Source: a virus
Length of the DNA stretch: 64,000 nt
Virus record (IMG/VR): IMGVR_UViG_3300020045_007008
Span: 1 to 64,000 of that record
Direction: 5' to 3' (one strand)
In this document: one piece after another, positions 1 through 64,000 of the stretch
Layout of the letters: every line of letters starts with the position of its first letter
Numbering within the stretch: position 1 is the first letter of the stretch
Made by a program: the position numbers and the translations under genes
The notes under the pieces: model-generated
Told to the model about the DNA's origin: nothing
Seen by the model: the letters and a program-made list of their open reading frames with translations, nothing else
Databases searched by the model: none

Positions 1-723
1 ATGGAACTGACAAAAGAAATTCAAAAATTAATAAAAGCTGATATTAGAAAATTTGCAACATCAGTAACAGAAACAACAAATAATACTATAAAGAATTTAG
101 TGATTGATACTATAGGTGGAGGAGGAACTAAATTAGATTTACAGAAAACACTAGGTATAATGTTTGATAAAGCAGAAGAATATAGAGCAAAGAGAATTGC
201 GGAAACCGAAACACAAAGATTTAATAATTCAGCATCAGAAAAAGCATTTATAGATTCAGAAATAGTCGAAGGAAAAGAGTGGTTCGTAAATCCTGGTGCT
301 TGTGAATTCTGTAAACCACTACAAGGAAAGACAATCGGATTAGGTAAAAGTTATTTTAAAAAAGGAGATACTATTATTATTGAAGATGGTTCAAAAATGA
401 CATTAGATTATGATTCAACAGAACATCCACCATTGCATCCAAATTGTTTGTGTGTTTTGATTCCAGTATTCAAACAAATAAAATCAATATCAGATTCAAC
501 AAAAAAGAAAATAAATAAAGAAGTGATAATTGTTGAAATAGATGATACGAAAAAAGAATATGAATTGAAGATAGAAGAATTGAAAAAGAAAATGAAAGAT
601 ATAGAGAAAATAAAAGAAAAAACAAAAGAAGAAAAAAATATAGCAAAAAAAGAAAGGAAAAATTTAGTAGAGTTTAGAAAAAAGATAGTGGAAGATTTTA
701 ATAATCAACAAGATGTCAAATAA
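1..723 (+). CDS. Phage head morphogenesis / minor capsid protein (SPP1 gp7 / Mu gpF family), probably 5'-truncated
   Basis: RAKRIAETET, KEW...ACEFC and HPPLHPNCLC motifs; lies upstream of protease and capsid. Confidence 0.85.
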   Translation: MELTKEIQKLIKADIRKFATSVTETTNNTIKNLVIDTIGGGGTKLDLQKTLGIMFDKAEEYRAKRIAETETQRFNNSASEKAFIDSEIVEGKEWFVNPGACEFCKPLQGKTIGLGKSYFKKGDTIIIEDGSKMTLDYDSTEHPPLHPNCLCVLIPVFKQIKSISDSTKKKINKEVIIVEIDDTKKEYELKIEELKKKMKDIEKIKEKTKEEKNIAKKERKNLVEFRKKIVEDFNNQQDVK

Positions 724-2530
724 ATTAGAAATAATTGAAAAAATAAATAGAGAATTGGGTGATACTGTTGAAATAAAAGAAACAAAGACAGTCAGATTAT
801 TAAATAGTGTAAAAGAATTATTAGAAACTGACGATACAAAAACAAATCTATTATCTATTAAAGATGAATTAATTAATATTTTAAATAAGATAGATTTAAA
901 AGATTATTCAGATAATTTTAAAATATTAGAAACAATTCTTGAAAAAATTAATGATAAAGAAACAAAAACAGACGAAATAGAAAGATTAATAAAAGAATTA
1001 ATCAATGCAATATCACTGGTTGAATATCCAGATAAAATAGAAGTAATTAATTTTCCAGAACCTAAAGATTTCCCTACATCAATATCAATAGATAATTTTC
1101 CAGAACAACAGAATAAAATAGAAGTAGTAAATTTTCCTGAACAGAAAGAATATCCGACTGAAATAAAAATATCCAATTTTCCAGAACAACAAAAGAGAAT
1201 AAAAGTAGATATAGATAAAAATATTGGTATTAAAAAACCAACTTGGTATAAGCCACTCATTTTACAACCATTTGTTTCTAGTATAATTGAAGCTTTAGAT
1301 GCAATATCAGATAAAATATTCAAAATTGATATAAGTAAACACAAAAAAGAAAATGAAGCAATAGCAGTAAAGCTAGTTGATAAAGATGGTAAGTTCATTG
1401 ATAAATTAATTCCAAATATAACAGTATCTAATCCAGTAGGAAGTGGAGGACCAGGGAGAACAACATTATATGATAAAAATGAAAAGCCAATTGATTCTGA
1501 TAATCCATTACCAGTTAGTGCTACATTAAATATTGGAGATATAGAAATTGGAGCAGTAGAAATAAAAGATGGTAATTCAGATACGAGATTAGACGTTGAA
1601 TTAGATAATGTTAAGAATGCAATATTTGTTCAGTCAGAAAGTTTAGCAAAAGAAAATACACTTCAATCAGTAGATGGTAGCTTAGACACAATATTAGCAG
1701 GTGCTACCGCTATAGGTGGAGTTAAGTTAGTTAATGAATCTGGTATATTATATGGCATTAAGCACGTTGATAATAAGATAAGAGTTTCCTCAATGTCTTA
1801 TTTATATGATATAGCAGAAGGAAATGTAGCTAATCATATTGGGTGGACAAAGACTGGATATAATGAGGGGCTAGGAGCGACAGAGGAAGATATGTGGAAT
1901 GTGGGAGGAACTTATATTTTTCCTACAGCAGAAATGCAGATGGAAGTAGTATCAAGTTCAGCAGATGATACATCTAATGGAACAGGAGTAAGAAAAGTAA
2001 AAATATGGTATTTAGATGATGCTGGAGTAGAAAAAACAGAAGAAATAACAATGAATGGAGCTACACCAGTTGCTACTACAGCTACAGATATATATCGAAT
2101 AAACCGTTTCAGGATTACAGCTACTGGTACTGGATTGAAAGCCGCAGGAAATATAGATATAAGAAATCTTGCAGACACACCAATATATGCAAGAATAAGT
2201 ACTGGAATGACAAGAGCTAGACAAGCAATATATACGGTGCCAGCAGGTAAAGTTTTATATATAACATCAGTCACGATGTCATGTGGCGCAAATGTATCCG
2301 GAAGATTAGTTAGATTCACCACTAGAGCTACTTATGATAATATAGCAGATACTATAAATAGCTGGTTTACTGCTTATACCGAAATATATTTAGAAGATAA
2401 TGCGATAACAGTATCATTAGAAATACCGACCCATTTTCATCCTTTAGTAGATATAAAAGTTTCCGCAATAAGCCCAGATGGTGCCGCAAGTGGCAATACT
2501 ACATTAAGAGGTTGGCTAGAAAATGAATAA
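713..2530 (+). CDS. Hypothetical virion-associated protein with coiled coil, NFPE repeats and beta-rich C-terminal domain
   Basis: 605-aa ORF in the head module; four IxVxNFPE-like repeats. Confidence 0.55.
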   Translation: MSNKLEIIEKINRELGDTVEIKETKTVRLLNSVKELLETDDTKTNLLSIKDELINILNKIDLKDYSDNFKILETILEKINDKETKTDEIERLIKELINAISLVEYPDKIEVINFPEPKDFPTSISIDNFPEQQNKIEVVNFPEQKEYPTEIKISNFPEQQKRIKVDIDKNIGIKKPTWYKPLILQPFVSSIIEALDAISDKIFKIDISKHKKENEAIAVKLVDKDGKFIDKLIPNITVSNPVGSGGPGRTTLYDKNEKPIDSDNPLPVSATLNIGDIEIGAVEIKDGNSDTRLDVELDNVKNAIFVQSESLAKENTLQSVDGSLDTILAGATAIGGVKLVNESGILYGIKHVDNKIRVSSMSYLYDIAEGNVANHIGWTKTGYNEGLGATEEDMWNVGGTYIFPTAEMQMEVVSSSADDTSNGTGVRKVKIWYLDDAGVEKTEEITMNGATPVATTATDIYRINRFRITATGTGLKAAGNIDIRNLADTPIYARISTGMTRARQAIYTVPAGKVLYITSVTMSCGANVSGRLVRFTTRATYDNIADTINSWFTAYTEIYLEDNAITVSLEIPTHFHPLVDIKVSAISPDGAASGNTTLRGWLENE

Positions 2531-2551
2531 AATAAAAATTAAAAACAAAAT

Positions 2552-2710
2552 ATGCAAGAATTCTTAAATGCAGTTGCAAACTTTGGATTCCCAATAGTGG
2601 TGTCTGGATATCTATTATTTAGAATGGAAAAAACTATTGGTAATCTAGCAATAGAAACAAGTAACTTGAAAAATGAAATAACTAAACTTTGCGATAAGAT
2701 AAATAAATAA
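2552..2710 (+). CDS. YvrJ-like small membrane protein (possible holin); not in ORF track
   Basis: Hand translation MQEFLNAVANFGFPIVVSGYLLFRMEKTIGNL...; the GFPIVVSxYLLxRxEK pattern is typical of YvrJ. Confidence 0.6.
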   Translation: MQEFLNAVANFGFPIVVSGYLLFRMEKTIGNLAIETSNLKNEITKLCDKINK

Positions 2711-2711
2711 T

Positions 2712-3032
2712 ATGACTGAAACTCTTAAAATGATATTTGAAATTCCATTGTTATGGCAATCACTTGGTCTAGTAACTGCTATTTCATTATTTATATCACC
2801 AATTCTATATAATGGCGATTATAAAACAGCAAGTAAATCATTAGTAATAATCGGAGGGTATGCGACATTCGTTGGACTATTAGAAATTTCATGTTTATCA
2901 ATGAAAGATGAATTTGGAATAAGTCTATGGATAAAACCAATTGCACTTTTAGTATTAGTTGCAATGTCATATGCTTTTGGATTATTTCTAGGAGTTTATA
3001 TACATAATAAAAGTAAAAAAAGATTAAAATAA
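2712..3032 (+). CDS. Small membrane protein with about three TM helices
   Basis: Three hydrophobic stretches and a basic C-terminus. Confidence 0.6.
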   Translation: MTETLKMIFEIPLLWQSLGLVTAISLFISPILYNGDYKTASKSLVIIGGYATFVGLLEISCLSMKDEFGISLWIKPIALLVLVAMSYAFGLFLGVYIHNKSKKRLK

Positions 3033-3036
3033 AAAT

Positions 3037-4176
3037 ATGAATAAAAAAGAAATCCAAGCATTAACTGAAAAAATAAATGGTAAGATGACTGCTATAGCAT
3101 CTACTGAAGCAGTTGATAGAGTTGGGGATAGTATAAAAGTTAGAGATTGGGATTTTAAAAACTTTAAAAGAAATCCAGTATTACAAGCAGGACATGATTA
3201 TCATCCGCTTAGTACAATAGGTATTGCTAAAAATATTAGAATAAAAGATAATCAAGTTATTTTTGAACCAATGTTTCATGAAATAACTTCACTAGCAAGA
3301 GAAATTAAAAAGATGTATGAAGATGGTTATTTAACAGCCTGGTCAGTGGGATTTATTCCAGCACAAGAAGAGGGAGGCAAACATGAATTATTAGAAGTAT
3401 CAGCAGTTGCTGTTCCTGCTAATGCAGAAGCACTTACAACACTGAGTCAGAAATCAATAAAGAATGCGACAATAGATGATGAAAAAAAGATAGATGATTT
3501 TATAAAAAAATCTATTGATGATAAAATAGAAATTAATCAAGATAATATAGAGGAATCTGTAGAAGAAATAATTGAAGAAATAGAAGAAACATTAGAAGAT
3601 AAAGTAGAAGAAAAGGAAAATAAAGTAGATACAATAGAAGAGCAATTATCAGATGATGATAAAAGAAAAAAGAAATGGGACAATTTATCTAAGGTTGATA
3701 AAATTATATATGCCTTTTATCAAGTTTATTTACAAGAAGAAAAAGAAGTAGAGTCATTCAAAGAATTATTGAATGAAGCAATTGGCCTTTTAACCAATGT
3801 AGTAAAGAGTAAAAAAGAATTTGATAAAAAAGAATTAAAAGACTTCACTGGTAGTATGGTTGATATTCTAGAAAGAAAAGAAGGAAAAGTTATATCGAAA
3901 AAGAATAGGGAAGTAATTACTAAGACTGTTGAAAATTTAAATAATACCGTCGAGGCACTGGAGAAACTATTAACACTATCTAATGATTCTAAGGAATTAG
4001 AGATAGTAGATACTCCAGAAAATGCAATTAAAAATGACGAAATAAAGGTCGATGAAAAAACTCAAATAAGAAAGGCACAAAAGAGTAAATATACTCAAGA
4101 AAATATAGCAGTGCGTATCTTACAACAAATTAACAAACAATCAAGTTATGGCTTGAATAAAATAAAAAATAAATAA
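3037..4176 (+). CDS. HK97-family prohead protease with acidic C-terminal extension
   Basis: ASTEAVDRVGD, NPVLQAGHD, AWSVGF, ELLEVSAVAVPAN motifs. Confidence 0.9.
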   Translation: MNKKEIQALTEKINGKMTAIASTEAVDRVGDSIKVRDWDFKNFKRNPVLQAGHDYHPLSTIGIAKNIRIKDNQVIFEPMFHEITSLAREIKKMYEDGYLTAWSVGFIPAQEEGGKHELLEVSAVAVPANAEALTTLSQKSIKNATIDDEKKIDDFIKKSIDDKIEINQDNIEESVEEIIEEIEETLEDKVEEKENKVDTIEEQLSDDDKRKKKWDNLSKVDKIIYAFYQVYLQEEKEVESFKELLNEAIGLLTNVVKSKKEFDKKELKDFTGSMVDILERKEGKVISKKNREVITKTVENLNNTVEALEKLLTLSNDSKELEIVDTPENAIKNDEIKVDEKTQIRKAQKSKYTQENIAVRILQQINKQSSYGLNKIKNK

Positions 4177-4180
4177 AAAT

Positions 4181-5392
4181 ATGAAAATAGTAAAGACAAT
4201 AAATGGTAAGAAATACCTTGTTGATACAGATTTGAAAACTATGGAGGAAGTTGAAGAAGAAACTGATGAGGTCGAAACCGATGGTGGTGATACCGATGAT
4301 GTTACTATTCAAAAAGCCGCTGAAGATGTAGTCGCTGGTCTTGGTTTGGATAAAATCCAGAAACAGCTTGCAGATTTAACAGCTAAGCTCGATAGTAAAG
4401 ATGAAAAGAAAGATAAGAAAACTTCAAAATTGTTAGACCTAGAGGCATTGATGCAGAAAGATGTATCAGAAATGACTGCTAGAGAAAAGACAATTGGTTT
4501 CTTCCAAGCAATTCTACAGAATAATGTTCCTGTATTGAAAGCATTATCTGAAGGAACAGCCGCTGATGGTGGTTATTTGTTCCCAGATGAATTCCGTAGC
4601 GAAATCATCAGAGATATTGAGGAAGGTCGATATATGCGTTCTCATGTGCGTGTAGTTCCGATGAAAAGAGATGTGATGAAAATCCCGTCCTTAGCAACAA
4701 AGCCGAAAGTTAGTTGGACTGAAGAAAATGCAGCTAAATCCACTACAACTGCCGCTTTTGGTGAACAGACACTCACAGTTAAGAAAATGGCCGCTATTCT
4801 ATATGCATCAGATGAGTTGATTGAAGATTCCACTGAGATTGATGTAGTTCAATTAATCATTGGTCTTTTCTCAGAAGCAATTGGTGAAGAGGAAGATAAA
4901 GTTATTTGTCAAGGTAATGGAACAACACAGCCGACTGGTTTGACTACAGCTGTTACAGCAGGTACAATCGGTTCAGTTGCATGTTCTGGCAACCTTAGTT
5001 TCGATAATATTTTGAATTTGCTTTATGCACTTCCTAATAAATATCATCGAAATGCAAAATTCTTTGTCAATAGAACAAACATCAGAGAATTGAGAAAATT
5101 AAAAGATGGTGATAATAGATATCTTTGGGCAGAGCCAGTTGCGGCTGGTGTTCCTCCGACTATGTTCGGTTTTCCGGTTATTGAAGCAAATGACCTTCCA
5201 GAGGCAACAATTATCTTTGGTGATTTGATGAAAGGATATTGGTTGGGTGATAGACACCAAATGAGAGTAAAGATTTCACAAGATACTACACAAGCATTTG
5301 TAAATGATGAAACGGCTATCAGAGTTGTTGAAAGAATTGCGGGTAATGTCGTATTAGGCGCCGCTATTAAAGCGTTGACTTCGATTCCATAA
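4181..5392 (+). CDS. Major capsid protein, HK97 fold
   Basis: ADGGYLFPDEF, WTEENAAK, SDELIEDS, LKDGDNRYLW, IFGD motifs; follows the protease. Confidence 0.95.
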   Translation: MKIVKTINGKKYLVDTDLKTMEEVEEETDEVETDGGDTDDVTIQKAAEDVVAGLGLDKIQKQLADLTAKLDSKDEKKDKKTSKLLDLEALMQKDVSEMTAREKTIGFFQAILQNNVPVLKALSEGTAADGGYLFPDEFRSEIIRDIEEGRYMRSHVRVVPMKRDVMKIPSLATKPKVSWTEENAAKSTTTAAFGEQTLTVKKMAAILYASDELIEDSTEIDVVQLIIGLFSEAIGEEEDKVICQGNGTTQPTGLTTAVTAGTIGSVACSGNLSFDNILNLLYALPNKYHRNAKFFVNRTNIRELRKLKDGDNRYLWAEPVAAGVPPTMFGFPVIEANDLPEATIIFGDLMKGYWLGDRHQMRVKISQDTTQAFVNDETAIRVVERIAGNVVLGAAIKALTSIP

Positions 5393-5413
5393 TCCTAGTT
5401 AAATAGTTTATAT

Positions 5414-5439
5414 GGGGCATAGTTTAAATATTATGCCCC
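5414..5439 (+). terminator. Hairpin after capsid gene (attenuator or mRNA stabiliser)
   Basis: GGGGCATA / TATGCCCC 8-bp stem; no U-tract. Confidence 0.5.
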
Positions 5440-5452
5440 TATAAATAAAAAT

Positions 5453-5650
5453 ATGAAAGTCAAATTAATAGAACAATTTAGAGGAAATAAAGAAGGTGAA
5501 ATAATAGAGGTTGATGATAAAGTTGGAAATGATTTAATAAATCAGAAAATAGCAACAAATATACAAACAAAAGATTATTTAGTAAAAACAAAGATGGGGA
5601 AGACAAAAGCATTTAATTCTTCTCCCAATATAAAAAAATATGAAAAATAA
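5453..5650 (+). CDS. Small hypothetical head-associated protein
   Basis: MKVKL...GEIIEVDD...LI...A pattern is common directly after capsid genes. Confidence 0.6.
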   Translation: MKVKLIEQFRGNKEGEIIEVDDKVGNDLINQKIATNIQTKDYLVKTKMGKTKAFNSSPNIKKYEK

Positions 5651-6104
5651 AGATTCAATGAAAGTAAAGGGATTTTTTCGTGTTCAAATTACAGAAGATG
5701 GTAAAGGGGTAGTTGGTGATTCCGGCTGGAAAAAGAACCAGGTTACTAATCTTGGTATTCAAGATTATGTAGTACAATGGTTATGTTCTGGTGCAGGTGG
5801 AAAAGCTATTACTCATTTAGCATTAGGAAGTGGTTCTGCTCCTGCGTCAAATGCAACATCATTAGAGGGTGAAGTTGTAAAAAGACAAGCAGTAACAACA
5901 TCTATTGTATCAAGTAGAACAGCACAGTTTACTGGACAATTTGCTAGTGCAAATTCCTTTGTAACTAATACACAAAATATCTCAAATGTAGGTTTATTTA
6001 ATACCTCATCTGGTGGAACTATTTTTGCAGGTAATACCTATGCATCAAGTTCTTGTGCCACAAACCAGAACGTCAACGTCACATATCAGATTAGATTCTC
6101 CTAA
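5640..6104 (+). CDS. Small beta-rich fibre/collar-type structural protein
   Basis: VTNLG...ITHLALGSG..P....TSLEGE...NVGLFN pattern resembles tail-collar fibre N-domains; similar to 20348..20926. Confidence 0.6.
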   Translation: MKNKDSMKVKGFFRVQITEDGKGVVGDSGWKKNQVTNLGIQDYVVQWLCSGAGGKAITHLALGSGSAPASNATSLEGEVVKRQAVTTSIVSSRTAQFTGQFASANSFVTNTQNISNVGLFNTSSGGTIFAGNTYASSSCATNQNVNVTYQIRFS

Positions 6105-6151
6105 TAAATAAAGTATAAAAATAAAGTGTTTAATAATTTAATATTAATATT

Positions 6152-6685
6152 ATGGTTAAGAAAAATGTAAGTACCAAAAACAAAAAGATTATTGAAGATA
6201 AAAAAGGAATACGATTAGATATTGGTTGTGGTGGAAATAAAATGCCTGGATTTGTAGGAATAGATATTAGAAAAATGGAAGGTGTAGATATTGTTCAAGA
6301 TTTGGAACAATTCCCTTGGGATTTGCCAGATAATTGTGCAGATGTAGCGGTTGCTTCTCACGTTGTTGAACATATTAATCCCGCTCGTGGAACATTTCTA
6401 AAATTTATGGACGAGGTCTGGAGAATTTTAAAGCCAGATTGTGAATTTATGATAGCCGCACCTTATGCTGGTTCACCTGGATATTGGCAAGACCCAACCC
6501 ATATTAATCCGTGTAATGAAATCACTTGGGAATATTTTGACCCATTGGCACCTATTACAGGTGGACAATTATATAGAATTTACACACCCAAGCCGTGGAA
6601 AATCAAAGTGAACACCTGGTCTAATAATGGAAATATCGAAGTGGTTCTAATCAAAAGACGAGAAGACCCTAGTTATCTTAAATAA
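6152..6685 (+). CDS. Class I SAM-dependent methyltransferase
   Basis: RLDIGCG motif I, ASHVVEH, EVWRILKP, WQDPTH. Confidence 0.85.
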   Translation: MVKKNVSTKNKKIIEDKKGIRLDIGCGGNKMPGFVGIDIRKMEGVDIVQDLEQFPWDLPDNCADVAVASHVVEHINPARGTFLKFMDEVWRILKPDCEFMIAAPYAGSPGYWQDPTHINPCNEITWEYFDPLAPITGGQLYRIYTPKPWKIKVNTWSNNGNIEVVLIKRREDPSYLK

Positions 6686-6708
6686 TTAATTATAGTGTAT
6701 AAAAAAGT

Positions 6709-7521
6709 ATGACAAACAAAAAAAATAAATTAGATACAGCTAATGCAATAGATATAAATAGAGGTGAATGGCATAATAGAATATTAATTGCAACACCAGC
6801 AACTGGTTTAGTTAGAATGGAATGGGTACACGCAAGATATGGTCAAATTATTCCTACTAATTGGAGTCAAGTTGAATTAACACAATGGATTAATAGCTAT
6901 GTGCCATTGAAATATCTTTTGCCTGATGCTGAAAATCTAATCGCTAAAGTAGCAATAGAAGGAAATTTTGAATGGGTATTGAGCATTGAACAGGATAATG
7001 TATTGCCAGTTGATGCTTTTTTTAGAATAAATGAGTATATGAAAGAAAAGAAAGTACCGATTGTTTCTGGATTATATTTTACAAAATCAAATCCACCAGA
7101 ACCTATTATGTATAGAGGAAGAGGTAATGGAGCATTTGAAGATTGGAAATTAGGTGATAAAGTTTGGGTTGATGGTATTCCATTTGGATTCACATTAATG
7201 CATACATCTATTCTAAAAGCATTATGGGATGAAAGTCCAGAATATAATGTTAATGGTCAGATAACAAGAAGGGTATTTGATTTGCCAGATAGAAATTGGG
7301 GTAGTCCAGAAGATGGATATGGTGCAGTAAGGGGTACAACAGATTTAGCTTGGTGTACAAGAATTATGGAAAATAAAATCTTTGAAAAAGCTGGATGGCC
7401 AGAATATGAAGGAAAACAATTTCCATTTCTAGTTGACACCAACATTTTCATCGAGCACATATCCGATGATGGAAGAAAGTATCCATTAGGTGGTGTTCCT
7501 GCTAAGTATTTGAATAAATAA
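6709..7521 (+). CDS. GT-A fold (GT2-like) glycosyltransferase
   Basis: ILIATP, WVLSIEQD (DxD-like), IVSGLY, FGFTLM, TDLAWC, VDTNIFIEH. Confidence 0.7.
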   Translation: MTNKKNKLDTANAIDINRGEWHNRILIATPATGLVRMEWVHARYGQIIPTNWSQVELTQWINSYVPLKYLLPDAENLIAKVAIEGNFEWVLSIEQDNVLPVDAFFRINEYMKEKKVPIVSGLYFTKSNPPEPIMYRGRGNGAFEDWKLGDKVWVDGIPFGFTLMHTSILKALWDESPEYNVNGQITRRVFDLPDRNWGSPEDGYGAVRGTTDLAWCTRIMENKIFEKAGWPEYEGKQFPFLVDTNIFIEHISDDGRKYPLGGVPAKYLNK

Positions 7522-7575
7522 ATGCAAGAGTTATTAGATAAAAGACAATATACATCGAAAACAGTATCTTAAATT

Positions 7576-9009
7576 ATGGATTTCCCAGTAGATTGGGGGC
7601 GTAAATGCCCTCTCACAATTCAATCTAGCCAAGTAGATGAAACACTTACCAGTTTTCCAGTTTTATTTACAGTGGATAATTTACCGTCTGAAATGTTTGA
7701 CGCTGATGGTTCTAATCCAGCCCTAAATGGTGGCGGTGATATTCGTTTTAGTTCAGATGCTGACGGTAATACTCGAATACCTTGTGAAGTGGTTAGTTTT
7801 ATCACTAACAATACTCCAGCTAATGGAAGTGCTGAAATATGGGTAAAAGTACCAAGCGTTTCTGCCTCAACTGATACAACTATTTATGTTTGGTATAATA
7901 AAACAGGTGAAAGCCAGCCAGCGGCGAATGATACCTATGGTAGTCAGAATGTTTGGGATAGTAACTATAAAGCCGTTTATCATTTTTTTGGTAACTCTAA
8001 TGATAGTACAGCTAGTGGGTTCAATGGCACAGATAGTAATGTTTCTTACACAAATAGTTATGCGACATTCAATGGGTCTAGTTCTAAAATAACAACTGGA
8101 AATATAGGTATAGGGGGGGCAAGTGCTAGGACATATTTTGCAAGAGCTTATGTAGACTCCACAAGTTCTTCTCAAGCTAATCTTTTCGGACACGGTACTG
8201 AATCTGCATCTACGTCAGACCATCTTTATGTTTATTTACCGTGGGGTTCTCCGTGGAGCGATGGGCCTGGCTTTTATAACGGCCATTATTCAAATGACTG
8301 GTATACAGCATCTAATCAATACTCATATAATGAATTCACTAATCTAGTCACAAGCTACAATGGTGGAGCGCCAAGTTCTTCAGCTAAGATTTTCATTAAT
8401 GGTGCTTCAAAAACCGTGACTGGTGCAAGTTCAACAACCTTGAATACAAATGATAGTAATTATGGTATAGGATATCAACGAGCGACAAACAATAACTATT
8501 TTAAAGGGAGAATTGATGAATTAAGATTCTCAAATACACAACGGTCGAATGGTTGGGTAGCAGTTGAGAGTCTGAGTTTAAGTGCACCCGCAACATTAAT
8601 AGTTGATGGTACTCCAGAAACTCCCGGTGGAGCAATAGATTTAGATGTAAATAAATCTGACACACAAACAAACATAGAATTTACTGATGTTATTATTGAT
8701 AATACTAGAGATTCTAATAATTATGATACCCAATCAATCACAGAAAGTATCATTACAGCACTAGATAATAACAATATAGATATATCTAGTTCAGTAACAT
8801 TAACTGATGTAATATCAAATATAATTATCGAAACATTTATTAATAATTATGACAATGTAAATATTACAGATGTAATAACAATATTAAATGAATTATCAAC
8901 AATAAACGTAAGTGATATTCAAAATATAGTTGAAAATATAACTATGGATACATCACTAGCAGATATTAATCCTACATTATTAAATAAAAAAACAGTAAAA
9001 ATATGGTAA
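7576..9009 (+). CDS. DUF2341 + LamG/ConA-like lectin fibre protein with C-terminal DxxxIxE repeats
   Basis: FPVL...GGDIRF...IWVKVP...IYVWY; FNGSSS...FKGRIDELRFS. Confidence 0.75.
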   Translation: MDFPVDWGRKCPLTIQSSQVDETLTSFPVLFTVDNLPSEMFDADGSNPALNGGGDIRFSSDADGNTRIPCEVVSFITNNTPANGSAEIWVKVPSVSASTDTTIYVWYNKTGESQPAANDTYGSQNVWDSNYKAVYHFFGNSNDSTASGFNGTDSNVSYTNSYATFNGSSSKITTGNIGIGGASARTYFARAYVDSTSSSQANLFGHGTESASTSDHLYVYLPWGSPWSDGPGFYNGHYSNDWYTASNQYSYNEFTNLVTSYNGGAPSSSAKIFINGASKTVTGASSTTLNTNDSNYGIGYQRATNNNYFKGRIDELRFSNTQRSNGWVAVESLSLSAPATLIVDGTPETPGGAIDLDVNKSDTQTNIEFTDVIIDNTRDSNNYDTQSITESIITALDNNNIDISSSVTLTDVISNIIIETFINNYDNVNITDVITILNELSTINVSDIQNIVENITMDTSLADINPTLLNKKTVKIW

Positions 9010-9206
9010 CATCGAATATTCCAGAAAATTTACTAAAAGAAAACTGGAGGGAAGACCATTTAAATTATAAACACGATAGTATGTCATTCACTTGGTGTCC
9101 ATTATGTATGGCTAAATTAGATGGAGAAAAAAGTAATGAAAAAAGAAATGATTTAGGTATAAATGTATCTGATAAAATAAAACCAACAGCAGTATTTGGT
9201 AGATAA
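9003..9206 (+). CDS. Hypothetical protein (CxxC)
   Basis: ORF overlapping its neighbours within the operon. Confidence 0.45.
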   Translation: MVTSNIPENLLKENWREDHLNYKHDSMSFTWCPLCMAKLDGEKSNEKRNDLGINVSDKIKPTAVFGR

Positions 9207-9447
9207 TATGAATATAAATACATTAGAAATAAGAATAGTAGAAACAATCAGCATAACTGATGTATTTTATTGTGTTAAAAAAAGTATTGAAAAAATTATT
9301 AATTTTATAAAAAATGTTGTAGAAAACTTTGTAATAAAAATATTATTTTCTGGCGTGCATAATTATAGTAATCCACCTAACAAATTAATTAGAATGAAAT
9401 TAGATGAAAGTTTAAAGTTTTCATTTGCTTTTGTTCTTTACAATTAA
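9196..9447 (+). CDS. Hypothetical protein
   Basis: Fills the gap; has one ETISITD repeat-like unit. Confidence 0.35.
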   Translation: MVDNMNINTLEIRIVETISITDVFYCVKKSIEKIINFIKNVVENFVIKILFSGVHNYSNPPNKLIRMKLDESLKFSFAFVLYN

Positions 9448-9448
9448 T

Positions 9449-11878
9449 ATGCCAGAGATATTAGAAAAGATTGAAATTCCTACTACATTATCAAAAGAAA
9501 TATCTGATAAATATACTGTTAGTAATAATACATTTATATTACCTACTAAAGATATTAGTGCAACAAAGATTGAAACTGAAATTGGTGATATAAAACAAGA
9601 AGAATTCTATCCTCAGGTAAAAATAAAAAATTGGGACAATGAAACTAACTTTAGTGTTAGATATATTGATACTACATTGGGTGTTCCTACTATTGTTACT
9701 GAGAATGAGATAATAAAATATCAAAAAGAAACAATAGAAGCTCATTTCTATGATAAGCCAGAAATAGCTGAAAATGGTGGATTTGAATTTGAGGTTATAT
9801 TGAAAGAAAAACCAATATCTAATATTGTTGAATTCTCTATTGAAACAAAAGGATTAGATTTTTATTATCAATCAGAACTTACACAACAAGAAATAGATGA
9901 TGGTGCTATAAGACCTGAAAACATTATTGGCTCATATGCTGTTTATCACAATAGTAAAAGTAATAATGAATATAAAACGGGTAAAGCGTTTCATATCTAT
10001 AGACCGAAAATAGTAGATAGTATTGGTAATTGGGTTTGGGGAGAATTGAATATTGATGTTGAAAATAAAAAATTAACTATTACTATTCCCGAAACTTTTC
10101 TCAATTCTGGAACTTATCCTATTATCGTTGACCCTACTTTTGGATATACAACTGCGGGAGCAAGTGATTATCCGTATGCTTCACAATCTATTGTCGGTTC
10201 AGCATTTTCTGCACCAGGGGATGGCACAATAGATAGTTTAACATATTATTGTAGTAAATTATTTGGAGGAACAACTAATAGTAAAGGAGTTGTAGTTTTA
10301 AATAGTAATCTTAATATTGTTTCAAATGGTGTTGGTGATGCAGTTACTACTACATTTGGGTGGTTTACATCATCATTTTCAACAGCACCCAGTATTAGTA
10401 ATGGCACATCATATATATTGTCATATATATGTCCATCTGGTTCTCAATTACAATATAGTTACGATAGTGGTGATACAAATCAAGGAATGGTTGATGAAAC
10501 AAATAATTATACCACTCCAACTAATCCAACAGATGCAACTAGGAATGATAATAAATATTCAGTTTATGCTACATATACTGCGTCAGGTGGCGGAGATTTA
10601 TCTATATCAGTAAATGATACTCAATCAACTACAGAAAATATTACTAATAATATTTTAGATTCTGATATTAATATTAATGATTCAATATCAATAACTGAAG
10701 ATAACACAGAAGAAGTATTAGAAACTGATTTTGAAATTTCGATATATGATTCAATAACAATAGAAGATGAACTTGTTTATTATGAAGACCAGATTACTAT
10801 TGATGAAAACATAAATGTAGAAATTATTGCACCAGAGGTTGATTTAGATATTAGTGTAAATGATAATATTTCTATTTCAGAAAATATTGTAATCTCATTA
10901 GATAATTTAGATATATCAAAAGACGATTCTTTAACAATTACAGAAAATACCACTCAGACAATATCAGAATCAAACATATCGGTAATTGATACTATATCAA
11001 TAACTGAAAATATCAGTCAAAGTATATCAGAGTCAAATATCATAGTAAGTGATAATTTATCTATAACTGAAAATATATCTATATTAATATCAGATTCAAA
11101 TATTGATATATATGATAGTCAATCAATATCAGAAGATGTTAATATATCATTTTCATTAACTATTGAAACAAGTGATTCAATATCAATAGCTGAAAATAAT
11201 ATAATACAAATATCAGATTCAGATATAAATGTTAATGATAATATTTCAATCACTGAAGATATAATATTATTAGTTGAAACCGCTGGAGTATTCAATATAA
11301 TTGTTACTGATGATTTATCAATAACTGAAAATATACAATCAAATTCAACATTGGCTGATATAAATACTAATGATAATATATCGATTTCAGAAAATGCAGC
11401 AGAAAATATTTCAGACCTTGATATCAATATTAACGATGGAATATCAATATCAGAATATGTAGAATTATGTTTTACTGATTATTGTATAAATACTTATGAT
11501 TCAATAGTAACTTCAGAAGATGTAGCATTATCAATAATATCAGCTCAAATAAATATTGATGTAAATGATTCGATATCCATTACAGATATAGTAGATAATT
11601 GTTTAGAAAATAATATATCAACTAGTGAAGATATAAGTATATCAGAAAATATATCAAATTATACTTCGGTTGATATAACAATATCAGATTCAATTACAAT
11701 AACAGAAAGTAAAACATTAGCATTGGCATATTATTCAGTTGAAACTTCAGATAGTATCACAATATCAGATGAAATTACAATACAAGCACAAGATAAATTT
11801 ATATATAAATCAAAAACAACTCCATATACAAAGAAAGATGGAGTATATAAAAAATTAACAGCAGATGATGTTGATTAA
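9449..11878 (+). CDS. Large virion fibre protein with a long array of ~19-aa DxIxIxE repeats
   Basis: ATG at 9449 preferred; N-domain ends YPIIVDPTFG; acidic repeats run from about aa 390 to the C-terminus. Confidence 0.7.
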   Translation: MPEILEKIEIPTTLSKEISDKYTVSNNTFILPTKDISATKIETEIGDIKQEEFYPQVKIKNWDNETNFSVRYIDTTLGVPTIVTENEIIKYQKETIEAHFYDKPEIAENGGFEFEVILKEKPISNIVEFSIETKGLDFYYQSELTQQEIDDGAIRPENIIGSYAVYHNSKSNNEYKTGKAFHIYRPKIVDSIGNWVWGELNIDVENKKLTITIPETFLNSGTYPIIVDPTFGYTTAGASDYPYASQSIVGSAFSAPGDGTIDSLTYYCSKLFGGTTNSKGVVVLNSNLNIVSNGVGDAVTTTFGWFTSSFSTAPSISNGTSYILSYICPSGSQLQYSYDSGDTNQGMVDETNNYTTPTNPTDATRNDNKYSVYATYTASGGGDLSISVNDTQSTTENITNNILDSDININDSISITEDNTEEVLETDFEISIYDSITIEDELVYYEDQITIDENINVEIIAPEVDLDISVNDNISISENIVISLDNLDISKDDSLTITENTTQTISESNISVIDTISITENISQSISESNIIVSDNLSITENISILISDSNIDIYDSQSISEDVNISFSLTIETSDSISIAENNIIQISDSDINVNDNISITEDIILLVETAGVFNIIVTDDLSITENIQSNSTLADINTNDNISISENAAENISDLDININDGISISEYVELCFTDYCINTYDSIVTSEDVALSIISAQINIDVNDSISITDIVDNCLENNISTSEDISISENISNYTSVDITISDSITITESKTLALAYYSVETSDSITISDEITIQAQDKFIYKSKTTPYTKKDGVYKKLTADDVD

Positions 11879-11887
11879 AATAAAATT

Positions 11888-12490
11888 ATGTACACAACAA
11901 AATCAAAAATAGAGAATTACCTTATGACTGATATCGGTAGTGTTTTTGATACTCAAGTTGAATATTGGATTAATGCCGCTGAAATTTACATAAATAATTA
12001 CACAGGTCGAAGAAATGGATTTGAAGAAGCAGTAGCAAGTGCAAAATATTATGATGGAAATGGAAAAAGAGAAATAGATATAGATGAATGTACTGAAATT
12101 ACCTCAGTAGAAATTTTAGAATTAGATAGTTCTGATGTTGAATTTACACTTACAGCTGGTGCAGGAAATGATTATATTGCTTATCCTTATAATGATACAC
12201 CAATATATAGAATAAAATTATTACATACTGCAACAGTCGGTGCATTTTTCTCAGGTAAAAAAAGAATAAAAATAACTGCTAAATGGGGATATAAATCTAC
12301 AGTACCAAAAGATATAGAATTAGCCGCAACAATTTTAGCCGCTAGTGCAATAGAGCCAGGATTAAAAGGCGGTAAAATTAAAAATGAAAGTTTAGGAGAT
12401 TATTCAGTAGCATTTGAAATGTTAGAAGATAGCCCAAATATATTATCAGTCGACCGTATACTTGATAATTATAAAATATTTCAATTATAA
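11888..12490 (+). CDS. Head-tail connector (gp6/gp15-like adaptor)
   Basis: MYTTK..IENYL, INNYTGR, VPKDIELAA, ESLGDYSV. Confidence 0.8.
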   Translation: MYTTKSKIENYLMTDIGSVFDTQVEYWINAAEIYINNYTGRRNGFEEAVASAKYYDGNGKREIDIDECTEITSVEILELDSSDVEFTLTAGAGNDYIAYPYNDTPIYRIKLLHTATVGAFFSGKKRIKITAKWGYKSTVPKDIELAATILAASAIEPGLKGGKIKNESLGDYSVAFEMLEDSPNILSVDRILDNYKIFQL

Positions 12491-12529
12491 AATTAATTAA
12501 TTAAATATAATCATATCAAACTCACGCAT

Positions 12530-12835
12530 TTGCTCAACAAGAAAATAATAATAGCAAGAATGGTTACTACTTCTGGAAGCAGAATTGCATATTCTACTGT
12601 AACAGCAGAAATGGGACATCTTCAACCTACTGATTTAGAAAAAGGACAAATATCAGAAGGGGTTTTTGGTAAGACATTTCGATTATATATGGAAGGGGAA
12701 GCAGATGTAAAAGAAGGAGACCGATTGAAAGACCCAGAAGGTGTTTTATATACTGTAGTTTCTGGGGGAGTTAGCAGAAGAAATTTTGGAAGTTTTGATT
12801 ACAAAATTATTGTATTAGAAGTAACCAAATCATAA
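12530..12835 (+). CDS. Head closure / head-tail joining protein
   Basis: Size, position and DVKEGDRL...YTV motif; start uncertain (TTG 12530 or in-frame ATC 12515). Confidence 0.7.
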   Translation: MLNKKIIIARMVTTSGSRIAYSTVTAEMGHLQPTDLEKGQISEGVFGKTFRLYMEGEADVKEGDRLKDPEGVLYTVVSGGVSRRNFGSFDYKIIVLEVTKS

Positions 12836-12836
12836 T

Positions 12837-13301
12837 ATGAGTTATACAATCGAAATACAAGGATTAGATACACTCAAAAAAAGTTTTGCTCAATCACCAT
12901 CAATAGTAACTAAACATCTTGTAAGTGCAATAAAAGAATCAATTCATATCATAAGACCAATAATGGTTAAAGAGGCACCACACGCAAAAGGAGAATTGAG
13001 AAAAAATATCTATGCAAGACAAACAGGATTAACTGGCATAGTTGGGCCGGATTTACAATCAACTAAATATGCACTCTATGTACATTTTGGAACTGGTATA
13101 TATGCAGGAAAAGGAAGAATCTATCCAAGAAAATCAAGTATATTAGTATTCAATATTGGTGGTAAAAAAGTTTTTGCTAGGTCAATAAAAGGGCAGAAGC
13201 CAAATCCATTCGTTGAAAGAACTGCTACTCAAATGACTCCTTATGTACAAAAAATATTTGATAATAAAATTAATAATATAGTTAATGAACTAGCCCGATA
13301 A
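12837..13301 (+). CDS. HK97 gp10-like tail completion protein
   Basis: IEIQGLD, AP..KGELRKNI, YALYVHFGT, GQKPNPF. Confidence 0.85.
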   Translation: MSYTIEIQGLDTLKKSFAQSPSIVTKHLVSAIKESIHIIRPIMVKEAPHAKGELRKNIYARQTGLTGIVGPDLQSTKYALYVHFGTGIYAGKGRIYPRKSSILVFNIGGKKVFARSIKGQKPNPFVERTATQMTPYVQKIFDNKINNIVNELAR

Positions 13302-13302
13302 T

Positions 13303-13740
13303 ATGTTTGAGAATCTGATAAAATTTCTAAAAGATAAATTAAAAAATAATACAAAAATTGAAGAAGTATTTACATATGAAGCTGGCCAATTTAAAGGTGA
13401 CCCAGTTGCTATTATTGTTCCATCATCTAATGAGGGGGATTATGAAACAAATAGTGAAAATGTAAGAATATATGCTTTTAAAATAATGTTATTTGTAAGA
13501 AGAACACAGCCAAGGACAGAAGATGATGCTGAAGTAGTAATGAGAGAGTTAGTGAGCAGTGTTATAGATGATTTTGATAGAGATTATATCTTATCAGGAT
13601 TAGAGGTTCCAAGTGGATATACATTTATAAATGTCTTTGCGACACCATCAGCTTGGGGATATTCTGGTGGCGAAGACCAATATCGAGTATGTGAAATTAA
13701 TTTAAAGTGTCGTGTTTCTATTGACCTTAATAATATATGA
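13303..13740 (+). CDS. Tail terminator protein (putative)
   Basis: Position between gp10-like gene and tail tube; typical size. Confidence 0.65.
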   Translation: MFENLIKFLKDKLKNNTKIEEVFTYEAGQFKGDPVAIIVPSSNEGDYETNSENVRIYAFKIMLFVRRTQPRTEDDAEVVMRELVSSVIDDFDRDYILSGLEVPSGYTFINVFATPSAWGYSGGEDQYRVCEINLKCRVSIDLNNI

Positions 13741-13777
13741 TGGTCGTTTAATATAATAAAAATAAAATAAAAAATCT

Positions 13778-14752
13778 ATGTGCGCAAAATTCGTGGGACG
13801 ACGCTTAGCTGTAGGCGTGGGAAAAGAAACAACAAGAGGAACTGGTGTGGCACCAACATTTTGGTTAGGTGTAACTAGTTTCAGTTTCTTTGATAAAGCA
13901 ATTAAAGCAAGAAGTATTGCTAGTATGGGTGGTATTTGGGGAGGCGACCAATCATTAGTAGCAAGAAAATATGCAGAAGGAGAAATAGAAGTAGAGATGG
14001 ATGATAAATCATTCGGTCTAATTCTTTTAGGTACATTAGGAACAGTAAGTTCAGCTATTCATGAAACAACAGCTTATAAACATACTTTTTCATTACAAAA
14101 TGATTCAGAACATGATAGTCTATCTATTCATACATCAGACCCAATTGGTGATAACATTTTTGAAATGTCAATGGTAGATAGTTTATCAATAGAATTTACT
14201 CCTGAAGAATTGGTAAAATATACAGTAGCATTCAAATCAAAAAATAGTGCGACAAGTTCATCTACTGAGAGTTATGTAGCAAATAATAAATTCCTTGGCA
14301 GACAATTAGCAGTCAAGGTTGCGACTGATACATCTGGATTAGACGCGGCTTCAAAATTAACATTATCAAGAGCATCAATTAATATCAGCAAAAATACTGA
14401 ATTATATAATGTAGTTGGTACTGTTCAACCATCTGATATTAATAACAAAATGTTTGAAATCACAGGAGAATTGGAAATATCATTTGATGATATGACTTAT
14501 CGAGACTATATGATGAATGGTGATTATAAAGCATTAAGATTTGATTTAGTAAATAATGCAGTAACAATTGGTGCGACTTCAAATCCTTCATTTAGATTAG
14601 ATTTATCTAGAGTAGATTTCGATGGTTGGGATGTAGATTATTCACTTGATGATATAGTTAAACAAACAATTACATTTACAGCTTTATATTCAATTGCTAA
14701 TGCTAATGTAATCAATAACTGCTATTTGATAAATACTACAACATCATATTAA
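13778..14752 (+). CDS. Major tail tube protein
   Basis: GVGKETTRGT start, beta-rich, EITGELEISF; precedes chaperone and tape measure. Confidence 0.85.
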   Translation: MCAKFVGRRLAVGVGKETTRGTGVAPTFWLGVTSFSFFDKAIKARSIASMGGIWGGDQSLVARKYAEGEIEVEMDDKSFGLILLGTLGTVSSAIHETTAYKHTFSLQNDSEHDSLSIHTSDPIGDNIFEMSMVDSLSIEFTPEELVKYTVAFKSKNSATSSSTESYVANNKFLGRQLAVKVATDTSGLDAASKLTLSRASINISKNTELYNVVGTVQPSDINNKMFEITGELEISFDDMTYRDYMMNGDYKALRFDLVNNAVTIGATSNPSFRLDLSRVDFDGWDVDYSLDDIVKQTITFTALYSIANANVINNCYLINTTTSY

Positions 14753-14808
14753 TTTAAGCATATAATAATGTATCAAATACTTTATTTTATAAAAATAATG
14801 TTAAAAAA

Positions 14809-15135
14809 ATGTCAAAAGAAATTAAAATTAGTAATGGAACAGTAACTATCAAAGATTTCTGTTCAAGAAAATTAAAAAAACAAATCAACAAAGTATTATA
14901 TGAAAAAGTAGAAATGAAAGGAGCAGGTAAAGACACTAGTATTGAGGGATTTAATATGGGAGCAATGGATACTGCTAATGATGTTGCACTTGTTGGTATG
15001 GTAGAAAAAATAGAAATAAATGGTGAGAATAAAGAAATAAAAATTGAAACATTTGATGATATGGATAGTAATGATGTTGATTTAGTAATTGATGAAATTA
15101 ATAAAATTACTACAAAAACAATCCCAAACGACTAG
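14809..15135 (+). CDS. Tail assembly chaperone (G)
   Basis: Between tail tube and tape measure; slippery C-CCA-AAC just before the stop. Confidence 0.8.
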   Translation: MSKEIKISNGTVTIKDFCSRKLKKQINKVLYEKVEMKGAGKDTSIEGFNMGAMDTANDVALVGMVEKIEINGENKEIKIETFDDMDSNDVDLVIDEINKITTKTIPND

Positions 15136-15353
15136 AGGACGATTTACTAAAAATAGTCAGTAAAGCGTCAAATATTGATAGAGTGCCAGATGAATATATT
15201 GATTATATTCTTTGTGAAAAATTTAATTATCTTCCGTCACAATTAGATGAAGAAGATGATTATATCTTAGATGTCTTCATTAGAATAATAGCTATGGAGA
15301 ATAAAGAAATAGAAAAAGAAAGTAGAAAATTAAGAAGAAAAAATGGCCGATAA
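15123..15353 (+). CDS. -1 frameshift extension of tail chaperone (GT product, 14809..15353)
   Basis: CCCAAAC at 15123-15129; -1 frame is open (RLEDDLLK...YILCEKFNYLPSQLDEE...NGR) to TAA at 15353. Confidence 0.8.
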   Translation, partial: PKRLEDDLLKIVSKASNIDRVPDEYIDYILCEKFNYLPSQLDEEDDYILDVFIRIIAMENKEIEKESRKLRRKNGR

Positions 15354-17427
15354 AAATTTAAACATTGTAGTTAATGCAAAAAATAATACCAATAATTCTT
15401 TTAAAGAAATAGAAAAAAATCTAGGCACTATAAAAAGTGGGTTCAGCGGATTTAATTTGTCTTTATTAGGTTTAGCTGGTAGTTTTAGTTATCTAGGAAT
15501 GCAGATGATTAAATCAGCTGGTGAATTTGAATTGACTAAAGCGTCATTTACATCATTATTAGGAAGTGTTGAGAAAGCAAATACACTATTGCGTGATATT
15601 TCTACGATGGGAATTAAGACTCCATATAATGAAGCTGATTTGCAGAAAGGAGCACAATTATTATTGGCATTTAATATTTCTGCTTCTCAAGTTATACCGA
15701 CATTAAAAATGATTGGAGATGTTGCAATGGGCAATAAGGATAGAATGGCATCAATGACATTAGCATTTGGTCAAATGTCAGCAACTGGTAGATTAATGGG
15801 ACAAGATTTGAATCAAATGATTAATGCTGGCTTTAATCCTCTTCAAACTATTTCAGAAAAAACTGGAAAAAGTATTGGTGAATTAAAAAAGGAAATGGAA
15901 GAAGGAGCAATTAGTTCACAAATGGTAACGCAAGCATTTAAAGATGCAACAAGTGCAGGTGGCAGATTTTATGAAATGTCAGAAAAACAATCACAGACAT
16001 TTTTTGGTAGAATGAGCACGGTTCAAGATATTTGGGATAAATTTTTAAGAACACAAGGGCAAGGATTATTAGTATTTGCAAGTATGGCTCTAGAAAAATT
16101 AGCTGGTATTTTAGACTGGCTTATTAGAGATGCTGAAGGATTTAATTGGGTAGGTAAAACTATATATGGTTTGATTCTATTCATGAAAGCATTGGGTACT
16201 ACTGTTTCCAGTATTGCAAAAATAATGGGTACATTTATTGCTATGCAAATAGATGGATTCATTAATATTGGAAAAACTGTTTTTGCATTTGGTAAAGATT
16301 TTATCAATGTATTTAAGAATATAAGAGAAGTTGGAATATCTGTTTTTTCAGCATTTGCTAAAGCACTAACTGGTGATTTTTCTGGAGCAACTGAAACAAT
16401 AAAAAAATCATTTTCTGATACATTTACAAATTCAATATCTAATGCTGAAGAATTTAAAACAAAGACTAATTTTTATTTGGGTGAAATTGGTTCAGAAATG
16501 ATGAATATCGGTGAATCGTGGAGTAATTTTGCATCACTAGAAGGAATGTCAACAACAGTACAAAAATTTGGAGAATTAGGTACATCAATAAAAGACCAGG
16601 TTGGTTCTTCTCTTGGGAATGCAGGAAAGGAAGCAGAAAAATTACAAAGTGCTTTTGATAAATTAAAAGAAAAAATAGTAAGCACATCAACTGATAGTGC
16701 TAATGCAATAGAAAAAATAAAAGAAAAAATTGGAACTTTAAAAAGTGAATTAGAGCAAGCATTAGTTGGTAATGTAAAAGAAAACTTAAATCTAAATAAA
16801 GGACTTGCAGATGAATATGTAAAACAAGAAGAACTTGTTGCTGGCTTAGTAGAAGATGTCAGTAAAGAATCTGATTGGAGAAAGAAAATTGAATTACAAA
16901 AAAGATTAGAATTTGAACAGAATGAATTATTAAAATATTCTACTATTGCAATGGCTTATGAGAATGAAGTAGCAGAAGCAAGACGAGTAAATAGCTTATC
17001 TGATATTGCCAGAGCTGTTGAAGATTTGAATAAGAAAAGAACTATTGTTAATCAAGAATATCAAATAAAGATTAATAAAATAAATAAAGAATTATTACTT
17101 GAAGAACAGAAACAGCAGAAATTAATCGAACTACAAAAATTTGCTATTGATAATGCTAAAAAATTCTTAGCACAACAAGAAATACAAACGGTTGAAAGTG
17201 TCAATAGGCAAATTAAAACATATAATGATTTAGCAAAGGCAATATCATTAGCTCAGCAAGGAAAATTATCATCATTCAGTACTATTGCAAGTGGTACAGA
17301 ACAAAGAGCAAACCAAGGAATACAATCAGTTAATATAACAATACAAGGTGATGTATCAGGACAAGATTTAATAGATAAAGTAAAAAATGGAATAATGGGA
17401 GATTTAGCATTGAATAATAATTTGTAA
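15343..17427 (+). CDS. Tape measure protein
   Basis: Tape-measure domain (TPY...IGDVAMG...AFGQMSATGRLMGQDLNQMINAGFNPL) followed by a long helical region. Confidence 0.92.
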   Translation: MADKNLNIVVNAKNNTNNSFKEIEKNLGTIKSGFSGFNLSLLGLAGSFSYLGMQMIKSAGEFELTKASFTSLLGSVEKANTLLRDISTMGIKTPYNEADLQKGAQLLLAFNISASQVIPTLKMIGDVAMGNKDRMASMTLAFGQMSATGRLMGQDLNQMINAGFNPLQTISEKTGKSIGELKKEMEEGAISSQMVTQAFKDATSAGGRFYEMSEKQSQTFFGRMSTVQDIWDKFLRTQGQGLLVFASMALEKLAGILDWLIRDAEGFNWVGKTIYGLILFMKALGTTVSSIAKIMGTFIAMQIDGFINIGKTVFAFGKDFINVFKNIREVGISVFSAFAKALTGDFSGATETIKKSFSDTFTNSISNAEEFKTKTNFYLGEIGSEMMNIGESWSNFASLEGMSTTVQKFGELGTSIKDQVGSSLGNAGKEAEKLQSAFDKLKEKIVSTSTDSANAIEKIKEKIGTLKSELEQALVGNVKENLNLNKGLADEYVKQEELVAGLVEDVSKESDWRKKIELQKRLEFEQNELLKYSTIAMAYENEVAEARRVNSLSDIARAVEDLNKKRTIVNQEYQIKINKINKELLLEEQKQQKLIELQKFAIDNAKKFLAQQEIQTVESVNRQIKTYNDLAKAISLAQQGKLSSFSTIASGTEQRANQGIQSVNITIQGDVSGQDLIDKVKNGIMGDLALNNNL

Positions 17428-17429
17428 AT

Positions 17430-20333
17430 ATGGATTTGTCAATAAATATATTTGATTCGGTCAGTATATCTGAGAGTATAAGTCCGATTGTTTCAAGTTT
17501 AGAAACCGGTGGTGTAGTAACAATGATTACACCAATAGAGTTAACTACTGGTGTATTATCATCATGGGTAGAACATGATGTTTCATCCCATATTCCAAGT
17601 GGCTCAACTGGAGTTATTATACACATTGTTAATGAATCAAGTAATAATTCATATAATATTGGATTCAGGAAGAATGGAAGTACAGATAATAGGATAAATT
17701 CACTATATGCCAGTTCGCATTTCTGGACTAGTATAGGTATTGATTCGAATAGAATTTTTGAATTCTATAGAAGTGATTCTACTGTCCATTTTTATCTATG
17801 TGGATATTTTAATAATAATGCAGTATTTTTTGATAATGCAATAGACAAAACTCCAGGAACATCAACAAGTTGGGAAGATGTAGATATATCAACTAATACC
17901 GGAGGTGATACTGCAATAGGTGCTATTTTTGAAGTAATTGGCGGAGCTGGAGTATCTTATGGTGCTAGAAAAAATGGAAGTACTGATACTGTCTTAGGAG
18001 ATTGCGATGCACATAGTTCTATTACAATCGGTGTTGATGGTAGTGAAATATGCGAATTATATAAAGGTAGTTCGACAATAACATTTTATCTGGTTGGGTA
18101 TATAAAAGCCGGTGCAGTATTTCATACTAATGCTGTAAATAGGTCTATATCTACTACTAGTTCATATATTGATATAACTCTGGAGAGTGATGCTCATGCA
18201 GGACTATTTGATATTATTTCTGGAAGTTATTCACAAACATTTGCCATTAGAAAAAAAGGAGATTATGAAGATATTTATAAAAGAGCTAGTGGTGAACAAC
18301 ATTCATTTGCGATAATTCAGACAAATTCTGATAGAAAAATAGAAGCAAAAATATCCAATGTTGCAGTTGATTTTTATGAGGTTGGATATTTTTTATCGAA
18401 TCCAAATATAGATATCAGTGATTCTTTAACAATTACAGAAAATATAGCTATTGAAATTATATCTGATTTATTCATATCAATTAATGATTCATTAACTATT
18501 ACTGAAAACGTATCGCTTCTAATAGAAGAAGCAAATGCAATAAGCATCAATGTTAGCGACACTATCACAGCTAATGAATATATTACTATAGGTTTAGCAG
18601 ATATAAAAATACAAGTTGATACGGGTGGCACCGTGACTCCATTATTTGATGCTATATCAATTACAGAGAATATATCATTTAATATAACAGCAGATATTGG
18701 TATATCTGTATATGATACTATTAGTATAACAGAATCAGAAGGACAAGAATATGTATTAGAAATAGATATAAACGACGCAATAGCGATAATTGATAATGGT
18801 AGATTGCTTCCATCTGAATTGAAAGTATGGATTAATGAAATAGATAAAACCAGATATATATCACAATCAGGATTTCAAATAGATAATATATTAACATCAC
18901 AAGTAGATAAATGTAAATTTCAAATACAAAAAGTAGCTAATAGTACTATATTAGATTACCAACCAACAATAGGACAAGATGTCCAAATTACATATCAATT
19001 TGAAAAAATATTTGGCGGTATTATTACTAGAATAAATAAATTTTTAGATACAACTGGCATATTGATTTATGATTGTGAATGTGAAGATTATACAAAAATT
19101 CTTGATAGAAAATTAGTTGCTAAATCATATGAAAATCAAACAGTAAATCAAATAATAGCAGATATTAATGCTACATATTTAACTGATTTCACTATATATA
19201 ATGTTGATTGTAGTGTTGTCATAGATTATATTGCATTTAATTATATTACAGTATCTAAAGCATTAGCAAAATTAGCAGATTTAGTTCACTTCGATTGGTA
19301 TGTAGATTATAATAGGGATATTCATTTCTTTTCAAAAACCTCTATTAATGCACCATTTGATATTTTAGATACTGATGGTAGTTATAATATAAATACTTTA
19401 AAAATAAAACAAGATAATTCGCAAATACGAAATTCAATATATGTCAGAGGCGGTGAATATTTAGCAGATACATTTACAACAGAAATACAAACAGATGGTG
19501 TAAGAAATATTTATGATATTCCATATAAATACCAAGCATTAAGTTGCACATTAACTGGCCAGCCACAATCAGTAGGATTGGATTATATTGATAATGCGAA
19601 TGACTATGATTTGTTATGGAATTTTCAAGAAAAATTATTAAAATGGAAAGAAGCAGATAAACCTGCTTTAGGTGCTACATTAAGAATTGGTGGCCGCCCA
19701 TATTTACCGGTGAGATTAAAAACAAAAAATATTATTAGTATAAATACAATGTCAGTATTAGAAGGAGGAGATGGTGAATATGAATTTATAATTATTGATG
19801 ATAGCATCAAATCAAAAGAAGGAGCATTAGAAAGAGCAAATGCAGAACTAAATAATTATAAAAATACACTCATAGAAGGGAATTTCCAAACATATAAAGA
19901 TGGATTAAGAGCAGGGCAGAAGATAAGAATAAATAGCCCACTATATGATATTAATGAAGACTATTTGATTAATCAAGTTAGTATTGGAATGTGGACACCA
20001 ACTAAACTTATATATAATGTAAAAATTGTTTCTACAAAGACTTACGGGTTGATTGAATTCTTACAAGATTTATTATTACGAGATAATAATAAAATATTAG
20101 ATATTGGTGAAAATATAGTTATAATAGATTTGATTGCAGATACAAGCTATGAAACAATGTCTATTGCTGATACTATGACAGTTGCATTTAATCATCCTCA
20201 ATATGAAACAATATCTATGTCAGATACTTTTACAGCTCAGAGTTTAGATTATGATGTTCAATTTGTACTTGGTCCACAAATTCCATCTGGAACAAAAAGA
20301 GTATTTGTAGTATCTGGTAGTCGTATTGATTAA
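17430..20333 (+). CDS. Tail tip / hub-like protein fused to a triplicated beta domain and DxIxIxE repeats
   Basis: Follows the tape measure; C-half resembles hub proteins (IFGGII, CEDYTKILD, WYVDYNRDIHFF, LRAGQKI). Confidence 0.7.
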   Translation: MDLSINIFDSVSISESISPIVSSLETGGVVTMITPIELTTGVLSSWVEHDVSSHIPSGSTGVIIHIVNESSNNSYNIGFRKNGSTDNRINSLYASSHFWTSIGIDSNRIFEFYRSDSTVHFYLCGYFNNNAVFFDNAIDKTPGTSTSWEDVDISTNTGGDTAIGAIFEVIGGAGVSYGARKNGSTDTVLGDCDAHSSITIGVDGSEICELYKGSSTITFYLVGYIKAGAVFHTNAVNRSISTTSSYIDITLESDAHAGLFDIISGSYSQTFAIRKKGDYEDIYKRASGEQHSFAIIQTNSDRKIEAKISNVAVDFYEVGYFLSNPNIDISDSLTITENIAIEIISDLFISINDSLTITENVSLLIEEANAISINVSDTITANEYITIGLADIKIQVDTGGTVTPLFDAISITENISFNITADIGISVYDTISITESEGQEYVLEIDINDAIAIIDNGRLLPSELKVWINEIDKTRYISQSGFQIDNILTSQVDKCKFQIQKVANSTILDYQPTIGQDVQITYQFEKIFGGIITRINKFLDTTGILIYDCECEDYTKILDRKLVAKSYENQTVNQIIADINATYLTDFTIYNVDCSVVIDYIAFNYITVSKALAKLADLVHFDWYVDYNRDIHFFSKTSINAPFDILDTDGSYNINTLKIKQDNSQIRNSIYVRGGEYLADTFTTEIQTDGVRNIYDIPYKYQALSCTLTGQPQSVGLDYIDNANDYDLLWNFQEKLLKWKEADKPALGATLRIGGRPYLPVRLKTKNIISINTMSVLEGGDGEYEFIIIDDSIKSKEGALERANAELNNYKNTLIEGNFQTYKDGLRAGQKIRINSPLYDINEDYLINQVSIGMWTPTKLIYNVKIVSTKTYGLIEFLQDLLLRDNNKILDIGENIVIIDLIADTSYETMSIADTMTVAFNHPQYETISMSDTFTAQSLDYDVQFVLGPQIPSGTKRVFVVSGSRID

Positions 20334-20347
20334 TTATTTTTAAATAT

Positions 20348-20926
20348 ATGAATGAAATAAAAAGAAAAAAACAAGATAGTATTAATATGAAAGGAATTTA
20401 TTATATTACTAAAGCAGAAATACAAACACCAGAGCAATGGAATTTATCAAAACAAATTGATAAATTAAGAAGTGAAGGAAAAGAATTTATAGATTTAGTA
20501 AGAAAATTAAATTCAATTTGTAAAACAAAAAAAATGGTATTTCAAAATATAATACCAACGGTTGCAAGAACGATGATTGCAAATAATCTGACAAATAGTA
20601 GCCCGACCAATTCAATATTAGTTAATTACATCGCATTGGGAACTAATAATACTGCTCCGGATAATGCTAACACGACATTAGAAACAGAACATTATAGAAA
20701 TGCAGTAGCAAGTAAAACAAATTCAGCAAATATTGGATATGTAAGTGGATTTTTTAATGCAACCGAATGTGTAAATACATATTATGAAGCAGGGATATTT
20801 TGTGATGCGACAGCCACAACAGATAGTGGAATATTATTAAGTCGTGTTTTAATAGATGCTCCAACTGGAGTAGTAAAAACAAATATCACCACGCTTACTA
20901 TTGATTGGGTTCTAACTATAAGTTAA
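20348..20926 (+). CDS. Tail-collar/fibre-type structural protein
   Basis: YIALGT..TAP....TTLETE, EAGIF motifs; similar to 5640..6104. Confidence 0.6.
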   Translation: MNEIKRKKQDSINMKGIYYITKAEIQTPEQWNLSKQIDKLRSEGKEFIDLVRKLNSICKTKKMVFQNIIPTVARTMIANNLTNSSPTNSILVNYIALGTNNTAPDNANTTLETEHYRNAVASKTNSANIGYVSGFFNATECVNTYYEAGIFCDATATTDSGILLSRVLIDAPTGVVKTNITTLTIDWVLTIS

Positions 20927-20937
20927 AATAAAAATAT

Positions 20938-21855
20938 ATGAGTAGAAAAATTTGGATAACAGGAGAAGAATTATCGGCAAGTGATTTAAATGGTTCATAT
21001 TTTTTTGGTGGAACTGGAGCAGACGGAGCATTGGCAATATCAAGCGGAACGACAACTATAGATTTAGGAGGGTCGTCATTATTCACTAAAAATTATTCAT
21101 CTATTTCAATAACAGGGACTGGAAAATTAGCATTCTCAAACCCAGCATCTACTGGTACATTGATAAATATAAAATGCTCGGGTAATGCAACACTAACTTC
21201 ATCTACTAATCCAGCAATAGATATACAAAGTTTAGGTGGTATAGGCGGAAATGGTACAGTTGGGGCTGGGCAAACGGGGTCAGGTGGTGGAGGAGGAGCT
21301 GGTGCTTCATCTAATGGTGGAACTGGAATAACTATTAGCTCAACCCTTGGTAGTTTAGCATCAAGTGGTACTGGTTTTGGTAGTTGGATAACTAGCGTAT
21401 TACAAACAGGGGGAACGGGTGGTGCTCCAGGAATAGGGGGCTCAGGAGGAATAAGTACATTATTTAATCCCGCTTATGCAAAATATGCAAAAATGTATAT
21501 TATTTCAGGTGCAGGCGGTGGCGGTGGTTCTGGGGGATGGAGTGGTTCAGGAAATACAACAGGTGGTACTGGTGGACGTGGTGGTGGTGCAATATATATA
21601 GAAATAGCAGGAACATATACTTGTTCATCTACTATAAATGCAAGTGGTGCATTAGGTGGAGCTGGTGGAGCTGGTTCAGGAGCGGGTGGTTCAGGTGGTG
21701 GTGGTTCTATTGTTATTCTATATAATATATTAGTATCAGATACAGGGACATATAGTATAAGCGGTGGCGCGTCCGTTTCTAATGTTACTGATGGTGGAGC
21801 TGGTGGAGCTGGTGGAGCAGGATTATCATATATTGGATTAAATACCGAATTTTAA
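20938..21855 (+). CDS. Glycine-rich tail-tip / fibre protein
   Basis: W..GEELSASDLN N-terminus followed by GGxGG-rich blocks. Confidence 0.7.
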   Translation: MSRKIWITGEELSASDLNGSYFFGGTGADGALAISSGTTTIDLGGSSLFTKNYSSISITGTGKLAFSNPASTGTLINIKCSGNATLTSSTNPAIDIQSLGGIGGNGTVGAGQTGSGGGGGAGASSNGGTGITISSTLGSLASSGTGFGSWITSVLQTGGTGGAPGIGGSGGISTLFNPAYAKYAKMYIISGAGGGGGSGGWSGSGNTTGGTGGRGGGAIYIEIAGTYTCSSTINASGALGGAGGAGSGAGGSGGGGSIVILYNILVSDTGTYSISGGASVSNVTDGGAGGAGGAGLSYIGLNTEF

Positions 21856-21867
21856 CTTTAATTAGTA

Positions 21868-21896
21868 TTGACTTTTTTTAAATACTATTATATAAT
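21868..21896 (+). promoter_or_regulatory. Sigma70-type promoter
   Basis: TTGACT-17 bp-TATAAT. Confidence 0.8.
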
Positions 21897-21922
21897 ATTA
21901 TATATAAATATAATGCTTGTCT

Positions 21923-22729
21923 ATGAAAATTATTAGAGAAATTATTCCTTATGATTCGGCATATATTATTCCATTTGGTGATATACATTTAGAAGACCAA
22001 TATTTTACAGAAAAAAGTGAAAAAAAATTAAAAGAACAAATTGACTTCGTAAAAAAACACGATAATGCAAGGGCATTTTTAACTGGAGATATTTTTAATG
22101 TAGCAACGAGAACATCGAAAACAAGTCCTTTTTCTATCAATAAAAAACTATTGAATAAATACAATGGTGACCAAATGGAATATGCATTAGATTTATTCAG
22201 ACCAATAAGTGATAAAATAATTGGTGCAATAGATGGTAATCACGAACAAAGAACAATAGATTTTAATAACCGTTCTTGGATAACTGAATTATGTGGAAAA
22301 TTATCAAGTAAGGAAAGAGAAGTTAAATATTGTGATATTAGTTGTTTATTATTTTTAAAAATAGGTAAATCCAGAATAGAAGGCGAACGCTCTGCTCAAA
22401 CATATTCTGGATATATTCATCATACTACAGGCGGAGGAGGAACAGCAGGAAGTAAAATAAATAGAGTAAAAAAATTAGAAGATATTGTTGTTGCTTGTGA
22501 TTTTTATATTGGTGCTCATAATCATATGTGCGGAGCAGTAACATTAAGCACATTCATAGCTAATAATACAAAATGTACAGTGACACAAATTAATCAATCA
22601 TATATAGATGCAGGAGGATTTTTAGATTACGGTGGATATGTAGAACGATTTCAATTGAGCCCAACTACTATTGGTGCTCCAATAATATATTTTGAAACAA
22701 AAAACAAAAACATAAAAATAAACATATAA
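21923..22729 (+). CDS. Calcineurin-like metallophosphoesterase
   Basis: GDIH, GD, GNHE, HH, AHNH motifs. Confidence 0.85.
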   Translation: MKIIREIIPYDSAYIIPFGDIHLEDQYFTEKSEKKLKEQIDFVKKHDNARAFLTGDIFNVATRTSKTSPFSINKKLLNKYNGDQMEYALDLFRPISDKIIGAIDGNHEQRTIDFNNRSWITELCGKLSSKEREVKYCDISCLLFLKIGKSRIEGERSAQTYSGYIHHTTGGGGTAGSKINRVKKLEDIVVACDFYIGAHNHMCGAVTLSTFIANNTKCTVTQINQSYIDAGGFLDYGGYVERFQLSPTTIGAPIIYFETKNKNIKINI

Positions 22730-22802
22730 ACAGGTCTTTTCTGGAGGCAGACTATAAAGAACCTCCTTCCAAAAATAACCGTTCTTTAAAGGAGAATTAA
22801 AA

Positions 22803-23021
22803 ATGAATGTTTGTCTAAACCAAAAATGGAGGCCTAAAATCCACGTAGAGAGAAAAGGCATTGGTAATTGTACCATCTGCACGGCGGATGGAAAAAACAA
22901 TAAGTGCGATTTATATACGCCAATTTTCTGGGGAGAAGCCGATGTCAAGGAAAGAACGAAAACAGGCGAGGAAGAACAAGAGCGTAGTTGTCAAACAATT
23001 AGATTGGATAACAGACAATGA
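22803..23021 (+). CDS. Hypothetical Cys-containing protein
   Basis: AAGGAG SD upstream; CTIC motif. Confidence 0.55.
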   Translation: MNVCLNQKWRPKIHVERKGIGNCTICTADGKNNKCDLYTPIFWGEADVKERTKTGEEEQERSCQTIRLDNRQ

Positions 23022-23256
23022 AATAAGAGCCATTTCCGACGAGTTGCTTAGGAGCGCGATGGAGGAGAAAAAAAAGCTTCCCTTGCATGATAGGTTTATA
23101 TGCGAAGAATGCAGAAGGACTTATTGCCTAAACAATGACGGGGATATGCTTTATTGCAAAACTGGGTGTCCAACACTAAAGGACAATTGGGTAAATTGTT
23201 CAAAAAAAATAAATGGTTTTAGAAATTGCGGACAGCATAAGGAGATAATATCATGA
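22942..23256 (+). CDS. Hypothetical Cys-rich protein
   Basis: ATG at 22942; ATGA overlap with the next gene. Confidence 0.55.
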   Translation: MSRKERKQARKNKSVVVKQLDWITDNEIRAISDELLRSAMEEKKKLPLHDRFICEECRRTYCLNNDGDMLYCKTGCPTLKDNWVNCSKKINGFRNCGQHKEIIS

Positions 23257-23495
23257 ACGAAAAAGTGCTTAGCGTAATGAAAGAAAGATTTTATCGTTGT
23301 TATGCCTGTGGTTCGCTTATTCCTGGCGAGGAAATAAACGAAAACGGGAAAATAAAATGCAGACAAATAGTCCTTAGGCATTGCCGATACGAATATTGCA
23401 ATGTCGAGTTCAATGTTTCTGATTACAACGCTTTTACTAAGGTGGATGGACATGAATACTTTAAAAAATTCCTTCCAGCTCAACACTGGTGGTAA
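23253..23495 (+). CDS. Hypothetical zinc-ribbon protein
   Basis: AAGGAG SD; CYAC and CRYEYC motifs. Confidence 0.6.
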   Translation: MNEKVLSVMKERFYRCYACGSLIPGEEINENGKIKCRQIVLRHCRYEYCNVEFNVSDYNAFTKVDGHEYFKKFLPAQHWW

Positions 23496-23597
23496 TAATT
23501 CGCAGGGATATGCTCTCTGCCTTTTAACAAATTAATGTTAAATATACTGGATGTAGCAATGTATTGAATTTGTAATTTAAAAACTAAGATATAATAC

Positions 23598-23741
23598 ATG
23601 AGTCCAATGAAAACTAAAAAAATTGAAAGACAAGTTTGTGAAGTATTTTCAAGAGTATGTGGTTATATGCGACCAGTACAAAATTGGAATGATGCCGCAA
23701 AAGCTCAATTTAAAAGTAGAAAAACATTTATTAATAAATAA
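23598..23741 (+). CDS. Stand-alone NrdD C-terminal glycyl-radical peptide (47 aa); not in ORF track
   Basis: Hand translation ...CEVFSRVCGYMRPVQNWNDAAKAQFKSRKTF matches the class III RNR SRVxGYxRPV..WN motif. Confidence 0.85.
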   Translation: MSPMKTKKIERQVCEVFSRVCGYMRPVQNWNDAAKAQFKSRKTFINK

Positions 23742-23745
23742 ATTT

Positions 23746-23949
23746 ATGATGGAAAAAATTAAACAATTATTGAATACTAAACCTGGTGCAGTAACAATAA
23801 GATTTACAAAGACTTTTGTATATACAGCACTTGCTTTTTATGTTGTAAATAAAACAGCTCCATTTACAGTTGATTATCTTGCAATGATTGAAGTTAGTTT
23901 GTTGGCGGGTTTTGGTTTTGGTGGGGATAAATATATTCGCTCAAAATAA
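23746..23949 (+). CDS. Putative holin (two hydrophobic segments)
   Basis: RFTKTFVYTALAF...LLAGFGFGGDKYIR; directly precedes the peptidase. Confidence 0.6.
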   Translation: MMEKIKQLLNTKPGAVTIRFTKTFVYTALAFYVVNKTAPFTVDYLAMIEVSLLAGFGFGGDKYIRSK

Positions 23950-24867
23950 ATGCCAGCAATAAAATTAGGACAACAGAAAACAGATTGGATAGGTGGAGTA
24001 AGTAATATATTAATAGAATATAATAATGGGGATTGGAGTAACTATAGACCAGAGCATGAAACTCAAAACAATCCAGAAACTTGGGGATGTGCATTATTCA
24101 GTGGAACAGATTCTATAGAAACATTATTTATGTATTTTCTATATAATAATCTTATTCCAAAAGAATATGTTAAATGGTTAACTGATAATAAATATTTTAT
24201 TAATGGATTTATTAATTTTAGTGATGCATATAGTTATCAATTTGCAGAAGTAGAACCAGGGCGAGGGACATTCTTATATAAAGCAAATGATGCAATCAGA
24301 TTAGGTTTAGTACCAGAATCAATATATTCATTTAAAGATTATTTTATAGATAAAAAAACAATACCTCCGGAGGCTGAAAAACTAAAATTAGAATTCAAAA
24401 AAAGATTTACTATCAATTGGTATTGGGTAGAAAATATCGAAAAGTCTTTAAAATCATCTCCTTTACAAGCAACAGTAAGATATGCAGATGGGGATGGAAT
24501 ATTAAGCCCAATCGGCGACCACAATCACGCAATAATGGTATATAAGAAAGGCGATTATTATGATATAGATGATAGTTATAATCAACCTACTAAAAAATAT
24601 CATTTAGAAAGAGTATCTAATTTTATTGGTTATTCACTAACAATTAATACAACTAATATGGACGTAGAAAATTTTGTAAAAGAATATGATTTGAAATGGA
24701 TTTTTAATAACAATACTGGTGAAATTGGTAGAATTATACAAGGAAAATTAAGAACAATTGAAACACAAGATAGAGGTGTAAAAATGCTTTTAGATGATAA
24801 AGTAAGAGAAAATGGTAAACATATAATAGATGCAGAGTGGAAATTATTACCTAAACTTCCATTTTAG
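23950..24867 (+). CDS. Papain-like cysteine peptidase (candidate lysis enzyme)
   Basis: Q...ETWGC (catalytic Cys), NHAI (His), DDSY; follows a holin-like gene at the end of the late region. Confidence 0.65.
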   Translation: MPAIKLGQQKTDWIGGVSNILIEYNNGDWSNYRPEHETQNNPETWGCALFSGTDSIETLFMYFLYNNLIPKEYVKWLTDNKYFINGFINFSDAYSYQFAEVEPGRGTFLYKANDAIRLGLVPESIYSFKDYFIDKKTIPPEAEKLKLEFKKRFTINWYWVENIEKSLKSSPLQATVRYADGDGILSPIGDHNHAIMVYKKGDYYDIDDSYNQPTKKYHLERVSNFIGYSLTINTTNMDVENFVKEYDLKWIFNNNTGEIGRIIQGKLRTIETQDRGVKMLLDDKVRENGKHIIDAEWKLLPKLPF

Positions 24868-24972
24868 TTACTTGATATGGCGATTATTGCTATATTAGGG
24901 ATTATATACAAAACAAAAATAAAAATTTAAAAAAAATAGGAGATGTAGTAATATATACAAGACTCAATTTTT

Positions 24973-24995
24973 CTCACGTAAATCGTGAGTTTTTT
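24973..24995 (+). terminator. Rho-independent terminator ending the late/lysis region
   Basis: CTCACG-taaat-CGTGAG followed by TTTTTT. Confidence 0.75.
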
Positions 24996-25152
24996 GTTGT
25001 GAAAATGCGATTTTAACAGTTTTTTATGATAGTTATATAAATATACATGTTTTCATTAAAAACGTTGCTATGAGCCGTATATTAGCATATTTTAACAGTA
25101 TGATAATATATAATCTATCTTATTCAGATAATCAAATTTCATTGCAAAAACC

Positions 25153-25179
25153 TGTGGATAACTCGAATAGTTATTCACA
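25153..25179. promoter_or_regulatory. Inverted pair of DnaA-box-like 9-mers
   Basis: TGTGGATAA (25153-61) and TTATTCACA (25171-79). Confidence 0.6.
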
Positions 25180-25283
25180 TTTTTTATATCAAATTATTAT
25201 TTTTAAAACAAAATTATTAACATCTATATAAAAAATCACTAATATTAAATAAAATTAATTATATATAATACTATATAATAATA

Positions 25284-25312
25284 TTGACAATTTTCATATA
25301 ATAATATATAAT
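25284..25312 (+). promoter_or_regulatory. Sigma70-type early promoter
   Basis: TTGACA-17-TATAAT. Confidence 0.85.
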
Positions 25313-25459
25313 TATAATATAAGAAGATAAATAAAGAAAACAAATATATGAAAACAAAAATAATGAACTTAAAAAAAATGGATAAAGTCACTAGAGCATG
25401 TTGGATAGCATATTGCAATTATAAAGGATATAAATATATTATTAATTAAGAATAATCAT

Positions 25460-25687
25460 ATGAGCAAATACTCAATATTCTACAATAAAGAAGATGAAAA
25501 AATAGCACATAAACAAATAGCAGAAATGGAAAAGAGTTTAGGTCTGCAACTAGATTGGAAAAAAGTTAAAAGAATGAATGGTGATAATATTGCAACACTT
25601 CAGGGAATATTAGAAAGAAGAATGTTAAAAGAAGAAAAAACATTTGAACAAAAATTACATAATCAATTTAATAATTTAGTTTCATAA
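25460..25687 (+). CDS. Hypothetical early protein
   Basis: ORF within a tightly packed small-gene array. Confidence 0.6.
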   Translation: MSKYSIFYNKEDEKIAHKQIAEMEKSLGLQLDWKKVKRMNGDNIATLQGILERRMLKEEKTFEQKLHNQFNNLVS

Positions 25688-25891
25688 AAATTAAATAAAA
25701 GTAAAAATATGAAAAAAGCAGACTATATCAAAGCTTATCAAAGCACCTTTAATGAATTGGCCACTTTAATTTTTCAAACCGAAGATGACCAAACAATGAA
25801 AGAAGCCTATGAAGCATACAAGACATTAAGAAGACTTCTTCCTAAAATGGCAGAAAAAGAGTGCTTATTATAAAACTAATTAATCAAGGCA

Positions 25892-25943
25892 ACTAGAGGA
25901 GGAGGGAGCAAGGTTCGGCCTTGAGCCTCGCTTCTCCTCTAGT
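25892..25943 (+). other. GC-rich intergenic hairpin
   Basis: ACTAGAGGA / TCCTCTAGT outer stem; AAGG-ttcgg-CCTT tip. Confidence 0.7.
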
Positions 25944-26498
25944 AAGAAAAATATGAAAAAGCACTATTCTCCTACAAAGGAAAAGCTAAAAACTTATTAA
26001 AGGCTTTAAGAAGCCGAGAAGAGGCCATAAAAAAATATGCAAAATCTAATTCTTGAGCAACTAGAGCTAAACGAAAAATGTAAGGAAGCTATGAAGGGAT
26101 ATAATCCATATCCCAAACTAAGCAAAAGACATTTAATGGATAGCGAGTCAATCTTTTACTTCGAGCCTAACTTACATACTAGAGAAGATATTTATTAAAA
26201 ACATATGGAAACAATCACAATGTACGTTCTAACCTGTAAATGTGGTGCAAAAAAAACATTTAAAGAAAAACCTAGCCAATATGAAAAATATATTTGCAAA
26301 AAGTGTGTTGCCCTTAGAAGCCAAACTATATAAAACATATGAAGTTTAAATTAAAAAATGGAGATGAAATAATATTATCAAAAAAAGGAAATACATATAT
26401 AGGAGTAACTGCTAATGAAATAGGTATATTAATAAGAAGATTTAATTTAAGTTTTGAAAAAACTAAAGAAATATTAATTAAAACAATTCAATAGATAT

Positions 26499-26678
26499 AT
26501 GAATAAAGAAATATTAAAAAAGATGGGTTATGAAAAACAGGTTGAAAATTATGAAAATAATAAATGCAGTTGGTGTGGCAATAAAATAAAAACAAATAGT
26601 TTTAAAAACAAAATTAGTTTAGATGAATATCACATATCTGGATTTTGTCAAAAGTGTCAAGATAAAACATTTAATTAA
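26499..26678 (+). CDS. Small zinc-finger phage protein; not in ORF track
   Basis: Hand translation CSWC...SLDEYHISGFCQKCQDKTF. Confidence 0.7.
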   Translation: MNKEILKKMGYEKQVENYENNKCSWCGNKIKTNSFKNKISLDEYHISGFCQKCQDKTFN

Positions 26679-26696
26679 AAATATGATAATAAATAT

Positions 26697-26912
26697 ATGA
26701 AAGCTAAAAAATATATGCACAATTCACCGGGGGATAATTTCAAAGTATTTGTTATTGCAAAGAAAAATTTCACAAATCAATGGACAACAACTACATTAGA
26801 GAATGCAAGAAAATCAATTAAATTATTTTTTAAAGAATGCAAGTATCCAAGAAATAGTGCAATTATTAAAGATAAAAATAATAAATTATTAGAAGAAATT
26901 ATAAATAATTAA
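26697..26912 (+). CDS. Hypothetical protein
   Basis: ORF in early array. Confidence 0.55.
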   Translation: MKAKKYMHNSPGDNFKVFVIAKKNFTNQWTTTTLENARKSIKLFFKECKYPRNSAIIKDKNNKLLEEIINN

Positions 26913-27035
26913 ATTATATGAAAAAACTATTTTCATCTCGTTCAGATTATTATAGGAAAAGATTATTTAATGCACCATTTCTATTACCAATATTATTTAC
27001 ATTAATTATTCTATCAGGATTTTTTAATTAAATTT

Positions 27036-27371
27036 ATGAGAATGTGGCTAGTAAATCCAAAAATGATGTGCAGAAAACACTTATTGGGTGAGCATGTTGA
27101 ATTACATATGTTTGTCGGAACTATTAATAAAAATAAGAATCTAAATGGTTATATAAAGAATAATCTATTAGAATATTCAAATATATACCAAAGACATAAT
27201 AAATTGGTAGCCGAAATGAAAAATAGACAATATAATCACAAAAGTGAACTACCAGAGATTATAGGAAATGTAGATGAATATGTTAAAAATTATAAAATAA
27301 ATAAAGAACAATCATTAAATGATTTATTAAGTAGATGTGAAATTTGTAAAAAATTATTTAATGAGTTATAA
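27036..27371 (+). CDS. Pyrimidine-dimer DNA glycosylase / endonuclease V-like protein
   Basis: MRMW.V.P...CRKHLLGEH.ELH and RH..LV.EM..R.YNH.S motifs. Confidence 0.75.
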   Translation: MRMWLVNPKMMCRKHLLGEHVELHMFVGTINKNKNLNGYIKNNLLEYSNIYQRHNKLVAEMKNRQYNHKSELPEIIGNVDEYVKNYKINKEQSLNDLLSRCEICKKLFNEL

Positions 27372-27376
27372 TTAAT

Positions 27377-27655
27377 ATGCAAAGTATAGAACAAATTATA
27401 AATGAAGTAGACTTATTTAATGCTGATTTATCTAATATCACATTAAGCAAGAAAAAAAGAAAGGATTTTATAGTCTATCCTATTAAAAAGATTATTGATA
27501 TTGATAATATCTTAATACAACAAGCAAATCTATTAAAATTTAACTTAGATGATATAGAAGCAATGTTTACCAATAAGGATAGTTTAGATAGAACAAAAAA
27601 AGTAATTAAGACTTTAGAATATATCAATAATAATTATAAATTAATAAAGAAATAA
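27377..27655 (+). CDS. Hypothetical protein
   Basis: ORF in early array. Confidence 0.55.
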   Translation: MQSIEQIINEVDLFNADLSNITLSKKKRKDFIVYPIKKIIDIDNILIQQANLLKFNLDDIEAMFTNKDSLDRTKKVIKTLEYINNNYKLIKK

Positions 27656-27656
27656 T

Positions 27657-27959
27657 ATGACTAACAACATTAATGAAAACAATAAATTAAATCTTAAAAA
27701 GAGAACAAATGTTAGAATTCTAAAATTAGAAGAAGGAATAATAGTAGCTGTTCCTACACTAAAAGCAATCAGTGATGCAAGAATTTTAGATGTGAACGAA
27801 GATGGTTCATTTACAGCACATTGGAATGAAAATTGGAATGAAAGTGGTGATTTTAGAACTGAATTAATGCGATTTGATAATAACCTAATATTTGATAATG
27901 GTGATAAAGAAAAAAGAAATAAAATTAGAAAAAATAATAATTTAATTGAAATTATATAA
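27657..27959 (+). CDS. Hypothetical protein
   Basis: ORF in early array. Confidence 0.55.
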   Translation: MTNNINENNKLNLKKRTNVRILKLEEGIIVAVPTLKAISDARILDVNEDGSFTAHWNENWNESGDFRTELMRFDNNLIFDNGDKEKRNKIRKNNNLIEII

Positions 27960-28221
27960 TATGAAATCTAAAACTTGGGGCAAAAAAGTAAAATGTAAAC
28001 GATGTGGGAAAGAAGGAGGAATTGAAGAAATAGAAGGTCGATTATTTTTTCAATGCTACGGTATCTGCCAGTTAAAGGAATATTTGAAAACATATAATAT
28101 GAAGAAATATGTATAATAAAATATTACAATGCGAAGAATGTGGTCTATATTATGATAATGAAGAAGATATCGAAAATATAGACGAAACCGGAGTATGTAT
28201 AGATTGCGATAATCAATTTGA

Positions 28222-28551
28222 ATGTATTATAAAATAAAAAATAAAAGTATGAAATTACAAGGGAAATATAATATCGAAATCATAGTGAATGATAATTTTA
28301 ATGAAAATCAAGTAATTAAAGTTACCACTACATCGACAAAAGAAATAGAAGAAAATTTAAGATTGCTTGATAAAATGATTGCAGAATATGACGAAGAAAA
28401 TAACAAACAATGTTATCAATGTAATGAATATTTTCATATTGATGATATGAGTATTCCGGAAGGATTAGATGATGTACTCATATGTCAAGATTGTTTACAA
28501 AAGATATTAAGTGGAGAAATTATTCTTAAAAATATTGAAAGTTGTGGATAA
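28222..28551 (+). CDS. Hypothetical zinc-finger protein
   Basis: CYQC and CQDC motifs. Confidence 0.55.
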   Translation: MYYKIKNKSMKLQGKYNIEIIVNDNFNENQVIKVTTTSTKEIEENLRLLDKMIAEYDEENNKQCYQCNEYFHIDDMSIPEGLDDVLICQDCLQKILSGEIILKNIESCG

Positions 28552-28609
28552 CTATTTTATATGCTTTATTTATCACTAATATTAAATGAAAATAATTATT
28601 AAAATAATA

Positions 28610-28638
28610 TTGACAAATTCTATATAATAATATATAAT
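28610..28638 (+). promoter_or_regulatory. Sigma70-type promoter with upstream DnaA-like box (28543-51) and ATCACTAATATTAAA (28572-86)
   Basis: TTGACA-17-TATAAT. Confidence 0.85.
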
Positions 28639-28828
28639 TATAATATAAGTAATTAAATAAGTATATGAAAAATAATGACATAATAGTAAATATAAAAAAT
28701 CCAGAATATGGAGAATGGAAAGTAAGGGAAAGTGATATAGAAGGAATGTGGGAAATAACAAGCGATAGGGGTTCAAGAATGTTAAATAAAGATGAAGAAA
28801 AATTTTGGAGAATTATAGAAAAATAAAT

Positions 28829-28914
28829 ATAGCTAAGGTTATCTAGATACGAGTTAAGAGCAAACAAGCTACTTCTCTTATGAAGATAACAAATAAAAAG
28901 ATAACCTTGGCTAT
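28829..28914 (+). ncRNA. Closed-end structured intergenic element
   Basis: ATAGCTAAGGTTATCT / AGATAACCTTGGCTAT 16-bp stem with one G-U pair; inner TAAGAG/CTCTTA stem. Confidence 0.5.
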
Positions 28915-28942
28915 TCATATAATTTAAAATAAAAACAAAAAT

Positions 28943-29494
28943 ATGGAGAACAAAAACAAAAAAATAGAAATCTTTACAATCAAAAACACTTTAAAAGCAA
29001 TTATAGCATCGATAGTAGTATTTACACTTGCTTATTTATTAGTAAGCATAATAGTATTTCCTACTATAGCAGTTCAGAAATTTATAACATTTATTAAAAA
29101 TCCAGTTCCTATTTATAAAATAGCAGAGATTAATTGCATTCAAGAAAAAAAATATAAATATAATGATAAAATTCCAGTAGAAATTATTAAAAATGAAATT
29201 AAGAAACAAGCTATAGAATTTAATAATGATGCTAGATTTATGCTAGAATTGGGACATTGTGAAAGTGGATTTAATAACTTAGCAGATAATTCAATCAGTA
29301 CAGCTAAAGGAGTATTTCAATTTGTAGCTAATACGTGGGAAGTAACAGAATCAAATACAAAAAAAATTAGTGAATTTGACTATATTGCAAATATCAGAGA
29401 AGCCAATATAAAAATTGCTAATCATGAATATCATCATTGGGTTGATTGTATAGCAGATATAAAAGCTGGTGAATTCAAATCATTAAAATTTTAA
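28943..29494 (+). CDS. Membrane-anchored lytic transglycosylase (SLT-like)
   Basis: N-terminal TM segment; CESGFN..A...STAKGVFQF..TW. Confidence 0.8.
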   Translation: MENKNKKIEIFTIKNTLKAIIASIVVFTLAYLLVSIIVFPTIAVQKFITFIKNPVPIYKIAEINCIQEKKYKYNDKIPVEIIKNEIKKQAIEFNNDARFMLELGHCESGFNNLADNSISTAKGVFQFVANTWEVTESNTKKISEFDYIANIREANIKIANHEYHHWVDCIADIKAGEFKSLKF

Positions 29495-29579
29495 ATAGCA
29501 CATTAACTCATATGTGCCGGTAGACGAAACTCGTCTATCGCAACAAGTGAATTAATATTAAACAAAAAGGAGAACTAAA

Positions 29580-29831
29580 TTGGAAAAGACAAACTGTCCA
29601 AAATGCCAGCGAGATATATACGGCAGAGCAGACAACTTTAAATGCTATTCTTGCGGAGACTACAAACGCAATCATGACGGCAAGTTAATCCCCACTACTT
29701 GCACAAGTTGCTCACAGCCTTTAACTAAGGGCTACTACAACACAGATAAAGGATTTATTTGTCCAGCTTGTATAGACACAAAGTTTATCCAAGAAAACAA
29801 AGACCTAATATCCAAACTCTATCGGGGATAA
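29580..29831 (+). CDS. Hypothetical multi-zinc-finger protein
   Basis: AAGGAG SD, TTG start, four CxxC pairs. Confidence 0.6.
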   Translation: MEKTNCPKCQRDIYGRADNFKCYSCGDYKRNHDGKLIPTTCTSCSQPLTKGYYNTDKGFICPACIDTKFIQENKDLISKLYRG

Positions 29832-29845
29832 TATATCCCCCTTTT
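29824..29845 (+). terminator. Putative terminator
   Basis: GGGGATA-ata-TATCCCC then CTTTT. Confidence 0.55.
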
Positions 29846-30049
29846 AAAAGATTATTAAATTATAATATGACCAAAAACCTAAAACCAATAATTAAATAAG
29901 TAATAAGTTTATGGAAAAGATGTTTAAATTAGTGGAAAGCCTTGAATCTTTAACAGAAAAAAAACTATTAATATTAATTATAGGTCTTCTTTTATCAAGA
30001 AAGGAAGACAGAAAAGAATTAGTAGAACAATTAACTAATCAATAAGTTT

Positions 30050-30243
30050 ATGGACAAAGAATGGACAAAAATAGTAAAAAACAAGATGACGCTAGATGAG
30101 ATATTCGCTATAGACAATTTAGAACATCGTAGAATAGCAGATGATAATATTTTGCAATTCGATATGAAGAGAAATGCTTGGAGGCTAAAGCTGGACTTAT
30201 CGGACTTAGCACCGATGAAATAGAGTGGGTTAAAGAATATTAA
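30050..30243 (+). pseudogene. Possible internally deleted DUF6745-like remnant
   Basis: MTLDEIFAIDNLEHRRIA, then in another frame KCLEAKAGLIGLSTDEIEW; family recognised from memory only. Confidence 0.35.
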
Positions 30244-30451
30244 TTTTAAATAATAATATGAAATACGAAGAAAAAATATTCTAGTCAGGCGTAACTATCG
30301 GCGTAGTAATAGCCGTTATAGCGTTTTTGATTACATTCGCCACTCTCTTCGCCCTAAGAGCCGAAGCCCAGACAGAGATTACGGCGAGGGTGGAGGAAAA
30401 TATTTGTAATAGTAATATTGAAATTTTAAAAGTGTGTTGTAAATAAAAATT

Positions 30452-30595
30452 ATGAAAATCTATAGAACATTATGCCCTAATTGTGGAGAAGAAATGGATA
30501 ATTTAATTGTTTTTGATTATCATTTCGAGTGCCCAATTTGTCATAAACATGTTTCATATGAACTTGCTAAGAGAAGACAAATACATATTTACTAA
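30452..30595 (+). CDS. Small zinc-ribbon protein; not in ORF track
   Basis: Hand translation MKIYRTLCPNCGEE...ECPICHK. Confidence 0.6.
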   Translation: MKIYRTLCPNCGEEMDNLIVFDYHFECPICHKHVSYELAKRRQIHIY

Positions 30596-30620
30596 AGTCG
30601 TTTCTTGCACTGTATTTCTT

Positions 30621-30924
30621 TTAGCGGATGATTGTAAATTAATCCCCACCACCAACCCTCTTGGGCAGGTTATTAATCTTGAGAGATTAATTTAATTGGT
30701 GGATGGGATTAGCGGATAATTAAAAACTAATCGTCCATTACAAGCTACGGGAGGCAGAATAGTAATGCATCTTAGAAATTGAACTAATGTTTATTTTCGG
30801 AGTAAGCAAGGTGACTATACAAGCGTGTCGCAGATGTAAAATTGCGACTGGCGGAGAGAATACCGCCTTTATAAAAAATTGACTACTTGTCAAATCCTTG
30901 CCCTGTAGCTTTTAGCGGATGATT
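30621..30924 (+). repeat. Three copies of TTAGCGGATRATT flanking structured modules
   Basis: Copies at 30621-33, 30709-21 and 30912-24. Confidence 0.8.
30742..30911 (+). ncRNA. tRNA-like RNA with a 77-nt structured insertion in the T-loop
   Basis: Terminal stem AAGCTACGGG/CCTGTAGCTT; D-like arm GCA-gaatagtaa-TGC; CAAGG-T[insert]TCAAAT-CCTTG. Confidence 0.65.
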
Positions 30925-31071
30925 AATAATAAGTATAAAAATTATGGCTTACACACCACCAAAAAAAGAATGCGAACACGATATAGACCATATGTGGAAT
31001 TATGATAAAGAGCGAAATCTATTTGTGTGTCTTAAATGTGGAGCAACTAAAAATTAATTACCCCCTCCCCT

Positions 31072-31163
31072 CCGATGAGAAATGAGCGAACCTGTTTTAA
31101 TCAAAGGTCTAGAACTTTAGTTATTAATTGGCTTCATCCAAGCGCGCGACCATTGCTCATCGG
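31072..31163 (+). ncRNA. Closed-end structured intergenic element
   Basis: CCGATGAG-a-AATG / CATT-g-CTCATCGG. Confidence 0.45.
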
Positions 31164-31492
31164 TAGAGAGTCGATAATTATTAAATAAAATATTATATGG
31201 AAAAAGAAAAATGCGCTAATTGTGGAAAGGCACTTAGCACAGACAAAGTTGAGCAAAGTAATTGGAAATTGTATTGCCCGGAATGTATAGAAAAAGACCC
31301 TACACTCTTACTTCCTGATTTACTAAATAAATAATATGAAACCAAAATACAAATTTCACATTTCAATAATTGGTAACGAAAGCAAGCACAAAGCATTTGT
31401 GTCGGTTAATACCAATATTAATGAGAAAGAAGTCATCGCCCTGGAGAAAAAGATATATGGTGTTATTAAAAGGCATTTAGAGAAGAAATAAT

Positions 31493-31720
31493 ATGGAAAA
31501 TGAAATAATCAAAAGGTTTAGGAAATTATTGGTTGAAGACCAATTATCGCAACCTGACTGTGAAAAATTCATCCTCTCCGAACTTAAAGCCTTAAAAGAG
31601 GAGTGTGTCGGGAAAAAAAGAATTTATACACCAGATATGCCAGCTTCTTATAAATTTTTTAGAGGCTATAATAAAAAAAGAGAAGAAATAATCAAAGCCT
31701 TCGAAAAGCGAGGTATTTAA
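31493..31720 (+). CDS. Hypothetical protein
   Basis: ORF with GYN...EI pattern. Confidence 0.55.
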   Translation: MENEIIKRFRKLLVEDQLSQPDCEKFILSELKALKEECVGKKRIYTPDMPASYKFFRGYNKKREEIIKAFEKRGI

Positions 31721-31725
31721 AATAT

Positions 31726-31938
31726 ATGAAAGAACATAAATGCTGACCAATAAAAATAGGTGAACATCCAAATAGCAATCAGTATAGGTTTCAATGTTTA
31801 AAACAAAAAGGATTTTTACATTTTGTTGAAATTTATAATTGTTGGACTTGTTGGGAAAAAGTAGAATTTAGAATACCATTTTTACAGTCAATATTTTTTA
31901 AAAAGACATTATATTGGAAAGTACACGGAGAAAAATAA
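31726..31938 (+). pseudogene. Small ORF interrupted by an in-frame TGA at codon 7
   Basis: MKEHKC*PIKIGEHP...CWTCW...HGEK; fills the intergenic gap. Confidence 0.45.
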
Positions 31939-32011
31939 ATAATAAAATTTTAGTAAAATATTCTAAAGATAAGAATATAAATTTATAATAACATTAAACA
32001 TTATTTAGATA

Positions 32012-32040
32012 TTGACTTTTTATATAATATTATATATAAT
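32012..32040 (+). promoter_or_regulatory. Sigma70-type promoter for the replication module
   Basis: TTGACT-17-TATAAT. Confidence 0.8.
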
Positions 32041-32066
32041 AATTAAATAATAAATAATATAATTCT

Positions 32067-32393
32067 ATGAAATTAACAATCAAAAAAATCACAAAAAATC
32101 AAAAAATTTCAAAAAAAACAAATAATCCATATACTTCAATCGGTCTATTAACTGAAGAATATGGTGATAAACAATGGATTAATGGTTTCGGCAATAAACA
32201 AAATGAAGATTGGAAAATTGGAGATGTAATAAATGTTGAACTTACACAAGGAGAATATAATGGAAATAAAACATTGAATTTTTCTATGATTGATGAGAAA
32301 GAAAATAATTCTAATAAATCAGATGATAGAATTATTAATGCTTTAAGAGAAATTTATACGAAATTACAAGAAATTGAAAAATTAATTAAATAA
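32067..32393 (+). CDS. Putative OB-fold ssDNA-binding protein
   Basis: Beta-rich, WINGFG...WKIGDVINVE...LNF; first gene of the replication module. Confidence 0.5.
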   Translation: MKLTIKKITKNQKISKKTNNPYTSIGLLTEEYGDKQWINGFGNKQNEDWKIGDVINVELTQGEYNGNKTLNFSMIDEKENNSNKSDDRIINALREIYTKLQEIEKLIK

Positions 32394-32430
32394 AAAAAAG
32401 TAATTAGCTTGTCAGTTATTTACTAAAAAG

Positions 32431-32706
32431 ATGAAAGAAAAAGAAATTATATCATTAAATGAGCTTTACAAATCAAAAAAAATTTATTGGATAGATACTT
32501 CATTAACATTAAGAAAATGGATACAAAGAGATATTATTACAAATAATATTTTAGAAGCAAAAACAATAGAGTCAAATGGATATCAAACAGGATTAAGATA
32601 TTACATTCCTAAAAAGAATGTGAATTCGTTTATTATTGCCTTTGAACAAGGAAATTTATATGAAAAAAACAATACAACTAATAGAAAAAATCCACCAAGA
32701 ATATGA
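32431..32706 (+). CDS. Putative DNA-binding (excisionase/wHTH-like) protein
   Basis: TLRKWI...L.A......G.RYYIP..NV..FI. Confidence 0.45.
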   Translation: MKEKEIISLNELYKSKKIYWIDTSLTLRKWIQRDIITNNILEAKTIESNGYQTGLRYYIPKKNVNSFIIAFEQGNLYEKNNTTNRKNPPRI

Positions 32707-33205
32707 AGAAGAATTTTTTAATCTCCAAATCCAAAAGGACCAATTAGATACTATCATTGAAGTTGATAGAATTTTAGAAATATTAAATCTCGGTAAAGTT
32801 GACGAAAAGGTCAAAGAGAACCGGGATTTTTTATTCTGGGATGGGGATAAATTAATTAATGCAGAAGCAAAATTATCTCGATATTCAGAAAAGATTGGAG
32901 ATTGGATTACATTTCATGAATCACGGTCAGATTTTTCTTGGCTATGGCGTAAAGGAAAAATGTCAGAAGATTGGCTACCAATGAAAACAGAAATAAAAAA
33001 TAATCTTGGAAAGGTAACAAATGATGATGTGAATAATAAACTAGTTGAAAAATATCTAGGTGAACAATTCTATTCTATGTTTCATAGAAGACGAGCAGAT
33101 TATCTAATTAGAAAAATCGATGCAATAGATAGAATGTTAAGAACAATTGCCCACCGGTTAAAAGAATTAAGCAGACAACAATCATTACCACAGGATAATA
33201 ATTAA
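32636..33205 (+). CDS. Hypothetical helical protein
   Basis: ORF; likely start at the internal MKKTIQ. Confidence 0.6.
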   Translation: MPLNKEIYMKKTIQLIEKIHQEYEEEFFNLQIQKDQLDTIIEVDRILEILNLGKVDEKVKENRDFLFWDGDKLINAEAKLSRYSEKIGDWITFHESRSDFSWLWRKGKMSEDWLPMKTEIKNNLGKVTNDDVNNKLVEKYLGEQFYSMFHRRRADYLIRKIDAIDRMLRTIAHRLKELSRQQSLPQDNN

Positions 33206-33248
33206 TTTGATTTTTATATTGAATAATGTTCTAATATAAAAAATTAAT

Positions 33249-34226
33249 ATGACAAAAAATAGATATATAAATACAAGAATGTGGCGTGATGTTTCATTTA
33301 GAAAATTTACTAAAGATGAAAAATTGTTATTCTTATATTTATTAACTAATCCAGATACTAATATAGCAGGAATATATGAAATACCACTTGACCAAATATC
33401 TTTAGATACAGGAATAAGTGAAAATGATATTAAATCTATTTTTAAAAATTTTGAAAAATTTGATAAAATTTTCTATATTGATGGGTGGGTTTTTATTAAA
33501 AATTTTATAAAATATCAAAAAATAAATCCAAAAATTGAAATTGGCATTGAAAACTGTAAAAAAGAAGTACCATCTAAAATTTATTTAAAGTTACAGAAAA
33601 TTGATAGCCTATTAAAGCCTATCGATAGCATTTCAAAGCCTTCGAATAATAATAATAAGAATTATAATAATAATTATAATAAGAATATTATTACGCAGAA
33701 AAAATCTTCGATTTTGTCTGACAGTGGATTAATATTTGATTTTGACCAAGAAAAGGAAAAAATGCAATCTAGTAAATTACTATGGCGAAAGATATTAATA
33801 AATTACTGGTTGATAAAAGACATAAAAATAACCTCTCGTGAAATGTTTAAATCTGCACATGATAGAGATATAAAATCATCAAAGTCAATTGCTTGTTATG
33901 AATATGATGATATAATCGGTTGTATGCAATGGCTAAAAAATACTGCTGATTATGATTGGAAATTAGAAACAATACATAAAAAAATAGATTGGTATTTAAA
34001 AAACATCAAGAATATAAATATAAAACAAGATAATGAAGATAAAAGAAAAATATTATCAAAAGATTGTAAAATATGTAAAGATGGATATATTCTAATGGTG
34101 AATGATAAAAAATACGAGGAATTATTACCATGTGAGTGTATATATTCAACAATTTCAACAAAAAAACTAGAAGAATTGAAAGAATATATCAAAAAAAATA
34201 ATTTCAAGATGAAAGTTGATACCTAG
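33249..34226 (+). CDS. Replication initiator / replisome organiser (DnaD-like wHTH N-domain)
   Basis: RYINT.MW.D..F.....EKLLFLYLLTNP.TNIAGIYEI....I..DTG; Asn-rich linker; C-terminal CKIC...PCEC. Confidence 0.75.
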   Translation: MTKNRYINTRMWRDVSFRKFTKDEKLLFLYLLTNPDTNIAGIYEIPLDQISLDTGISENDIKSIFKNFEKFDKIFYIDGWVFIKNFIKYQKINPKIEIGIENCKKEVPSKIYLKLQKIDSLLKPIDSISKPSNNNNKNYNNNYNKNIITQKKSSILSDSGLIFDFDQEKEKMQSSKLLWRKILINYWLIKDIKITSREMFKSAHDRDIKSSKSIACYEYDDIIGCMQWLKNTADYDWKLETIHKKIDWYLKNIKNINIKQDNEDKRKILSKDCKICKDGYILMVNDKKYEELLPCECIYSTISTKKLEELKEYIKKNNFKMKVDT

Positions 34227-34357
34227 TTCACTATTAGCATATTGAAATTCCTTGAAATTCGATAGCGTGCTAATGAGTTTAGGTGAAAGTTAATATAATA
34301 TACATTCCATAAAAAAATAACCGTAGAAACGCGTATAATCGCAAATCTATCAAGACT

Positions 34358-35884
34358 ATGTATCTAGAAGCATTGAAATATCTAAAATTAGGTTGGTCTA
34401 TAATACCAATAGGTGAAAATAAACGACCACTTATTGCTTGGAAAAAATATCAGACTGAATTACCAACAGAACAAGATATTGAATTATGGTTTAAAGAACC
34501 AGAGAAAATGGGTAAAGCACCAAATATTGGATTGATAACTGGAAAAATTTCAAATGTTACTGTAGTTGATGTTGAAAATGGTGGGAATGCAAATGATTTG
34601 CCAGAAACATTAATATCAAAAACAGGTGGAGGTGGGTTTCATTATTTTTTTAAATATCAAAAAGATATTGGAAATCTAGTACGAGTAAGAGAATTAACTG
34701 ATATTCGCAACGATGGTGGCTATGTCATCCTTCCTCCCTCCAAATCTACCAAAGGAGGATATGAATGGAGGAAAATAATTCCACTTGTTGAATTTCCAAT
34801 TGAATTATTCAATGTAAAAAAATTCAATAAACCAGAGAGAATAGATATACCTATTCCTGAATATCCCGGAGTAAATGATGGTCAGAGAAATGATGCTATG
34901 CTGAGATATATTGGAAAAATAATTCCATTAATTCATCCATTGGATTGGGAGACAATCGGCTGGGAAAAAATAAAAGAAGCAAATGAAAAAAATAATCCAC
35001 CATTAACAGAAAAAGAAATTAGAGGAATGTTTGATGGAATTTGTAAAAATGAAAAAAATAATCCAAGTCTAAGAAAAGGAGTTCCAATAATACAAGAAGA
35101 GGAAGACGATGATGAAGATATTTTACCTATTTGGCAAATTGCAGAAATGACAGATATGAAAGATTTAGAAACATTCCCTTGTGGAATAGATGATTTTGAT
35201 AATGCTATCATGGGAGGATTTAAAGAAGGAGATTTGATAGTTATTACTGCTAAAACCGGTGAGGGTAAGACGACTTTTGCTCAGTCAATAACTTATAATA
35301 TGGCGAATAATGGAGTACCTTGTTTATTCTTTTCTTATGAAGTTTTAATTACAAATGTTTGGAAAGCATTTCAGAAGATGGGAGCAACGAATGAACATTT
35401 AATTTTTTCTCCATTTAAAACATCATCTGGAACAATAGATTGGCTTGAAAGAAAAATATTACAAGCAATAAAAAAATATGGTACGAAAATGATTGTGATT
35501 GACCACTTGGGATTTTTATTTCCTCGTAAAACTGGATTCGATTCACAAATGAGTGCAAATTATTCTGCTTTTCTTGGAAATGTATGTAGAGATTTAAAAA
35601 CATTAGCTATAAATAATAAATTAATAATTATTCTTTTAGCTCATTTAAGAAAAACAGATAAACCAACTATCAATGATTTAAAAGATAGTGTTGGTATAGG
35701 ACAAGAATCAGATACTGTATTTATTTTAGAACGACAATTAGCAAATCAAAAAACTGGTTCAACTGAATTATATTCAAATGATACTATGATTACTTTAGTA
35801 AAAAATAGAATGGGAGGAAGTACACCAAAAGTATTATGTCATCTAGAAAATGGACGATTTAAAAAGAAATTTGAATTAAATTAG
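34358..35884 (+). CDS. Bifunctional primase-polymerase + PriCT + DnaB/RecA-like helicase fusion
   Basis: GWSIIP, NIGLITG, VVDVE, TGGGGFHYFF, GGYVILPPS, GQRND; Walker A AKTGEGKTT, VIDHL, KNRMGG. Confidence 0.9.
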   Translation: MYLEALKYLKLGWSIIPIGENKRPLIAWKKYQTELPTEQDIELWFKEPEKMGKAPNIGLITGKISNVTVVDVENGGNANDLPETLISKTGGGGFHYFFKYQKDIGNLVRVRELTDIRNDGGYVILPPSKSTKGGYEWRKIIPLVEFPIELFNVKKFNKPERIDIPIPEYPGVNDGQRNDAMLRYIGKIIPLIHPLDWETIGWEKIKEANEKNNPPLTEKEIRGMFDGICKNEKNNPSLRKGVPIIQEEEDDDEDILPIWQIAEMTDMKDLETFPCGIDDFDNAIMGGFKEGDLIVITAKTGEGKTTFAQSITYNMANNGVPCLFFSYEVLITNVWKAFQKMGATNEHLIFSPFKTSSGTIDWLERKILQAIKKYGTKMIVIDHLGFLFPRKTGFDSQMSANYSAFLGNVCRDLKTLAINNKLIIILLAHLRKTDKPTINDLKDSVGIGQESDTVFILERQLANQKTGSTELYSNDTMITLVKNRMGGSTPKVLCHLENGRFKKKFELN

Positions 35885-35887
35885 GTA

Positions 35888-35916
35888 TTGACTAATGATA
35901 TATAATAATATATAAT
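35888..35916 (+). promoter_or_regulatory. Sigma70-type promoter
   Basis: TTGACT-17-TATAAT. Confidence 0.7.
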
Positions 35917-36168
35917 ATGGATAAGCAACAAAGAAAAGTATATAATCGAGAATATTATAGAGTATATAATCATAAACCAGAGGCAAGAGAAAAAAGATTA
36001 TTGAGAGCTAGAATATCTGCCGCTGTACGAAAGAAAAAAATAAAAAGACAAGCTTGTTATTGTTGTAAAGAGAAAAAAGTTATGGTATATTTAGATGCTG
36101 TTGATGAATTAGGATTAATTTGGTTATGTAAAAAACATCATTTGTATTTTAGAAAATTAAATAAATAA
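35917..36168 (+). CDS. Degenerate HNH-like small protein
   Basis: CYCC...WLCKKHH. Confidence 0.5.
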   Translation: MDKQQRKVYNREYYRVYNHKPEAREKRLLRARISAAVRKKKIKRQACYCCKEKKVMVYLDAVDELGLIWLCKKHHLYFRKLNK

Positions 36169-36181
36169 TTTAAAGATTAAT

Positions 36182-37120
36182 ATGAAAACATTACGAACAG
36201 TAATCAAAGAGAAAATTTTTGAGATTGGAGAAGAAAGAACAAGAGTAAAAAAATCATTTTGGTGTACAGAATCAGAGACAAATCAACTTGAATTATTTTT
36301 TAAATTCAAAGGGATTAAGCCAACCAATCCAATGAAACCAGAAACAAAATTTGGATTGAATATTAGAAAAAAAGTTGAAGATGTTATTCTAAGTTATCTT
36401 GAAGATATAATAATCAAACCAAAGCGATATGAAGATGAAGATGGAACAATTATTGAAAATCCTGAGCAACATAGAGTAAAAATGGAAAGATTAGGAGTTC
36501 CAATCACTGGATATATGGATGCAGTTATAAAAGAAAGAGTAGAAGTAGAATCTGGGGCTGATGGAGTTAATGGGCAATGGATTGAATTACCAGTAGAAAT
36601 AAAAACAAGTTACGGTCCATTTGCTGAAGCAGAATTAAAAAGATGTGAACCTAAATTAGGATATCTAAAACAACTTGGCCAATATATGGATTTCATGGGA
36701 GTTAATAAGGGATATTTATTTCAATTACATTTTAGTAATAATGGATTTATCCCAGATGATTTTTATCAATTTGCTTTAATAAGAAATGGAAATAAATTTA
36801 AATGTGGCAATATCGAATTTGATATTTATGAAGATATATATAAACGATATGAAAGAATATGGAATAATTATATTGTACCAAATATCGAACCACCATCAGA
36901 ATATAAATATAAATATAAATTAGATGAAATAGATTGGAGAAGAATACCAAAATCAAAAGTAACTAATGCAAGAAATAATAGAGCAGTAATTGGTGATTGG
37001 CAAATTCAATATTCAGATTGGAAAGATTTAATTATACAAAAAGAAGGAACACAGTTAGGGTATACAGACCAAGAATTAAATTATATTAAAGATTGTACAA
37101 AAGGATTTACATCGTGGTAA
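36182..37120 (+). CDS. Cas4-like / PD-(D/E)XK exonuclease
   Basis: ITGYMDA...VEIKT...QLGQYM. Confidence 0.7.
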   Translation: MKTLRTVIKEKIFEIGEERTRVKKSFWCTESETNQLELFFKFKGIKPTNPMKPETKFGLNIRKKVEDVILSYLEDIIIKPKRYEDEDGTIIENPEQHRVKMERLGVPITGYMDAVIKERVEVESGADGVNGQWIELPVEIKTSYGPFAEAELKRCEPKLGYLKQLGQYMDFMGVNKGYLFQLHFSNNGFIPDDFYQFALIRNGNKFKCGNIEFDIYEDIYKRYERIWNNYIVPNIEPPSEYKYKYKLDEIDWRRIPKSKVTNARNNRAVIGDWQIQYSDWKDLIIQKEGTQLGYTDQELNYIKDCTKGFTSW

Positions 37121-37170
37121 TAAATAATTATTAAATAAGCATATGAAAATAACAAAATATAAAAACAATT

Positions 37171-37650
37171 ATGCATAGAGGAAAATATAAGAGAACGAAA
37201 GAAATAAAATTAAAAATAAGTAAATCTTTAACGGGACATAAGCGAACAATGGAATCAAGGCAAAAACAAAGCGAATCCACTAAAGGTAAAAAACAATCTA
37301 AAATTCATATTAAAAACAGAAGTATATCAATGATAGGTAAGAACACCGGTAAAAAACGAACAGAAGAACAAAACAAAAAAAGAAGTTTATTATCTAAAGA
37401 AGAAAAAAATCCAAATTGGAAAGGTAAAAAAGCCGGATACACATCTATTCATATATGGTTAAAAACAAATCACGGAAAAGCAGATAAATGTGAAAATTTG
37501 GATTGTATTGGAAAATCAAAAATATATGATTATGCTTTACTAAGAAATAAAGAATATGACCATAAAAGAGAAAATTTTATAAAGTTATGTAGAAGTTGCC
37601 ATAAAAAATATGATTTAAGTAATAATTTTTTTATAAACATAAATAAGTAA
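37171..37650 (+). CDS. NUMOD3-repeat HNH homing endonuclease
   Basis: RTxEx(K/R)xKxS repeats, NPNWKG, IHIW, LCRSCH. Confidence 0.75.
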   Translation: MHRGKYKRTKEIKLKISKSLTGHKRTMESRQKQSESTKGKKQSKIHIKNRSISMIGKNTGKKRTEEQNKKRSLLSKEEKNPNWKGKKAGYTSIHIWLKTNHGKADKCENLDCIGKSKIYDYALLRNKEYDHKRENFIKLCRSCHKKYDLSNNFFININK

Positions 37651-37654
37651 AAAT

Positions 37655-38896
37655 ATGAAGATAGTTCGTTTTAGAGCAATTAATTACAAGGGAATTAAAC
37701 AAATAGAAATTATTCCAGAAGGAAATTTAGTGATAGTATCTGGAAAAAATGGAGCTGGAAAATCATCAACATTAGATGGAATAAAAAACATTTTAGCAGG
37801 CAAAGACAAAATAACAAAACACCCAATTAGAAATGGTGAAGATAGAGCAGAGTTAGAATTAGATATTGAAGGACAATCTAGTAATGGTATAAAAGTAAAC
37901 TATAAAATAAAAAAAGTTTTTACTGAAAATGGAGAACAATTACAAATAATTAATAATGATGGATTGAAATATCCTAGCCCTCAAAGTTTTCTGAATAAAC
38001 TAACTGGTAGTAAAAGTTTTGACCCAAATGAGTTTCTAAATAAATCAGAAAAAGAACAAAGAGAAGAATTAATTAAATTTTCAGGAATTGATTTAGCTAA
38101 AGAAGATAGAGACTTACAAGATATTTATGACCAAAGACATCAAGTTGGAATAGAAGGAAAAGCATTAGCACAATATAATGATACTCAAATACAAGAAGCA
38201 AAAGAATATGAAAATATTGAAGAAATTAATATTAGTGATTTAACAAATAAATTAGAAGTAGAACAAAATAAACATCGAGAATATAATAGTGCTCAAAATG
38301 AATTATTATCAAATGATGAAAAAATAAAAAATTTAGAAAATCAAATTCAATTAATAAAAGTTAGAAATGAATTATTAAAAGATATTAAAAAACCAGAAAG
38401 CAATATTGAAGAAATAAAAATAGAACTCAATACTGCAGATGATAAGAATAAAAAAATAAGACAATCAAAACAAATTTTAGAGAATAATGAAAAGGTTATT
38501 TCAAAGAAAAAGGAATGGATTGGATTAGATTTACAATATAAAGAAAAACAAAATGAACGTCAGCAATTATTATCTGCTATGGAATTACCATTAGACGGAT
38601 TAGTAGTTACAGAGGATGAAATATTATTTAATAATGTTCCGATTAAACAATTATCAACAAGTGAAGCAATGAAAATAGCAATTGCAATGTATATTGAAAC
38701 TTGTGTCAGAGATGGAATAGAATTAAAACTAGTTACTATAAAAAATGGAAATGATTTTGACGATGATAGTATAAAAATAATTGCAGAAATAGTTGATGGA
38801 TATGAAGATTTAACTATGTTTATTGAAAGAGTAGTTAATAGTGAAAATGAAGCAGTTGGAATATATATCGAAGAGGGTGTTATAATTAAAAAATAA
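37655..38896 (+). CDS. SMC/Rad50-like ABC ATPase
   Basis: NYKGIK, GKNGAGKSS Walker A, coiled coil, LSTSE signature. Confidence 0.8.
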   Translation: MKIVRFRAINYKGIKQIEIIPEGNLVIVSGKNGAGKSSTLDGIKNILAGKDKITKHPIRNGEDRAELELDIEGQSSNGIKVNYKIKKVFTENGEQLQIINNDGLKYPSPQSFLNKLTGSKSFDPNEFLNKSEKEQREELIKFSGIDLAKEDRDLQDIYDQRHQVGIEGKALAQYNDTQIQEAKEYENIEEINISDLTNKLEVEQNKHREYNSAQNELLSNDEKIKNLENQIQLIKVRNELLKDIKKPESNIEEIKIELNTADDKNKKIRQSKQILENNEKVISKKKEWIGLDLQYKEKQNERQQLLSAMELPLDGLVVTEDEILFNNVPIKQLSTSEAMKIAIAMYIETCVRDGIELKLVTIKNGNDFDDDSIKIIAEIVDGYEDLTMFIERVVNSENEAVGIYIEEGVIIKK

Positions 38897-38906
38897 AACA
38901 ATAATT

Positions 38907-39971
38907 ATGAAATTTAAAAAACAAGATTTAAAAAATATATTATCGATAGTTTGTCCTATTGCTAATAAAAATAATCTATTGCCGATATTGAGTAATATTT
39001 TTATCAAAGCAGAACAAGATAATATAAAATTTATTTCTAGCGATGGTGAAAATATAGTTGAATATACACAAGATGGCCAATATGAAACTGGTGAATATAT
39101 AATTAATTCAAAGACATTTCAAGATTATATTAATCTAATAACAAGTGATGATGTCGAATTAAATTTTAGTGAAAAATGTTCTATAAATAGTAAGACACAT
39201 AAGACAACTATTAATTTACAGAATAATGAAAAATATCCAAATTTATTAGAAAAGACAAATGGATTTGAATATGAAATTGATAGAAAAGAATTAATGAATA
39301 GTATTTCACAAGTATTATTTGCATCATCAACTAGTGATATAAAAATAGAATTATCTGGTGTAAATTTTAATTTCAAAGATATATTAATTTTAGCATCAAG
39401 TGATGGAATGCGATTAGCAGAAAAGAAAATAAATATAAGCGGTGATGAATTAAATATTATAGCACCATCTAAACTTTTGAATATATTATTAAATATATTA
39501 TCAAAAATAAATGATGATAAAATAAAAATTATTGCAAATCAAAATAGTATTTCATTTAAATCTAATAATGCATATATTTCATCGAGATTAATAAATGGTG
39601 TTTTTCCAAATTATTCTCCACTAATATCGAAAGAATTTAAAACAAATATTATTGTTGATAAGAATGATTTAATAAATACTATACAAACTAATGCATTATT
39701 TTCTTTAGATGGGACTATTAAATTAGATATAAATGAAAAATTATATATAGATACAGAATCATCGATGGGTAAAAATAAAAGTGAAATTGATATAATAAAA
39801 ACAGGAGAAAATAATAATATAAAATTTAATTATTTATATTTATTAGAAATAGTAGAAAATATAAAAAGTAATAGAATAATAATAGAAATGAATGATAGTA
39901 AATCGCCTGCTATTATTAAATCAGATATAGATGATAGATTTTTTTGTGTATTAATGCCAATGAATCAATAA
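38907..39971 (+). CDS. dnaN: DNA polymerase III beta sliding clamp
   Basis: LPILSNI, LSGV, ASSDGMRLA, SRLINGVFPNY, FNYLYL, VLMPM. Confidence 0.9.
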   Translation: MKFKKQDLKNILSIVCPIANKNNLLPILSNIFIKAEQDNIKFISSDGENIVEYTQDGQYETGEYIINSKTFQDYINLITSDDVELNFSEKCSINSKTHKTTINLQNNEKYPNLLEKTNGFEYEIDRKELMNSISQVLFASSTSDIKIELSGVNFNFKDILILASSDGMRLAEKKINISGDELNIIAPSKLLNILLNILSKINDDKIKIIANQNSISFKSNNAYISSRLINGVFPNYSPLISKEFKTNIIVDKNDLINTIQTNALFSLDGTIKLDINEKLYIDTESSMGKNKSEIDIIKTGENNNIKFNYLYLLEIVENIKSNRIIIEMNDSKSPAIIKSDIDDRFFCVLMPMNQ

Positions 39972-39974
39972 TTT

Positions 39975-42179
39975 ATGAAATATATAAATGGTTACACATA
40001 TAAGGACAAAATAATTCTCGAATACAAAGAAGATAATATAAAAAAACAAAAAGAAATAATAGATTTTAAATGGTATTTTTATATTAGAAAAGTTGATTTA
40101 TTGAAAATAGATTTAGATAAAATGAAGTCTTGTGGAATGATAGATGATTATATTATTGGAAATGAATATGTCAGATTATATTCTCAAAATTTAAATAATA
40201 ACTACGAACAAGATGCAAAGAAAGCAGTTTTAGAATATTTAAAAAAAGAAAATATAGAAACATTCGAATCTGATTTTGATAGTTTAAAAAGATATTGCAT
40301 TGATAATAGAATAGAAGTAGATGATGATTATGATATATTATATTTTGATATTGAAACTGATGATACAAATATTGGAATAAATATTGGTGCATATCCTATG
40401 TTAACAATGGGAGCAATTGATAATAAAGGTAATAAATTTTATTTTAATGATAAAAATGAGAAAATTCTTTTACATAATTGTTTAGAATTATTTAAAAGAT
40501 ATGATATTATTGCAGGATGGAATAGTTCTGGATTTGATTTACCATATATCAAAGAAAGGATGAAAGAATATAGATTACATTTCAATTGGGGAAGTGTTGC
40601 ACATATTGATATGATGAAACGATTCATATCTCTCTTTAATCTACCTAAAAATTCATTAAATTATGTTGCTGAATATTTTTTAAATGCAAGTAAATTAGAC
40701 CATAGTGGAAAAAGAATTATAGATATATATAATAAAGAACCGGAATTATTGAAAGAATATAATATGCAAGATGTACAATTATTGAAAGATTTAGATGAAA
40801 AGGTCGATTGTTTTAAATTAATGATAAAAGAAGCAAAGTGGTGTAATACTTTTATGAGTAATTTCTATGTTTCAGAATTATTAGATAATTATATTTTAAA
40901 GAATGCGAAAGAAAAGAATATTATATGCCCATCAAAAAAACAACAAGCAGATAATTTTCAATATGCTGGAGCAATAGTATTAGAACCTGACCGAGGATTA
41001 TATGATGATGTATATGTATTTGATTTTAGTAGTCTATATCCTAGTATTATAATGACATCAAATATTGGTTTTGATACATTGGATAAAAATGGACATATAA
41101 AGAACCCAGGCTCAGGATTTAGATTTTCAAATAAAAAGAAATCAATCATAAAAGAAACTATTGAAGGAATGATAGGAAAAAGAAAAGAATATAAAGATAA
41201 AAAATTAAAGATGATTGAAGAAGGAAAAAATAAAGGACCAGAATTTGAAACTATAGTTAGTAATGAATATGTTGTTAAAGCTCTTACTAATTCTATCTAT
41301 GGTATAATGGGAATGCAAACAAGTAGATGGTATTCAGTTGAAATAGCAGAATCAATCACAAAAATGGGGCAATGGATAATTACATTTACATTAAATTATT
41401 TTAATTCAATTGGCTTTAAAGTAATCTATGGTGATACAGATTCACTATTTATCTGTGATAATGAAAATAAAGATATTAAAAATAAAATGGAAGATATTTT
41501 AAAAGAATATCATAGAGTTTTAGAAGATGAACTTAAACAATATGGAATTTTAGAATCACATATTCATTTAGAAGACGACAAAACATTTAGTAGATTTTTA
41601 TTAGTTGATAAAAAAAATTATACTGGTATTGCTTCAAGCATAAACGGTAAAAAAACAAATGAACTATATACCAAAGGACTTGATTATATAAAAAGAAATA
41701 CAATTAAATATGCAAGTAATAAACAAGAAAAATTAATTAAACATATTTTATTTGATAATTATAATATTGATGATTGTATTTGGTTTATCGAAGAATGCCA
41801 AAGAGAAGTGATAGATGGTAAATTAGATATTGAAGATTTAATCATCAGAATGAAAATAACAAAACAACCAAAGGAATATGCGTCAAAATTACCACACGTT
41901 ATTATTGCCGAAAGAATTATAGAAAAGACTGGATATTTACAAAATTATGAAATTGAATATATTGTAAAAAATAGTGATATAAAAGAATATATAATGGTAG
42001 AAGAATATCAAGGCAAATATGATGAATATTTCTATTGGAATAATAGAATTTATAATTTATTAAAAAGAATATGTAATGTTGCATTTCCTGATGAAGATTG
42101 GGAAAGATTTTATATGCAAAAAATAAGAGAAAGAGCAGGTAGAAAGAAAGAACAAAATCAATTATTTTTACAATTTTAA
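39975..42179 (+). CDS. Family B DNA polymerase with 3'-5' exonuclease
   Basis: FDIET, GWNSSGFDLPY, YNMQD, DFSSLYPSII, KALTNSIYG, YGDTDS, KKNY. Confidence 0.95.
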   Translation: MKYINGYTYKDKIILEYKEDNIKKQKEIIDFKWYFYIRKVDLLKIDLDKMKSCGMIDDYIIGNEYVRLYSQNLNNNYEQDAKKAVLEYLKKENIETFESDFDSLKRYCIDNRIEVDDDYDILYFDIETDDTNIGINIGAYPMLTMGAIDNKGNKFYFNDKNEKILLHNCLELFKRYDIIAGWNSSGFDLPYIKERMKEYRLHFNWGSVAHIDMMKRFISLFNLPKNSLNYVAEYFLNASKLDHSGKRIIDIYNKEPELLKEYNMQDVQLLKDLDEKVDCFKLMIKEAKWCNTFMSNFYVSELLDNYILKNAKEKNIICPSKKQQADNFQYAGAIVLEPDRGLYDDVYVFDFSSLYPSIIMTSNIGFDTLDKNGHIKNPGSGFRFSNKKKSIIKETIEGMIGKRKEYKDKKLKMIEEGKNKGPEFETIVSNEYVVKALTNSIYGIMGMQTSRWYSVEIAESITKMGQWIITFTLNYFNSIGFKVIYGDTDSLFICDNENKDIKNKMEDILKEYHRVLEDELKQYGILESHIHLEDDKTFSRFLLVDKKNYTGIASSINGKKTNELYTKGLDYIKRNTIKYASNKQEKLIKHILFDNYNIDDCIWFIEECQREVIDGKLDIEDLIIRMKITKQPKEYASKLPHVIIAERIIEKTGYLQNYEIEYIVKNSDIKEYIMVEEYQGKYDEYFYWNNRIYNLLKRICNVAFPDEDWERFYMQKIRERAGRKKEQNQLFLQF

Positions 42180-42256
42180 AAAATAAAATTGTGGATAACT
42201 TTTCAGTACATTAAAATAATCACTAATATTAAAGTAAATTAAATACATTTTAATAC

Positions 42257-42285
42257 TTGACCAATTCTATATAATATTATATAAT
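42257..42285 (+). promoter_or_regulatory. Sigma70-type promoter with upstream DnaA-like box (42190-98) and ATCACTAATATTAAA (42219-33)
   Basis: TTGACC-17-TATAAT. Confidence 0.8.
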
Positions 42286-42316
42286 TATAATATAAGAGAT
42301 AAGTAATAAAAAATGT

Positions 42317-42622
42317 ATGAAAAAAATAACAAGAGCAACATTAAAAAGTTTTATCAAAAGAGAACACAAGAATAATAATTTATTTGTAAAGACTAAATCA
42401 AGTTTTGATGGTATGGTAGATTGTGTTATGGCTACTTCAGATGATTTTAGAAAAGTAGAAGAAATAAATTTTGATGATAGTCATACATTAGGTCTAAAAG
42501 GATTATGGTTAGTAGGAGAAAGTAGAGATTATATTACAGAATATTCAGATGATAATTATATTGGATATTATATTTCTAATTGCTGTGGTTCGTCAATCGT
42601 AGCAATGAAAAGATTATTTTAA
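42317..42622 (+). CDS. Hypothetical phage protein
   Basis: First ORF after the promoter; SFDGMVDCV...WLVGESRD...NCCG. Confidence 0.65.
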   Translation: MKKITRATLKSFIKREHKNNNLFVKTKSSFDGMVDCVMATSDDFRKVEEINFDDSHTLGLKGLWLVGESRDYITEYSDDNYIGYYISNCCGSSIVAMKRLF

Positions 42623-42633
42623 AATATAAAAAT

Positions 42634-42813
42634 ATGATAACTAAAGAAAAATTTTTATCTTATGAAGCGGTTAGAGAAGATGGAATGACAAATATGTTTG
42701 ATATTAAAAAAGTGATAGAATTATCTGAAATATATTATGGAATAGAATTAACTAGAGAAGATATTACAGAAATAATGAAAAATTATAAAAAATTTAAAGA
42801 ACAATATCTATAA
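42634..42813 (+). CDS. DUF5049-like small protein
   Basis: VREDGMTNMFD motif; ATG at 42634. Confidence 0.6.
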   Translation: MITKEKFLSYEAVREDGMTNMFDIKKVIELSEIYYGIELTREDITEIMKNYKKFKEQYL

Positions 42814-42817
42814 AAAT

Positions 42818-43060
42818 ATGAAATTATATAAATTTATTAGACCCCAGAGTGAGCAAATTATAGAAGAAGTCAGAGCAGAAAATCATATTGAAGCAGTTCA
42901 AAAAGCAATTAGTCCAATGATAAATACCTCTACAGATTTTTATACTGAAGAATTAGATATTAGAGATGATGAATTTTTTAGAGAACTAGCCACAGATGCA
43001 ATGTTAGAAATTGGATTGACAGAAGATGAATCAGAAAGAATGTTAGAAGATTTATTATAA
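42818..43060 (+). CDS. Hypothetical protein
   Basis: ORF in operon. Confidence 0.55.
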   Translation: MKLYKFIRPQSEQIIEEVRAENHIEAVQKAISPMINTSTDFYTEELDIRDDEFFRELATDAMLEIGLTEDESERMLEDLL

Positions 43061-43065
43061 AATAT

Positions 43066-43521
43066 ATGTATCAAAAAGATGTAATACAATTATATAAAGA
43101 ATTAAGTAAAAAATATAATTGTGATTATAGACTTGAATTTAATAATAGAAAAACAGTTTTAGGCTCTTGCAATTATAATAAAAAAGTTATTTCATTATCT
43201 AAACCATATATAGAATCAAATAAAGATGAAGTAATTAAAAATACAATATTACACGAAATAGCTCACGCATTGACAAAAAGTGGGCACGATAAAAAATGGA
43301 AATTAAAATACATAGAAATTGGTGGAAATGGAAATAGAGTAAATTATGAAGCAGTTATAAAATATAAATATATTGCTACCTGTCCTGAATGTGGATATGA
43401 AACTGAATATAATAAAAGACAAAGCGTAGCGTGCCATAAATGTTGTGTGAAATATAATAATGGTAAATTTTCAAATAAATATATTCTAATATTTACTGAA
43501 AATAAAAATATAAAGTTATGA
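43066..43521 (+). CDS. SprT-like zinc metalloprotease
   Basis: LGSC, ILHEIAHA, GHD..WK, CPEC. Confidence 0.85.
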   Translation: MYQKDVIQLYKELSKKYNCDYRLEFNNRKTVLGSCNYNKKVISLSKPYIESNKDEVIKNTILHEIAHALTKSGHDKKWKLKYIEIGGNGNRVNYEAVIKYKYIATCPECGYETEYNKRQSVACHKCCVKYNNGKFSNKYILIFTENKNIKL

Positions 43522-44045
43522 ATTATAATGAAAAAGATATAAGAGAATTTTTAAGTGAATCAAATAAGATAGAACGAGAATATTCAGAACAGGCATTTGA
43601 AGATGCAATTTTAGCTTGGAAATATGCATATAAATATGCGATACCGTTTAAAATTAAGGGACTTCAAAGTACAAAATATATTTTAAAAATACATAGATTA
43701 TTATGTCAGAATATAAGACCAGATATCGCTGGTAAGTATAGAGATTGTGATGTTTGGATAGGTGGAGAAATAAAAAGATTTATAAGCAGAAAATTTTTAG
43801 AAGATGTTACTCAAGGTTGGATTAATACTATAGATATAAATCAAACAAAAAAATTAACAAAAAAGAAAAAAGAAGAAAAAGTAAAAGAATGGCATATTGG
43901 ATTTGAGAAATTGCACCCATTCGAAGATGGTAATGGCAGAACAGGAAGAATATTATACAACATTCATAGATTATTATTAGATTTACCAATACATATAATT
44001 CATACTGGAGATGAACAGTTAAATTATTATCGATGGTTCAAATAA
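43518..44045 (+). CDS. Fic-domain protein (AMPylase family)
   Basis: HPFEDGNGRTGR; ESNKIE. Confidence 0.9.
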   Translation: MNYNEKDIREFLSESNKIEREYSEQAFEDAILAWKYAYKYAIPFKIKGLQSTKYILKIHRLLCQNIRPDIAGKYRDCDVWIGGEIKRFISRKFLEDVTQGWINTIDINQTKKLTKKKKEEKVKEWHIGFEKLHPFEDGNGRTGRILYNIHRLLLDLPIHIIHTGDEQLNYYRWFK

Positions 44046-44570
44046 ATGGATAATAAAGTTTGGATTATAACCGATACACATTTCAATCACAGAAAGATGG
44101 TAGAATATTGTACTAGGCCAGAAAATTTTGATGAGCTTATTTGGAAAAGATTGAAAATAATTAATGAAAATGATTTATTAATTCATTTAGGTGATATTTG
44201 TATTGGTAAAGATAATGAAGTTCACGCGCATCTAAATGGTTTATTAAGATGTAAAAAAATATTAGTCAAAGGAAATCACGATAAGAATAGTAATAATTGG
44301 TATTTAAGAAATGGTTGGGATTTTGTTTGTAATACATTTAGTGATTATTACTTTGGTAAGAATATATTATTTAGTCATATTCCACATAAAGATATTGGTT
44401 ATGATATAAATATACACGGTCATTGTCATACTACACCGAGGACAAAAGATAACAATCCCGATATGAATGATAAACAGATATTATTAGCTATTGAAAATAC
44501 AAATTATCAACCAGTTTTATTGAATACTTTAATAAGTTCATATATTAAAAATTATGAAAATAGAAGATAA
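44046..44570 (+). CDS. Metallophosphoesterase
   Basis: DTHFNH, HLGD, GNHD, SHIP, HGHCH. Confidence 0.88.
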   Translation: MDNKVWIITDTHFNHRKMVEYCTRPENFDELIWKRLKIINENDLLIHLGDICIGKDNEVHAHLNGLLRCKKILVKGNHDKNSNNWYLRNGWDFVCNTFSDYYFGKNILFSHIPHKDIGYDINIHGHCHTTPRTKDNNPDMNDKQILLAIENTNYQPVLLNTLISSYIKNYENRR

Positions 44571-44696
44571 GATAAAAGAAGAATTATTGAAATTGAAAAT
44601 GAATAAAAATAATTTAGGATATCTTGGAGAATTATCAGAAAAGCATAAAGCAATAAATAGAACAATATATAAAGCTATAAAAATTATAGATAAGAT

Positions 44697-45320
44697 ATGT
44701 CAACAATCAAAACTAGAAAAGAAAAAGGAAAAAAATTAGAAAATTGGATTTCAGATAGAATGATGGAAAAGAGATTAGGTATTGCAAGTAAATCTCCTGG
44801 AAGTGGAAGTGGTACAAGAGAAAAGGCAGATATAGTTAATTCAGTTATAATAGTAGAAAGAGAAACAAAAGAAAAAAGAGGATTAGGTATAGAAGCAAAA
44901 AATCACAAAACACCACATATACGAGAATGGTGGGAACAAACATTGAAATTAGAAACAGGAGATTCAAATAGAATTCCAGTACTAGTCTATAAATTAGAGG
45001 GAGAAAAATATTTTGATAGTAAAGCAGTTATAAGATTAGAAACATTTTTAGATTTAGTAAAAGATAATTGTGAGTTATATGGAAATTTAAAACAACTAAC
45101 AGAACAATTAGATAAAAGTGAAGAATGGAAAAGTGAAAGTATGAAAAATAAATTAAATAATTGTTTAAATATGATTGAACTTGGTAGAAATAAATTAATG
45201 AGTAATAGTAAAGTAGAAAAGATAGAAGATTGGAATAATTATAATATGCAGAATGGAAATGAATATCTTAAGAAATCCAAAACAATAATAAAAGACTGTA
45301 TAAATTTAATTGAAAAATAA
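44697..45320 (+). CDS. PD-(D/E)XK nuclease, Holliday-junction-resolvase-like
   Basis: KGKKLE, PGSG, ADI, IEAKN, WWEQ. Confidence 0.7.
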   Translation: MSTIKTRKEKGKKLENWISDRMMEKRLGIASKSPGSGSGTREKADIVNSVIIVERETKEKRGLGIEAKNHKTPHIREWWEQTLKLETGDSNRIPVLVYKLEGEKYFDSKAVIRLETFLDLVKDNCELYGNLKQLTEQLDKSEEWKSESMKNKLNNCLNMIELGRNKLMSNSKVEKIEDWNNYNMQNGNEYLKKSKTIIKDCINLIEK

Positions 45321-45448
45321 TATGAAAATAAATCTAAAGATTAGTTTCTTATTAGCGATGATATTATCTTGGTTTTTCTTTGATTGGAAAATAGCACTGA
45401 TTGTTTCTTTATTTGTAATGGATTTTAAATATACTAATATAAAATAAT

Positions 45449-45841
45449 ATGACAAAGACATTAACAATAAATTTACCACAATCATTTGTTTCTGCTTTAC
45501 ATAGAAGACATCATGGAGTAGAACACACTGAAGAAGAAATACAGAAAAAATTTAAACATATTACAGAATTATATAATGGTTATAAAAAATCGGTAAACAG
45601 TCTTAATAAATTATGGGAATTTTGGAATAGAGAAAATGTTGAGAGTTATTTTAAAAGGCCAAAATGGTATAATGCACATTCGAGAAGAAGGAAATTAGAA
45701 GAAAAAATAAAAAGATATCATGAATATATGTTTAGCACATTGACTTCTTTTGATGGTAATAGTGGCCAATCATTTTCAACTTTTCATTGTATTTCGCCAG
45801 AAGAAATATATGAAGATTTTTTAAAAAAATATATAAAATAA
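45449..45841 (+). CDS. Hypothetical protein
   Basis: ORF in operon. Confidence 0.55.
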   Translation: MTKTLTINLPQSFVSALHRRHHGVEHTEEEIQKKFKHITELYNGYKKSVNSLNKLWEFWNRENVESYFKRPKWYNAHSRRRKLEEKIKRYHEYMFSTLTSFDGNSGQSFSTFHCISPEEIYEDFLKKYIK

Positions 45842-45842
45842 T

Positions 45843-46136
45843 ATGACAGATAAAATTTTATCTTTAGGGGTGATGTATTATGGAAAGGTTAAGATAATTA
45901 AGAGTAAAGATAATATAGAATTAGTTCAAATACCAGGACAAAGTTGGTCTAATCAAGGATTTAAACATTATTCAACACCATTATTTATCATACATAATAA
46001 TAAAGAAGAATTATTTTCAGTTGAGTATGATAGAAAAACAAGAAAAGAAGCAATAAAAATTGCAGATTTACATTTTGATAAAATATTAAATAATATAAAA
46101 TTTGATAGAAAAGTAATAGATTTAAAAAATTATTAA
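45843..46136 (+). CDS. Hypothetical protein
   Basis: ORF in operon. Confidence 0.55.
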   Translation: MTDKILSLGVMYYGKVKIIKSKDNIELVQIPGQSWSNQGFKHYSTPLFIIHNNKEELFSVEYDRKTRKEAIKIADLHFDKILNNIKFDRKVIDLKNY

Positions 46137-46140
46137 AAAT

Positions 46141-47430
46141 ATGTTAAGTATCTCAAAAACAGCCAATTCAAATTATCTTGCTAAAATAGTAAAAATAAAG
46201 AATTTAAGAAAACATAATAATGCAGATAGACTACAAATAACAAGTATTGATTTTCAAGATGTTATTGTTGGATTAGATGCAAAAGAAGGAGATATCTATT
46301 GTTTTTTTCCATTAGAGTGCCAAATAAATAAGAATTTTTTGTCATTTACCAATTCATTTAGGCATAGTGAATTAAATCAAGATAAAGAAAAAGTTGGATT
46401 TTTTGAAGATAATTGTAGAGTACGAGCAGTAAAATTAAGAGGAGAAAAGTCAATGGGATATATAGTTCCAATTGAAGAATTAGAAAAATTCATTGGAAAA
46501 GATTTAAAAGATTATATTGATGAAGAATTTGATACTGTTGATAATATTTTATTATTACAAAAATACATAATAAAGACTAGAGAATCTAATATCACCAATG
46601 GTAAAGGAAGGAAGCTAAAAATATCAAGACTAGTAGAAGGACAAGTTAGATTGCATGTTGATACTGAAAATTTAAGAAAGAATGCTTTTAAAATCAATCC
46701 AGAAGATGAAATTACTATTACATATAAAGTTCATGGGACATCTTGGTGGGTAAGTAATTTATTAGTAAAGAAAAAATTAAATTTATTTTATAAGTTTTTA
46801 AAACTAATTGGAATTAAAATTATAGATAAAGAATATGATTATATCTACGGTTCAAGAAAAGTCGTAAAAAATGAATATGAAACATCAGGAAAACAACATT
46901 TTTATGATACTGATATTTGGGGAGAAATAAAGGAAGAAATAAAAGAATTTATTCCAAAAGGATATACTATTTACGGTGAATGTTTAGGATATACAAAAAG
47001 TGGAAGTGAAATTCAAAGTAAATATGACTATGGTTGTAATGTAGGAGAAAAAAGAATTCAGATATATAGAATTACCTTTACTAATGAAGATGGAGTAGTT
47101 AATGATTTATCTTCAAAACAAATAAAAGAATTTTGCGATAGATTTGGATTAGAATATGTACATATATTTTATATGGGATTAGCAGGAAACTTATATCCAG
47201 AATTAAACTTAAATGAACATTGGCAAGAAGAATTCATTAGAAGATTGGAGAAAGATTACAATGACAAAAATTGTTTTATGTGTAAAAATGAAGTACCAGA
47301 AGAAGGAATAGTATTGAGAAAAGAAACACTATTTTATTTTGAAGCATATAAATTGAAGTCTTGGAAATTTCTTGAGTGGGAATCGAAGGAATTAGATAAA
47401 GGAGAAGTCGATATAGAAAGTAATAATTAA
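46141..47430 (+). CDS. RNA ligase (Rnl2 / DRB0094-like) with N-terminal OB-fold
   Basis: HNNADRL...KLRGEKSMG N-domain; motif I KVHGTS, YGE, EGIV, YKLKS. Confidence 0.85.
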   Translation: MLSISKTANSNYLAKIVKIKNLRKHNNADRLQITSIDFQDVIVGLDAKEGDIYCFFPLECQINKNFLSFTNSFRHSELNQDKEKVGFFEDNCRVRAVKLRGEKSMGYIVPIEELEKFIGKDLKDYIDEEFDTVDNILLLQKYIIKTRESNITNGKGRKLKISRLVEGQVRLHVDTENLRKNAFKINPEDEITITYKVHGTSWWVSNLLVKKKLNLFYKFLKLIGIKIIDKEYDYIYGSRKVVKNEYETSGKQHFYDTDIWGEIKEEIKEFIPKGYTIYGECLGYTKSGSEIQSKYDYGCNVGEKRIQIYRITFTNEDGVVNDLSSKQIKEFCDRFGLEYVHIFYMGLAGNLYPELNLNEHWQEEFIRRLEKDYNDKNCFMCKNEVPEEGIVLRKETLFYFEAYKLKSWKFLEWESKELDKGEVDIESNN

Positions 47431-47448
47431 TAATTTAAAATTAATATT

Positions 47449-47790
47449 ATGAATATAAAAAATGGAGATGTGTGCTTTTCACTTGATGGAGAACATTTTA
47501 ATGATGATTGGGAAAGAATAGAAGAATTAAAGAGTGGAGAAAAATATTATAAAGCAATTACTAGAGAAATTAGATTAGAAGATTTAATTGATGTAGATAG
47601 TATATTGGAATATATGCAAGAAAGAGCGGGTGAAGAATGTGGTGATGCGTCAGAAGATTATCTTATGGATTTGTTTGGAAATCAAAAACATAAAGATGAG
47701 CTATTAGATTTAATATGTAATTGGTTTAAATTAAAAGAATATCAACCAAATTTCTATGCTGTGGATGATATTGAGGAATTAATTAAATAA
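47449..47790 (+). CDS. Hypothetical acidic protein
   Basis: ORF in operon. Confidence 0.55.
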   Translation: MNIKNGDVCFSLDGEHFNDDWERIEELKSGEKYYKAITREIRLEDLIDVDSILEYMQERAGEECGDASEDYLMDLFGNQKHKDELLDLICNWFKLKEYQPNFYAVDDIEELIK

Positions 47791-47792
47791 AT

Positions 47793-48020
47793 ATGATTTA
47801 TTTTTTCACATCAAAAAAAGATACAAATTGTAAATTAATGAAACCGATAATAGATAGACTACAAAGAAAATACATTATTGAAATCATAGATATAGATGAA
47901 CATAGAGAACTGGTTAAGAATTTTGAGATAAAAGAATTACCAACATTAGTAAAACGAAATGGTAGATTATTCGGTATAGCATCAAAACAAAAGATAGTAG
48001 AATTTTTAAATAGTAATTAA
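47793..48020 (+). CDS. Thioredoxin-like protein (degenerate CxxC)
   Basis: DTNCKLMKP, IDIDE, LPTLV; first Cys is missing. Confidence 0.6.
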   Translation: MIYFFTSKKDTNCKLMKPIIDRLQRKYIIEIIDIDEHRELVKNFEIKELPTLVKRNGRLFGIASKQKIVEFLNSN

Positions 48021-48106
48021 AAATATGAATTTATTAAAATGTATTATTGTAGGAATTATTCTTGATGTCTTAATGATATTATGGATTATTCATTTAGCAA
48101 ATTAAT

Positions 48107-48307
48107 ATGAAAAAATTAATAGTATTTATTGTATTATTTTATCAGTTCGCCTCTGGTTATTGGATATTTGGGTTTTCTATCCCGCGAGTGACATCTATCG
48201 CTATAGACAGCAATGGTCAATGTGTAAAATGGGAAGGAGAACAAAGACAATGTACTATTGACGAAATATATATGATGAATAATCTTTACAAATTATATGA
48301 AGAATAA
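48107..48307 (+). CDS. Small membrane/secreted protein
   Basis: MKK followed by a hydrophobic N-terminus. Confidence 0.45.
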   Translation: MKKLIVFIVLFYQFASGYWIFGFSIPRVTSIAIDSNGQCVKWEGEQRQCTIDEIYMMNNLYKLYEE

Positions 48308-49145
48308 AATATTAGTACTAAAAGGACTCCCAGCTTCAGGTAAAACGACATTTGCAAAAAAGTTGATTAATGAAGAAAAGAATTGGAAAAGAATAAATAA
48401 AGACGATTTAAGAGCAATGATTGATAATAATATTTGGAGTAAAGACAATGAAAAACTTATCTTAAAAATAAGAGATAATATTATTATTGATTGTTTAGTA
48501 AATAAATATAATATTATTATTGATGATACTAATTTTGCAGAAAAACACATTAATCGAATAAATGAAATTGCAGATAGACTTGACGTTGAAGTAGAAGAAA
48601 AGTTTTTCGATATTCCAGTAAATGAATGTATTAAAAGAGATTCGGAAAGACCCAATCCAGTAGGAAAAAAAGTCATAATGAATATGTATAATACCTATTT
48701 AAAAAAAGAAATACCACCAGTAAAATGGATAAGTAAAAGAAGAACTGCTATAATATGTGATATAGATGGTACATTGGCAAAAATGAAAAATAGAGGACCA
48801 TTTGATTGGATGAAAGTAGAGAATGATGAATTAAATAAACCAGTTGCTGATATATTAGAAAAATATCAAGATAGTGTAGATACAATTCTTTTAAGTGGTA
48901 GAGATGGAATATGTAGAGAACAAACAGAACAATGGTTAGCTGATAATAATATAAAATATACTTGTCTTTTTATGAGAGATATTGATAATAATGAAAAAGA
49001 TAGTATAATAAAAGAGAGAATATATAGAGAAAAAATAGAATCATTATATAATATTTTATTTATTCTCGATGATAGGACTCAAGTAGTAGAGATGTGGCGT
49101 AATTTAGGATTAACTTGTTTTCAAGTAGCAAATGGCGATTTCTAA
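48297..49145 (+). CDS. pseT: Polynucleotide 5'-kinase / 3'-phosphatase (T4 PseT-like)
   Basis: GLPASGKTT, DDLR, DDTN; HAD domain CDIDGTLA, SGR, DDRTQVV. Confidence 0.93.
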   Translation: MKNKILVLKGLPASGKTTFAKKLINEEKNWKRINKDDLRAMIDNNIWSKDNEKLILKIRDNIIIDCLVNKYNIIIDDTNFAEKHINRINEIADRLDVEVEEKFFDIPVNECIKRDSERPNPVGKKVIMNMYNTYLKKEIPPVKWISKRRTAIICDIDGTLAKMKNRGPFDWMKVENDELNKPVADILEKYQDSVDTILLSGRDGICREQTEQWLADNNIKYTCLFMRDIDNNEKDSIIKERIYREKIESLYNILFILDDRTQVVEMWRNLGLTCFQVANGDF

Positions 49146-49146
49146 C

Positions 49147-49218
49147 GCCCAGGTGGCCAAATTGGCTAGGCGATAGACTGCAAATCTATTAATGGAGGTT
49201 CGAGTCCTCTCCTGGGCT
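49147..49218 (+). tRNA. tRNA-Cys(GCA), CCA not encoded
   Basis: Acceptor GCCCAGG/CCTGGGC; anticodon arm ATAGA-CTGCAAA-TCTAT; GGTTCGAGTCC. Confidence 0.93.
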
Positions 49219-49386
49219 CAATATAATTAATAATATAAAAATATGCTTGTTCAATGTGAAGTTTGTAATAAATCATTTGATGCTAAAGATGATAGTATTC
49301 CAGTATGTGATGAATGTTTAGAGCTTAATTCAAGGGAGTATTGGGAGCAAGCACTATTTGATGAGTTTGATTATTAAATTTAACAT

Positions 49387-49665
49387 ATGAAAAAAATATT
49401 AATTATATTGACGATACTAGTAATATTATATTTACTATTAATACCAGTTAATGCGGACGAACCAAAACAAATGAATATTACTATTTCTGAATATCCAGAA
49501 AAGACATTAACAATATCACAGAGTTTTGAAATGACAGCTAATGTACCAAAAAGTGACTATTATAAATGTTTAGATGTTTGTTTCTGTGATGATAGCCCAG
49601 ATATGGATGAAAAACAATGTAGGGATATTTGTAAAATTTATTGTTATAATACTTATGTTAAATAA
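49387..49665 (+). CDS. Secreted/membrane Cys-rich protein
   Basis: Signal-like N-terminus; C-terminal Cys cluster. Confidence 0.55.
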   Translation: MKKILIILTILVILYLLLIPVNADEPKQMNITISEYPEKTLTISQSFEMTANVPKSDYYKCLDVCFCDDSPDMDEKQCRDICKIYCYNTYVK

Positions 49666-49829
49666 TATGGCATTAACAGCCGAACAAAGATTAAGGGCAA
49701 TAAGTAAAATAATTGAATCTGATATGGGATTTGAGGCTGATACATATTCATTAAGAAAAAATAAAGACAAAGATGCTCAATTATTTGCTGATATGATAAT
49801 GGAAGTATATATGATAGTTCATCCACATT

Positions 49830-50618
49830 TTGGATGTAAACACAATGATTGGGATGATAATACATATAAATTATCTGAAGAATATGAATAACAACAAGAT
49901 AGGTAAAATGAAAAAACAATTTATAGATATAATACCAGATGAATTAAATATCTGTCTATTGGGATTGCAAGGAAGTAGAGCATTAGGTATGGCTATGAAT
50001 GAAGATGCTGATTATGATTATCGAGGTATATTTATAGAAGATAATAAAAAATTATTATCCCTAAGAAAGACAAAAGAAACTATTGATTTTGGTAGTTCAA
50101 AAGATGGTGAAGCAGAATTTGTTTTTCATGAAATTGGAAAGTTCTTCAAATTAGCAATAGCTGGAAATCCAAATTTGATTAATTTATTATTTTTACCAGA
50201 ATATAATTATTCAGATAATTATGGTAGAATGATAATTGCAAATAAAGAGTTATTTTTAAGTGAGAAGGCAATACGAAATTCATTTGGTGGATATGCATTT
50301 GGTCAGATGATGTATTTAAAAAGAAATCATAAATTTACTAAGAATAAATCTATAGAAAGCAAAATAAAAAAACACATTAGACATTGCTTTTCTCTATTTG
50401 ATATGGGAATAGAACTATTAGAAACAGCAAAAATAACATTTCCATTAGAGAATGCTAAAAAATATATTGAGATTGCAGAATGGAATGATGAAGATAGGTG
50501 GATGAAATTATTTGAGGAAACAAATGATAGATTTAACGATTGTAAATGTATATTACCAAAAGAACCAAATATTTTATTATTAGAACATTTATTATTAAAA
50601 ATTAGAGGGTTAGTGTAA
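49830..50618 (+). CDS. RlaP-like (Pol beta superfamily) nucleotidyltransferase
   Basis: GSRALG...DADYDYRGIF, GNPN; true start probably 49863 or 49908. Confidence 0.8.
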   Translation: MDVNTMIGMIIHINYLKNMNNNKIGKMKKQFIDIIPDELNICLLGLQGSRALGMAMNEDADYDYRGIFIEDNKKLLSLRKTKETIDFGSSKDGEAEFVFHEIGKFFKLAIAGNPNLINLLFLPEYNYSDNYGRMIIANKELFLSEKAIRNSFGGYAFGQMMYLKRNHKFTKNKSIESKIKKHIRHCFSLFDMGIELLETAKITFPLENAKKYIEIAEWNDEDRWMKLFEETNDRFNDCKCILPKEPNILLLEHLLLKIRGLV

Positions 50619-50674
50619 TGGTAACACGATGGTCTCCAAAACCATAATTTAGAGTTCGAATCTCTAGCCTTCTG
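50604..50674 (+). tRNA. tRNA-Trp(CCA), overlapping the upstream CDS; CCA not encoded
   Basis: Acceptor AGAGGGT/GCCTTCT; ATGGT-CTCCAAA-ACCAT; TAGAG-TTCGAAT-CTCTA. Confidence 0.88.
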
Positions 50675-51243
50675 CATTTAATAAAAATATATTATAAATG
50701 CGTAAATTAACTAAAAAACAAAGAGAAAAATTAGCATATTCTCATCAAGTATTTTATAATGAAACTGGGACACATATCACAATAGAAATTGATAATGCAA
50801 TAAGAAAAATATTAGGATATGAAATCCCATCTAATAGTGTAAGAATGTGGAAAATAAAATTATGAAAGAAAATACATATCAAGAATATAACAATTATAAA
50901 ATATATCTCAATAATTGGGAAGAGTATTGTGTATGTGATTTACATGGAAATTTAATAGAATGGAATTCGAGTTTCAGGACACTTAAAGAAGCAAAAGATT
51001 ATATTGATAAAATATTAAATTAATATTATGTTTGATAAAAAAGAAAAACACTTATTAATAGCACTAGTTGAAGCACAAAAATCAACAGTTAGTTTATTAA
51101 GAGGATTTCGAAAACCAAATAGAGAAGAGCAAGATGAAAATGCTTATTATAATAGAATAATTGAAAAATTAAATAAATTTTAATAATAAAGAAGAACCGA
51201 AACAATTAGCAGATAAAATTAATATTGAAGAGAAAAAATAGTT

Positions 51244-51591
51244 ATGGATATACAAAAATTTATAGAAAAAAGAAAAGAAGATGGACAGAATAGTTTTAGA
51301 GATAAATGTCTTGTCATTGGTGTAGATATGGATGGAGTATTATGTAGTGGAGAATTATGGGAAGGAGAAAATAGTGAACCAAAACCAATACAAGAAAATA
51401 TAGATAAAATAAATGAATTAAGTAAAACTAATTTTATAGTAATTCATACAGCAAGAAGAAAAGAATCGGCAACAAAAACAATAAATTGGCTCAATAAATA
51501 TCAAGTGGTATATCATGCAATTAGATTTGATAAAATGCCAGCTGATTTATATATAGATGATAAAGCATTTAACTTTGATATCTATGAATAA
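51244..51591 (+). CDS. HAD-family phosphatase
   Basis: DMDGVL, HTAR, K..ADLYIDDKA. Confidence 0.8.
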   Translation: MDIQKFIEKRKEDGQNSFRDKCLVIGVDMDGVLCSGELWEGENSEPKPIQENIDKINELSKTNFIVIHTARRKESATKTINWLNKYQVVYHAIRFDKMPADLYIDDKAFNFDIYE

Positions 51592-51752
51592 AAATTTAGA
51601 AATAGTACAATCAAAATCAAAAGAAATTGGACATTGCGTTTGTTCAAAATGTTTTACTTGCCCCTGTAATTATTTTACTCAATATAATTTATGTAAATGT
51701 GCAGGGGATAAAATAAATCAAGAAGAGTGGCTAAAATTTAATTTAAATAAAA

Positions 51753-52145
51753 ATGAATACATTTGAATTAGGTAAGAAAGGCGAACAAATTATTTATCAG
51801 TTATTTAAAAATAAAAAATATCAAATTCAATCACCAGACTTTTTTGTATACAGCAAAGAAATAGATAAATATATATGTATTGAAGTTAAATTTAAAAATA
51901 ATCAATTTAAATCTCAATATTTTAATGGTTATGGAATAAATAAAAATCAAATATATTTAAGAAATAAACTATTTGAAAAAACAAATATAAGAACATTCAT
52001 AATAATAGTTGATAATACGATAAAAAATATTTATGGTCAATATTTAGATATATTACAGAAAGGAAAATTTATAAATACAAAAGATACTACAATATATGAT
52101 TTAAATAGCTATTTATTAATAAAAAAAGGTATTGACTTTTTTTAA
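51753..52145 (+). CDS. PD-(D/E)XK nuclease-like protein
   Basis: GKKGE, PDF, IEVK. Confidence 0.6.
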   Translation: MNTFELGKKGEQIIYQLFKNKKYQIQSPDFFVYSKEIDKYICIEVKFKNNQFKSQYFNGYGINKNQIYLRNKLFEKTNIRTFIIIVDNTIKNIYGQYLDILQKGKFINTKDTTIYDLNSYLLIKKGIDFF

Positions 52146-52160
52146 ATAATACTATATAAT
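52132..52160 (+). promoter_or_regulatory. Sigma70-type promoter of the deazaguanine operon
   Basis: TTGACT-17-TATAAT. Confidence 0.8.
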
Positions 52161-52186
52161 AATATTATAATTAAAAGAATAAAAAT

Positions 52187-52594
52187 ATGCACATATTGAG
52201 ATTAAAACACCATTTCGATGCGGCTCATCGATTAGAATTTCATAGTGGATTATGCTCGAACCTCCATGGCCACCGCTGGGATGTAGAAGTATTAATACGA
52301 AAAAATGAATTAGATAAAAATAAATTAGTAGTTGATTTCGGAGATATTAAAAAAATAATTAATGAGTTCGACCATAAGACTATTTTAAAAAATTGTGAAG
52401 AAAATCAAAAATTAATAGATGTTATTTTCGAGATGGGATGTGCTTATATTTTATTAGGTGATTCACCTACTGCAGAAAATATTGCACAAGTATTAACAAA
52501 TAGAATTAATGAAGAATTACAAATATCAAATACAGAAGTTATTGTTTGGGAATCACCAGAAGCATCAATTGAATATTATAATAATGAAATATAA
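52187..52594 (+). CDS. queD: 6-carboxytetrahydropterin synthase
   Basis: FDAAHRL, C.NLHGH, DFG, FDH, PTAENIA, VWES. Confidence 0.93.
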   Translation: MHILRLKHHFDAAHRLEFHSGLCSNLHGHRWDVEVLIRKNELDKNKLVVDFGDIKKIINEFDHKTILKNCEENQKLIDVIFEMGCAYILLGDSPTAENIAQVLTNRINEELQISNTEVIVWESPEASIEYYNNEI

Positions 52595-52598
52595 AAAT

Positions 52599-53249
52599 AT
52601 GATAAAAGTAAATATCAATGAAGCATTTCATTCTATTCAAGGAGAAGGTGCAACAATAGGGCATCCAATATTGTTTATTAGATTAGCAGGATGTAATTTA
52701 CATTGTTTGTTCTGTGATACTCAATACCATACTAATATTAATTATAATGAGATAAATGATGAGTTAGATAAATTATTAAGAAAACATAAATCATGGTGCA
52801 TTACTGGTGGTGAGCCATTATTACAGCAAGATAAAATCCTAGAACTTATTAGAGAATATGACCCAGAATGGGTAGAAATAGAAACTAATGGTACAATAAA
52901 ACCATCTGATGAATTATTAGAAATTATTAGTCAATGGAATATAAGTCCTAAAAATCCAGAACAAAACGAAGTGAAAAATATTGAATATAAATTTTTAGAT
53001 AGTTTAGCATATAATATTAATTATATAATTAAATTTGTATATACAGATAAACAAGATGAAAATTTTATTGAGACAATGATAGATAATTATTATATAGATG
53101 AAAATAGAGTATTTATAATGACAGAAGGTGCAACAAAAAAAGAGCAAGAGCACAATATGCCAAATGTAATAGAGTATTGTTTAAAAAATGAATTTAATTT
53201 TAGTCCCAGGCTACATGTGTTGCTCTGGAACAATAGACAAGGAGTATGA
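52599..53249 (+). CDS. queE: 7-carboxy-7-deazaguanine synthase (radical SAM)
   Basis: F.SIQGEG, RLAGCNLHCLFCDT, ITGGEPLLQ, IETNGT, SPK, PRLH. Confidence 0.93.
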   Translation: MIKVNINEAFHSIQGEGATIGHPILFIRLAGCNLHCLFCDTQYHTNINYNEINDELDKLLRKHKSWCITGGEPLLQQDKILELIREYDPEWVEIETNGTIKPSDELLEIISQWNISPKNPEQNEVKNIEYKFLDSLAYNINYIIKFVYTDKQDENFIETMIDNYYIDENRVFIMTEGATKKEQEHNMPNVIEYCLKNEFNFSPRLHVLLWNNRQGV

Positions 53250-53728
53250 TTGTAACATATAAACAAATAATAAAAGACTCAATTGAGTTAGCAAATCACA
53301 TTAAAAACAATTATGTTAATAGAGCAAAAGAGTATAAAGCAATCCATGGTATCCCAGCTGGCGGAATAGCAACTGCAGTTGTAATGGCTCATGTATTGAA
53401 TATTGATAATATTCTAAGTGCTGAAGATTATAAAAATTATGAAAATAAATCAGAAGTATTAGTAGTAGATGATTTAGTAGACAGTGGTGCAACATTAAAA
53501 AAGTTTTCAGAATCAGATTGTGCTGTAGTATATAAAAAACCACATTCACCTCAACCAACATATTACTATAAAGATATTGAAAGTGGTTGGGTAGAATTTC
53601 CACACGAAAAGGACAAAGCAGGTATTCTTGACCATATTATAAGAGTATTCTCTTATATTGATGTTCAATTATCAGATGAGGAACAGCAATTAGTTATACA
53701 ATTACTTAATAAAATAAAGAATAAATAA
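53246..53728 (+). CDS. Type I purine phosphoribosyltransferase (Gpt-like)
   Basis: GIPAGG, VLVVDDLVDSGATL PRPP loop, WVEFPHE. Confidence 0.85.
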   Translation: MIVTYKQIIKDSIELANHIKNNYVNRAKEYKAIHGIPAGGIATAVVMAHVLNIDNILSAEDYKNYENKSEVLVVDDLVDSGATLKKFSESDCAVVYKKPHSPQPTYYYKDIESGWVEFPHEKDKAGILDHIIRVFSYIDVQLSDEEQQLVIQLLNKIKNK

Positions 53729-53787
53729 TTAATATAGAGTTATAAAATTAGACTTATCTTTTTACTACTTTTCCTCTATTCAAAAAA

Positions 53788-54534
53788 ATGAAAAAAAAGA
53801 TTGTTATTATTTCTGGAGGAATGGATTCAACTACACTGCTATATGATGTAGTGAATCAATTCTCATCAGAAAATGTGATTGCTTTAACATTTTTCTATGG
53901 TTCAAAACATAATGACCAAGAAATAAAGAGAGCAAAAATTAGTTGTCAAAAATTAAATGTTGAGCATAAATTATTTGATTTATCGTCAATATTTCAAAAT
54001 TTTAACTCATCATTATTAAAAAAAGAAGACAGTGAAATAATACCAGAGGGGCATTATGCAGAAGACAATATGAAAAAAACGGTTGTCCCATATCGAAATG
54101 GTATATTATTATCTATTGCAATTGGATTTGCTGAAGATTTAGATTGTGATTCAGTATATTATGGTGCTCACGCTGGTGACCATACTATTTATCCAGATTG
54201 TCGAGATGAGTTTGTGAAAGCATTTTCATTAGCATCAATATTAGGTACATATAATAGAGTGAAAGTAATTGCAAGTTATGAAAATATTGATAAATATGGA
54301 ATTCTACAGATAGGAAAAAAATTAAATATTAATTATATTGATACTTGGACGTGTTATAATGGAGAAGAAGCACCTTGCGGAAAATGTGGAAGTTGTACAG
54401 AAAGAGCTGAAGCATTCTATAAAATGAATATGAAAGACCCATTATATACAGATAAACAATGGCAAGATGTATTATTAAATCTTAAAAAATTAAACATAAT
54501 TGATAATACCAATTATCAACCTGAATTATTATGA
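53788..54534 (+). CDS. queC: 7-cyano-7-deazaguanine synthase
   Basis: SGGMDS, VPYRN, YPDCR, TWTCY, CGKCGSC.ER. Confidence 0.95.
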   Translation: MKKKIVIISGGMDSTTLLYDVVNQFSSENVIALTFFYGSKHNDQEIKRAKISCQKLNVEHKLFDLSSIFQNFNSSLLKKEDSEIIPEGHYAEDNMKKTVVPYRNGILLSIAIGFAEDLDCDSVYYGAHAGDHTIYPDCRDEFVKAFSLASILGTYNRVKVIASYENIDKYGILQIGKKLNINYIDTWTCYNGEEAPCGKCGSCTERAEAFYKMNMKDPLYTDKQWQDVLLNLKKLNIIDNTNYQPELL

Positions 54535-55118
54535 GAAATAAAGAAAAATTAGAACAAATTTCAAAATCTCTAATAGAAGAAATCGGAGAAAAATCAGACA
54601 GACAAGGATTAATTGGTACACCAGATAGAATGGCAAGAATGTTTTTAGAAGTTTTTAGAGGATATGATGAAACACAAAAACCCAAAATAACAACATTTAA
54701 AAATGGAACTGATGGAATAGTATATGACCAAATTATTACTGATACGGGTTCATATTATTCATATTGTGAACATCATATGGTACCATTCTTCGGTCAATAT
54801 TGGTTTGCATATATTCCACACCCAGACGGAAAAATTTTAGGATTAAGTAAAGTTGCAAGAATCGTTGATTATTATTCGGCTAAAATGCAAATACAGGAAA
54901 GATTAGTTCAAGATATCGTGAATAATCTATGGAGTGCTTTAATAGATAGTAATAGAATTGAACCTATAGGAATGGCTTTGGTAATGAAAGGTGAACATTT
55001 ATGTAAATCAATGCGTGGTGTGAAAAAAAGAGGAACAATGACGACATCTGATTTGAGGGGTTGTTTTAAAACTGAAGCTGATACAAGAAAAGAATTTTTT
55101 GACTTGATAAAATTATGA
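54531..55118 (+). CDS. folE: GTP cyclohydrolase I
   Basis: GL..TP.R, CEHHMVPF, GLSKVAR, QIQERL, HLCKSMRGV. Confidence 0.95.
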   Translation: MRNKEKLEQISKSLIEEIGEKSDRQGLIGTPDRMARMFLEVFRGYDETQKPKITTFKNGTDGIVYDQIITDTGSYYSYCEHHMVPFFGQYWFAYIPHPDGKILGLSKVARIVDYYSAKMQIQERLVQDIVNNLWSALIDSNRIEPIGMALVMKGEHLCKSMRGVKKRGTMTTSDLRGCFKTEADTRKEFFDLIKL

Positions 55119-55609
55119 AAGAAAAATTAGAGAAATTATTACAACAAATAAAAGAAAGAAAAGGTGGTGCTGATTCATCAAAATCACATTTAAAGAGTGC
55201 ATTATATGATTGGAGAATTGAAGATAACTGGTCTAGAAATAATTGCTTTGTAATAAGTGAAAATGATTTGGGATTTGCATTTTATACATTCACGATACGA
55301 GAGCCTAGACACTGCACATTAAGACATATATTCACATTAGAAGAAGCAAGAGGTCAAGGAATTGGAAAGAAACTAATGAATAGAATTGAAGAGCATATGA
55401 AGAGAGATAGAGTTGAGATAATGCGATTTTATGCAAATAAGCCAGCTATTAAATTCTATGAAAAATTAGGATATACTTGGCTCGGTGAAAATAAACAAGG
55501 ATTGCCATTCACATATTGTGATATATGTACAAAGAAGAATATTAATAATCAACAACAATTGAAAAAAATATTCAAAATTTATAATCAAAATAATTTATTT
55601 AATATCTAA
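55115..55609 (+). CDS. GNAT-family acyltransferase inside the deazaguanine operon
   Basis: IFTLEEARGQGIGKKLM (acetyl-CoA motif A), N.PAIKFYEKLGY (motif B). Confidence 0.85.
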   Translation: MKEKLEKLLQQIKERKGGADSSKSHLKSALYDWRIEDNWSRNNCFVISENDLGFAFYTFTIREPRHCTLRHIFTLEEARGQGIGKKLMNRIEEHMKRDRVEIMRFYANKPAIKFYEKLGYTWLGENKQGLPFTYCDICTKKNINNQQQLKKIFKIYNQNNLFNI

Positions 55610-55614
55610 ATTTT

Positions 55615-56094
55615 ATGTCAGATACAAAAAGTTTAAAATCATTAGGTTCTAAATCAACAAAATATGAATGTAATGGTGTCAATCCAGAATTATTGGAAGT
55701 ATTTGAAAATCAACACCAAAAAAATAATTATTTAATACCATTTATTCAACCAAGAGATGAATTTACTTCATTATGTCCTAAGACTGGGCAACCCGACCAC
55801 GCCGCTTTAGAAATTATATATATACCGAGAGAAGATTGTGTAGAATCAAAATCATTAAAGCTTTATTTAGTATCTTTTCGAAATAGCGGAGAATTTCACG
55901 AAGATGTCTGTAATAGAATAGCAGATGATTTAATTAGATTATTAAATCCTAAATATCTCAGAGTATATGGTGATTTTGCACCAAGAGGCAGTTTAGCAAT
56001 AAAACCACTTATTGAACGATGGAATATAGAAGAAGGTATAGAAAAACAAGATATAAAATTTTTAATTAATTCTTGGGATTTAAAGAAAAAATAA
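55615..56094 (+). CDS. queF: NADPH-dependent preQ0 reductase (unimodular)
   Basis: EFTSLCPKTGQPD, QueF motif ESKSLKLY, FHE, F.PRG. Confidence 0.93.
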   Translation: MSDTKSLKSLGSKSTKYECNGVNPELLEVFENQHQKNNYLIPFIQPRDEFTSLCPKTGQPDHAALEIIYIPREDCVESKSLKLYLVSFRNSGEFHEDVCNRIADDLIRLLNPKYLRVYGDFAPRGSLAIKPLIERWNIEEGIEKQDIKFLINSWDLKKK

Positions 56095-56095
56095 A

Positions 56096-57112
56096 ATGAA
56101 TAGTTTAAAAGATTTTAATTTATTTTATGCAGTTAGTGGACGAATGTTCTTAGAATATCTTCTTATCTGTAATGTTAAAAATATTCTTATTTCTTTTGCT
56201 TATTTAGACCCGTGGTCAATGAGTAATATAATGAAGCACAATAATATAAATTTAATTTGTGATTCTGGTGCATTTACTGCTTGGAATTTAAGTCAAAAAT
56301 ATAAAAAGAAGGGCGACCCGAATTGGCAAAAATATTTAGTTGATATTGATGCATATGTTGAATTTCTGAATAAACATAAAGATATAATTTATAGAGCAGT
56401 AAATATTGATGTCATCCCAGGTGAACAAGGTATAGAACCAACAGAGGAGCAAATAATTGAAGCGGCAGAGCAAGGGTGGAAAAATTATCAATATTTAAAA
56501 AGCAAAGGATTTGATACAATTCACGTATTTCATCAAGGTGAGCCAGATTGGGTTCTAGATAGAATGTTGAAAGAATGTGATTATATTGGAATAAGTCCAA
56601 GTAATGACTATAGCACAAAGAGAAAAAGATTGTGGATGGATAGAATTTTTAAATATATTGCTGATTCTAATAACCCAAAAATAAAAACTCACGGATTTGC
56701 TGTAACAAGTGAAGAATTAATGAATAATTATCCTTGGTTTTCAGTTGACTCAAGTAGCTGGTGTCTAAGTGCCGCGATGGGAAAAGTAAGAACAAAATAT
56801 GGTGAGTTATATGTAAGTGATAGGGGAAAATATGGAGATGATAATATTTTTTCAAAAACAGGTGAAGTGAGAAAAGAATTAGATAAATACTTCATAGAAA
56901 AAATTGGATATAATATATCAGCATTAGCAGGTGAACCAGAAAAAATAATTAAGAAATGTGAATGTGGAATCGAAAATGAAATCGAGATACCGTGCAGTCA
57001 ATATAAGACAAGAACATTAGCGAATATATTATATAATTTAGAATTTGAAGAAAAGAGACGAGCAAGCGGACCGAATTTGAATTTTATGAATCAAAATAAA
57101 TTATTTGAATAA
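56096..57112 (+). CDS. dpdA: DpdA-like DNA-guanine transglycosylase (TGT fold)
   Basis: DSGAFT, NIDVIPG, VFHQGE, YIGIS, HGF, SVDSSSW; last gene of the que operon. Confidence 0.8.
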   Translation: MNSLKDFNLFYAVSGRMFLEYLLICNVKNILISFAYLDPWSMSNIMKHNNINLICDSGAFTAWNLSQKYKKKGDPNWQKYLVDIDAYVEFLNKHKDIIYRAVNIDVIPGEQGIEPTEEQIIEAAEQGWKNYQYLKSKGFDTIHVFHQGEPDWVLDRMLKECDYIGISPSNDYSTKRKRLWMDRIFKYIADSNNPKIKTHGFAVTSEELMNNYPWFSVDSSSWCLSAAMGKVRTKYGELYVSDRGKYGDDNIFSKTGEVRKELDKYFIEKIGYNISALAGEPEKIIKKCECGIENEIEIPCSQYKTRTLANILYNLEFEEKRRASGPNLNFMNQNKLFE

Positions 57113-57154
57113 ATTTATATAAAATAATCACTAAGATTAAATAATATCTAAGTA

Positions 57155-57183
57155 TTGACATTTTTTATATAATATTATATAAT
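57155..57183 (+). promoter_or_regulatory. Sigma70-type promoter upstream of the non-coding RNA region
   Basis: TTGACA-17-TATAAT; ATCACTAAGATTAAA at 57127-41. Confidence 0.85.
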
Positions 57184-57192
57184 TAAAATATA

Positions 57193-57497
57193 ATAATCAG
57201 AATAATTGTATTATTCTTCGTAATATAATTATCCCAGCGAAGTTAATTCTTCCAAAATCTGATTATATGGGGGATTTATTTATATTTAGCCTCATTATAA
57301 AGTCATAAGTGTAATGTGGAAATTAGGTTAGGTCTTAATATATTAATTTATATTGAGACTAAATATAAATAAAATATTAAACCATTATAAGTTGTCCATT
57401 TTTTATCGGTTATAAGCCAGCTGCTTTAAATCGCAAACTAAATAGTTGGTGAATTGCGCATAACAATAACTGCCTTAGCTCTAACTAGTTGGCAGTT
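57193..57497 (+). ncRNA. Array of stem-loop modules directly after a promoter
   Basis: Stems 57193-201/57258-66, 57275-89/57359-73, 57332-42/57349-59, 57468-74/57491-97. Confidence 0.5.
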
Positions 57498-57552
57498 CTA
57501 GTATATTGAAGAAATAAATATATGTCTACAACAAATTAAAATTTTTATTAAT

Positions 57553-57780
57553 ATGAGTAAAACAAAAGATTTATTAATAGAAGAATTAAATAAAGAAAAA
57601 GAATGCATATACTGTAAAGATTGTAAATATAAATATACAGGAAAAAAACTAAATAAAAGATTTGAAAAAGTATATGGAGAATATTTCGATGATAGATGTA
57701 ATCCATATTTTGATAATAAAGAGAATAATTGTAAATATTTTGAATCAAATATAAATTGGTTCTGGGGATTATTTAAATAG
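57553..57780 (+). CDS. Hypothetical Cys-rich protein
   Basis: YCKDCKY...C....N...NCKYFE. Confidence 0.55.
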   Translation: MSKTKDLLIEELNKEKECIYCKDCKYKYTGKKLNKRFEKVYGEYFDDRCNPYFDNKENNCKYFESNINWFWGLFK

Positions 57781-57840
57781 AATATTAACATTGATAAATA
57801 TATATGTTTTATACAAGAAAAAAATATAAAAAAAATTAAA

Positions 57841-58191
57841 TAGTATATAATGTTCAGAGGTGACTGAATAATCTATTAGTGAGTAGATAAGGTATAGCGA
57901 AAATTCATAGGGAATTAGTAGCTAGTTTATGAGTATATGACTTAATCATTACTAAAAGGTATCACTACCGAGAGGCTCCAAATAAACTTAATGAGCCAAT
58001 TATGCGTTAAGATGTTGATGTGCTGACTCCTAGGTTCGGTACAAAGATTGTATAATTTAGAGCAACAAATCTTAATCTTAAGATTAGCTCCTTATTGATA
58101 GAGTAGGCTCTATTGATTTGCAAAAATAAAAGATGAATAAGGTCTCATAATAGAGGAAAACCTACTCCTCTCCTCTGAACATTGTATATTA
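57841..58191 (+). ncRNA. Giant tRNA-like (expanded cloverleaf) RNA, about 350 nt
   Basis: 20-bp terminal stem with two G-U pairs; D-, anticodon-, variable- and T-like arms in tRNA order. Confidence 0.7.
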
Positions 58192-58474
58192 TAATATTAT
58201 GTCATATACTAAAGAAAAAGCAATAGAACAATTGAATAAAGAAAGAGAATTAAAATATTTATATTTTAATTATTTTAGACTATTGTTTCAAAAACTATTG
58301 AATAGATGATATGAGAATATATATAATTATTTACATATTAATGTATCTTTTTAATGTAATTGTTACTCCATTTATTTTTGGTGAAAAAAAATCATTCACT
58401 GAATTTAATCCTATTGAGTGGCTAGTGCATCTAGTATTTGATTTACCGATAATTTATTTTTTATTCAAAACATT

Positions 58475-58756
58475 ATGAAGAAAAATATTAAAGTAGTAGA
58501 AAAAATAGAATATATACTAGAAGATAAAGATATTAATATTCTAAAAGATTGTTTAAATTATTGTTTTCATAGAGCGACTAAACATAAAACACCGATGACT
58601 GGTAAAGATAATGATATAAATAGACTAAGACAAGATTTAGATATTATCGAAACAAGAGAAAATAAAAAAATAAAAATCCCAGTACACGATTGTAGTAATG
58701 ATTGTAGATGCAATAGAACAATAGATGATGAAAATATAAGTATGATATTTATTTAA
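58475..58756 (+). CDS. Hypothetical protein
   Basis: ORF in operon. Confidence 0.5.
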   Translation: MKKNIKVVEKIEYILEDKDINILKDCLNYCFHRATKHKTPMTGKDNDINRLRQDLDIIETRENKKIKIPVHDCSNDCRCNRTIDDENISMIFI

Positions 58757-58784
58757 GAATATCAATAAAATAATGTAAAAAAAT

Positions 58785-58973
58785 ATGTATAAATGTACAC
58801 TATGTAATCACGAGTTCGAAAAACCAATGAAAATAACCAAAGGAAGTATTGTAATAGAAATTATATTATGGTTATGTTTATTATTTCCTGGAGTTATATA
58901 TTCACTATGGCGAGTAACAAGTAGATATAAAGCTTGTCCAAAATGTGGATGGAATCATTTAATGATATTATAA
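58785..58973 (+). CDS. Small zinc-ribbon membrane protein
   Basis: CTLC...KGS.VIEIILWL...PG.IYSLWR...CPKC. Confidence 0.7.
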   Translation: MYKCTLCNHEFEKPMKITKGSIVIEIILWLCLLFPGVIYSLWRVTSRYKACPKCGWNHLMIL

Positions 58974-58974
58974 A

Positions 58975-59364
58975 ATGATTACTAATAACACAAAATTTAG
59001 AGTATTCGATAAAGAACAAAATAAAATGTTATATTATGATACTGATATAGTACCTAACATGACACTAAATGGAGTATTAATAGATGATAAAGGAAGTAAT
59101 GTAAGCAATAGATATATATTAATGCAATATACTGGTAAGAATGATTCAAACGGCAAAGAGATATATGAAAGTGATATAGCATATATAAAGTGGTTAAATA
59201 TGATACATTATAAAACAGAAAAGGCAATAATAAGAAAAGAAGATATAACATATAGAGCATATTTATCAAATGAAAAAAGATTAGGATGTATAGATAGTGA
59301 TTATTATGATGATTGGCAAGAATGTGAATATATAGCAGTAATAGGCAATATTTATGAAAGATAA
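58975..59364 (+). CDS. YopX-family protein
   Basis: KFRVFD, LMQYTG..D.NGKEIYE.DI, VIGNIYE. Confidence 0.9.
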   Translation: MITNNTKFRVFDKEQNKMLYYDTDIVPNMTLNGVLIDDKGSNVSNRYILMQYTGKNDSNGKEIYESDIAYIKWLNMIHYKTEKAIIRKEDITYRAYLSNEKRLGCIDSDYYDDWQECEYIAVIGNIYER

Positions 59365-59381
59365 ATAATTAAATAAATAGT

Positions 59382-59738
59382 ATGAAAATTATGTATAGAA
59401 TTATAATATTTGCAATAGCAATAACAATAATAACCTTCTTTTTCGCTAGAATAGTAACTAAAAATGATGATATAGTAAAAGAAGAAAATAAAAACAAAAT
59501 AAACTTCACCACTACAATGACATTAGAATCTAATAGTGAAGAAAAATTAGAAGCATTTAAAGAAAGAATAAAAACACTAAAAGACGAAGAGATATTAGAC
59601 TTATTGCAAACAATACCATTAGAAACTAAACCAGTTTATATTATATATAAAGAATTAGAAAGAAGACAATATTTTGAAAATAAAAAAATAGATAAAGAAA
59701 AGAAAGCATTAGAGATAATAGATGAATATTTTAGATAA
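59382..59738 (+). CDS. Hypothetical membrane-anchored protein
   Basis: N-terminal TM segment. Confidence 0.55.
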   Translation: MKIMYRIIIFAIAITIITFFFARIVTKNDDIVKEENKNKINFTTTMTLESNSEEKLEAFKERIKTLKDEEILDLLQTIPLETKPVYIIYKELERRQYFENKKIDKEKKALEIIDEYFR

Positions 59739-60162
59739 TATGGATAATATAAATTCAAAACAATGGGAAGAATTTAAAAAATGGTGGGAAGAAGAGATAA
59801 ATAGATTATACTCATGTAAATCAAAACAATTAATAGGTAAATATATTCCAGAAAAAACAATAGAAGAATATAATAGATGGTTATTAGATAATGATAAAAA
59901 TAAAGTAATAAAAAATATCCAATGTTCGCACCAAATAATGGAATGTGCTATAGATGTAAAAAAGATATAGTAACAGAAAAATGGGCAACAGAACATATAG
60001 TAGGATGTCCAAAATGTAATAAGAGTTATTGTGATTAATATAAACAAAAGTAATAAAAATGTAAATTAAAACAAAAAAAGAATGTATAAAAATGCTTGTC
60101 AAAACAATTAAAAAACTAATAAATACTAATAGAGTAGTAAAAGAACGTATATATAATAACAT

Positions 60163-60185
60163 ACACCTGTTTTGGGTGTTTTTTT
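60163..60185 (+). terminator. Rho-independent terminator
   Basis: ACACC / GGTGT stem followed by a T-tract. Confidence 0.6.
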
Positions 60186-60247
60186 ATTTAATATAAACGA
60201 AAATATAATAATTAATAAGAATAAGATAAAGAAGATAAATAAACTTT

Positions 60248-60439
60248 ATGAAATATACTAGTAACAATATTGGATTACAAATGATATTATTTTTAATCTT
60301 TTTAGTATTAAAATTAACTAATACAATAACTTGGTCATGGTGGTGGGTTACAGTCCCATTATGGATACCAATTGTAATTATCTTTAGTGTTATTATATTA
60401 ACTATTATATTCATAACTTTAAAAAATTATTTAAAATAA
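60248..60439 (+). CDS. Small transmembrane phage protein
   Basis: LIFLVLKL...I.WSWWWV..PLWI. Confidence 0.75.
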   Translation: MKYTSNNIGLQMILFLIFLVLKLTNTITWSWWWVTVPLWIPIVIIFSVIILTIIFITLKNYLK

Positions 60440-60443
60440 ATAT

Positions 60444-61034
60444 ATGGGAACATGGGGAGGATATCAACCTAATGCAGGAAGACCACCTGGTCGACCTAAT
60501 AATGAAACATTAGAAAGAAGAAAAGTAGAAAAAGCATTACATCAAGCTATAATGGCAAAGGCAAATAGACTATTAAAGGCAATGATGTTACAAGCAGAAG
60601 GAGAATTCTTTTTAATGAGAGTAGATGAAGAAGAGGGAGAAAAAGGAAAAAAGAAAAGAGTACATAACATAGTAACTGATTGGAGAGAAATAAAAGAATT
60701 TTTTAATGAACATGCACAAGAAATAACTAGTCAAGAAGAGATAGGGGGATTATCAGGTAAAGTAGAAGATAACTATTATTATATAAAAACAATTCCAGCA
60801 GATTGGAGAGCAATAGAATCGTTATTTGACAGAGTATTTGGTAAATCAACACAACATATTAGCACCGATGAAGGTGGTAGTGAAAGAGATAATTATGAGC
60901 AACTTAATGGAGAACAACTCGATAGACACATTGAAGAACTTAGAGCAAGAATTGCAAAGGTTAGAGATGCTAAAGGTGAGGGAACAGAAAATACTGGAAC
61001 TGGAGAATCTGAAACTAAAACTGAAGAGCCATAA
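60444..61034 (+). CDS. Terminase small subunit (putative)
   Basis: GG.QPNAGRPPG N-terminus, AIE.LFDRVFGK; precedes TerL. Confidence 0.7.
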   Translation: MGTWGGYQPNAGRPPGRPNNETLERRKVEKALHQAIMAKANRLLKAMMLQAEGEFFLMRVDEEEGEKGKKKRVHNIVTDWREIKEFFNEHAQEITSQEEIGGLSGKVEDNYYYIKTIPADWRAIESLFDRVFGKSTQHISTDEGGSERDNYEQLNGEQLDRHIEELRARIAKVRDAKGEGTENTGTGESETKTEEP

Positions 61035-62541
61035 ATATGAATCATATTTGAATTGGGTTGAAAAATATTGGTCAGTTAGAGGTAAACCACTAGACCTTGG
61101 TAAATATAATGGTGGTAATCATACATACGTTGAAAGATTATATGAAGACCAACATCCAGACATAACATATAAGAAGTCAGCTCAAGCGGGTATTACTGAA
61201 AGACTATTAACTGAAGCACTATGGATACCAGACCAGTTTAGAGAAAATTCATTATATATGTTTCCTACCAGTGGAACAGTAGCTGATTTAGTACAAGAAA
61301 GATTAGATGAGCCTATTAATAATAGTAAATATTTATCAGCAGTTTCAGGTAGAGCAAAGAAGATAATGAAAAAACAGGCAGATAAGGTGGGATTAAAAAG
61401 AATGTCAAAAGGATTTATTTATTTTAGAGGTTCAAATAAACCGACACAAATTACTTCTGTTTCTGCTGATGCTGTATTTGTAGATGAGTTAGACAGAATG
61501 ATGATTGAAAGTATTCCATATTTTAAGAAAAGAATGATGCATAGTAAAAGAAAATGGATTAGATATGGCAGTACTCCAACAATTCCAAATTTCGGTATAG
61601 ATATAAAATTCAATGAATCAGACCAACATTATTTACATTTAAAATGTAATCATTGTAATGAATGGCAAGTATTAGACTTCTGGGAGAATATAGATAAAAT
61701 AAAAAAAATAATACATTGTAGTAGATGTAAGAAAGAAATAGTTCCATATACTTGTCAATTACAATGGGTTGCTAAATATCCAGATAAAAATAAAAGAGGA
61801 TATTTCATCAGTCAATTATATAGTCCATTATTAGACCTAAATGACATAATAGAAGAGAGTGAAAGAGAAGCAGAGTGGGAGATAATGCAATTCATGAATC
61901 AGTCATTAGGATTAACATATGAGCCTAAAGGAGGAAAGATAACAGAGAAAGATTTAGATGCTTGTAAAAGAGATTATAATATTCCAGCATTGAATGATTA
62001 TTCTTTTATGGGTATAGACGTAGGTAAAGCATTTCATATAGTAATAGTAGATGAAAAGAAATTATTATTTACTGGTGAAGTAAGAACAGTAGATGAATTA
62101 GTAGGATTAGCAGAACAATATAAAAGTAAGTGTGCAGTTATTGATGGCAATCCTGAAGGACGAGCCGCAGAAGAATTTTGTAAAAGAGCTCAAGGAAATA
62201 ATTTCATGTGTTGGTATGTAGATACGAGTGGTTTTTCTAAAGGACAATGGTTCAAAATAGAAGAATTAAAAGTAACAACTGGTAGAACAATGAGTTTAGA
62301 TAAGTCTACCAATATGATAAAGAAACAGAAGATTGAAATACCAAAGAATATCGACATATATATAGACTTTAAAGAGCAAATGAAAAACCTAACTAGAGTA
62401 CAGAATGAAAATAAAAGCGGTGACATCGTAGCTCAATATTTAAAGACAGGAGCAGACCATTATAGACATGCATTTAATTATGCAAATCTAGCTAGAGAAA
62501 TTCATTCAAATGTAGGTGTACCAGAAATATTTACTTTATAA
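60895..62541 (+). CDS. Terminase large subunit (lambda GpA-like)
   Basis: KSAQAGITE, YMFPT, FVDELDRM, STPT, SDQ...C.HC, GIDVG, DHYRHA; start uncertain. Confidence 0.88.
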   Translation: MSNLMENNSIDTLKNLEQELQRLEMLKVREQKILELENLKLKLKSHKYESYLNWVEKYWSVRGKPLDLGKYNGGNHTYVERLYEDQHPDITYKKSAQAGITERLLTEALWIPDQFRENSLYMFPTSGTVADLVQERLDEPINNSKYLSAVSGRAKKIMKKQADKVGLKRMSKGFIYFRGSNKPTQITSVSADAVFVDELDRMMIESIPYFKKRMMHSKRKWIRYGSTPTIPNFGIDIKFNESDQHYLHLKCNHCNEWQVLDFWENIDKIKKIIHCSRCKKEIVPYTCQLQWVAKYPDKNKRGYFISQLYSPLLDLNDIIEESEREAEWEIMQFMNQSLGLTYEPKGGKITEKDLDACKRDYNIPALNDYSFMGIDVGKAFHIVIVDEKKLLFTGEVRTVDELVGLAEQYKSKCAVIDGNPEGRAAEEFCKRAQGNNFMCWYVDTSGFSKGQWFKIEELKVTTGRTMSLDKSTNMIKKQKIEIPKNIDIYIDFKEQMKNLTRVQNENKSGDIVAQYLKTGADHYRHAFNYANLAREIHSNVGVPEIFTL

Positions 62542-63015
62542 TATATGAGTATAAAAATAAAAAAACCAAAGAAATGGAGAAAAGGACAAATGATATTTAA
62601 TTTTTTAGAATGGTTAGCATATGAAAAGAATATGGTTACTATAAATAGAATGGCAGACCCATTTTTCTTAACAGACGAAGAATTAGATGAATATTATGAA
62701 GAGTTTTTAAAAACAATATTATGAAATATCTAGCTGAATTATATAAAGATAATAAACATATCGGTGATGTATTTATAGTAGATGATGAATACGGTGGGGG
62801 TTTAAATGGCGGTATATTTTTTAGAGGAATAGATAGTAATATATTAGAAAGAGATATTCCATTGTTTGATAAATATAAATAAAAAATATGAATAAAATAA
62901 ATATACTTAAAAAATTATTTCTTGCATTGAATAATAAAGAAGAATGTAAGAATAATGAATGTAAAAATAAAAGGAGACATTGTTCATGTTATTGTGAAGA
63001 ATGTAGTGAAAAACT

Positions 63016-63309
63016 ATGGGAGACAAAACACAATGGATAGATACTTGCCCTGATTGTGGTGAAAATACATTAGAGTGCTATGATGCACCATCATCAGTAA
63101 TGTGGGTTAGAACTTGTAAATGTGGTTATATAGATAAGAGAGATTATTATGAAGATAATAAAAATAATATTTATCTATGTACAGAAGAAGAAGCAATACA
63201 AAAAAAATTATTAGTTAAGTGCCCACTATGCAAACAATATTGTAATTGTTGGCAGATAAAACAAAATAAAGTTTGTTTTGAATGTGAAATACATACAGAA
63301 AGACGATAA
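63016..63309 (+). CDS. Hypothetical multi-zinc-finger protein
   Basis: CPDC, CKC, CPLC, CFEC. Confidence 0.55.
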   Translation: MGDKTQWIDTCPDCGENTLECYDAPSSVMWVRTCKCGYIDKRDYYEDNKNNIYLCTEEEAIQKKLLVKCPLCKQYCNCWQIKQNKVCFECEIHTERR

Positions 63310-63315
63310 TAGGTA

Positions 63316-63344
63316 TTGACTTTTTTTATATAGTATTATATAAT
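63316..63344 (+). promoter_or_regulatory. Sigma70-type promoter (near-leaderless ATG at 63353)
   Basis: TTGACT-17-TATAAT. Confidence 0.75.
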
Positions 63345-63352
63345 ATTATTAT

Positions 63353-63673
63353 ATGAAACAATACATAGCAAAAGAACAATTCGGTGAATTATCTATAGAA
63401 GAAAAGCATATTTTTTATGACCTATGGTGGGATTATGAAAATCAAAAATGGAGAGAAGTAGAGGGTCTAGATTGTGATTTTGTCATGGATAGATGTGAAC
63501 CAAATATTGGGCAAATGATAGAATTTTTAGGAGATGATTTAAAAAATACAATAAATTTCCAATGCAGTTGGGAAGTCATATTAAATAATCTCCCAACCGA
63601 TAATAGCTTCAATGATGAAAAATTATGTGATGCACTTTGGGAAGCAGTTAAATATAAAATAAGAAAACAATGA
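63353..63673 (+). CDS. Hypothetical phage protein
   Basis: MKQ.I..EQ..EL, IGQMIEFL, LCDALWEAVK. Confidence 0.7.
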   Translation: MKQYIAKEQFGELSIEEKHIFYDLWWDYENQKWREVEGLDCDFVMDRCEPNIGQMIEFLGDDLKNTINFQCSWEVILNNLPTDNSFNDEKLCDALWEAVKYKIRKQ

Positions 63674-63915
63674 GAGATATTGAACAAATAATAAAAAAAA
63701 TAAAAAAAGAAGTTCCAATGACTTGGGATATGAAGATACAATTTTTTGATGCTATAGAAGTAATGATGTCAGCCACAAGATGGACAGCACCAGAGATAAG
63801 ATATATTAGATTTGAAAAATTAGCAAAGATATTAGAAGATTATCTGAGAAGACCAGAAGAAGAATGGAAACAATATATATGGAAAATATTTAATGGGGAT
63901 ATTAAACAAGACTAA
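63670..63915 (+). CDS. Hypothetical protein
   Basis: ATGA overlap with the previous gene. Confidence 0.55.
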   Translation: MRDIEQIIKKIKKEVPMTWDMKIQFFDAIEVMMSATRWTAPEIRYIRFEKLAKILEDYLRRPEEEWKQYIWKIFNGDIKQD

Positions 63916-64000
63916 TATGACATTATCACAATTTACAAATTTAAACGTAGCAGATAAGATGGCGACATTAAATAGTCTTTATAAAGGACTAGTTAAATTT

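Follow-up and report, generated by a model that had tools for sequence, protein, structure and literature searches.

Predicted Clamp-Binding Tails on the DNA Polymerase and Deazaguanine-Modification Enzymes of a Phage That Encodes a Beta Sliding Clamp

Results

In the genome of the uncultured phage analyzed here (81,449 bases, the first 64,000 of which form the window), the family B DNA polymerase (PolB), a GNAT acetyltransferase, and the DpdA-type DNA guanine transglycosylase end in short peptides whose sequences support their assignment to the beta-clamp-binding type. The explanation that we favor, and regard as reasonably probable, is that the C-terminal Qxx[L][F/L] peptides of this genome are clamp-binding motifs (CBMs) on flexible tails, docking PolB, DpdA, GNAT, and perhaps QueC on a sliding clamp. 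Since a hook of this kind is found on both the polymerase and the guanine-swapping enzymes, their sequences suggest that the phage probably modifies its own DNA as it is copied. A preliminary description had reported the three tails, a similar QueC tail, and a phage-encoded DnaN; all are present (Table 1).

Table 1. Features of the window discussed in the text
Feature	Position	Strand	Evidence or remark
RecE-like exonuclease candidate, 312 aa	36182-37120	+	Weak PHROG 434 match, E 4.9e-4
Internal QLELF, residues 35-39 of the RecE-like candidate	36284-36298	+	QLEIF in sister phage
dnaN, bacterial-type beta sliding clamp, 354 aa, phage-encoded	38907-39971	+	Pfam, phmmer
PolB, 734 aa	39975-42179	+	Pfam DNA_pol_B 205 bits; exonuclease domains also match
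PolB tail ...KKEQNQLFLQF (QNQLF 42153-42167; QLFLQF 42159-42176)	42153-42176	+	Translation
QueD (PTPS), preQ0 pathway	52187-52594	+	Pfam PTPS 101.8 bits
QueE (radical SAM), preQ0 pathway	52509-53249	+	Pfam Radical_SAM and Fer4_12
QueC, 248 aa	53788-54534	+	Pfam QueC 196.5 bits over residues 4-213
QueC tail ...NYQPELL (QPELL)	54517-54531	+	About 12 extra C-terminal residues
FolE, GTP cyclohydrolase I	54531-55118	+	Pfam 170.5 bits
GNAT acetyltransferase, 164 aa, between folE and queF	55115-55609	+	Pfam Acetyltransf_1 58.5 bits
GNAT tail ...YNQNNLFNI (QNNLF 55586-55600)	55586-55606	+	Translation
QueF, preQ0 to preQ1 reductase	55615-56094	+	Pfam QueF 103 bits
DpdA-type DNA guanine transglycosylase, 338 aa	56096-57112	+	tblastn, PHROG, AF2 model
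DpdA tail F-x-x-Q-x-x-L-[LFI], here FMNQNKLFE (QNKLF 57092-57106)	57083-57109	+	Alignment of 41 DpdA sequences

DnaN matches three Pfam beta-clamp domains (DNA_pol3_beta, DNA_pol3_beta_2, and DNA_pol3_beta_3; 76.6, 46.5, and 46.0 bits vs cut-offs of 27, 24.4, and 27) and, in phmmer searches, 53 distinct solved beta-clamp sequences at E <= 1e-5 (best E 2.3e-26). By these matches it is a three-domain beta clamp, encoded by a true clamp gene. No clamp-loader family appears among the Pfam/PHROG matches of the 18 window proteins scanned.

The background of such tails was estimated in a greedy set of 147 ORFs of at least 40 aa from the whole genome. The pattern Q..LF occurs seven times in this proteome, and three occurrences start within the last nine residues; their carriers are exactly PolB, GNAT, and DpdA. 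QN.LF occurs three times, always C-terminally. In 20,000 within-protein shuffles, 0.12 terminal Q..LF were expected against the 3/147 found (P(>=3) = 0.00025), and with the looser Q..[LIM][FL], which adds QueC, 0.73 were expected against 4/147 (P = 0.006); the pattern was picked after it had been sighted, and these P values are upper-bound impressions rather than the outcome of a pre-registered test. A sliding-window estimate gave 0.17 expected terminal Q..LF, and the chance per C-terminus is about 0.0012. The scan of C-termini proposed in the preliminary description thus finds the motif to be non-random. No regulator-like protein is among the four carriers of a terminal motif.

The residues at motif positions 2 and 3 (N-N, N-K, and P-E) are polar and depart from the consensus QL[SD]LF, with no hydrophobic residue at position 2. 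Functional CBMs tolerate position 2, as in the QHDLF and QPDLF of phage Mu MuC, where L-to-A substitutions abolish clamp binding (PMC12867686), and a review allows the CBM consensus much variability (PMC9690074).

Among the tail carriers, DpdA is the strongest case, and its tail is strongly conserved in sequence. The protein itself is well assigned: tblastn retrieves 191 phage records whose annotation reads queuine tRNA-ribosyltransferase or 7-deazaguanosine inserting enzyme, PHROG 887 matches at 2.3e-54, and the AF2 model (pLDDT 91.7) has tRNA-guanine transglycosylase structures as structural matches. In this model the tail follows the last long helix (302-324), and the last pLDDT block averages 71, in keeping with a flexible tail. 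Of the homologues with 46-58% identity, 39/41 terminate in Q..[LIM][FLI] or Q..[LIM].[FLI], the other two being a KQLIFNI variant and a truncated 305-aa fragment. In the alignment of 41 DpdA sequences, Q333 and an aromatic residue at 330 (F/Y) are each present in 41/41, five and eight residues from the end, and L336 in 38/41; the motif stands directly at the C terminus in 34/41. The same rule applied to controls picked out 0/80 DnaN homologues, 0/56 GNAT homologues, and 2/78 more distant DpdAs. DpdA of Streptococcus phage Dp-1, whose DNA contains dPreQ1 at ~1.7% of G (PMC6884629), ends in QRRLF, and that of Bacillus phage Flasso in QGKLF. Since the characterized CAjan DpdA ends in ...VMELF, with no Q, and most of the distant DpdAs in W..RG[IV].W, clamp docking is not general to DpdA.

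In other lineages dpdA repeatedly adjoins clamp-like genes. In CAjan, dpdA is followed by a hypothetical gene, a processivity factor gene (PHROG 947, E 5e-82), and polB. One locus (L014) has the order DpdA, DnaN-like ORF (18 bits, below the cut-off), PolA; in two others (L020 and L048) a DnaN-like ORF, which scored 26 bits, just below the cut-off, in a whole-protein scan and 28.2 bits in a separate search, lies ~1.1 kb downstream of a DpdA ending in QPSFF. No beta clamp was found in several phage records with a motif-bearing DpdA, among them G004, which is 86% complete, and Dp-1 and Flasso, whose genomes are complete. Hence the motif is not tuned to a phage clamp alone, and a host clamp must also serve.

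This result bears on the suggestion that "QN" is a phage-specific variant matched to the phage clamp, which finds no support here. Position 2 varies in DpdA homologues (Q/G/K/N/L/E and others), and in a sister phage with a 67% identical DnaN the PolB tail reads ENQLFLNF and that of a methylase QQTLF; Asn, moreover, makes up 7.3% of residues in this proteome.

The PolB tail recurs as a type in relatives. Of the 30 PolB cluster representatives closest to it, 10 have a terminal Q..[LIM][FLI]; the nearest of all (50% identity) ends in NQTSLF, and terminal motifs occur in 17/150 representatives overall. The exact residues proposed earlier fare less well: in the 82% identical PolB of the sister phage the first Q is E and Q-L-F-L-x-F is retained, so the QNQLF register is doubtful, and the terminal hexapeptide QLFLQF appears the more likely one from these sequences.

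The GNAT tail, in contrast to that of DpdA, was found in 0/56 homologues at 43-59% identity and in 0/18 IMG/VR loci, and the nearest relative stops short of it; on this comparison it is lineage-specific, and the case for a GNAT motif is one of statistics and analogy. The AF2 model of GNAT (pLDDT 93.1) places residues 160-164 below 50, predicting a disordered tail, and its Foldseek matches are generic, with ordinary GNATs on top. QueC proteins of three related loci (L001, L008, and L009) are shorter and have no such tail. The substrate of QueC is a free base, and we know of no reason for its presence on DNA. The tail had been offered as independent support for GNAT acting on DNA; it is present, but as support it is weak, being absent from the homologues sampled and shared in like form by a free-base enzyme.

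Independent support for a link between DNA modification and the clamp comes from the sister phage, which is syntenic over ~34-67 kb of the genome and lacks the entire deazaguanine operon. Between dnaN and polB it encodes an SNF2 plus N6_N4 DNA methylase ending in QQTLF; the same type of tail thus recurs on an unrelated DNA-modifying enzyme. In a sample of 80 IMG/VR loci of this methylase family, 78 with complete 3' ends, motif-type tails (QLSLF, QISLF, QITLF, QLSLI, and others) occur in 37/78.

Co-folding of two copies of the phage DnaN with DpdA residues 300-338 scored 0.59 (runs 0.60, 0.58, and 0.59; contact agreement at least 54%, partner pLDDT at least 39), whereas none of three controls, which used unrelated partners, exceeded 0.00. 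This gives weak support to docking. Of the solved complexes 58/80 reached the mark, as did 2/110 mismatched pairs, and passes at <= 0.60 comprised only 7/80 solved complexes and both passing mismatches. Because clamp-peptide structures have already been solved, the pass may reflect likeness only. The pass came with no contacts given, which counts against docking.

Discussion

We infer that the clamp is the binding partner of the tails and that docking makes DNA modification co-replicative. PolB would use its CBM as a processivity tether to the phage DnaN, as is known for the family B polymerase E. coli Pol II, which requires its C-terminal CBM (PMC4770218). DpdA would exchange guanine in duplex DNA for preQ0 or preQ1 while held on the phage DnaN or host beta, and on host beta in relatives with no clamp gene found. 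Docking would concentrate it on newly copied DNA, the place at which clamps are loaded and then remain, and guanines would be replaced ahead of host nuclease action. GNAT, encoded two genes upstream of dpdA, and perhaps QueC may have gained the same type of tail in this lineage as short extensions, bringing later steps of the pathway to that ring; the two clefts of a beta dimer would permit this, cf. the "tool-belt" model. The GNAT substrate would then be DNA-borne preQ1. Clamp docking, if real, puts a protein near DNA and does not by that prove DNA to be its substrate.

The arrangement resembles that of bacterial beta-clamp clients (consensus QL[SD]LF, Pol II, and Mu MuC), which likewise combine a bacterial-type DnaN, a short Q...L-F peptide at a flexible terminus, a tolerant position 2, and a family B polymerase with the motif at its very end (PMC12867686, PMC9690074, PMC4770218). 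It differs in that docking is here predicted, in the polar positions 2 and 3, and in carriers that include a base-exchange enzyme, a GNAT, and QueC; we did not find a DNA base-exchange enzyme, GNAT, or QueC described as a clamp client, nor any report of clamp-binding tails for DpdA or SNF2-DNA methylases, in the literature consulted.

A phage DNA-modifying enzyme on the phage's own sliding clamp has a precedent in T4 alpha-glucosyltransferase, whose confirmed contact with gp45 has been put forward as a means of coupling modification to replication (PMC13216743, citing Sommer et al. 2004). There the clamp is trimeric and 5-hmC is glucosylated, whereas here a dimeric beta and base exchange are concerned. 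As the T4 contact is not the main determinant of modification share (PMC13216743), docking need not matter much quantitatively. Eukaryotic DNMT1, which a short clamp-binding peptide recruits to new DNA (PMC9690074), offers an analogy of logic rather than homology, with PCNA, a PIP box, and maintenance methylation.

The FolE-QueD-QueE-QueC-QueF-DpdA set is shared with the phage 7-deazaguanine systems (CAjan, 9g, Dp-1, and Rosebush; DpdA1-4). In these, DpdA is the inserting transglycosylase and modification is described as post-replicative (PMC6884629, PMC10516641), and neither "clamp" nor "replisome" occurs in the main text of the two papers. The best-studied DpdA, that of CAjan, differs from ours in having no Q-type tail, and the in-operon GNAT has no counterpart in these papers ("acetyl" occurs 0 times). 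For a GNAT acting on DNA the precedent is phage Mu Mom, which is GNAT-fold, binds acetyl-CoA, and has a DNA substrate (PMC7261163); Mom, however, is iron-dependent and performs adenine methylcarbamoylation, whereas the top Foldseek matches of the GNAT described here are ordinary GNATs.

An unlikely alternative is that PolB alone has a true CBM, that the DpdA tail serves as a short linear motif recognized by another partner (a different hub of the replisome or of recombination, a second subunit of DpdA, or a regulatory contact within the molecule), and that the GNAT and QueC tails are unrelated or neutral. Such a partner would fit the non-consensus positions 2 and 3, the invariant aromatic three residues before the Q, which lies outside the classical CBM, the moderate rather than very low pLDDT of the DpdA tail, and the weak co-folding pass. 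However, terminal CBMs have exactly this Q-x-x-L-[FL]-COOH layout, the same tail is found on PolB and on the dnaN-adjacent SNF2-methylase, co-folding separated the DpdA tail from unrelated-partner controls, and dpdA repeatedly adjoins clamp-like genes.

We consider it quite improbable that only the DpdA and PolB motifs are under selection, with the tails of GNAT and QueC, like the common "QN", arising from chance and from an AT-rich proteome abundant in Asn, Lys, Leu, Phe, and Ile. The lack of these tails in the GNAT homologues and related QueC proteins, the composition (besides Asn, Leu is 8.0% and Phe 4.7% of residues), and the expectation for the looser pattern point that way. The low chance of Q..LF at any given C-terminus does not, and GNAT is no random protein but a product of the same operon as DpdA; its motif, like that of QueC, lies on extra residues beyond the ends of relatives, and its tail is predicted to be disordered.

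It is very unlikely that clamp binding serves hijack or competition (displacement of host clients, recruitment to repair or recombination intermediates, or late-transcription coupling as in Mu and T4) instead of co-replicative modification. The CBMs of Mu MuC do function in transcription and disturb RIDA in the host (PMC12867686), and the T4 alpha-glucosyltransferase contact does not set modification share (PMC13216743); yet DpdA and the DNA methylase act on duplex DNA, where tethering to a ring has an obvious catalytic pay-off, and the carriers found here are not regulator-like. That the hydrophobic peptide marks the enzymes for degradation or turnover and so limits their levels is barely credible: non-polar C-termini can act as protease signals, but an invariant Q five residues and an aromatic eight residues from the end better fit a docking motif, and the replicative polymerase bears the same tail.

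Under the clamp-docking reading, a possible fifth clamp motif, suggested by its sequence, is the internal QLELF near the N terminus of the RecE-like exonuclease candidate, which the sister phage has as QLEIF.

Clamp-Binding-like Tails in the Phage Proteome

The phage genome is a single contig of 81,449 bases (27% G+C), and the window covers its initial 64 kb. The preliminary description had read clamp-binding-like motifs at the C termini of PolB, GNAT, and DpdA and had noted an extended tail ending QPELL on QueC; all four tails were confirmed, and the coordinates it gave are exact. Each tail follows the layout of the consensus QL[SD]LF: a Q comes first, an aliphatic residue fourth, and F or L fifth. 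In all four peptides the second and third residues depart from the consensus. Both the consensus and functional motifs with a non-consensus residue at position 2 are documented (PMC12867686, PMC9690074).

Positions of the genes and C-terminal tails considered in this analysis
Feature	Positions	Size	C-terminal end	Peptide or remark
RecE-like exonuclease candidate	36182-37120	312 aa		
SMC/RecF-like ATPase	37655-38896	413 aa		immediately upstream of dnaN
DnaN (beta clamp)	38907-39971	354 aa		directly upstream of polB; three Pfam domains above cut-off
PolB	39975-42179		...KKEQNQLFLQF	QNQLF or QLFLQF
RNA-repair-like cassette	46141-50618			between replication and modification modules
QueC	53788-54534		...NYQPELL	QPELL
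GNAT	55115-55609		...YNQNNLFNI	QNNLF
DpdA	56096-57112		...FMNQNKLFE	QNKLF

A background scan of C termini was performed on 147 greedy ORFs from the whole genome. The pattern Q..LF occurs seven times in this set, and the three occurrences that start within the last nine residues are those of PolB, GNAT, and DpdA, compared with an expectation of 0.12 from 20,000 within-protein shuffles (P = 0.00025) or 0.17 from a sliding-window estimate; the pattern was defined after being seen, and these chance values are indicative only. When a stricter rule for "terminal" was applied, four ORFs of the 147 were returned: PolB, QueC, GNAT, and DpdA.

We rejected the idea that the three Q..LF tails stem from one DNA repeat. 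The tail codons of GNAT and DpdA are nearly identical (AAT CAA AAT AA. TTA TTT), but the sequences on either side are different, and the dpdA copy was the only one returned when a 24-nt pattern was searched for; the likeness arises because codon use is strongly biased. Nor did the idea hold up that "QN" is a variant specific to this phage and fitted to its clamp. Position 2 varies within the DpdA clade, the sister phage (contig G002) has QQTLF and ENQLFLNF, and Asn makes up 7.3% of the proteome of this phage. With position 2 variable and Asn common, a match of this kind is unsupported.

The Phage Clamp and Its DNA Polymerase

The claim that the phage encodes its own beta clamp was borne out. 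PF00712, PF02767, and PF02768, the three homologous beta-clamp domains, each score above cut-off in DnaN, and 53 distinct solved clamp sequences were matched, with solved clamps aligning over DnaN residues 7-352. The alignment to solved clamps includes two segments, the C-terminal ...MPM and SDG.RLA, which we take to line the client-binding cleft. Named cellular relatives are few and belong to Patescibacteria-group MAGs (28-30% identity), which hints at a CPR host without amounting to evidence for one. The SMC/RecF-like ATPase next to dnaN matches Pfam AAA_23, AAA_29, and AAA_15 together with PHROG 1499, a family of unknown function; it is conserved in the sister phage. No clamp-loader family was present among the matches of the 18 window proteins scanned.

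PolB is a family B DNA polymerase in which polymerase and 3'-5' exonuclease domains were matched (Pfam DNA_pol_B, 205.1 bits; DNA_pol_B_exo1, 44.2 bits; RNase_H_2, 46.4 bits). The 82%-identical PolB of the sister phage, with its end ENQLFLNF, keeps QLFLxF, and the terminal hexapeptide register Q-L-F-L-x-F is therefore favored over the pentapeptide. A Q-type terminal motif was found in 10 of the 30 nearest PolB cluster representatives and in 17/150 overall. Other family B polymerases among these representatives (P0259-P0408) carry recurrent tails of their own, ...[ST]L.[DE][FY][LVA] and G[KR].[ND]LW, which may serve to dock on clamps of a different type.

The DpdA Tail Is Conserved

When the window DpdA was used in tblastn, phage DpdA/TGT proteins were matched in 191 phage records. 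PHROG 887 matches it at 2.3e-54; a Pfam search matched no family. The best Foldseek matches of its AF2 model (pLDDT 91.7) are tRNA-guanine transglycosylases (E down to 7e-6, TM about 0.5-0.6). The genes for QueD, QueE, QueC, FolE, and QueF lie directly upstream of dpdA on the same strand, the full order of the modification operon being QueD, QueE, a PRTase-like gene, QueC, FolE, GNAT, QueF, and DpdA.

An ending of the form Q..[LIM][FLI] or Q..[LIM].[FLI] is shared by 39 of the 41 closest DpdA database proteins (46-58% identity); of the other two, one has the variant KQLIFNI and one is a truncated fragment. In an alignment of 41 DpdA sequences, which has 49 invariant columns, the motif Q is present in 41/41, as is an aromatic residue three positions before it; Leu follows three residues after the Q in 38/41, and 34/41 proteins stop immediately after the motif. 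The same tail rule was satisfied by 0/80 DnaN homologues, 0/56 GNAT homologues, and 2/78 distant DpdAs. Among named phages, the DpdAs of Dp-1 and Flasso end in QRRLF and QGKLF, and that of CAjan in VMELF, without the Q. Dp-1 infects S. pneumoniae R6, and dPreQ1 has been measured in its DNA; Flasso infects B. cereus. A genome-contig search for prophage DpdAs returned distant, partial matches only (at most 44% identity) and no member of the clade.

Other DpdA clades (P0043-P0120, L010-L047) keep their own endings, for example W..RG[IV].W, WPWAFK...GF.L, KQL[STL]FF, KSQQSLF, and ..S[LM]F. Such clade-specific endings suggest that several distinct docking tails are present within the family.

Predicted Structure and Co-folding

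In the AF2 models, the motif is predicted to sit on an exposed, flexible terminus both in DpdA, where the tail comes after the final long helix and the last block has a pLDDT of 71, and in GNAT, where residues 160-164 have a pLDDT below 50. Co-folding of the peptides with the phage clamp had been proposed, and it was run for the DpdA tail, with two copies of DnaN and DpdA residues 300-338, each supplied as an alignment. The score was 0.59 (runs 0.60, 0.58, and 0.59), compared with 0.00 for the best of three controls; the runs share at least 54% of contacts, and the partner pLDDT is at least 39. In calibration, the mark was passed by 58/80 solved complexes and 2/110 mismatched pairs, but passes at or below 0.60 comprise only 7 of the 80 solved complexes and yet both passing mismatches. 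The result lends weak support to docking, and the pass may reflect likeness only, clamp-peptide complexes being in the PDB.

GNAT and QueC Tails

GNAT matches Pfam Acetyltransf_1 (58.5 bits), and its AF2 model (pLDDT 93) was matched by 91 PDB entries with E <= 0.001; those listed are all GNATs. The conservation found for the DpdA tail, and in part for that of PolB, does not extend to this protein or to QueC: the GNAT tail recurs in 0/56 homologues (43-59% identity) and 0/18 IMG/VR loci, and the QPELL of QueC sits on about 12 extra residues missing from three related loci. The nearest GNAT relative ends just before the tail. A search of 5.8 billion proteins returned no GNAT homologue above 59% identity, so that the comparison of its tail covers distant relatives. 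A looser "hydrophobic-F" ending, found in 7/56 GNAT homologues vs 0/80 DnaN controls, lacks the Q and was set aside as too loose. With no counterpart in relatives, the tails of GNAT and QueC are extensions specific to this lineage, not conserved features.

In 4 of the 18 loci (L051, L052, L053, and L064), a GNAT homologue (52-59% identity) immediately precedes QueF-QueC-QueD-QueE-FolE; no DpdA turned up in the flanks when they were searched by tblastn with the window DpdA. Upstream of GNAT in the same set is a 392-aa protein without a Pfam match. The gene linkage ties the GNAT family to preQ1, not to DNA. By its context, GNAT may acylate preQ1 borne on DNA, as the preliminary description supposed; it is just as possible that it acts on preQ1 as a free base. 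In the Mom protein of phage Mu, a GNAT fold is already known to act on DNA (PMC7261163). The like tail of QueC shows that a hook alone does not mark a DNA-acting enzyme.

Which Clamp Would Be Bound

No DnaN was found in the contigs of the three other IMG/VR phages with DpdAs of the motif clade, G001 (70% complete), G003 (59%), and G004 (86%), and none was seen in the complete genomes of Dp-1 and Flasso. In G001, DpdA is the sole ORF of 75 with the terminal motif. The hook, if real, must therefore serve host beta clamps too.

Synteny between this genome and the sister phage G002 starts at the primase-helicase gene and runs past the terminase gene; the entire deazaguanine operon is missing from G002. 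Between its dnaN and polB lies a gene for an SNF2 + N6_N4 DNA-methylase fusion (L002:1809-3998), which ends ...KKQQTLF. We sampled this family from 80 IMG/VR loci (L068-L147), 78 of them with complete 3' ends, and found a terminal motif in 37 of the 78, often near consensus (QLSLF, QISLF, QITLF, QLSLI); in other members an extension comes after Q.TLFDF. Two related phages thus place the hook on a DNA-acting enzyme although their modification modules differ, which lends independent support to a tie between DNA modification and the clamp. A hook on about half of this large methylase family suggests that marking of DNA in step with replication is widespread among phages whose hosts have beta clamps.

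A clamp-like gene also lies near dpdA in CAjan and in two other IMG/VR lineages, the two IMG/VR ORFs with weak Pfam support (18 and 26 bits vs a cut-off of 27). In CAjan (KP064094.1 25683-29768, L188), a phage studied by experiment, the order is DpdA, a small hypothetical gene, a processivity factor (317 aa, PHROG 947, weak beta-clamp central-domain signal), and PolB, and dpdA is therefore embedded in the replication module. A shared Q-type tail was rejected for this phage, where PolB ends MGYA and DpdA VMELF.

Discussion

The clamp-docking interpretation put forward in the preliminary description is partly supported. The case is strong for the tail of DpdA, whose terminal motif is conserved, and good for that of PolB; that the two tails are clamp hooks which tie modification to replication we regard as somewhat probable. 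The PolB tail would then be a processivity tether to the clamp, as is established for the C-terminal motif of Pol II (PMC4770218). DpdA would dock on clamps at or behind the fork and swap guanines for preQ0/preQ1 in fresh duplex DNA, and in this lineage GNAT, and perhaps QueC, would join the same clamp ring.

Clamp-tethered DNA modification has precedents in DNMT1-PCNA (PMC9690074) and in the T4 alpha-glucosyltransferase with gp45, where the clamp contact was confirmed, yet not as the main determinant of the modification share (PMC13216743). The 7-deazaguanine modification is described as post-replicative (PMC10516641), and the main texts of this and the other main phage deazaguanine paper (PMC6884629) make no mention of a clamp or replisome. 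A full-text literature search, with most subscription journals outside its scope, returned no link of DpdA or a phage methylase to a beta-clamp motif; a paper on cluster O mycobacteriophages mentions a beta clamp and methylases, unlinked (PMC4351075).

A wider reading, which we consider doubtful, is that clamp docking is a widespread organizing principle of phage DNA (hyper)modification, with whole families of DNA-modifying enzymes, and in some phages upstream pathway enzymes too (here GNAT and QueC), carrying terminal clamp-binding motifs. It would take in the large DpdA clade, Dp-1 and Flasso included, and the SNF2-DNA-methylases, about half of them tailed; a "modification tool-belt" would ride the clamp behind the fork and convert nascent DNA ahead of host nucleases. 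On this reading, the presence and type of the hook would help to explain why DpdA families modify from <0.1% to 100% of guanines.

To escape restriction, a base-exchange enzyme has to find its sites and work through a whole genome quickly, and modification levels differ widely between DpdA families. A clamp hook on DpdA would offer a concrete mechanism, recruitment to clamps on nascent DNA. The mechanism is directly testable in the culturable phages Dp-1 and Flasso, which have tailed DpdAs. The tail would also provide a cheap sequence signature for predicting fork-acting phage proteins of unknown function, and would widen the client list of the beta clamp, a drug target.

Other Features of the Locus

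The RecE-like exonuclease candidate, a weak match to PHROG 434, contains QLELF at residues 35-39 (QLEIF in the version of the sister phage), which may be an N-terminal clamp motif. Encoded in the RNA-repair-like cassette are an RNA ligase, a polynucleotide kinase-phosphatase, and a nucleotidyltransferase of the RlaP family. The QueF of a related phage (L009:8538-9989) is 483 aa long and is interrupted by an intein-like insert; Pfam Intein_splicing and HTH domains were matched ahead of its QueF domain.

Follow-up and report, generated by a model that had tools for sequence, protein, structure and literature searches.

We propose that this operon makes a 7-deazaguanine base for phage DNA and tailors it in place: preQ1 would be inserted by DpdA and then acetylated on the DNA by a GNAT acetyltransferase, giving 7-acetamidomethyl-7-deazaguanine (probability about 0.6, on comparative sequence evidence). 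The window, a stretch of 64,000 nucleotides, belongs to a complete 81-kb phage genome with terminal repeats; the operon occupies 52187–57112 on the + strand, where the genes for QueD, QueE, a Gpt-like phosphoribosyltransferase (PRTase), QueC, FolE, a 164-residue GNAT, QueF and DpdA are closely packed. An earlier note on this DNA had described an eight-gene operon, and all eight open reading frames are present on the + strand at the following coordinates, with families assigned by Pfam, NCBIfam and PHROGs; the whole is probably a phage system for modifying DNA with 7-deazaguanines, to which an acyl-tailoring step has been added.

52132–52160, + strand: sigma-70-like promoter candidate, TTGACT-17-TATAAT, by an 11/12 consensus match alone, 27 nt upstream of queD
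52187–52594, + strand: queD, 6-carboxytetrahydropterin synthase (Pfam PTPS, 3.3e-29; TIGR03367, 2.4e-23, below cut-off)
52584–53249, + strand: queE, radical SAM 7-carboxy-7-deazaguanine synthase (Pfam Radical_SAM, 6.5e-9)
53246–53728, + strand: type I phosphoribosyltransferase, Gpt/xanthine-PRTase-like (Pribosyltran, 1.9e-5; PRK09177 xanthine PRTase, 1.5e-10, below cut-off; phrog_8995)
53788–54534, + strand: queC, preQ0 synthase (Pfam QueC, 5.1e-58; TIGR00364, 182 bits, cut-off 150)
54531–55118, + strand: folE, GTP cyclohydrolase I (Pfam, 3.1e-50; NF006826, above cut-off)
55115–55609, + strand: GNAT acetyltransferase, candidate dPreQ1 N-acetyltransferase (Pfam Acetyltransf_1, PF00583, 9.7e-16, 58.5 bits, cut-off 20.7)
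55586–55600, + strand: QNNLF, clamp-binding-like motif at GNAT residues 158–162 of 164, in a C-terminal tail predicted to be disordered
55615–56094, + strand: queF, unimodular NADPH-dependent preQ0 reductase, the maker of preQ1 (TIGR03139, 3.3e-43, 146 bits against 86.9)
56096–57112, + strand: dpdA, DNA guanine transglycosylase (phrog_887, 2.3e-54; C-terminal QNKLF at 57092–57106)
57155–57183, + strand: perfect TTGACA-17-TATAAT site (12/12), downstream of dpdA, which would begin the next transcription unit

The junctions that the note had given for the GNAT gene can be read directly from the sequence (an ATGA overlap with folE and a 5-nt gap to queF), and the PRTase start overlaps the queE stop in the same manner (ATGA); the start of queE itself is ambiguous (52509, 52584 or 52599). 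The note's claim of a single promoter can be checked only in part: a consensus-like site precedes queD and the best site between queD and dpdA matches at most 10/12; promoter-like sites are as numerous overall as in shuffles (62 observed, 62.6 in shuffles).

All four genes of preQ0 synthesis are present. QueC and FolE score above their NCBIfam cut-offs, and QueD and QueE fall below theirs while exceeding those of Pfam (the best five NCBIfam rows for QueE are all QueE models, each below cut-off). Together FolE, QueD, QueE and QueC would convert GTP to preQ0, which QueF would reduce to preQ1, exposing a free aminomethyl group. The QueF translation contains ESKSLKLY and the cysteine of CPKTGQPD; the former agrees with the motif for NADPH, E(S/L)K(S/A)hK(l/Y)(Y/F/W), as set out in the part of PMC10516641 that deals with QueF, and on this ground, as on its score above the TIGR03139 equivalog cut-off, the protein qualifies as the true QueF, a nitrile reductase, that had been claimed. 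DpdA would then swap guanine in the phage DNA for preQ1. It has no Pfam match and no PDB sequence match, and by tblastn it matches 191 phage records at identities of at most 33% (the best hits include phages Flasso, Dp-1 and CAjan), several of which carry the annotation "7-deazaguanosine inserting enzyme".

GNAT enzymes bind acetyl-CoA through an R/Q-x-x-G-x-G/A loop, and residues 79–84 of the operon's protein read RGQGIG, a feature kept across its subfamily. The AlphaFold2 model (pLDDT 92.9) matches 152 PDB chains at E≤1e-3, nearly all of them GNAT acetyltransferases among the matches listed; these resemblances are generic (TM 0.45–0.60), the nearest solved folds including spermidine and protein N-acetyltransferases, and NCBIfam ranks RimI-like and resistance acetyltransferases highest, each scoring far under its cut-off. 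Such matches are what would be expected if the GNAT had nothing to do with DNA modification, acting instead on a protein, polyamine, tRNA or antibiotic-like molecule and owing its place among these genes to chance or to co-expression; the company that its relatives keep, described below, makes this quite improbable. The subfamily is small and mostly from uncultured viruses (57 proteins at 47–60% identity), and has an invariant N-terminal motif peculiar to it. The GNAT matches 216 of 1.84 billion representatives at E≤1e-3 (31 at E≤1e-10), with rows extending into the N-terminal region as far as about E 1e-12 and only the generic GNAT core matched further down the list; tblastn gave no match among 50,697 phage records.

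Members of the subfamily occur in three settings: in QueF-bearing preQ1 clusters, in TET/JBP–kinase–ADDT–DAO clusters (hereafter thymidine type), and beside an amidohydrolase-fold gene, which in turn is often found in preQ1 clusters. A viral scan returned 18 loci, 11 of them in ParB–ADDT–GNAT–DAO-like–kinase–TET/JBP clusters, four of QueF type (adjoining QueF–QueC–QueD–QueE–FolE and a ParB_N–DUF6610, DpdA4-type gene) and three others. The 35 subfamily loci of a metagenome scan divide into 11 of thymidine type, seven of QueF type, 11 with the amidohydrolase-fold gene (four of these 11 having QueF, FolE, PRTase or QueE in the examined flank), one with a QueE-like neighbour and five that are uninformative; none of 45 generic GNAT loci from the same scan had a neighbour of any of these kinds. 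The preQ1-cluster members accompany three different DpdA types in unrelated phage backbones, and recurrence of this kind, in two chemically convergent DNA-modification pathways, argues against a GNAT of unrelated function. The earlier note had proposed looking for specific co-occurrence of GNAT homologues with queF and dpdA: linkage is indeed found in independent phage lineages, yet it is not exclusive, given the thymidine-type clade and the amidohydrolase-fold pairs. The thymidine-type clade has a single origin in the tree and therefore counts as one event, not eleven. The nearest relatives of the operon's GNAT (L009 and L067) show no Que genes within their short flanks.

The pairing of many subfamily members with an amidohydrolase-fold enzyme would also suit a GNAT that modifies phage DNA by other chemistry, whether from a propionyl-, malonyl- or succinyl-CoA donor or on another acceptor with unnamed partners. 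One genome of 31.5 kb, estimated to be complete (G003), encodes the GNAT and amidohydrolase-fold pair together with DNA methylases and lacks QueC, DUF6610 and all other Que genes, along with ADDT and any DpdA of the operon's type, from which it follows that the subfamily is not strictly tied to the preQ1 and thymidine pathways. The donor of a GNAT is not readable from sequence, nor do the generic structural matches specify it, and an acyl-CoA other than acetyl-CoA could serve here. Against such chemistry, the operon's own genome has neither an amidohydrolase-fold partner gene nor another DNA-amine pathway (profile searches of the complete genome found no ADDT, Ploopntkinase3 or Tet_JBP, the ADDT positive control matching 3/3 records), and the assayed analogue discussed next uses acetyl-CoA; we give this alternative little credence.

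That analogue, the only enzyme of the kind to have been assayed, is gp48 of PaMx11. As described in the sections of PMC8989533 on this pathway, gp46–49 make 5-acetylaminomethyl-dU on DNA, the amine arising only on the polymer, and gp48 is a GNAT that in vitro acetylates 5-aminomethyl-dU (5-NmdU) in oligonucleotides. The thymidine-type clusters are syntenic with gp46–49 (by Pfam, and by Atlas DAO/glycine-oxidase features at 0.96–0.97), with subfamily members filling the equivalent slot; their DAO-like gene matches gp47 with an hhalign probability of 23% over the N-terminus only, so 5-NmdU as their intermediate rests on synteny. Both the preQ1 and the thymidine pathway place an aminomethyl group in the major groove of DNA, and since the thymidine clusters would give 5-NmdU, which gp48 acetylates in vitro, their membership strengthens rather than weakens the chemical case for the operon's GNAT. 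The likeness between the two proteins is at the level of the GNAT core and does not, by sequence comparison, make them orthologues (35% identity over 69 residues; hhalign probability 94% over 77 core columns). In contrast to the operon's GNAT, gp48 is without the subfamily N-terminal motif and acts on a substituent at C5 of a pyrimidine. Its gene sits with those for an ADDT, a lyase dependent on FAD and a kinase for 5-hmdU DNA, which one clade of the subfamily has and the operon's genome lacks.

By our preferred reading, the GNAT would move an acetyl group from acetyl-CoA to the 7-aminomethyl nitrogen of dPreQ1 within the DNA polymer, the product being 2'-deoxy-7-(acetylamino)methyl-7-deazaguanosine. 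What the sequences show is which genes these are, how the operon is laid out, which genes surround members of the subfamily and where the tail motif (described below) occurs; the acceptor, the donor, activity on DNA instead of free preQ1, and docking on the clamp are inferred. That the GNAT acylates this aminomethyl group had been suggested before, and comparative genomics now supports it, through the linkage to queF and dpdA, the PaMx11-type clade and the fact that no DpdM or DpdN is present in the genome to compete for the preQ1 amine. DpdM, a DUF3109 metal-binding methylase, tailors the same nitrogen after QueF, by methylation rather than acylation, and its authors propose that it acts on DNA (in the part of PMC10516641 on this enzyme); the genome has no DUF3109 (PF11307), nor does it have Formyl_trans_N (PF00551), the DpdN domain, for which the control search matched 12/14 genomes. 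The GNAT is a functional analogue of DpdN, not a member of its family. The fdPreQ1 system of Flavobacterium phage immuto offers a close comparison, having like the operon a complete preQ1 pathway, a DpdA, an N-acyl tailoring enzyme near queF and, between queE and folE, a PRTase homologous to the operon's; the only relatives of the operon's PRTase in phage records are PRTases within this cluster, with further homologues in loci L074 and L089. The two systems differ in that immuto's tailoring enzyme is a Formyl_trans_N protein and the operon's a GNAT of acetyl-CoA type (whose proposed product would exceed fdPreQ1 by 14 Da), and the examined part of the immuto cluster, DpdA3 gene included, has no match to the operon's DpdA. 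L074, a close relative syntenic with immuto (DpdA3 81% identical), has a subfamily GNAT inserted directly before QueF in the same cluster; it has a DpdN homologue as well, which counts against our preferred reading. The earlier remark that acetyl-preQ1 seems undescribed agrees with our literature search, which found no paper on acetyl-preQ1 or describing 7-acetamidomethyl-7-deazaguanine; if real, this would be the ninth natural 7-deazaguanine in DNA.

The same final base would result if the steps ran in the other order, the GNAT acetylating free preQ1 (or its nucleotide form, produced by the PRTase) and DpdA inserting acetyl-preQ1. Translational coupling of the GNAT gene to folE and queF, which serve base synthesis, fits this order, as does conservation of the PRTase in preQ1 clusters; moreover, the passages of PMC10516641 on these enzymes leave open whether DpdN formylates preQ1 or dPreQ1 and report that VH7D DpdA2 also took preQ0 and CDG, both at lower efficiency. 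We nonetheless regard it as unlikely: members at 52–56% identity sit in thymidine-type clusters, where the amine would exist only on polymeric DNA, and basic proteins predominate in the subfamily, whose median pI is 9.2 (28/33 above 8) against 7.46 for generic GNATs (28/58 above 8).

A C-terminal tail provides a further argument, against both acetylation of the free base and an unrelated role for the GNAT. The GNAT's QNNLF recurs, as QNxLF, at the ends of PolB and DpdA, and the phage also encodes a beta clamp:

38907–39971, + strand: DnaN-like beta sliding clamp, the proposed platform for docking (Pfam DNA_pol3_beta, _2 and _3, all above cut-off)
39975–42179, + strand: family B DNA polymerase, PolB (Pfam DNA_pol_B, 2.3e-60), ending in QNQLF (42153–42167)

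The clamp gene adjoins that of PolB. QN.LF occurs three times in 249 open reading frames, in PolB, the GNAT and DpdA only, each time within three residues of the C-terminus; in shuffles the figure is 0.37 for any position and 0.02 for the C-terminus, and 0/2000 of them reach three C-terminal ones. Residues 160–164 of the GNAT tail have pLDDT below 50 in the AlphaFold2 model. We propose that these tails may dock on the phage clamp, through which DpdA and the GNAT would probably be recruited to newly replicated DNA, as PolB would be. They resemble the short Q-x-x-L-F type motifs at the disordered C-termini of Pol II and Pol IV, as well as Pol III alpha, and differ in having Asn at position 2, where the clamp-binding motif Q-phi-x-[L/M]-[F/L] has an aliphatic residue (as given in the part of PMC11139829 on clamp motifs). 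More tentatively, the subfamily might comprise general "major-groove aminomethyl" DNA N-acetyltransferases, usable in a purine (dPreQ1) or pyrimidine (5-aminomethyl-dU) pathway and here tethered to the replisome, base exchange and acetylation following the fork with DpdA and the GNAT held on the phage clamp via QNxLF. We know of no DNA-base-modifying enzyme that uses a clamp-binding motif, and coupling to the clamp, if true, would be a new way to organise DNA hypermodification.

The eight same-strand ORFs described in the earlier note lie within 52187–57112 (+) exactly as claimed, with families assigned by Pfam, NCBIfam and PHROGs; the sequence itself shows that folE and the GNAT gene overlap by ATGA and that 5 nt separate the GNAT gene from queF. 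QueD, QueC and FolE were identified from these collections; QueE is a radical SAM protein (its best NCBIfam rows are all QueE, each below cut-off), the PRTase is a type I phosphoribosyltransferase closest to xanthine PRTase, and the 164-residue GNAT matches Acetyltransf_1 at 58.5 bits (cut-off 20.7). QueF enzymes have a catalytic cysteine. The assignment of a true QueF is borne out by TIGR03139 (146 bits, cut-off 86.9) for what is a unimodular protein, and its ESKSLKLY stretch fits the NADPH motif given in PMC10516641. The window DpdA matches phrog_887 (2.3e-54) and, by tblastn, 191 phage records, none above 33% identity and some carrying the annotation "7-deazaguanosine inserting enzyme"; a PDB sequence search gave no relative. 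The proposed single promoter is plausible only: a TTGACT-17-TATAAT site lies 27 nt 5′ of queD, and between it and a perfect consensus promoter-like site 3′ of dpdA no candidate scores above 10/12, but the count of such sites is not above that in shuffled sequence.

GNATs carry an R/Q-x-x-G-x-G/A motif. Judged by its sequence, the window GNAT belongs to a distinct, small, viral subfamily, with invariant features that include C-x-L-R-H and, near the N-terminus, H-L...W..E..W. Among 5.8 billion proteins, 57 homologues were found at 47–60% identity. When HMMER was run exhaustively on 1.84 billion representatives, 216 rows reached E ≤ 1e-3; of these, 31 lay at or below 1e-10 and 7 at or below 1e-30. 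Rows extending into the N-terminal region end at about E 1e-12, and matches weaker than that cover the generic GNAT core only. On viral contigs, the A3 and A4 scans brought in further matches of 24–31% identity but no new subfamily loci, the A1 profile matched PDB chains solely along acetyl-CoA-core stretches, and the confident structure model of the window GNAT matches generic GNATs only. In tblastn against 50,697 phage records, neither this GNAT nor that of L003 (a thymidine-type virus locus, with genes assigned by Pfam) found a match; such a lack of cultured relatives would account for the absence of the predicted base from mass spectrometry of isolates.

We classed the gene neighbours of the subfamily by tblastn, using as queries the window genes and genes from three reference loci. 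Among 18 loci on viral contigs, 11 are of the thymidine type (ParB / ADDT / GNAT / 260-aa DAO-like / Ploopntkinase3 / Tet_JBP), 4 are GNAT / QueF / QueC / QueD / QueE / FolE clusters, and 3 belong to neither. The metagenome sample comprised the best 80 of 173 relatives, 35 of them subfamily members: 11 of the thymidine type, 7 of the QueF type, 11 adjoining a gene for an amidohydrolase-like (AH-like) protein of ~330 aa, 1 adjoining a QueE-like gene, and 5 uninformative (four on contigs no longer than 3.6 kb, one with the GNAT near the contig end). Four of these 11 AH-like loci have QueF, FolE, PRTase or QueE in the examined flank. As an internal control we took the 45 remaining loci of the best 80 (one end fragment, otherwise generic GNATs 30–46% identical in the core), and such neighbours occur at none of them (0/45). 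The linkage of GNAT homologues to queF and dpdA that the earlier note proposed to test is thus borne out, though not as an exclusive one: the subfamily accompanies QueF with three transglycosylase types (the phrog_887 type of the window, DpdA3 and a DpdA4-like type), but it is not specific to these genes, given the thymidine-type clusters and one further virus genome (G003, below).

A tree of 34 distinct sequences places the thymidine-type members in a single clade (100/99), sister to QueF-type members (joint support 100/95), and groups the window GNAT with those of loci L009 and L067 (100/98). The remainder of the tree outside the thymidine clade is largely preQ1-associated; since the thymidine-type members form one clade, that association counts as one evolutionary event.

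The QueF-type viral records also encode a fusion of ParB_N with DUF6610, the family named DpdA4 in PMC10516641. It is found in metagenomic virus genomes of 34–39 kb with full preQ1 clusters, two of the records (34 and 39 kb) being estimated complete:
L012, 12796–13971, ParB_N-DUF6610 fusion
L010, 15112–16287, ParB_N-DUF6610 fusion
G007, ParB_N-DUF6610 fusion
The 2023 paper (PMC10516641) describes DpdA4 as specific to archaeal viruses; these fusions may widen its range.

The thymidine-type clusters have a characterized counterpart in phage PaMx11, in which gp46–gp49 (amino-acid:DNA transferase, FAD-dependent lyase, acetyltransferase and 5-hmdU DNA kinase) jointly turn 5-hmdU in DNA into 5-acetylaminomethyl-dU, the GNAT gp48 taking the last step on oligonucleotides with 5-aminomethyl-dU (PMC8989533). 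Metavirome clusters with TET/JBP in place of the dUMP hydroxymethylase were noted in the same work, and our 11 viral and 11 metagenomic thymidine-type loci share the PaMx11 parts with little change in their order. Resemblance of the 260-aa DAO-like protein to gp47 is confined to the dinucleotide-binding start (weak hhalign probability, 23%); we liken the two on account of the GxGxxG start, the synteny and the language-model (Atlas) features, which fall among DAO and glycine-oxidase clusters (0.96–0.97). The window GNAT shares 35% identity with gp48 over 69 residues (hhalign covers 77 core columns), on which measure it is not a gp48 orthologue, and the relationship is a parallel case and not one of membership. 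Both pathways yield a primary aminomethyl group in the major groove, at C7 of a 7-deazapurine in one and at C5 of a pyrimidine in the other, and this group is the simplest shared feature through which a single enzyme family could act in both, a hint that purine and pyrimidine hypermodification share an acetyltransferase family.

In the present phage, thymidine is ruled out as the target of the GNAT. No ADDT, Ploopntkinase3 or Tet_JBP occurs in the source record, which is 81,449 bp long, has direct terminal repeats and is estimated complete; the ADDT search recovered 3/3 positive-control records. Competing tailoring enzymes are likewise absent, with no DUF3109 (the methylase DpdM) and no Formyl_trans_N (the formyltransferase DpdN) found in the genome. 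An AH-like gene is missing as well. These absences leave preQ1 as the sole amine-producing DNA pathway here and the GNAT as the sole candidate tailoring enzyme. Comparative genomics lends support to the earlier proposal that the GNAT is an acyl-tailoring enzyme of preQ1.

Mom of phage Mu is a DNA modifier with a GNAT fold. For the window GNAT, the most likely mechanism would be N-acetylation of dPreQ1 on DNA, after insertion (a probability of roughly 60%); its main rival, acetylation of the free base before insertion, would give the same product and appears improbable. Action on DNA is favored by the thymidine-type relatives, whose substrate exists only on the polymer, and, as weak evidence, by the basic character of the subfamily (median pI 9.2, above 8 in 28 of 33, 9.55 for the window GNAT) relative to generic GNATs of similar length (median 7.46, above 8 in 28 of 58). 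It is favored, too, by a C-terminal tail common to PolB (QNQLF), the GNAT (QNNLF) and DpdA (QNKLF, 57092–57106). QN.LF occurs three times in the 249 genome ORFs of at least 50 aa, every time within 3 residues of the C-terminus; the corresponding figures for residue-shuffled proteomes are 0.37 anywhere and 0.02 C-terminal, and 0 of 2000 shuffles gave three C-terminal ones. The PolB gene, the product of which has only about 25% identity to any phage record, is directly preceded by a gene for a three-domain beta clamp (38907–42179 spans both). Published clamp-binding motifs (Q-phi-x-[L/M]-[F/L], consensus QL(S/D)LF) often lie at a free C-terminus (PMC11139829); with Asn at position 2, the QNxLF tails would be a variant, putative form, and a link of the modification enzymes to the sliding clamp is possible. 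DpdA, the base-exchange enzyme, may be clamp-tethered via QNKLF. The GNAT tail is predicted to be disordered in an otherwise confident model. The closest relatives of this GNAT have no QNxLF tail, which is consistent with the tail being a lineage-specific adaptation to the clamp this phage encodes. Complex prediction with two clamp copies and the GNAT, run without folded controls, scored 0.11 (mark 0.34) and gives no answer either way.

The subfamily also has a recurrent partner in the AH-like gene; the two are translationally coupled, and either may come first. Eleven metagenome loci carry the AH-like gene, and its coordinates were noted at:
L013, 7031–8017, AH-like gene
L074, 8458–9450, AH-like gene
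L009, 5258–6037, AH-like gene
Sequence searches of Pfam, PHROGs and the PDB gave no match for the protein. Its model (pLDDT 87.6; best folds LigI, COG3618, IDCase and ACMSD, E 7e-9, TM about 0.5) indicates an amidohydrolase-superfamily fold, and D5, H7, N9, K107, H149, H181 and D259 are invariant; one guess at its role is a deformylase or deacylase. Locus L074, part of a contig of 48 kb, shows synteny to the fdPreQ1 phage vB_FspM_immuto_2-6A (QueD 77%, QueE 82%, FolE 76%, DpdA3 81%, QueF 66% and PolA 69% identity), with the GNAT and AH-like gene inserted directly before QueF, between it and a DpdN homologue/kinase. L074 also retains a DpdN homologue (51% identity), and its presence together with the GNAT does not fit neatly. 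In G003 (locus L013; 31.5 kb, estimated complete), the GNAT and AH-like pair sits beside a 550-aa N6_N4 DNA methylase and a second methylase, with no Que gene and no recognized DpdA in the genome, and the pair may also serve another DNA modification. Given G003, the DpdN–GNAT pairing in L074 and the AH-like protein, the range of the subfamily may exceed the preQ1 and thymidine pathways.

The 2023 survey PMC10516641 reports eight 7-deazaguanine derivatives in phage DNA, methyl- and formyl-dPreQ1 included but none that is acetylated; "acetyl" and "GNAT" are absent from its main text. The suggestion that an acetylated preQ1 base is undescribed agrees with full-text and wider literature searches, which found no paper on acetyl-preQ1, and the idea is unpublished as far as these searches reach. 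The predicted nucleoside would weigh 42 Da more than dPreQ1 and 14 Da more than fdPreQ1, with a calculated [M+H]+ near 338; the 2023 survey observed fdPreQ1 at 324. 7-Deazaguanine bases in phage DNA block restriction enzymes, and as a counter-defense host glycosylases recognize them (10.1101/2025.10.29.685425), so further masking of the amine would be a plausible next move in this arms race. The window GNAT offers a testable 164-aa candidate, with a confident model, for an enzyme making a new natural DNA base, and such an acetyltransferase could be put to use in acylating amine-bearing DNA site-selectively.

A small Gpt-like PRTase is conserved in preQ1 clusters of this window, phage immuto (gp211, between queE and folE) and two metagenome relatives:
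Window, 53246–53728 (+), Gpt-like PRTase
L029, 8947–9342, Gpt-like PRTase
L074, 3798–4199, Gpt-like PRTase
L089, 470–805, Gpt-like PRTase
It might salvage the guanine released by DpdA or ribosylate a deazapurine base; "phosphoribosyl" is absent from the main text of PMC10516641, the supplementary gene tables of which might list PRTase or GNAT.

Upstream of the operon lies a group that looks like an RNA repair set:
43518–44045, Fic-domain protein
46141–47430, RNA ligase
48297–49145, polynucleotide kinase-phosphatase
49830–50618, nucleotidyltransferase
A cysteine-rich 69-aa ORF follows at 51557–51766, separated by one gene (51753–52145) from the promoter-like site at 52132–52160.

What the first reader, a model, noticed from the sequence alone, without database searches (positions are those of the whole stretch)
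57841..58191. Giant tRNA-like RNA: cloverleaf shell with a ~210-nt variable arm and a possible kissing loop
Seen: 57841-60 pairs with 58172-91 (20 bp; two G-U pairs favour a + strand RNA). Inside, in tRNA order: TG linker; D-like stem ACT/GGT whose loop carries an extra hairpin (ATCTATT/AGTAGAT); A; anticodon-like stem TAGC/GCTA (57895-98/57921-24) with an inner AATTC/GAATT hairpin and no normal anticodon loop; variable-arm stem TTATGAG/CTCATAA (57927-33/58144-50) enclosing several hairpins (GGTA/TACC, GGCTC/GAGCC, CCTTATT/AATAAGG, ATAGAG-tagg-CTCTAT); T-like stem AGAGG/CCTCT abutting the acceptor strand. Its loop CCTA is complementary to the TAGG hairpin loop. Inference: a class II tRNA-derived large ncRNA that cannot decode, possibly a decoy for tRNA-targeting defences, a scaffold or a ribozyme.
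Basis: partly seen in the sequence, partly recalled or inferred. Interest (0 to 1): 0.86.

Follow-up and report, generated by a model that had tools for sequence, protein, structure and literature searches.

The report
Enlarged manA-type folded phage RNA
The flagged stretch is a real, evolutionarily maintained folded RNA of about 350 bases in an AT-rich phage; it is not a tRNA derivative but an enlarged, uncatalogued cousin of the phage "manA" RNA, which a 2026 preprint reports to build RNA-only cages.

Summary
The + strand of window 57840-58192 folds far better than shuffles (z -4.7). It is conserved as a discrete non-coding module in three distinct phage sequences (window, L002 which is identical to L130, and L126), which are 75-80% alike. 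On these three, 25 of 110 predicted pairs keep pairing through changes on both sides. G-U cells outnumber A-C cells 38 to 1, so the RNA is read from the + strand.

It is not tRNA-like by any model. Its core has the layout of the manA RNA motif (Rfam RF01745): a 5-bp closing stem, a UG linker, the GUGACUGAAUAA-hairpin-AUAAGGUA module, and a 5-bp hairpin with a 10-nt loop abutting the 3' strand of the closing stem. manA is the best Rfam hit but lies far below threshold (13.2 and 20.0 bits against 55.2).

The differences are a 224-nt central domain, a total of about 321 nt instead of about 150, and a clamp helix 15-16 bp longer.

My reading is a free-standing, enlarged manA-class RNA that probably self-associates through invariant loops, including a palindromic CCUAGG. 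Function is unknown and expression is untested.

This scan has already noted similar enlarged manA-like RNAs on other phage DNA.

The parts
57840..57860 (+). 5' strand of the 21-bp closing (clamp) helix. Its inner 5 nt, AGAGG (57856-60), correspond to manA P1.
   Evidence: helix 1 has 21 pairs, 98.4% of cells paired and 5 pairs changed on both sides. In 23 canonical manA-like RNAs P1 extends by only 0-1 further contiguous pairs.
58172..58192 (+). 3' strand of the closing helix. CCUCU (58172-76) is the manA P1 3' strand.
57861..57893 (+). UG linker plus the manA hallmark module ACUGAAUAA - hairpin (57871-88) - AUAAGGU.
   Evidence: Rfam manA local hit at 57863-57893 (13.2 bits). The same module was seen in the alignments of the Rfam manA hits at L032 and L002. 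Helices 2 and 3 carry 3 pairs changed on both sides.
57895..57924 (+). Extra hairpin (UAGC...GCUA with an inner stem) between the module and the central domain.
   Evidence: Helices 4 and 5: 100% of cells paired, 4 pairs changed on both sides.
57927..58150 (+). 224-nt central multi-helix domain closed by UUAUGAG/CUCAUAA.
   Evidence: Helices 6-14. Helix 7 (57944-47 / 58132-35) is weak: 4 bp and no compensatory change.
57974..57997 (+). Hairpin GGCUC/GAGCC with a 14-15-nt loop, CAAAUAAACUUAAU, that is nearly invariant.
   Evidence: the stem is invariant and the loop has one varying position and one inserted base among the three sequences. There is no covariation (helix 9: 5 of 5 pairs never vary).
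57998..58057 (+). Long hairpin (9 + 12 bp) whose 11-nt loop (58026-36) carries the invariant palindrome CCUAGG (58029-34).
   Evidence: Helices 10 and 11 have 5 pairs changed on both sides while UCCUAGGUU in the loop is invariant. The self-duplex of the loop is -9.4 kcal/mol.
58060..58090 (+). Hairpin GAGC...GCUC with an inner stem.
   Evidence: Helices 12 and 13: 2 pairs changed on both sides.
58091..58120 (+). Hairpin with the 4-nt loop UAGG (58104-07), complementary to CCUA in the 3' hairpin loop.
   Evidence: Helix 14: 100% of cells paired, 3 pairs changed on both sides. Loop-loop pairing: 12 of 12 cells paired.
58117..58137 (+). Invariant A-rich stretch UUUGCAAAAAUAAAAGAUGAA. It is largely unpaired; its first four bases lie in helix 14 and four bases lie in the weak helix 7.
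   Evidence: Identical in all three homologues.
58152..58171 (+). 3' hairpin (5-6 bp; loop AAAACCUACU with the 5-bp stem) directly abutting the closing helix. It matches the last hairpin of manA.
   Evidence: Helix 15: 100% of cells paired, 2 pairs changed on both sides. Hairpins with like loops (UAAACCUAAU, UGUAACCUAAU) stand at the same place in manA-like RNAs L115 and L089.
57155..57183 (+). Nearest consensus sigma-70-type promoter (TTGACA-17-TATAAT, 12 of 12 matches). It is the likely source of the transcript that carries the element; this is inferred.
   Evidence: No promoter-like site is listed at the element itself, and 0 terminator-like sites are found in 57000-58600.

Best explanation
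Window 57840-58192 (+) encodes a free-standing structured non-coding RNA of the manA class (Rfam RF01745), in an enlarged form.

Shown:
- It is a discrete conserved non-coding module with 15 helices kept by compensatory change.
- It is read from the + strand.
- Its core has the manA layout: a 5-bp P1, a UG linker, the ACUGAAUAA-hairpin-AUAAGGU module, and a terminal 5-bp hairpin with a 10-nt loop abutting the P1 3' strand.

Different from manA:
- P1 is prolonged by 15-16 bp into a 21-bp clamp.
- One extra hairpin follows the module.
- The middle of the molecule is a 224-nt multi-helix domain.

Inferred mechanism:
- The RNA is made as part of a longer transcript from the consensus promoter at 57155-83.
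- The clamp brings the two ends together. It may be a double-strand-specific (RNase III type) processing site or a stabiliser.
- The invariant loops serve as kissing-loop contacts between copies, as reported for short manA RNAs. These loops are the palindromic CCUAGG, the UAGG/CCUA pair and the 14-nt CAAAUAAACUUAAU loop. The RNA would then act as a self-assembling particle or scaffold during infection.

Its biological role is not known.
For: Conservation as a module:
- Homologues are L002:449-803 and L126:10454-10809(-), and L130, which is identical to L002 over 355 of 355 positions.
- Identities are 268 of 356, 269 of 358 and 288 of 358.
- Upstream flanks do not align.

Structure:
- 97.2% of 325 cells are paired.
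- 25 of 110 pairs changed on both sides, against 10.4 +/- 2.4 in shuffles (0 of 500 reach the observed value) and 0-5 in slid controls.

Strand: 38 G-U/U-G cells against 1 A-C cell, and + strand folding z -4.7.

Link to manA:
- manA is the top Rfam family at the locus in both searches: window 13.2 bits, E 1.1, positions 57863-93; L002 20.0 bits, E 0.0048.
- The module pattern taken from the window finds 118 viral contigs.
- Of 19 such loci scanned, 5 are Rfam manA at gathering with the pattern inside the hit.
- A covariance model from 23 manA-like RNAs scores L002 at 52.1 bits, the window at 32.9 and L126 at 27.8.
- P1 plus an abutting hairpin is found at the same relative places, with a total of 321-325 nt against 143-170 nt in most others.

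Self-assembly of manA by kissing loops: bioRxiv 10.64898/2026.07.01.735769 (passages read).

Invariant loops over covarying stems.

Single copy in the genome. No ORF of 30 aa or more on the + strand inside the element.
Against: - Rfam's manA model scores far below its gathering score of 55.2 bits. Its alignment beyond the 5' module is forced.
- My own model R1 is partly circular. Its training set was picked with a pattern copied from the window, so the module matches by construction.
- A sequence-only profile of the manA-like 3' hairpin does not single out the element: E 47 in the window, 1.0 in L002, 6.7 in L126.
- The order of helices between module and 3' hairpin differs from the manA consensus.
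- Only three distinct sequences exist, and the structure was derived from them.
- The loop-loop contacts show no compensatory change.
- Expression, RNA ends, processing and oligomerisation are all untested here.
- An ORF starts 7-9 nt after the clamp in all three loci, which also fits a cis-acting leader.
Confidence: 0.65

Rival explanations
1. A new RNA family that only shares a recurrent structural module (ACUGAAUAA-hairpin-AUAAGGU next to a closing stem) with manA, without common descent or common function.
For: - Rfam manA scores are 13.2 and 20.0 bits against a gathering score of 55.2.
- The centre of the molecule has a different helix order and no detectable sequence likeness to manA.
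- The 3' hairpin profile is not significant.
- 14 of 19 pattern-bearing loci also lack a gathering-level manA hit, so the module is wider than the curated family.
Against: - Three features coincide in the same relative arrangement: P1 plus UG plus module at the 5' end, the hairpin abutting P1 at the 3' end, and loops such as AAACCUAAU shared with manA-like RNAs L115 and L089.
- Intermediate-sized manA-like RNAs of 296 and 307 nt exist (L116, L027).
Confidence: 0.15
2. A cis-acting leader or riboswitch that controls the ORF starting just after the clamp helix.
For: - An ORF begins 7-9 nt after the helix in the window (58199), in L002 (812) and in L126 (10445, - strand).
- manA was originally proposed as a riboswitch candidate in 5' UTRs (PMC2864571, passages read).
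Against: - The downstream ORFs differ. The window has a 36-aa ORF that looks like an N-terminal remnant. L002 has an unrelated 78-aa ORF. L126 has a 74-aa ORF whose homologue lies upstream of the element in the window.
- There is no terminator-like site (0 found).
- The 21-bp clamp is a static helix with no evident alternative pairing.
- manA-like modules lie beside tRNA or tmRNA genes: 39 of 83 within 150 nt, against 5.8% of random places. That fits RNA genes better than leaders.
Confidence: 0.1
3. A tRNA-derived (class II-like) giant RNA acting as a decoy for tRNA-targeting defences.
For: - The order of stems recalls a cloverleaf.
- The hairpin abutting the closing helix could stack like a T arm on an acceptor stem.
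- In L002 and L130 a tRNA-Leu ends 95 nt upstream on the same strand.
- manA-like RNAs cluster with tRNA genes.
- In L002, the best hit of the manA-like 3' hairpin profile is the T arm of tRNA-Leu, though at E 0.88 it is not significant.
Against: - ARAGORN and the Rfam tRNA and tmRNA models find nothing at the locus.
- By reading the sequence against tRNA consensus as I recall it, there is no D-loop or T-loop consensus, no anticodon loop and no discriminator or CCA.
- In the window the nearest tRNA is 7 kb away.
- The layout is fully accounted for by manA.
Confidence: 0.06
4. A DNA-level element: a MITE-like inverted-repeat element, a cruciform, or a packaging or replication site.
For: It has terminal inverted repeats of 20-21 bp. 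It lies 2.6 kb upstream of the large terminase gene.
Against: - It is single copy in the 81-kb genome.
- No flanking direct repeat is evident in the sequence.
- It sits at the same place relative to the terminase in related phages, with the same divergence as the neighbouring genes.
- 14 internal helices are kept by covariation, and the 38:1 excess of G-U over A-C makes sense only for a + strand RNA.
Confidence: 0.03

Closest known systems
manA RNA motif (Rfam RF01745; Weinberg et al. 2010, PMC2864571; cryo-EM preprint 10.64898/2026.07.01.735769)
   Same: - Phage-borne structured RNA.
- A 5-bp closing stem, followed by UG and the ACUGAAUAA-hairpin-UAAGGU module.
- A last hairpin of 5 bp with a 10-13-nt loop that directly abuts the 3' strand of the closing stem.
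- Conserved hairpin loops with mutual complementarity.
- Best Rfam hit at the locus.
   Different: - About 321 nt between the P1 ends (351-353 nt with the clamp), against about 143-170 nt.
- P1 is prolonged to 21 bp, against 5-6 bp in 23 of 23 manA-like RNAs checked.
- An extra hairpin follows the module.
- A 224-nt central domain replaces the three-hairpin junction plus long hairpin of the consensus.
- Scores are 13-20 bits against a gathering score of 55.2.
- In the window it is not in a tRNA array.
Other enlarged manA-like RNAs
   Same: They share the same 5' module, a P1, an abutting 3' hairpin and a size of about 300-400 nt. Earlier notes also describe long clamp helices of 15 and 24 bp (AI notes that I did not check).
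   Different: There is no detectable sequence likeness to them outside the module. nhmmer and blastn of the element against all loci held (L002-L127) hit only L002 and L126 over its length. The central domains appear to be independent elaborations.
ROOL, GOLLD, OLE and other large bacterial or phage RNAs that form homo-oligomers
   Same: They are large ornate non-coding RNAs, often phage-associated. The preprint's introduction lists them among RNAs whose cryo-EM structures revised the view that natural RNA assemblies are rare.
   Different: No Rfam match to any of them at E <= 10 in the 1-kb search. This element is smaller and has a different architecture.
tRNA and tmRNA
   Same: A closing helix with an abutting hairpin, and a neighbourhood of tRNA genes in L002 and L130.
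   Different: No model match. No anticodon arm, no tag reading frame, no CCA.

Membership tests
manA RNA (RF01745) | Score at or above Rfam's gathering score (55.2 bits) | tested here: not met
   Window 13.2 bits, E 1.1. L002 homologue 20.0 bits, E 0.0048. No hit at gathering.
manA RNA (RF01745) | Short closing stem P1 followed by UG and the conserved module aCUGAAUAA - hairpin - UAAgGu | tested here: met
   AGAGG-UG-ACUGAAUAA-hairpin-AUAAGGU at 57856-57893. It is aligned to model positions 25-60 and to my model R1 from position 1. Pairs are kept by covariation (helices 1-3).
manA RNA (RF01745) | Last hairpin (5 bp, loop of about 10-13 nt) directly abutting the 3' strand of P1 | tested here: met
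   58152-58171 abuts 58172. The likeness is structural. A sequence profile of this part alone is not significant.
manA RNA (RF01745) | Central part: a junction of three hairpins, then one long hairpin (model positions about 68-165) | tested here: not met
   Here there is one extra hairpin (57895-57924) and then a 224-nt domain with at least six hairpins. Rfam's alignment of this part in L002 is forced and has low posterior probability.
manA RNA (RF01745) | Size of about 140-190 nt | tested here: not met
   321 nt from P1 to P1 in the window and 325 in L002/L130, against 143-170 for most manA-like RNAs found.
manA RNA (RF01745) | Homo-oligomerisation through kissing loops (preprint 10.64898/2026.07.01.735769) | not testable with these tools
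   Only sequence hints: an invariant palindromic CCUAGG loop, and CCUA/UAGG loops paired in 12 of 12 cells.
tRNA / tmRNA | Match to tRNA or tmRNA covariance models, or to ARAGORN | tested here: not met
   ARAGORN finds 2 tRNAs elsewhere and none here. Rfam tRNA and tmRNA give no hit at the locus.
GOLLD, ROOL, HEARO, OLE, RNase P, group I/II introns | Match to the Rfam model | tested here: not met
   None is among the 5 matches at E <= 10 in 57500-58500.
MITE-like DNA element | Multiple copies and a target-site duplication | tested here: not met
   One copy in the genome. Flanks show no direct repeat.

The most novel reading that the evidence does not exclude
The element is the subunit of an RNA-only assembly with a geometry not yet seen.

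The manA core would supply the known pentamer-type contacts, with the UAGG/CCUA loops as the counterpart of a manA kissing pair. The added domain would contribute a two-fold contact through the palindromic CCUAGG loop. Copies would thus link into larger lattices or cages during infection.

The 21-bp clamp would hold the two ends together for cutting and perhaps for joining into a circle by the phage's own RNA repair enzymes. An RNA ligase and a PNKP were noted at 46-50 kb by another reader, and I did not check them.

On this reading manA-type RNAs are products in their own right that travel with phage tRNA genes, not gene switches.
Probability: 0.2. Interest if true: 0.85.

Novelty: new variant of a known kind. 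Interest (0 to 1): 0.55.

Why it matters
manA has been an orphan 'riboswitch candidate' since 2010. A 2026 preprint reports that short manA RNAs build 8-, 10- and 60-subunit RNA-only particles.

This element shows that the manA core can carry a central domain of more than 200 nt and a long clamp helix while staying under strong selection for structure. Rfam's model misses such forms: here 14 of 19 loci that carry the hallmark module had no gathering-level hit.

The enlarged forms offer natural variants for asking which loops set the stoichiometry of the assemblies.

Their setting also argues that these are free-standing RNA genes. In my set, 39 of 83 modules lie within 150 nt of a same-strand tRNA or tmRNA gene.

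This particular lineage is rare, with three distinct sequences found, and comes from a very AT-rich phage (27.5% G+C).

Tried and rejected
**Searches for more homologues**
- blastn (distant mode) against 50,697 GenBank phages found no match.
- I ran six viral-contig scans and one metagenome scan. Beyond L002 (which is L128), L130 and L126 they gave only chance hits.
- L129 and L127 lie in coding sequence.
- None of the 10 new loci matches the element profile (best nhmmer E 0.66), and several look like coding sequence by eye.
- L003 has the related terminase, but its contig ends 733 nt upstream, so the place of the element is missing.

**Expression**
- No RNA holder was listed.
- The two DNA runs laid held only short contigs on the AT-rich flanks and nothing across the element.

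**Own promoter**
- TATAAT at 57846-51 lies inside the 5' arm.
- It has no -35 and is not among the 21 promoter-like sites.
- TATATAAT occurs 44 + 36 times in this genome.

**Loop-loop covariation in canonical manA-like RNAs**
- I tested the last loop against the loop of the hairpin before it.
- 12 of 22 have 4 or more Watson-Crick pairs, against 51% with shuffled loops.
- The unrestricted test was also flat: a mean of 4.43 against 4.34.
- I therefore cannot claim that the CCUA/UAGG pair is the counterpart of a particular manA kissing pair.

**3' hairpin profile**
- It is not significant.

**Model of the whole element**
- I did not try a covariance model of the whole 378-column element.

**Papers**
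- PMC2864571, PMC9964418 and the preprint were read as passages found with 'find'.
- The other titles were seen as listings only.
- In those three searches of the held library I saw no title on enlarged manA forms or on a manA-tRNA link, and I opened none of the other papers.
- Supplements are closed. The preprint's supplementary figures, which define loops L3-L9 and the two manA groups, could bear on my mapping of loops.

Full report
**Setting.** The window is part of a complete 81,449-bp virus record with direct terminal repeats and 27.5% G+C. The flagged stretch lies in a 418-nt gap between a 75-aa ORF (57553-57780) and a 36-aa ORF (58199-58309). No + strand ORF of 30 aa or more lies inside it.

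Upstream are GTP cyclohydrolase I, a GNAT, QueF and a 338-aa protein with no Pfam match. Downstream are small ORFs, a YopX protein and the large terminase.

**Observation.** The two ends pair over 20-21 bp. The + strand folds to -96.9 kcal/mol against -71.2 +/- 5.5 for shuffles (z -4.7). The - strand gives -78.2 (z -3.3).

All but one are kept in the comparative structure described below.

**Homologues.** A terminase-based search brought in L002, which holds a 78%-identical copy of the element at 449-803. A 21-mer search brought in L126 (10454-10809, - strand). A metagenome scan added L130, whose element is identical to that of L002 (355 of 355).

Pairwise identities among the three distinct sequences are 75-80%. 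This is about the same as the neighbouring terminase DNA (77-79%).

Conservation begins and ends at the terminal helix, and the upstream flanks do not align. Downstream, L126 keeps the same gene neighbourhood as the window while L002 has an unrelated ORF. The element is single copy in its genome.

Further patterns and scans gave only chance hits. GenBank phages gave nothing. This is a rare lineage.

**Structure.** RNAalifold on the three sequences predicts 110 pairs in 15 helices. The counts on that structure are:

| Measure | Observed | Shuffle control | Slid controls |
|---|---|---|---|
| Cells paired (of 325) | 97.2% | 91.1% mean | 38-45% |
| Pairs changed on both sides | 25 | 10.4 +/- 2.4 (0 of 500 reach 25) | 0-5 |

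The structure was derived from these same sequences, which flatters it. The margin is nonetheless large, and 12 of 15 helices carry at least one compensatory change.

G-U or U-G cells number 38 against a single A-C cell. This makes sense only if the + strand is the RNA, and it argues against a DNA-level inverted repeat.

It has 81% of cells paired and no compensatory change (slide -1 row, the correct register). Its 5' strand belongs to a better-supported hairpin (helix 14).

**What it is.** No Rfam family reaches its threshold at the locus. In the permissive search the best family is manA (RF01745). The hit is local, at 57863-57893, with 13.2 bits and E 1.1. The L002 copy gives 20.0 bits and E 0.0048, again the top family.

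I turned the matched module into a pattern (GACTGAATAA, a 12-30 nt gap, ATAAGGTA). It occurs on 118 viral contigs. Including L130, that is 119 instances, and by a crude test the gap forms a hairpin of 4 bp or more in 83 of them.

Of 19 such loci scanned with Rfam, 5 carry a gathering-level manA hit that contains the pattern (L032, L065, L011, L083, L017). The other 14 do not.

The manA consensus reads as follows:
- a 5-bp closing stem;
- UG;
- aCUGAAUAA-hairpin-UAAgGu;
- a junction of three hairpins;
- a long hairpin;
- a 5-bp hairpin with an 11-nt loop that abuts the 3' strand of the closing stem.

The element has the same beginning (AGAGG-UG-ACUGAAUAA-hairpin-AUAAGGU). It also has the same end (AGAGG-AAAACCUACU-CCUCU directly followed by CCUCU). 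Its last loop resembles those of some manA-like RNAs, such as UAAACCUAAU in L115 and UGUAACCUAAU in L089.

A covariance model built from 23 manA-like RNAs scores L002 at 52.1 bits, the window at 32.9 and L126 at 27.8. That training set was selected with a pattern taken from the window, so the module matches by construction. Only the excess in L002, where CUUAGUAG aligns to the consensus CUuAgcaG, is independent.

A profile of the 3' hairpin alone is not significant.

I therefore file the element as working like, and probably descended from, manA. It fails the formal Rfam membership test and the test of the central architecture.

**Differences from manA.**
- The distance from P1 to P1 is 321 nt (325 in L002/L130), against 143-170 nt for most manA-like RNAs.
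- The closing stem continues for 15-16 more pairs, with 5 of its 21 pairs changed on both sides. In 23 of 23 manA-like RNAs checked it continues for 0-1 contiguous pairs.
- An extra hairpin (57895-57924) follows the module.
- The centre is a 224-nt domain closed by UUAUGAG/CUCAUAA.

Other long manA-like RNAs exist in my set (L116 at 296 nt, L027 at 307 nt). They share no sequence with this one outside the module.

**How it may work.** Shown: a conserved, strand-specific, elaborately folded RNA.

Inferred:
- *Transcription.* The only consensus promoter nearby is at 57155-83. There is none at the element and no terminator-like site. The RNA is therefore probably part of a longer transcript.
- *The clamp.* A two-turn duplex made from both flanks of a structured RNA is the classical substrate of RNase III, as in rRNA precursors (established knowledge, recalled). 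Processing is plausible but untested.
- *Self-association.* The preprint 10.64898/2026.07.01.735769 reports that manA RNAs form octamers, decamers and a 60-mer through kissing loops L5-L7', L8-L9' and L3-L8', around a conserved core with varying peripheral helices (passages read). Here several loops are invariant above covarying stems:
  - UCCUAGGUU, with the palindrome CCUAGG (self-duplex -9.4 kcal/mol);
  - the UAGG loop and the CCUA of the last loop (12 of 12 cells paired, one change to G-U);
  - the 14-nt loop CAAAUAAACUUAAU.

These loops are the natural candidates for contacts within or between molecules. My attempt to show loop-loop covariation in the canonical set failed.

**Rivals.**
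- *Cis-acting leader.* It is favoured by the ORF that starts 7-9 nt after the clamp in all three loci. The downstream ORFs are not the same gene, however, and there is no expression platform.
- *tRNA-derived decoy.* It has no model support.
- *DNA element.* It is excluded by single copy, internal covariation and the G-U asymmetry.
- *Unrelated family sharing only the module.* This remains possible, at about 0.15.

**Wider observation.** In my set, 39 of 83 hairpin-bearing modules lie within 150 nt of a same-strand tRNA or tmRNA gene, against 5.8% of random places in the same loci. The loci are redundant, so these counts are not independent events.

In L017 and L065 the manA hit starts 11-14 nt after a phage tmRNA hit. 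In L002/L130 a tRNA-Leu ends 95 nt before the element. In the window the nearest tRNA is 7 kb away.

Three searches of the held paper library listed no title on this link or on enlarged manA forms.

Earlier notes of this scan describe several enlarged manA-like RNAs in tRNA arrays of other phages. Some have long clamps, and one has joined ends in RNA data. I reached the manA reading before seeing these notes. They are AI notes that I did not check.

**Verdict.** The tRNA reading is not supported. The best reading is an enlarged, uncatalogued variant of the manA class. Function is unknown and self-assembly is plausible.

Noticed in passing
window 57155-57545: A 12-of-12 consensus promoter (57155-83) fires into about 360 nt without a credible ORF. 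The stretch contains a 33-nt inverted repeat (57275-57307 / 57341-57373) and folds with z -3.3. blastn found no likeness to it in L002, L126 or L130, so it has no comparative support.
   Followed up: partly
window 57543-57611 and 58189-58257; L126:10221-10445(-): The 75-aa ORF upstream of the element and the 36-aa ORF downstream share their first ~21 residues (12 of 21 identical; a 69-nt direct repeat at 71%). In L126 the full-length homologue (74 aa) lies downstream of the element. This suggests a local duplication or rearrangement around the RNA gene in the window's phage.
   Followed up: partly
loci L009-L125 (viral contigs): The module GACUGAAUAA-hairpin-AUAAGGUA is widespread. 39 of 83 hairpin-bearing instances lie within 150 nt of a same-strand tRNA or tmRNA gene, against 5.8% of random places. 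14 of 19 loci scanned have no gathering-level Rfam manA hit, so many manA-like RNAs are uncatalogued.
   Followed up: partly
L017:921-1446 and L065:1-304(-): A phage-borne permuted or alpha-type tmRNA hit is followed after 11-14 nt by a manA RNA hit on the same strand.
   Followed up: no
L116:7367-7662(+) and L027:7182-7488(-): Two other long manA-like RNAs (296 and 307 nt) with the same 5' module, P1 and abutting 3' hairpin. L116 appears to carry a second module-like stretch (GGCUGAAUAA) near its 3' end.
   Followed up: no
window 29806-29867 (-): Weak match to my manA-like model R1 (15 bits, E 0.067). Probably chance.
   Followed up: no
window 54531-57112: GTP cyclohydrolase I, a GNAT acetyltransferase and QueF stand in a row, followed by a 338-aa protein without a Pfam match. 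This is a 7-deazaguanine pathway with an embedded GNAT, also noted by another reader.
   Followed up: no
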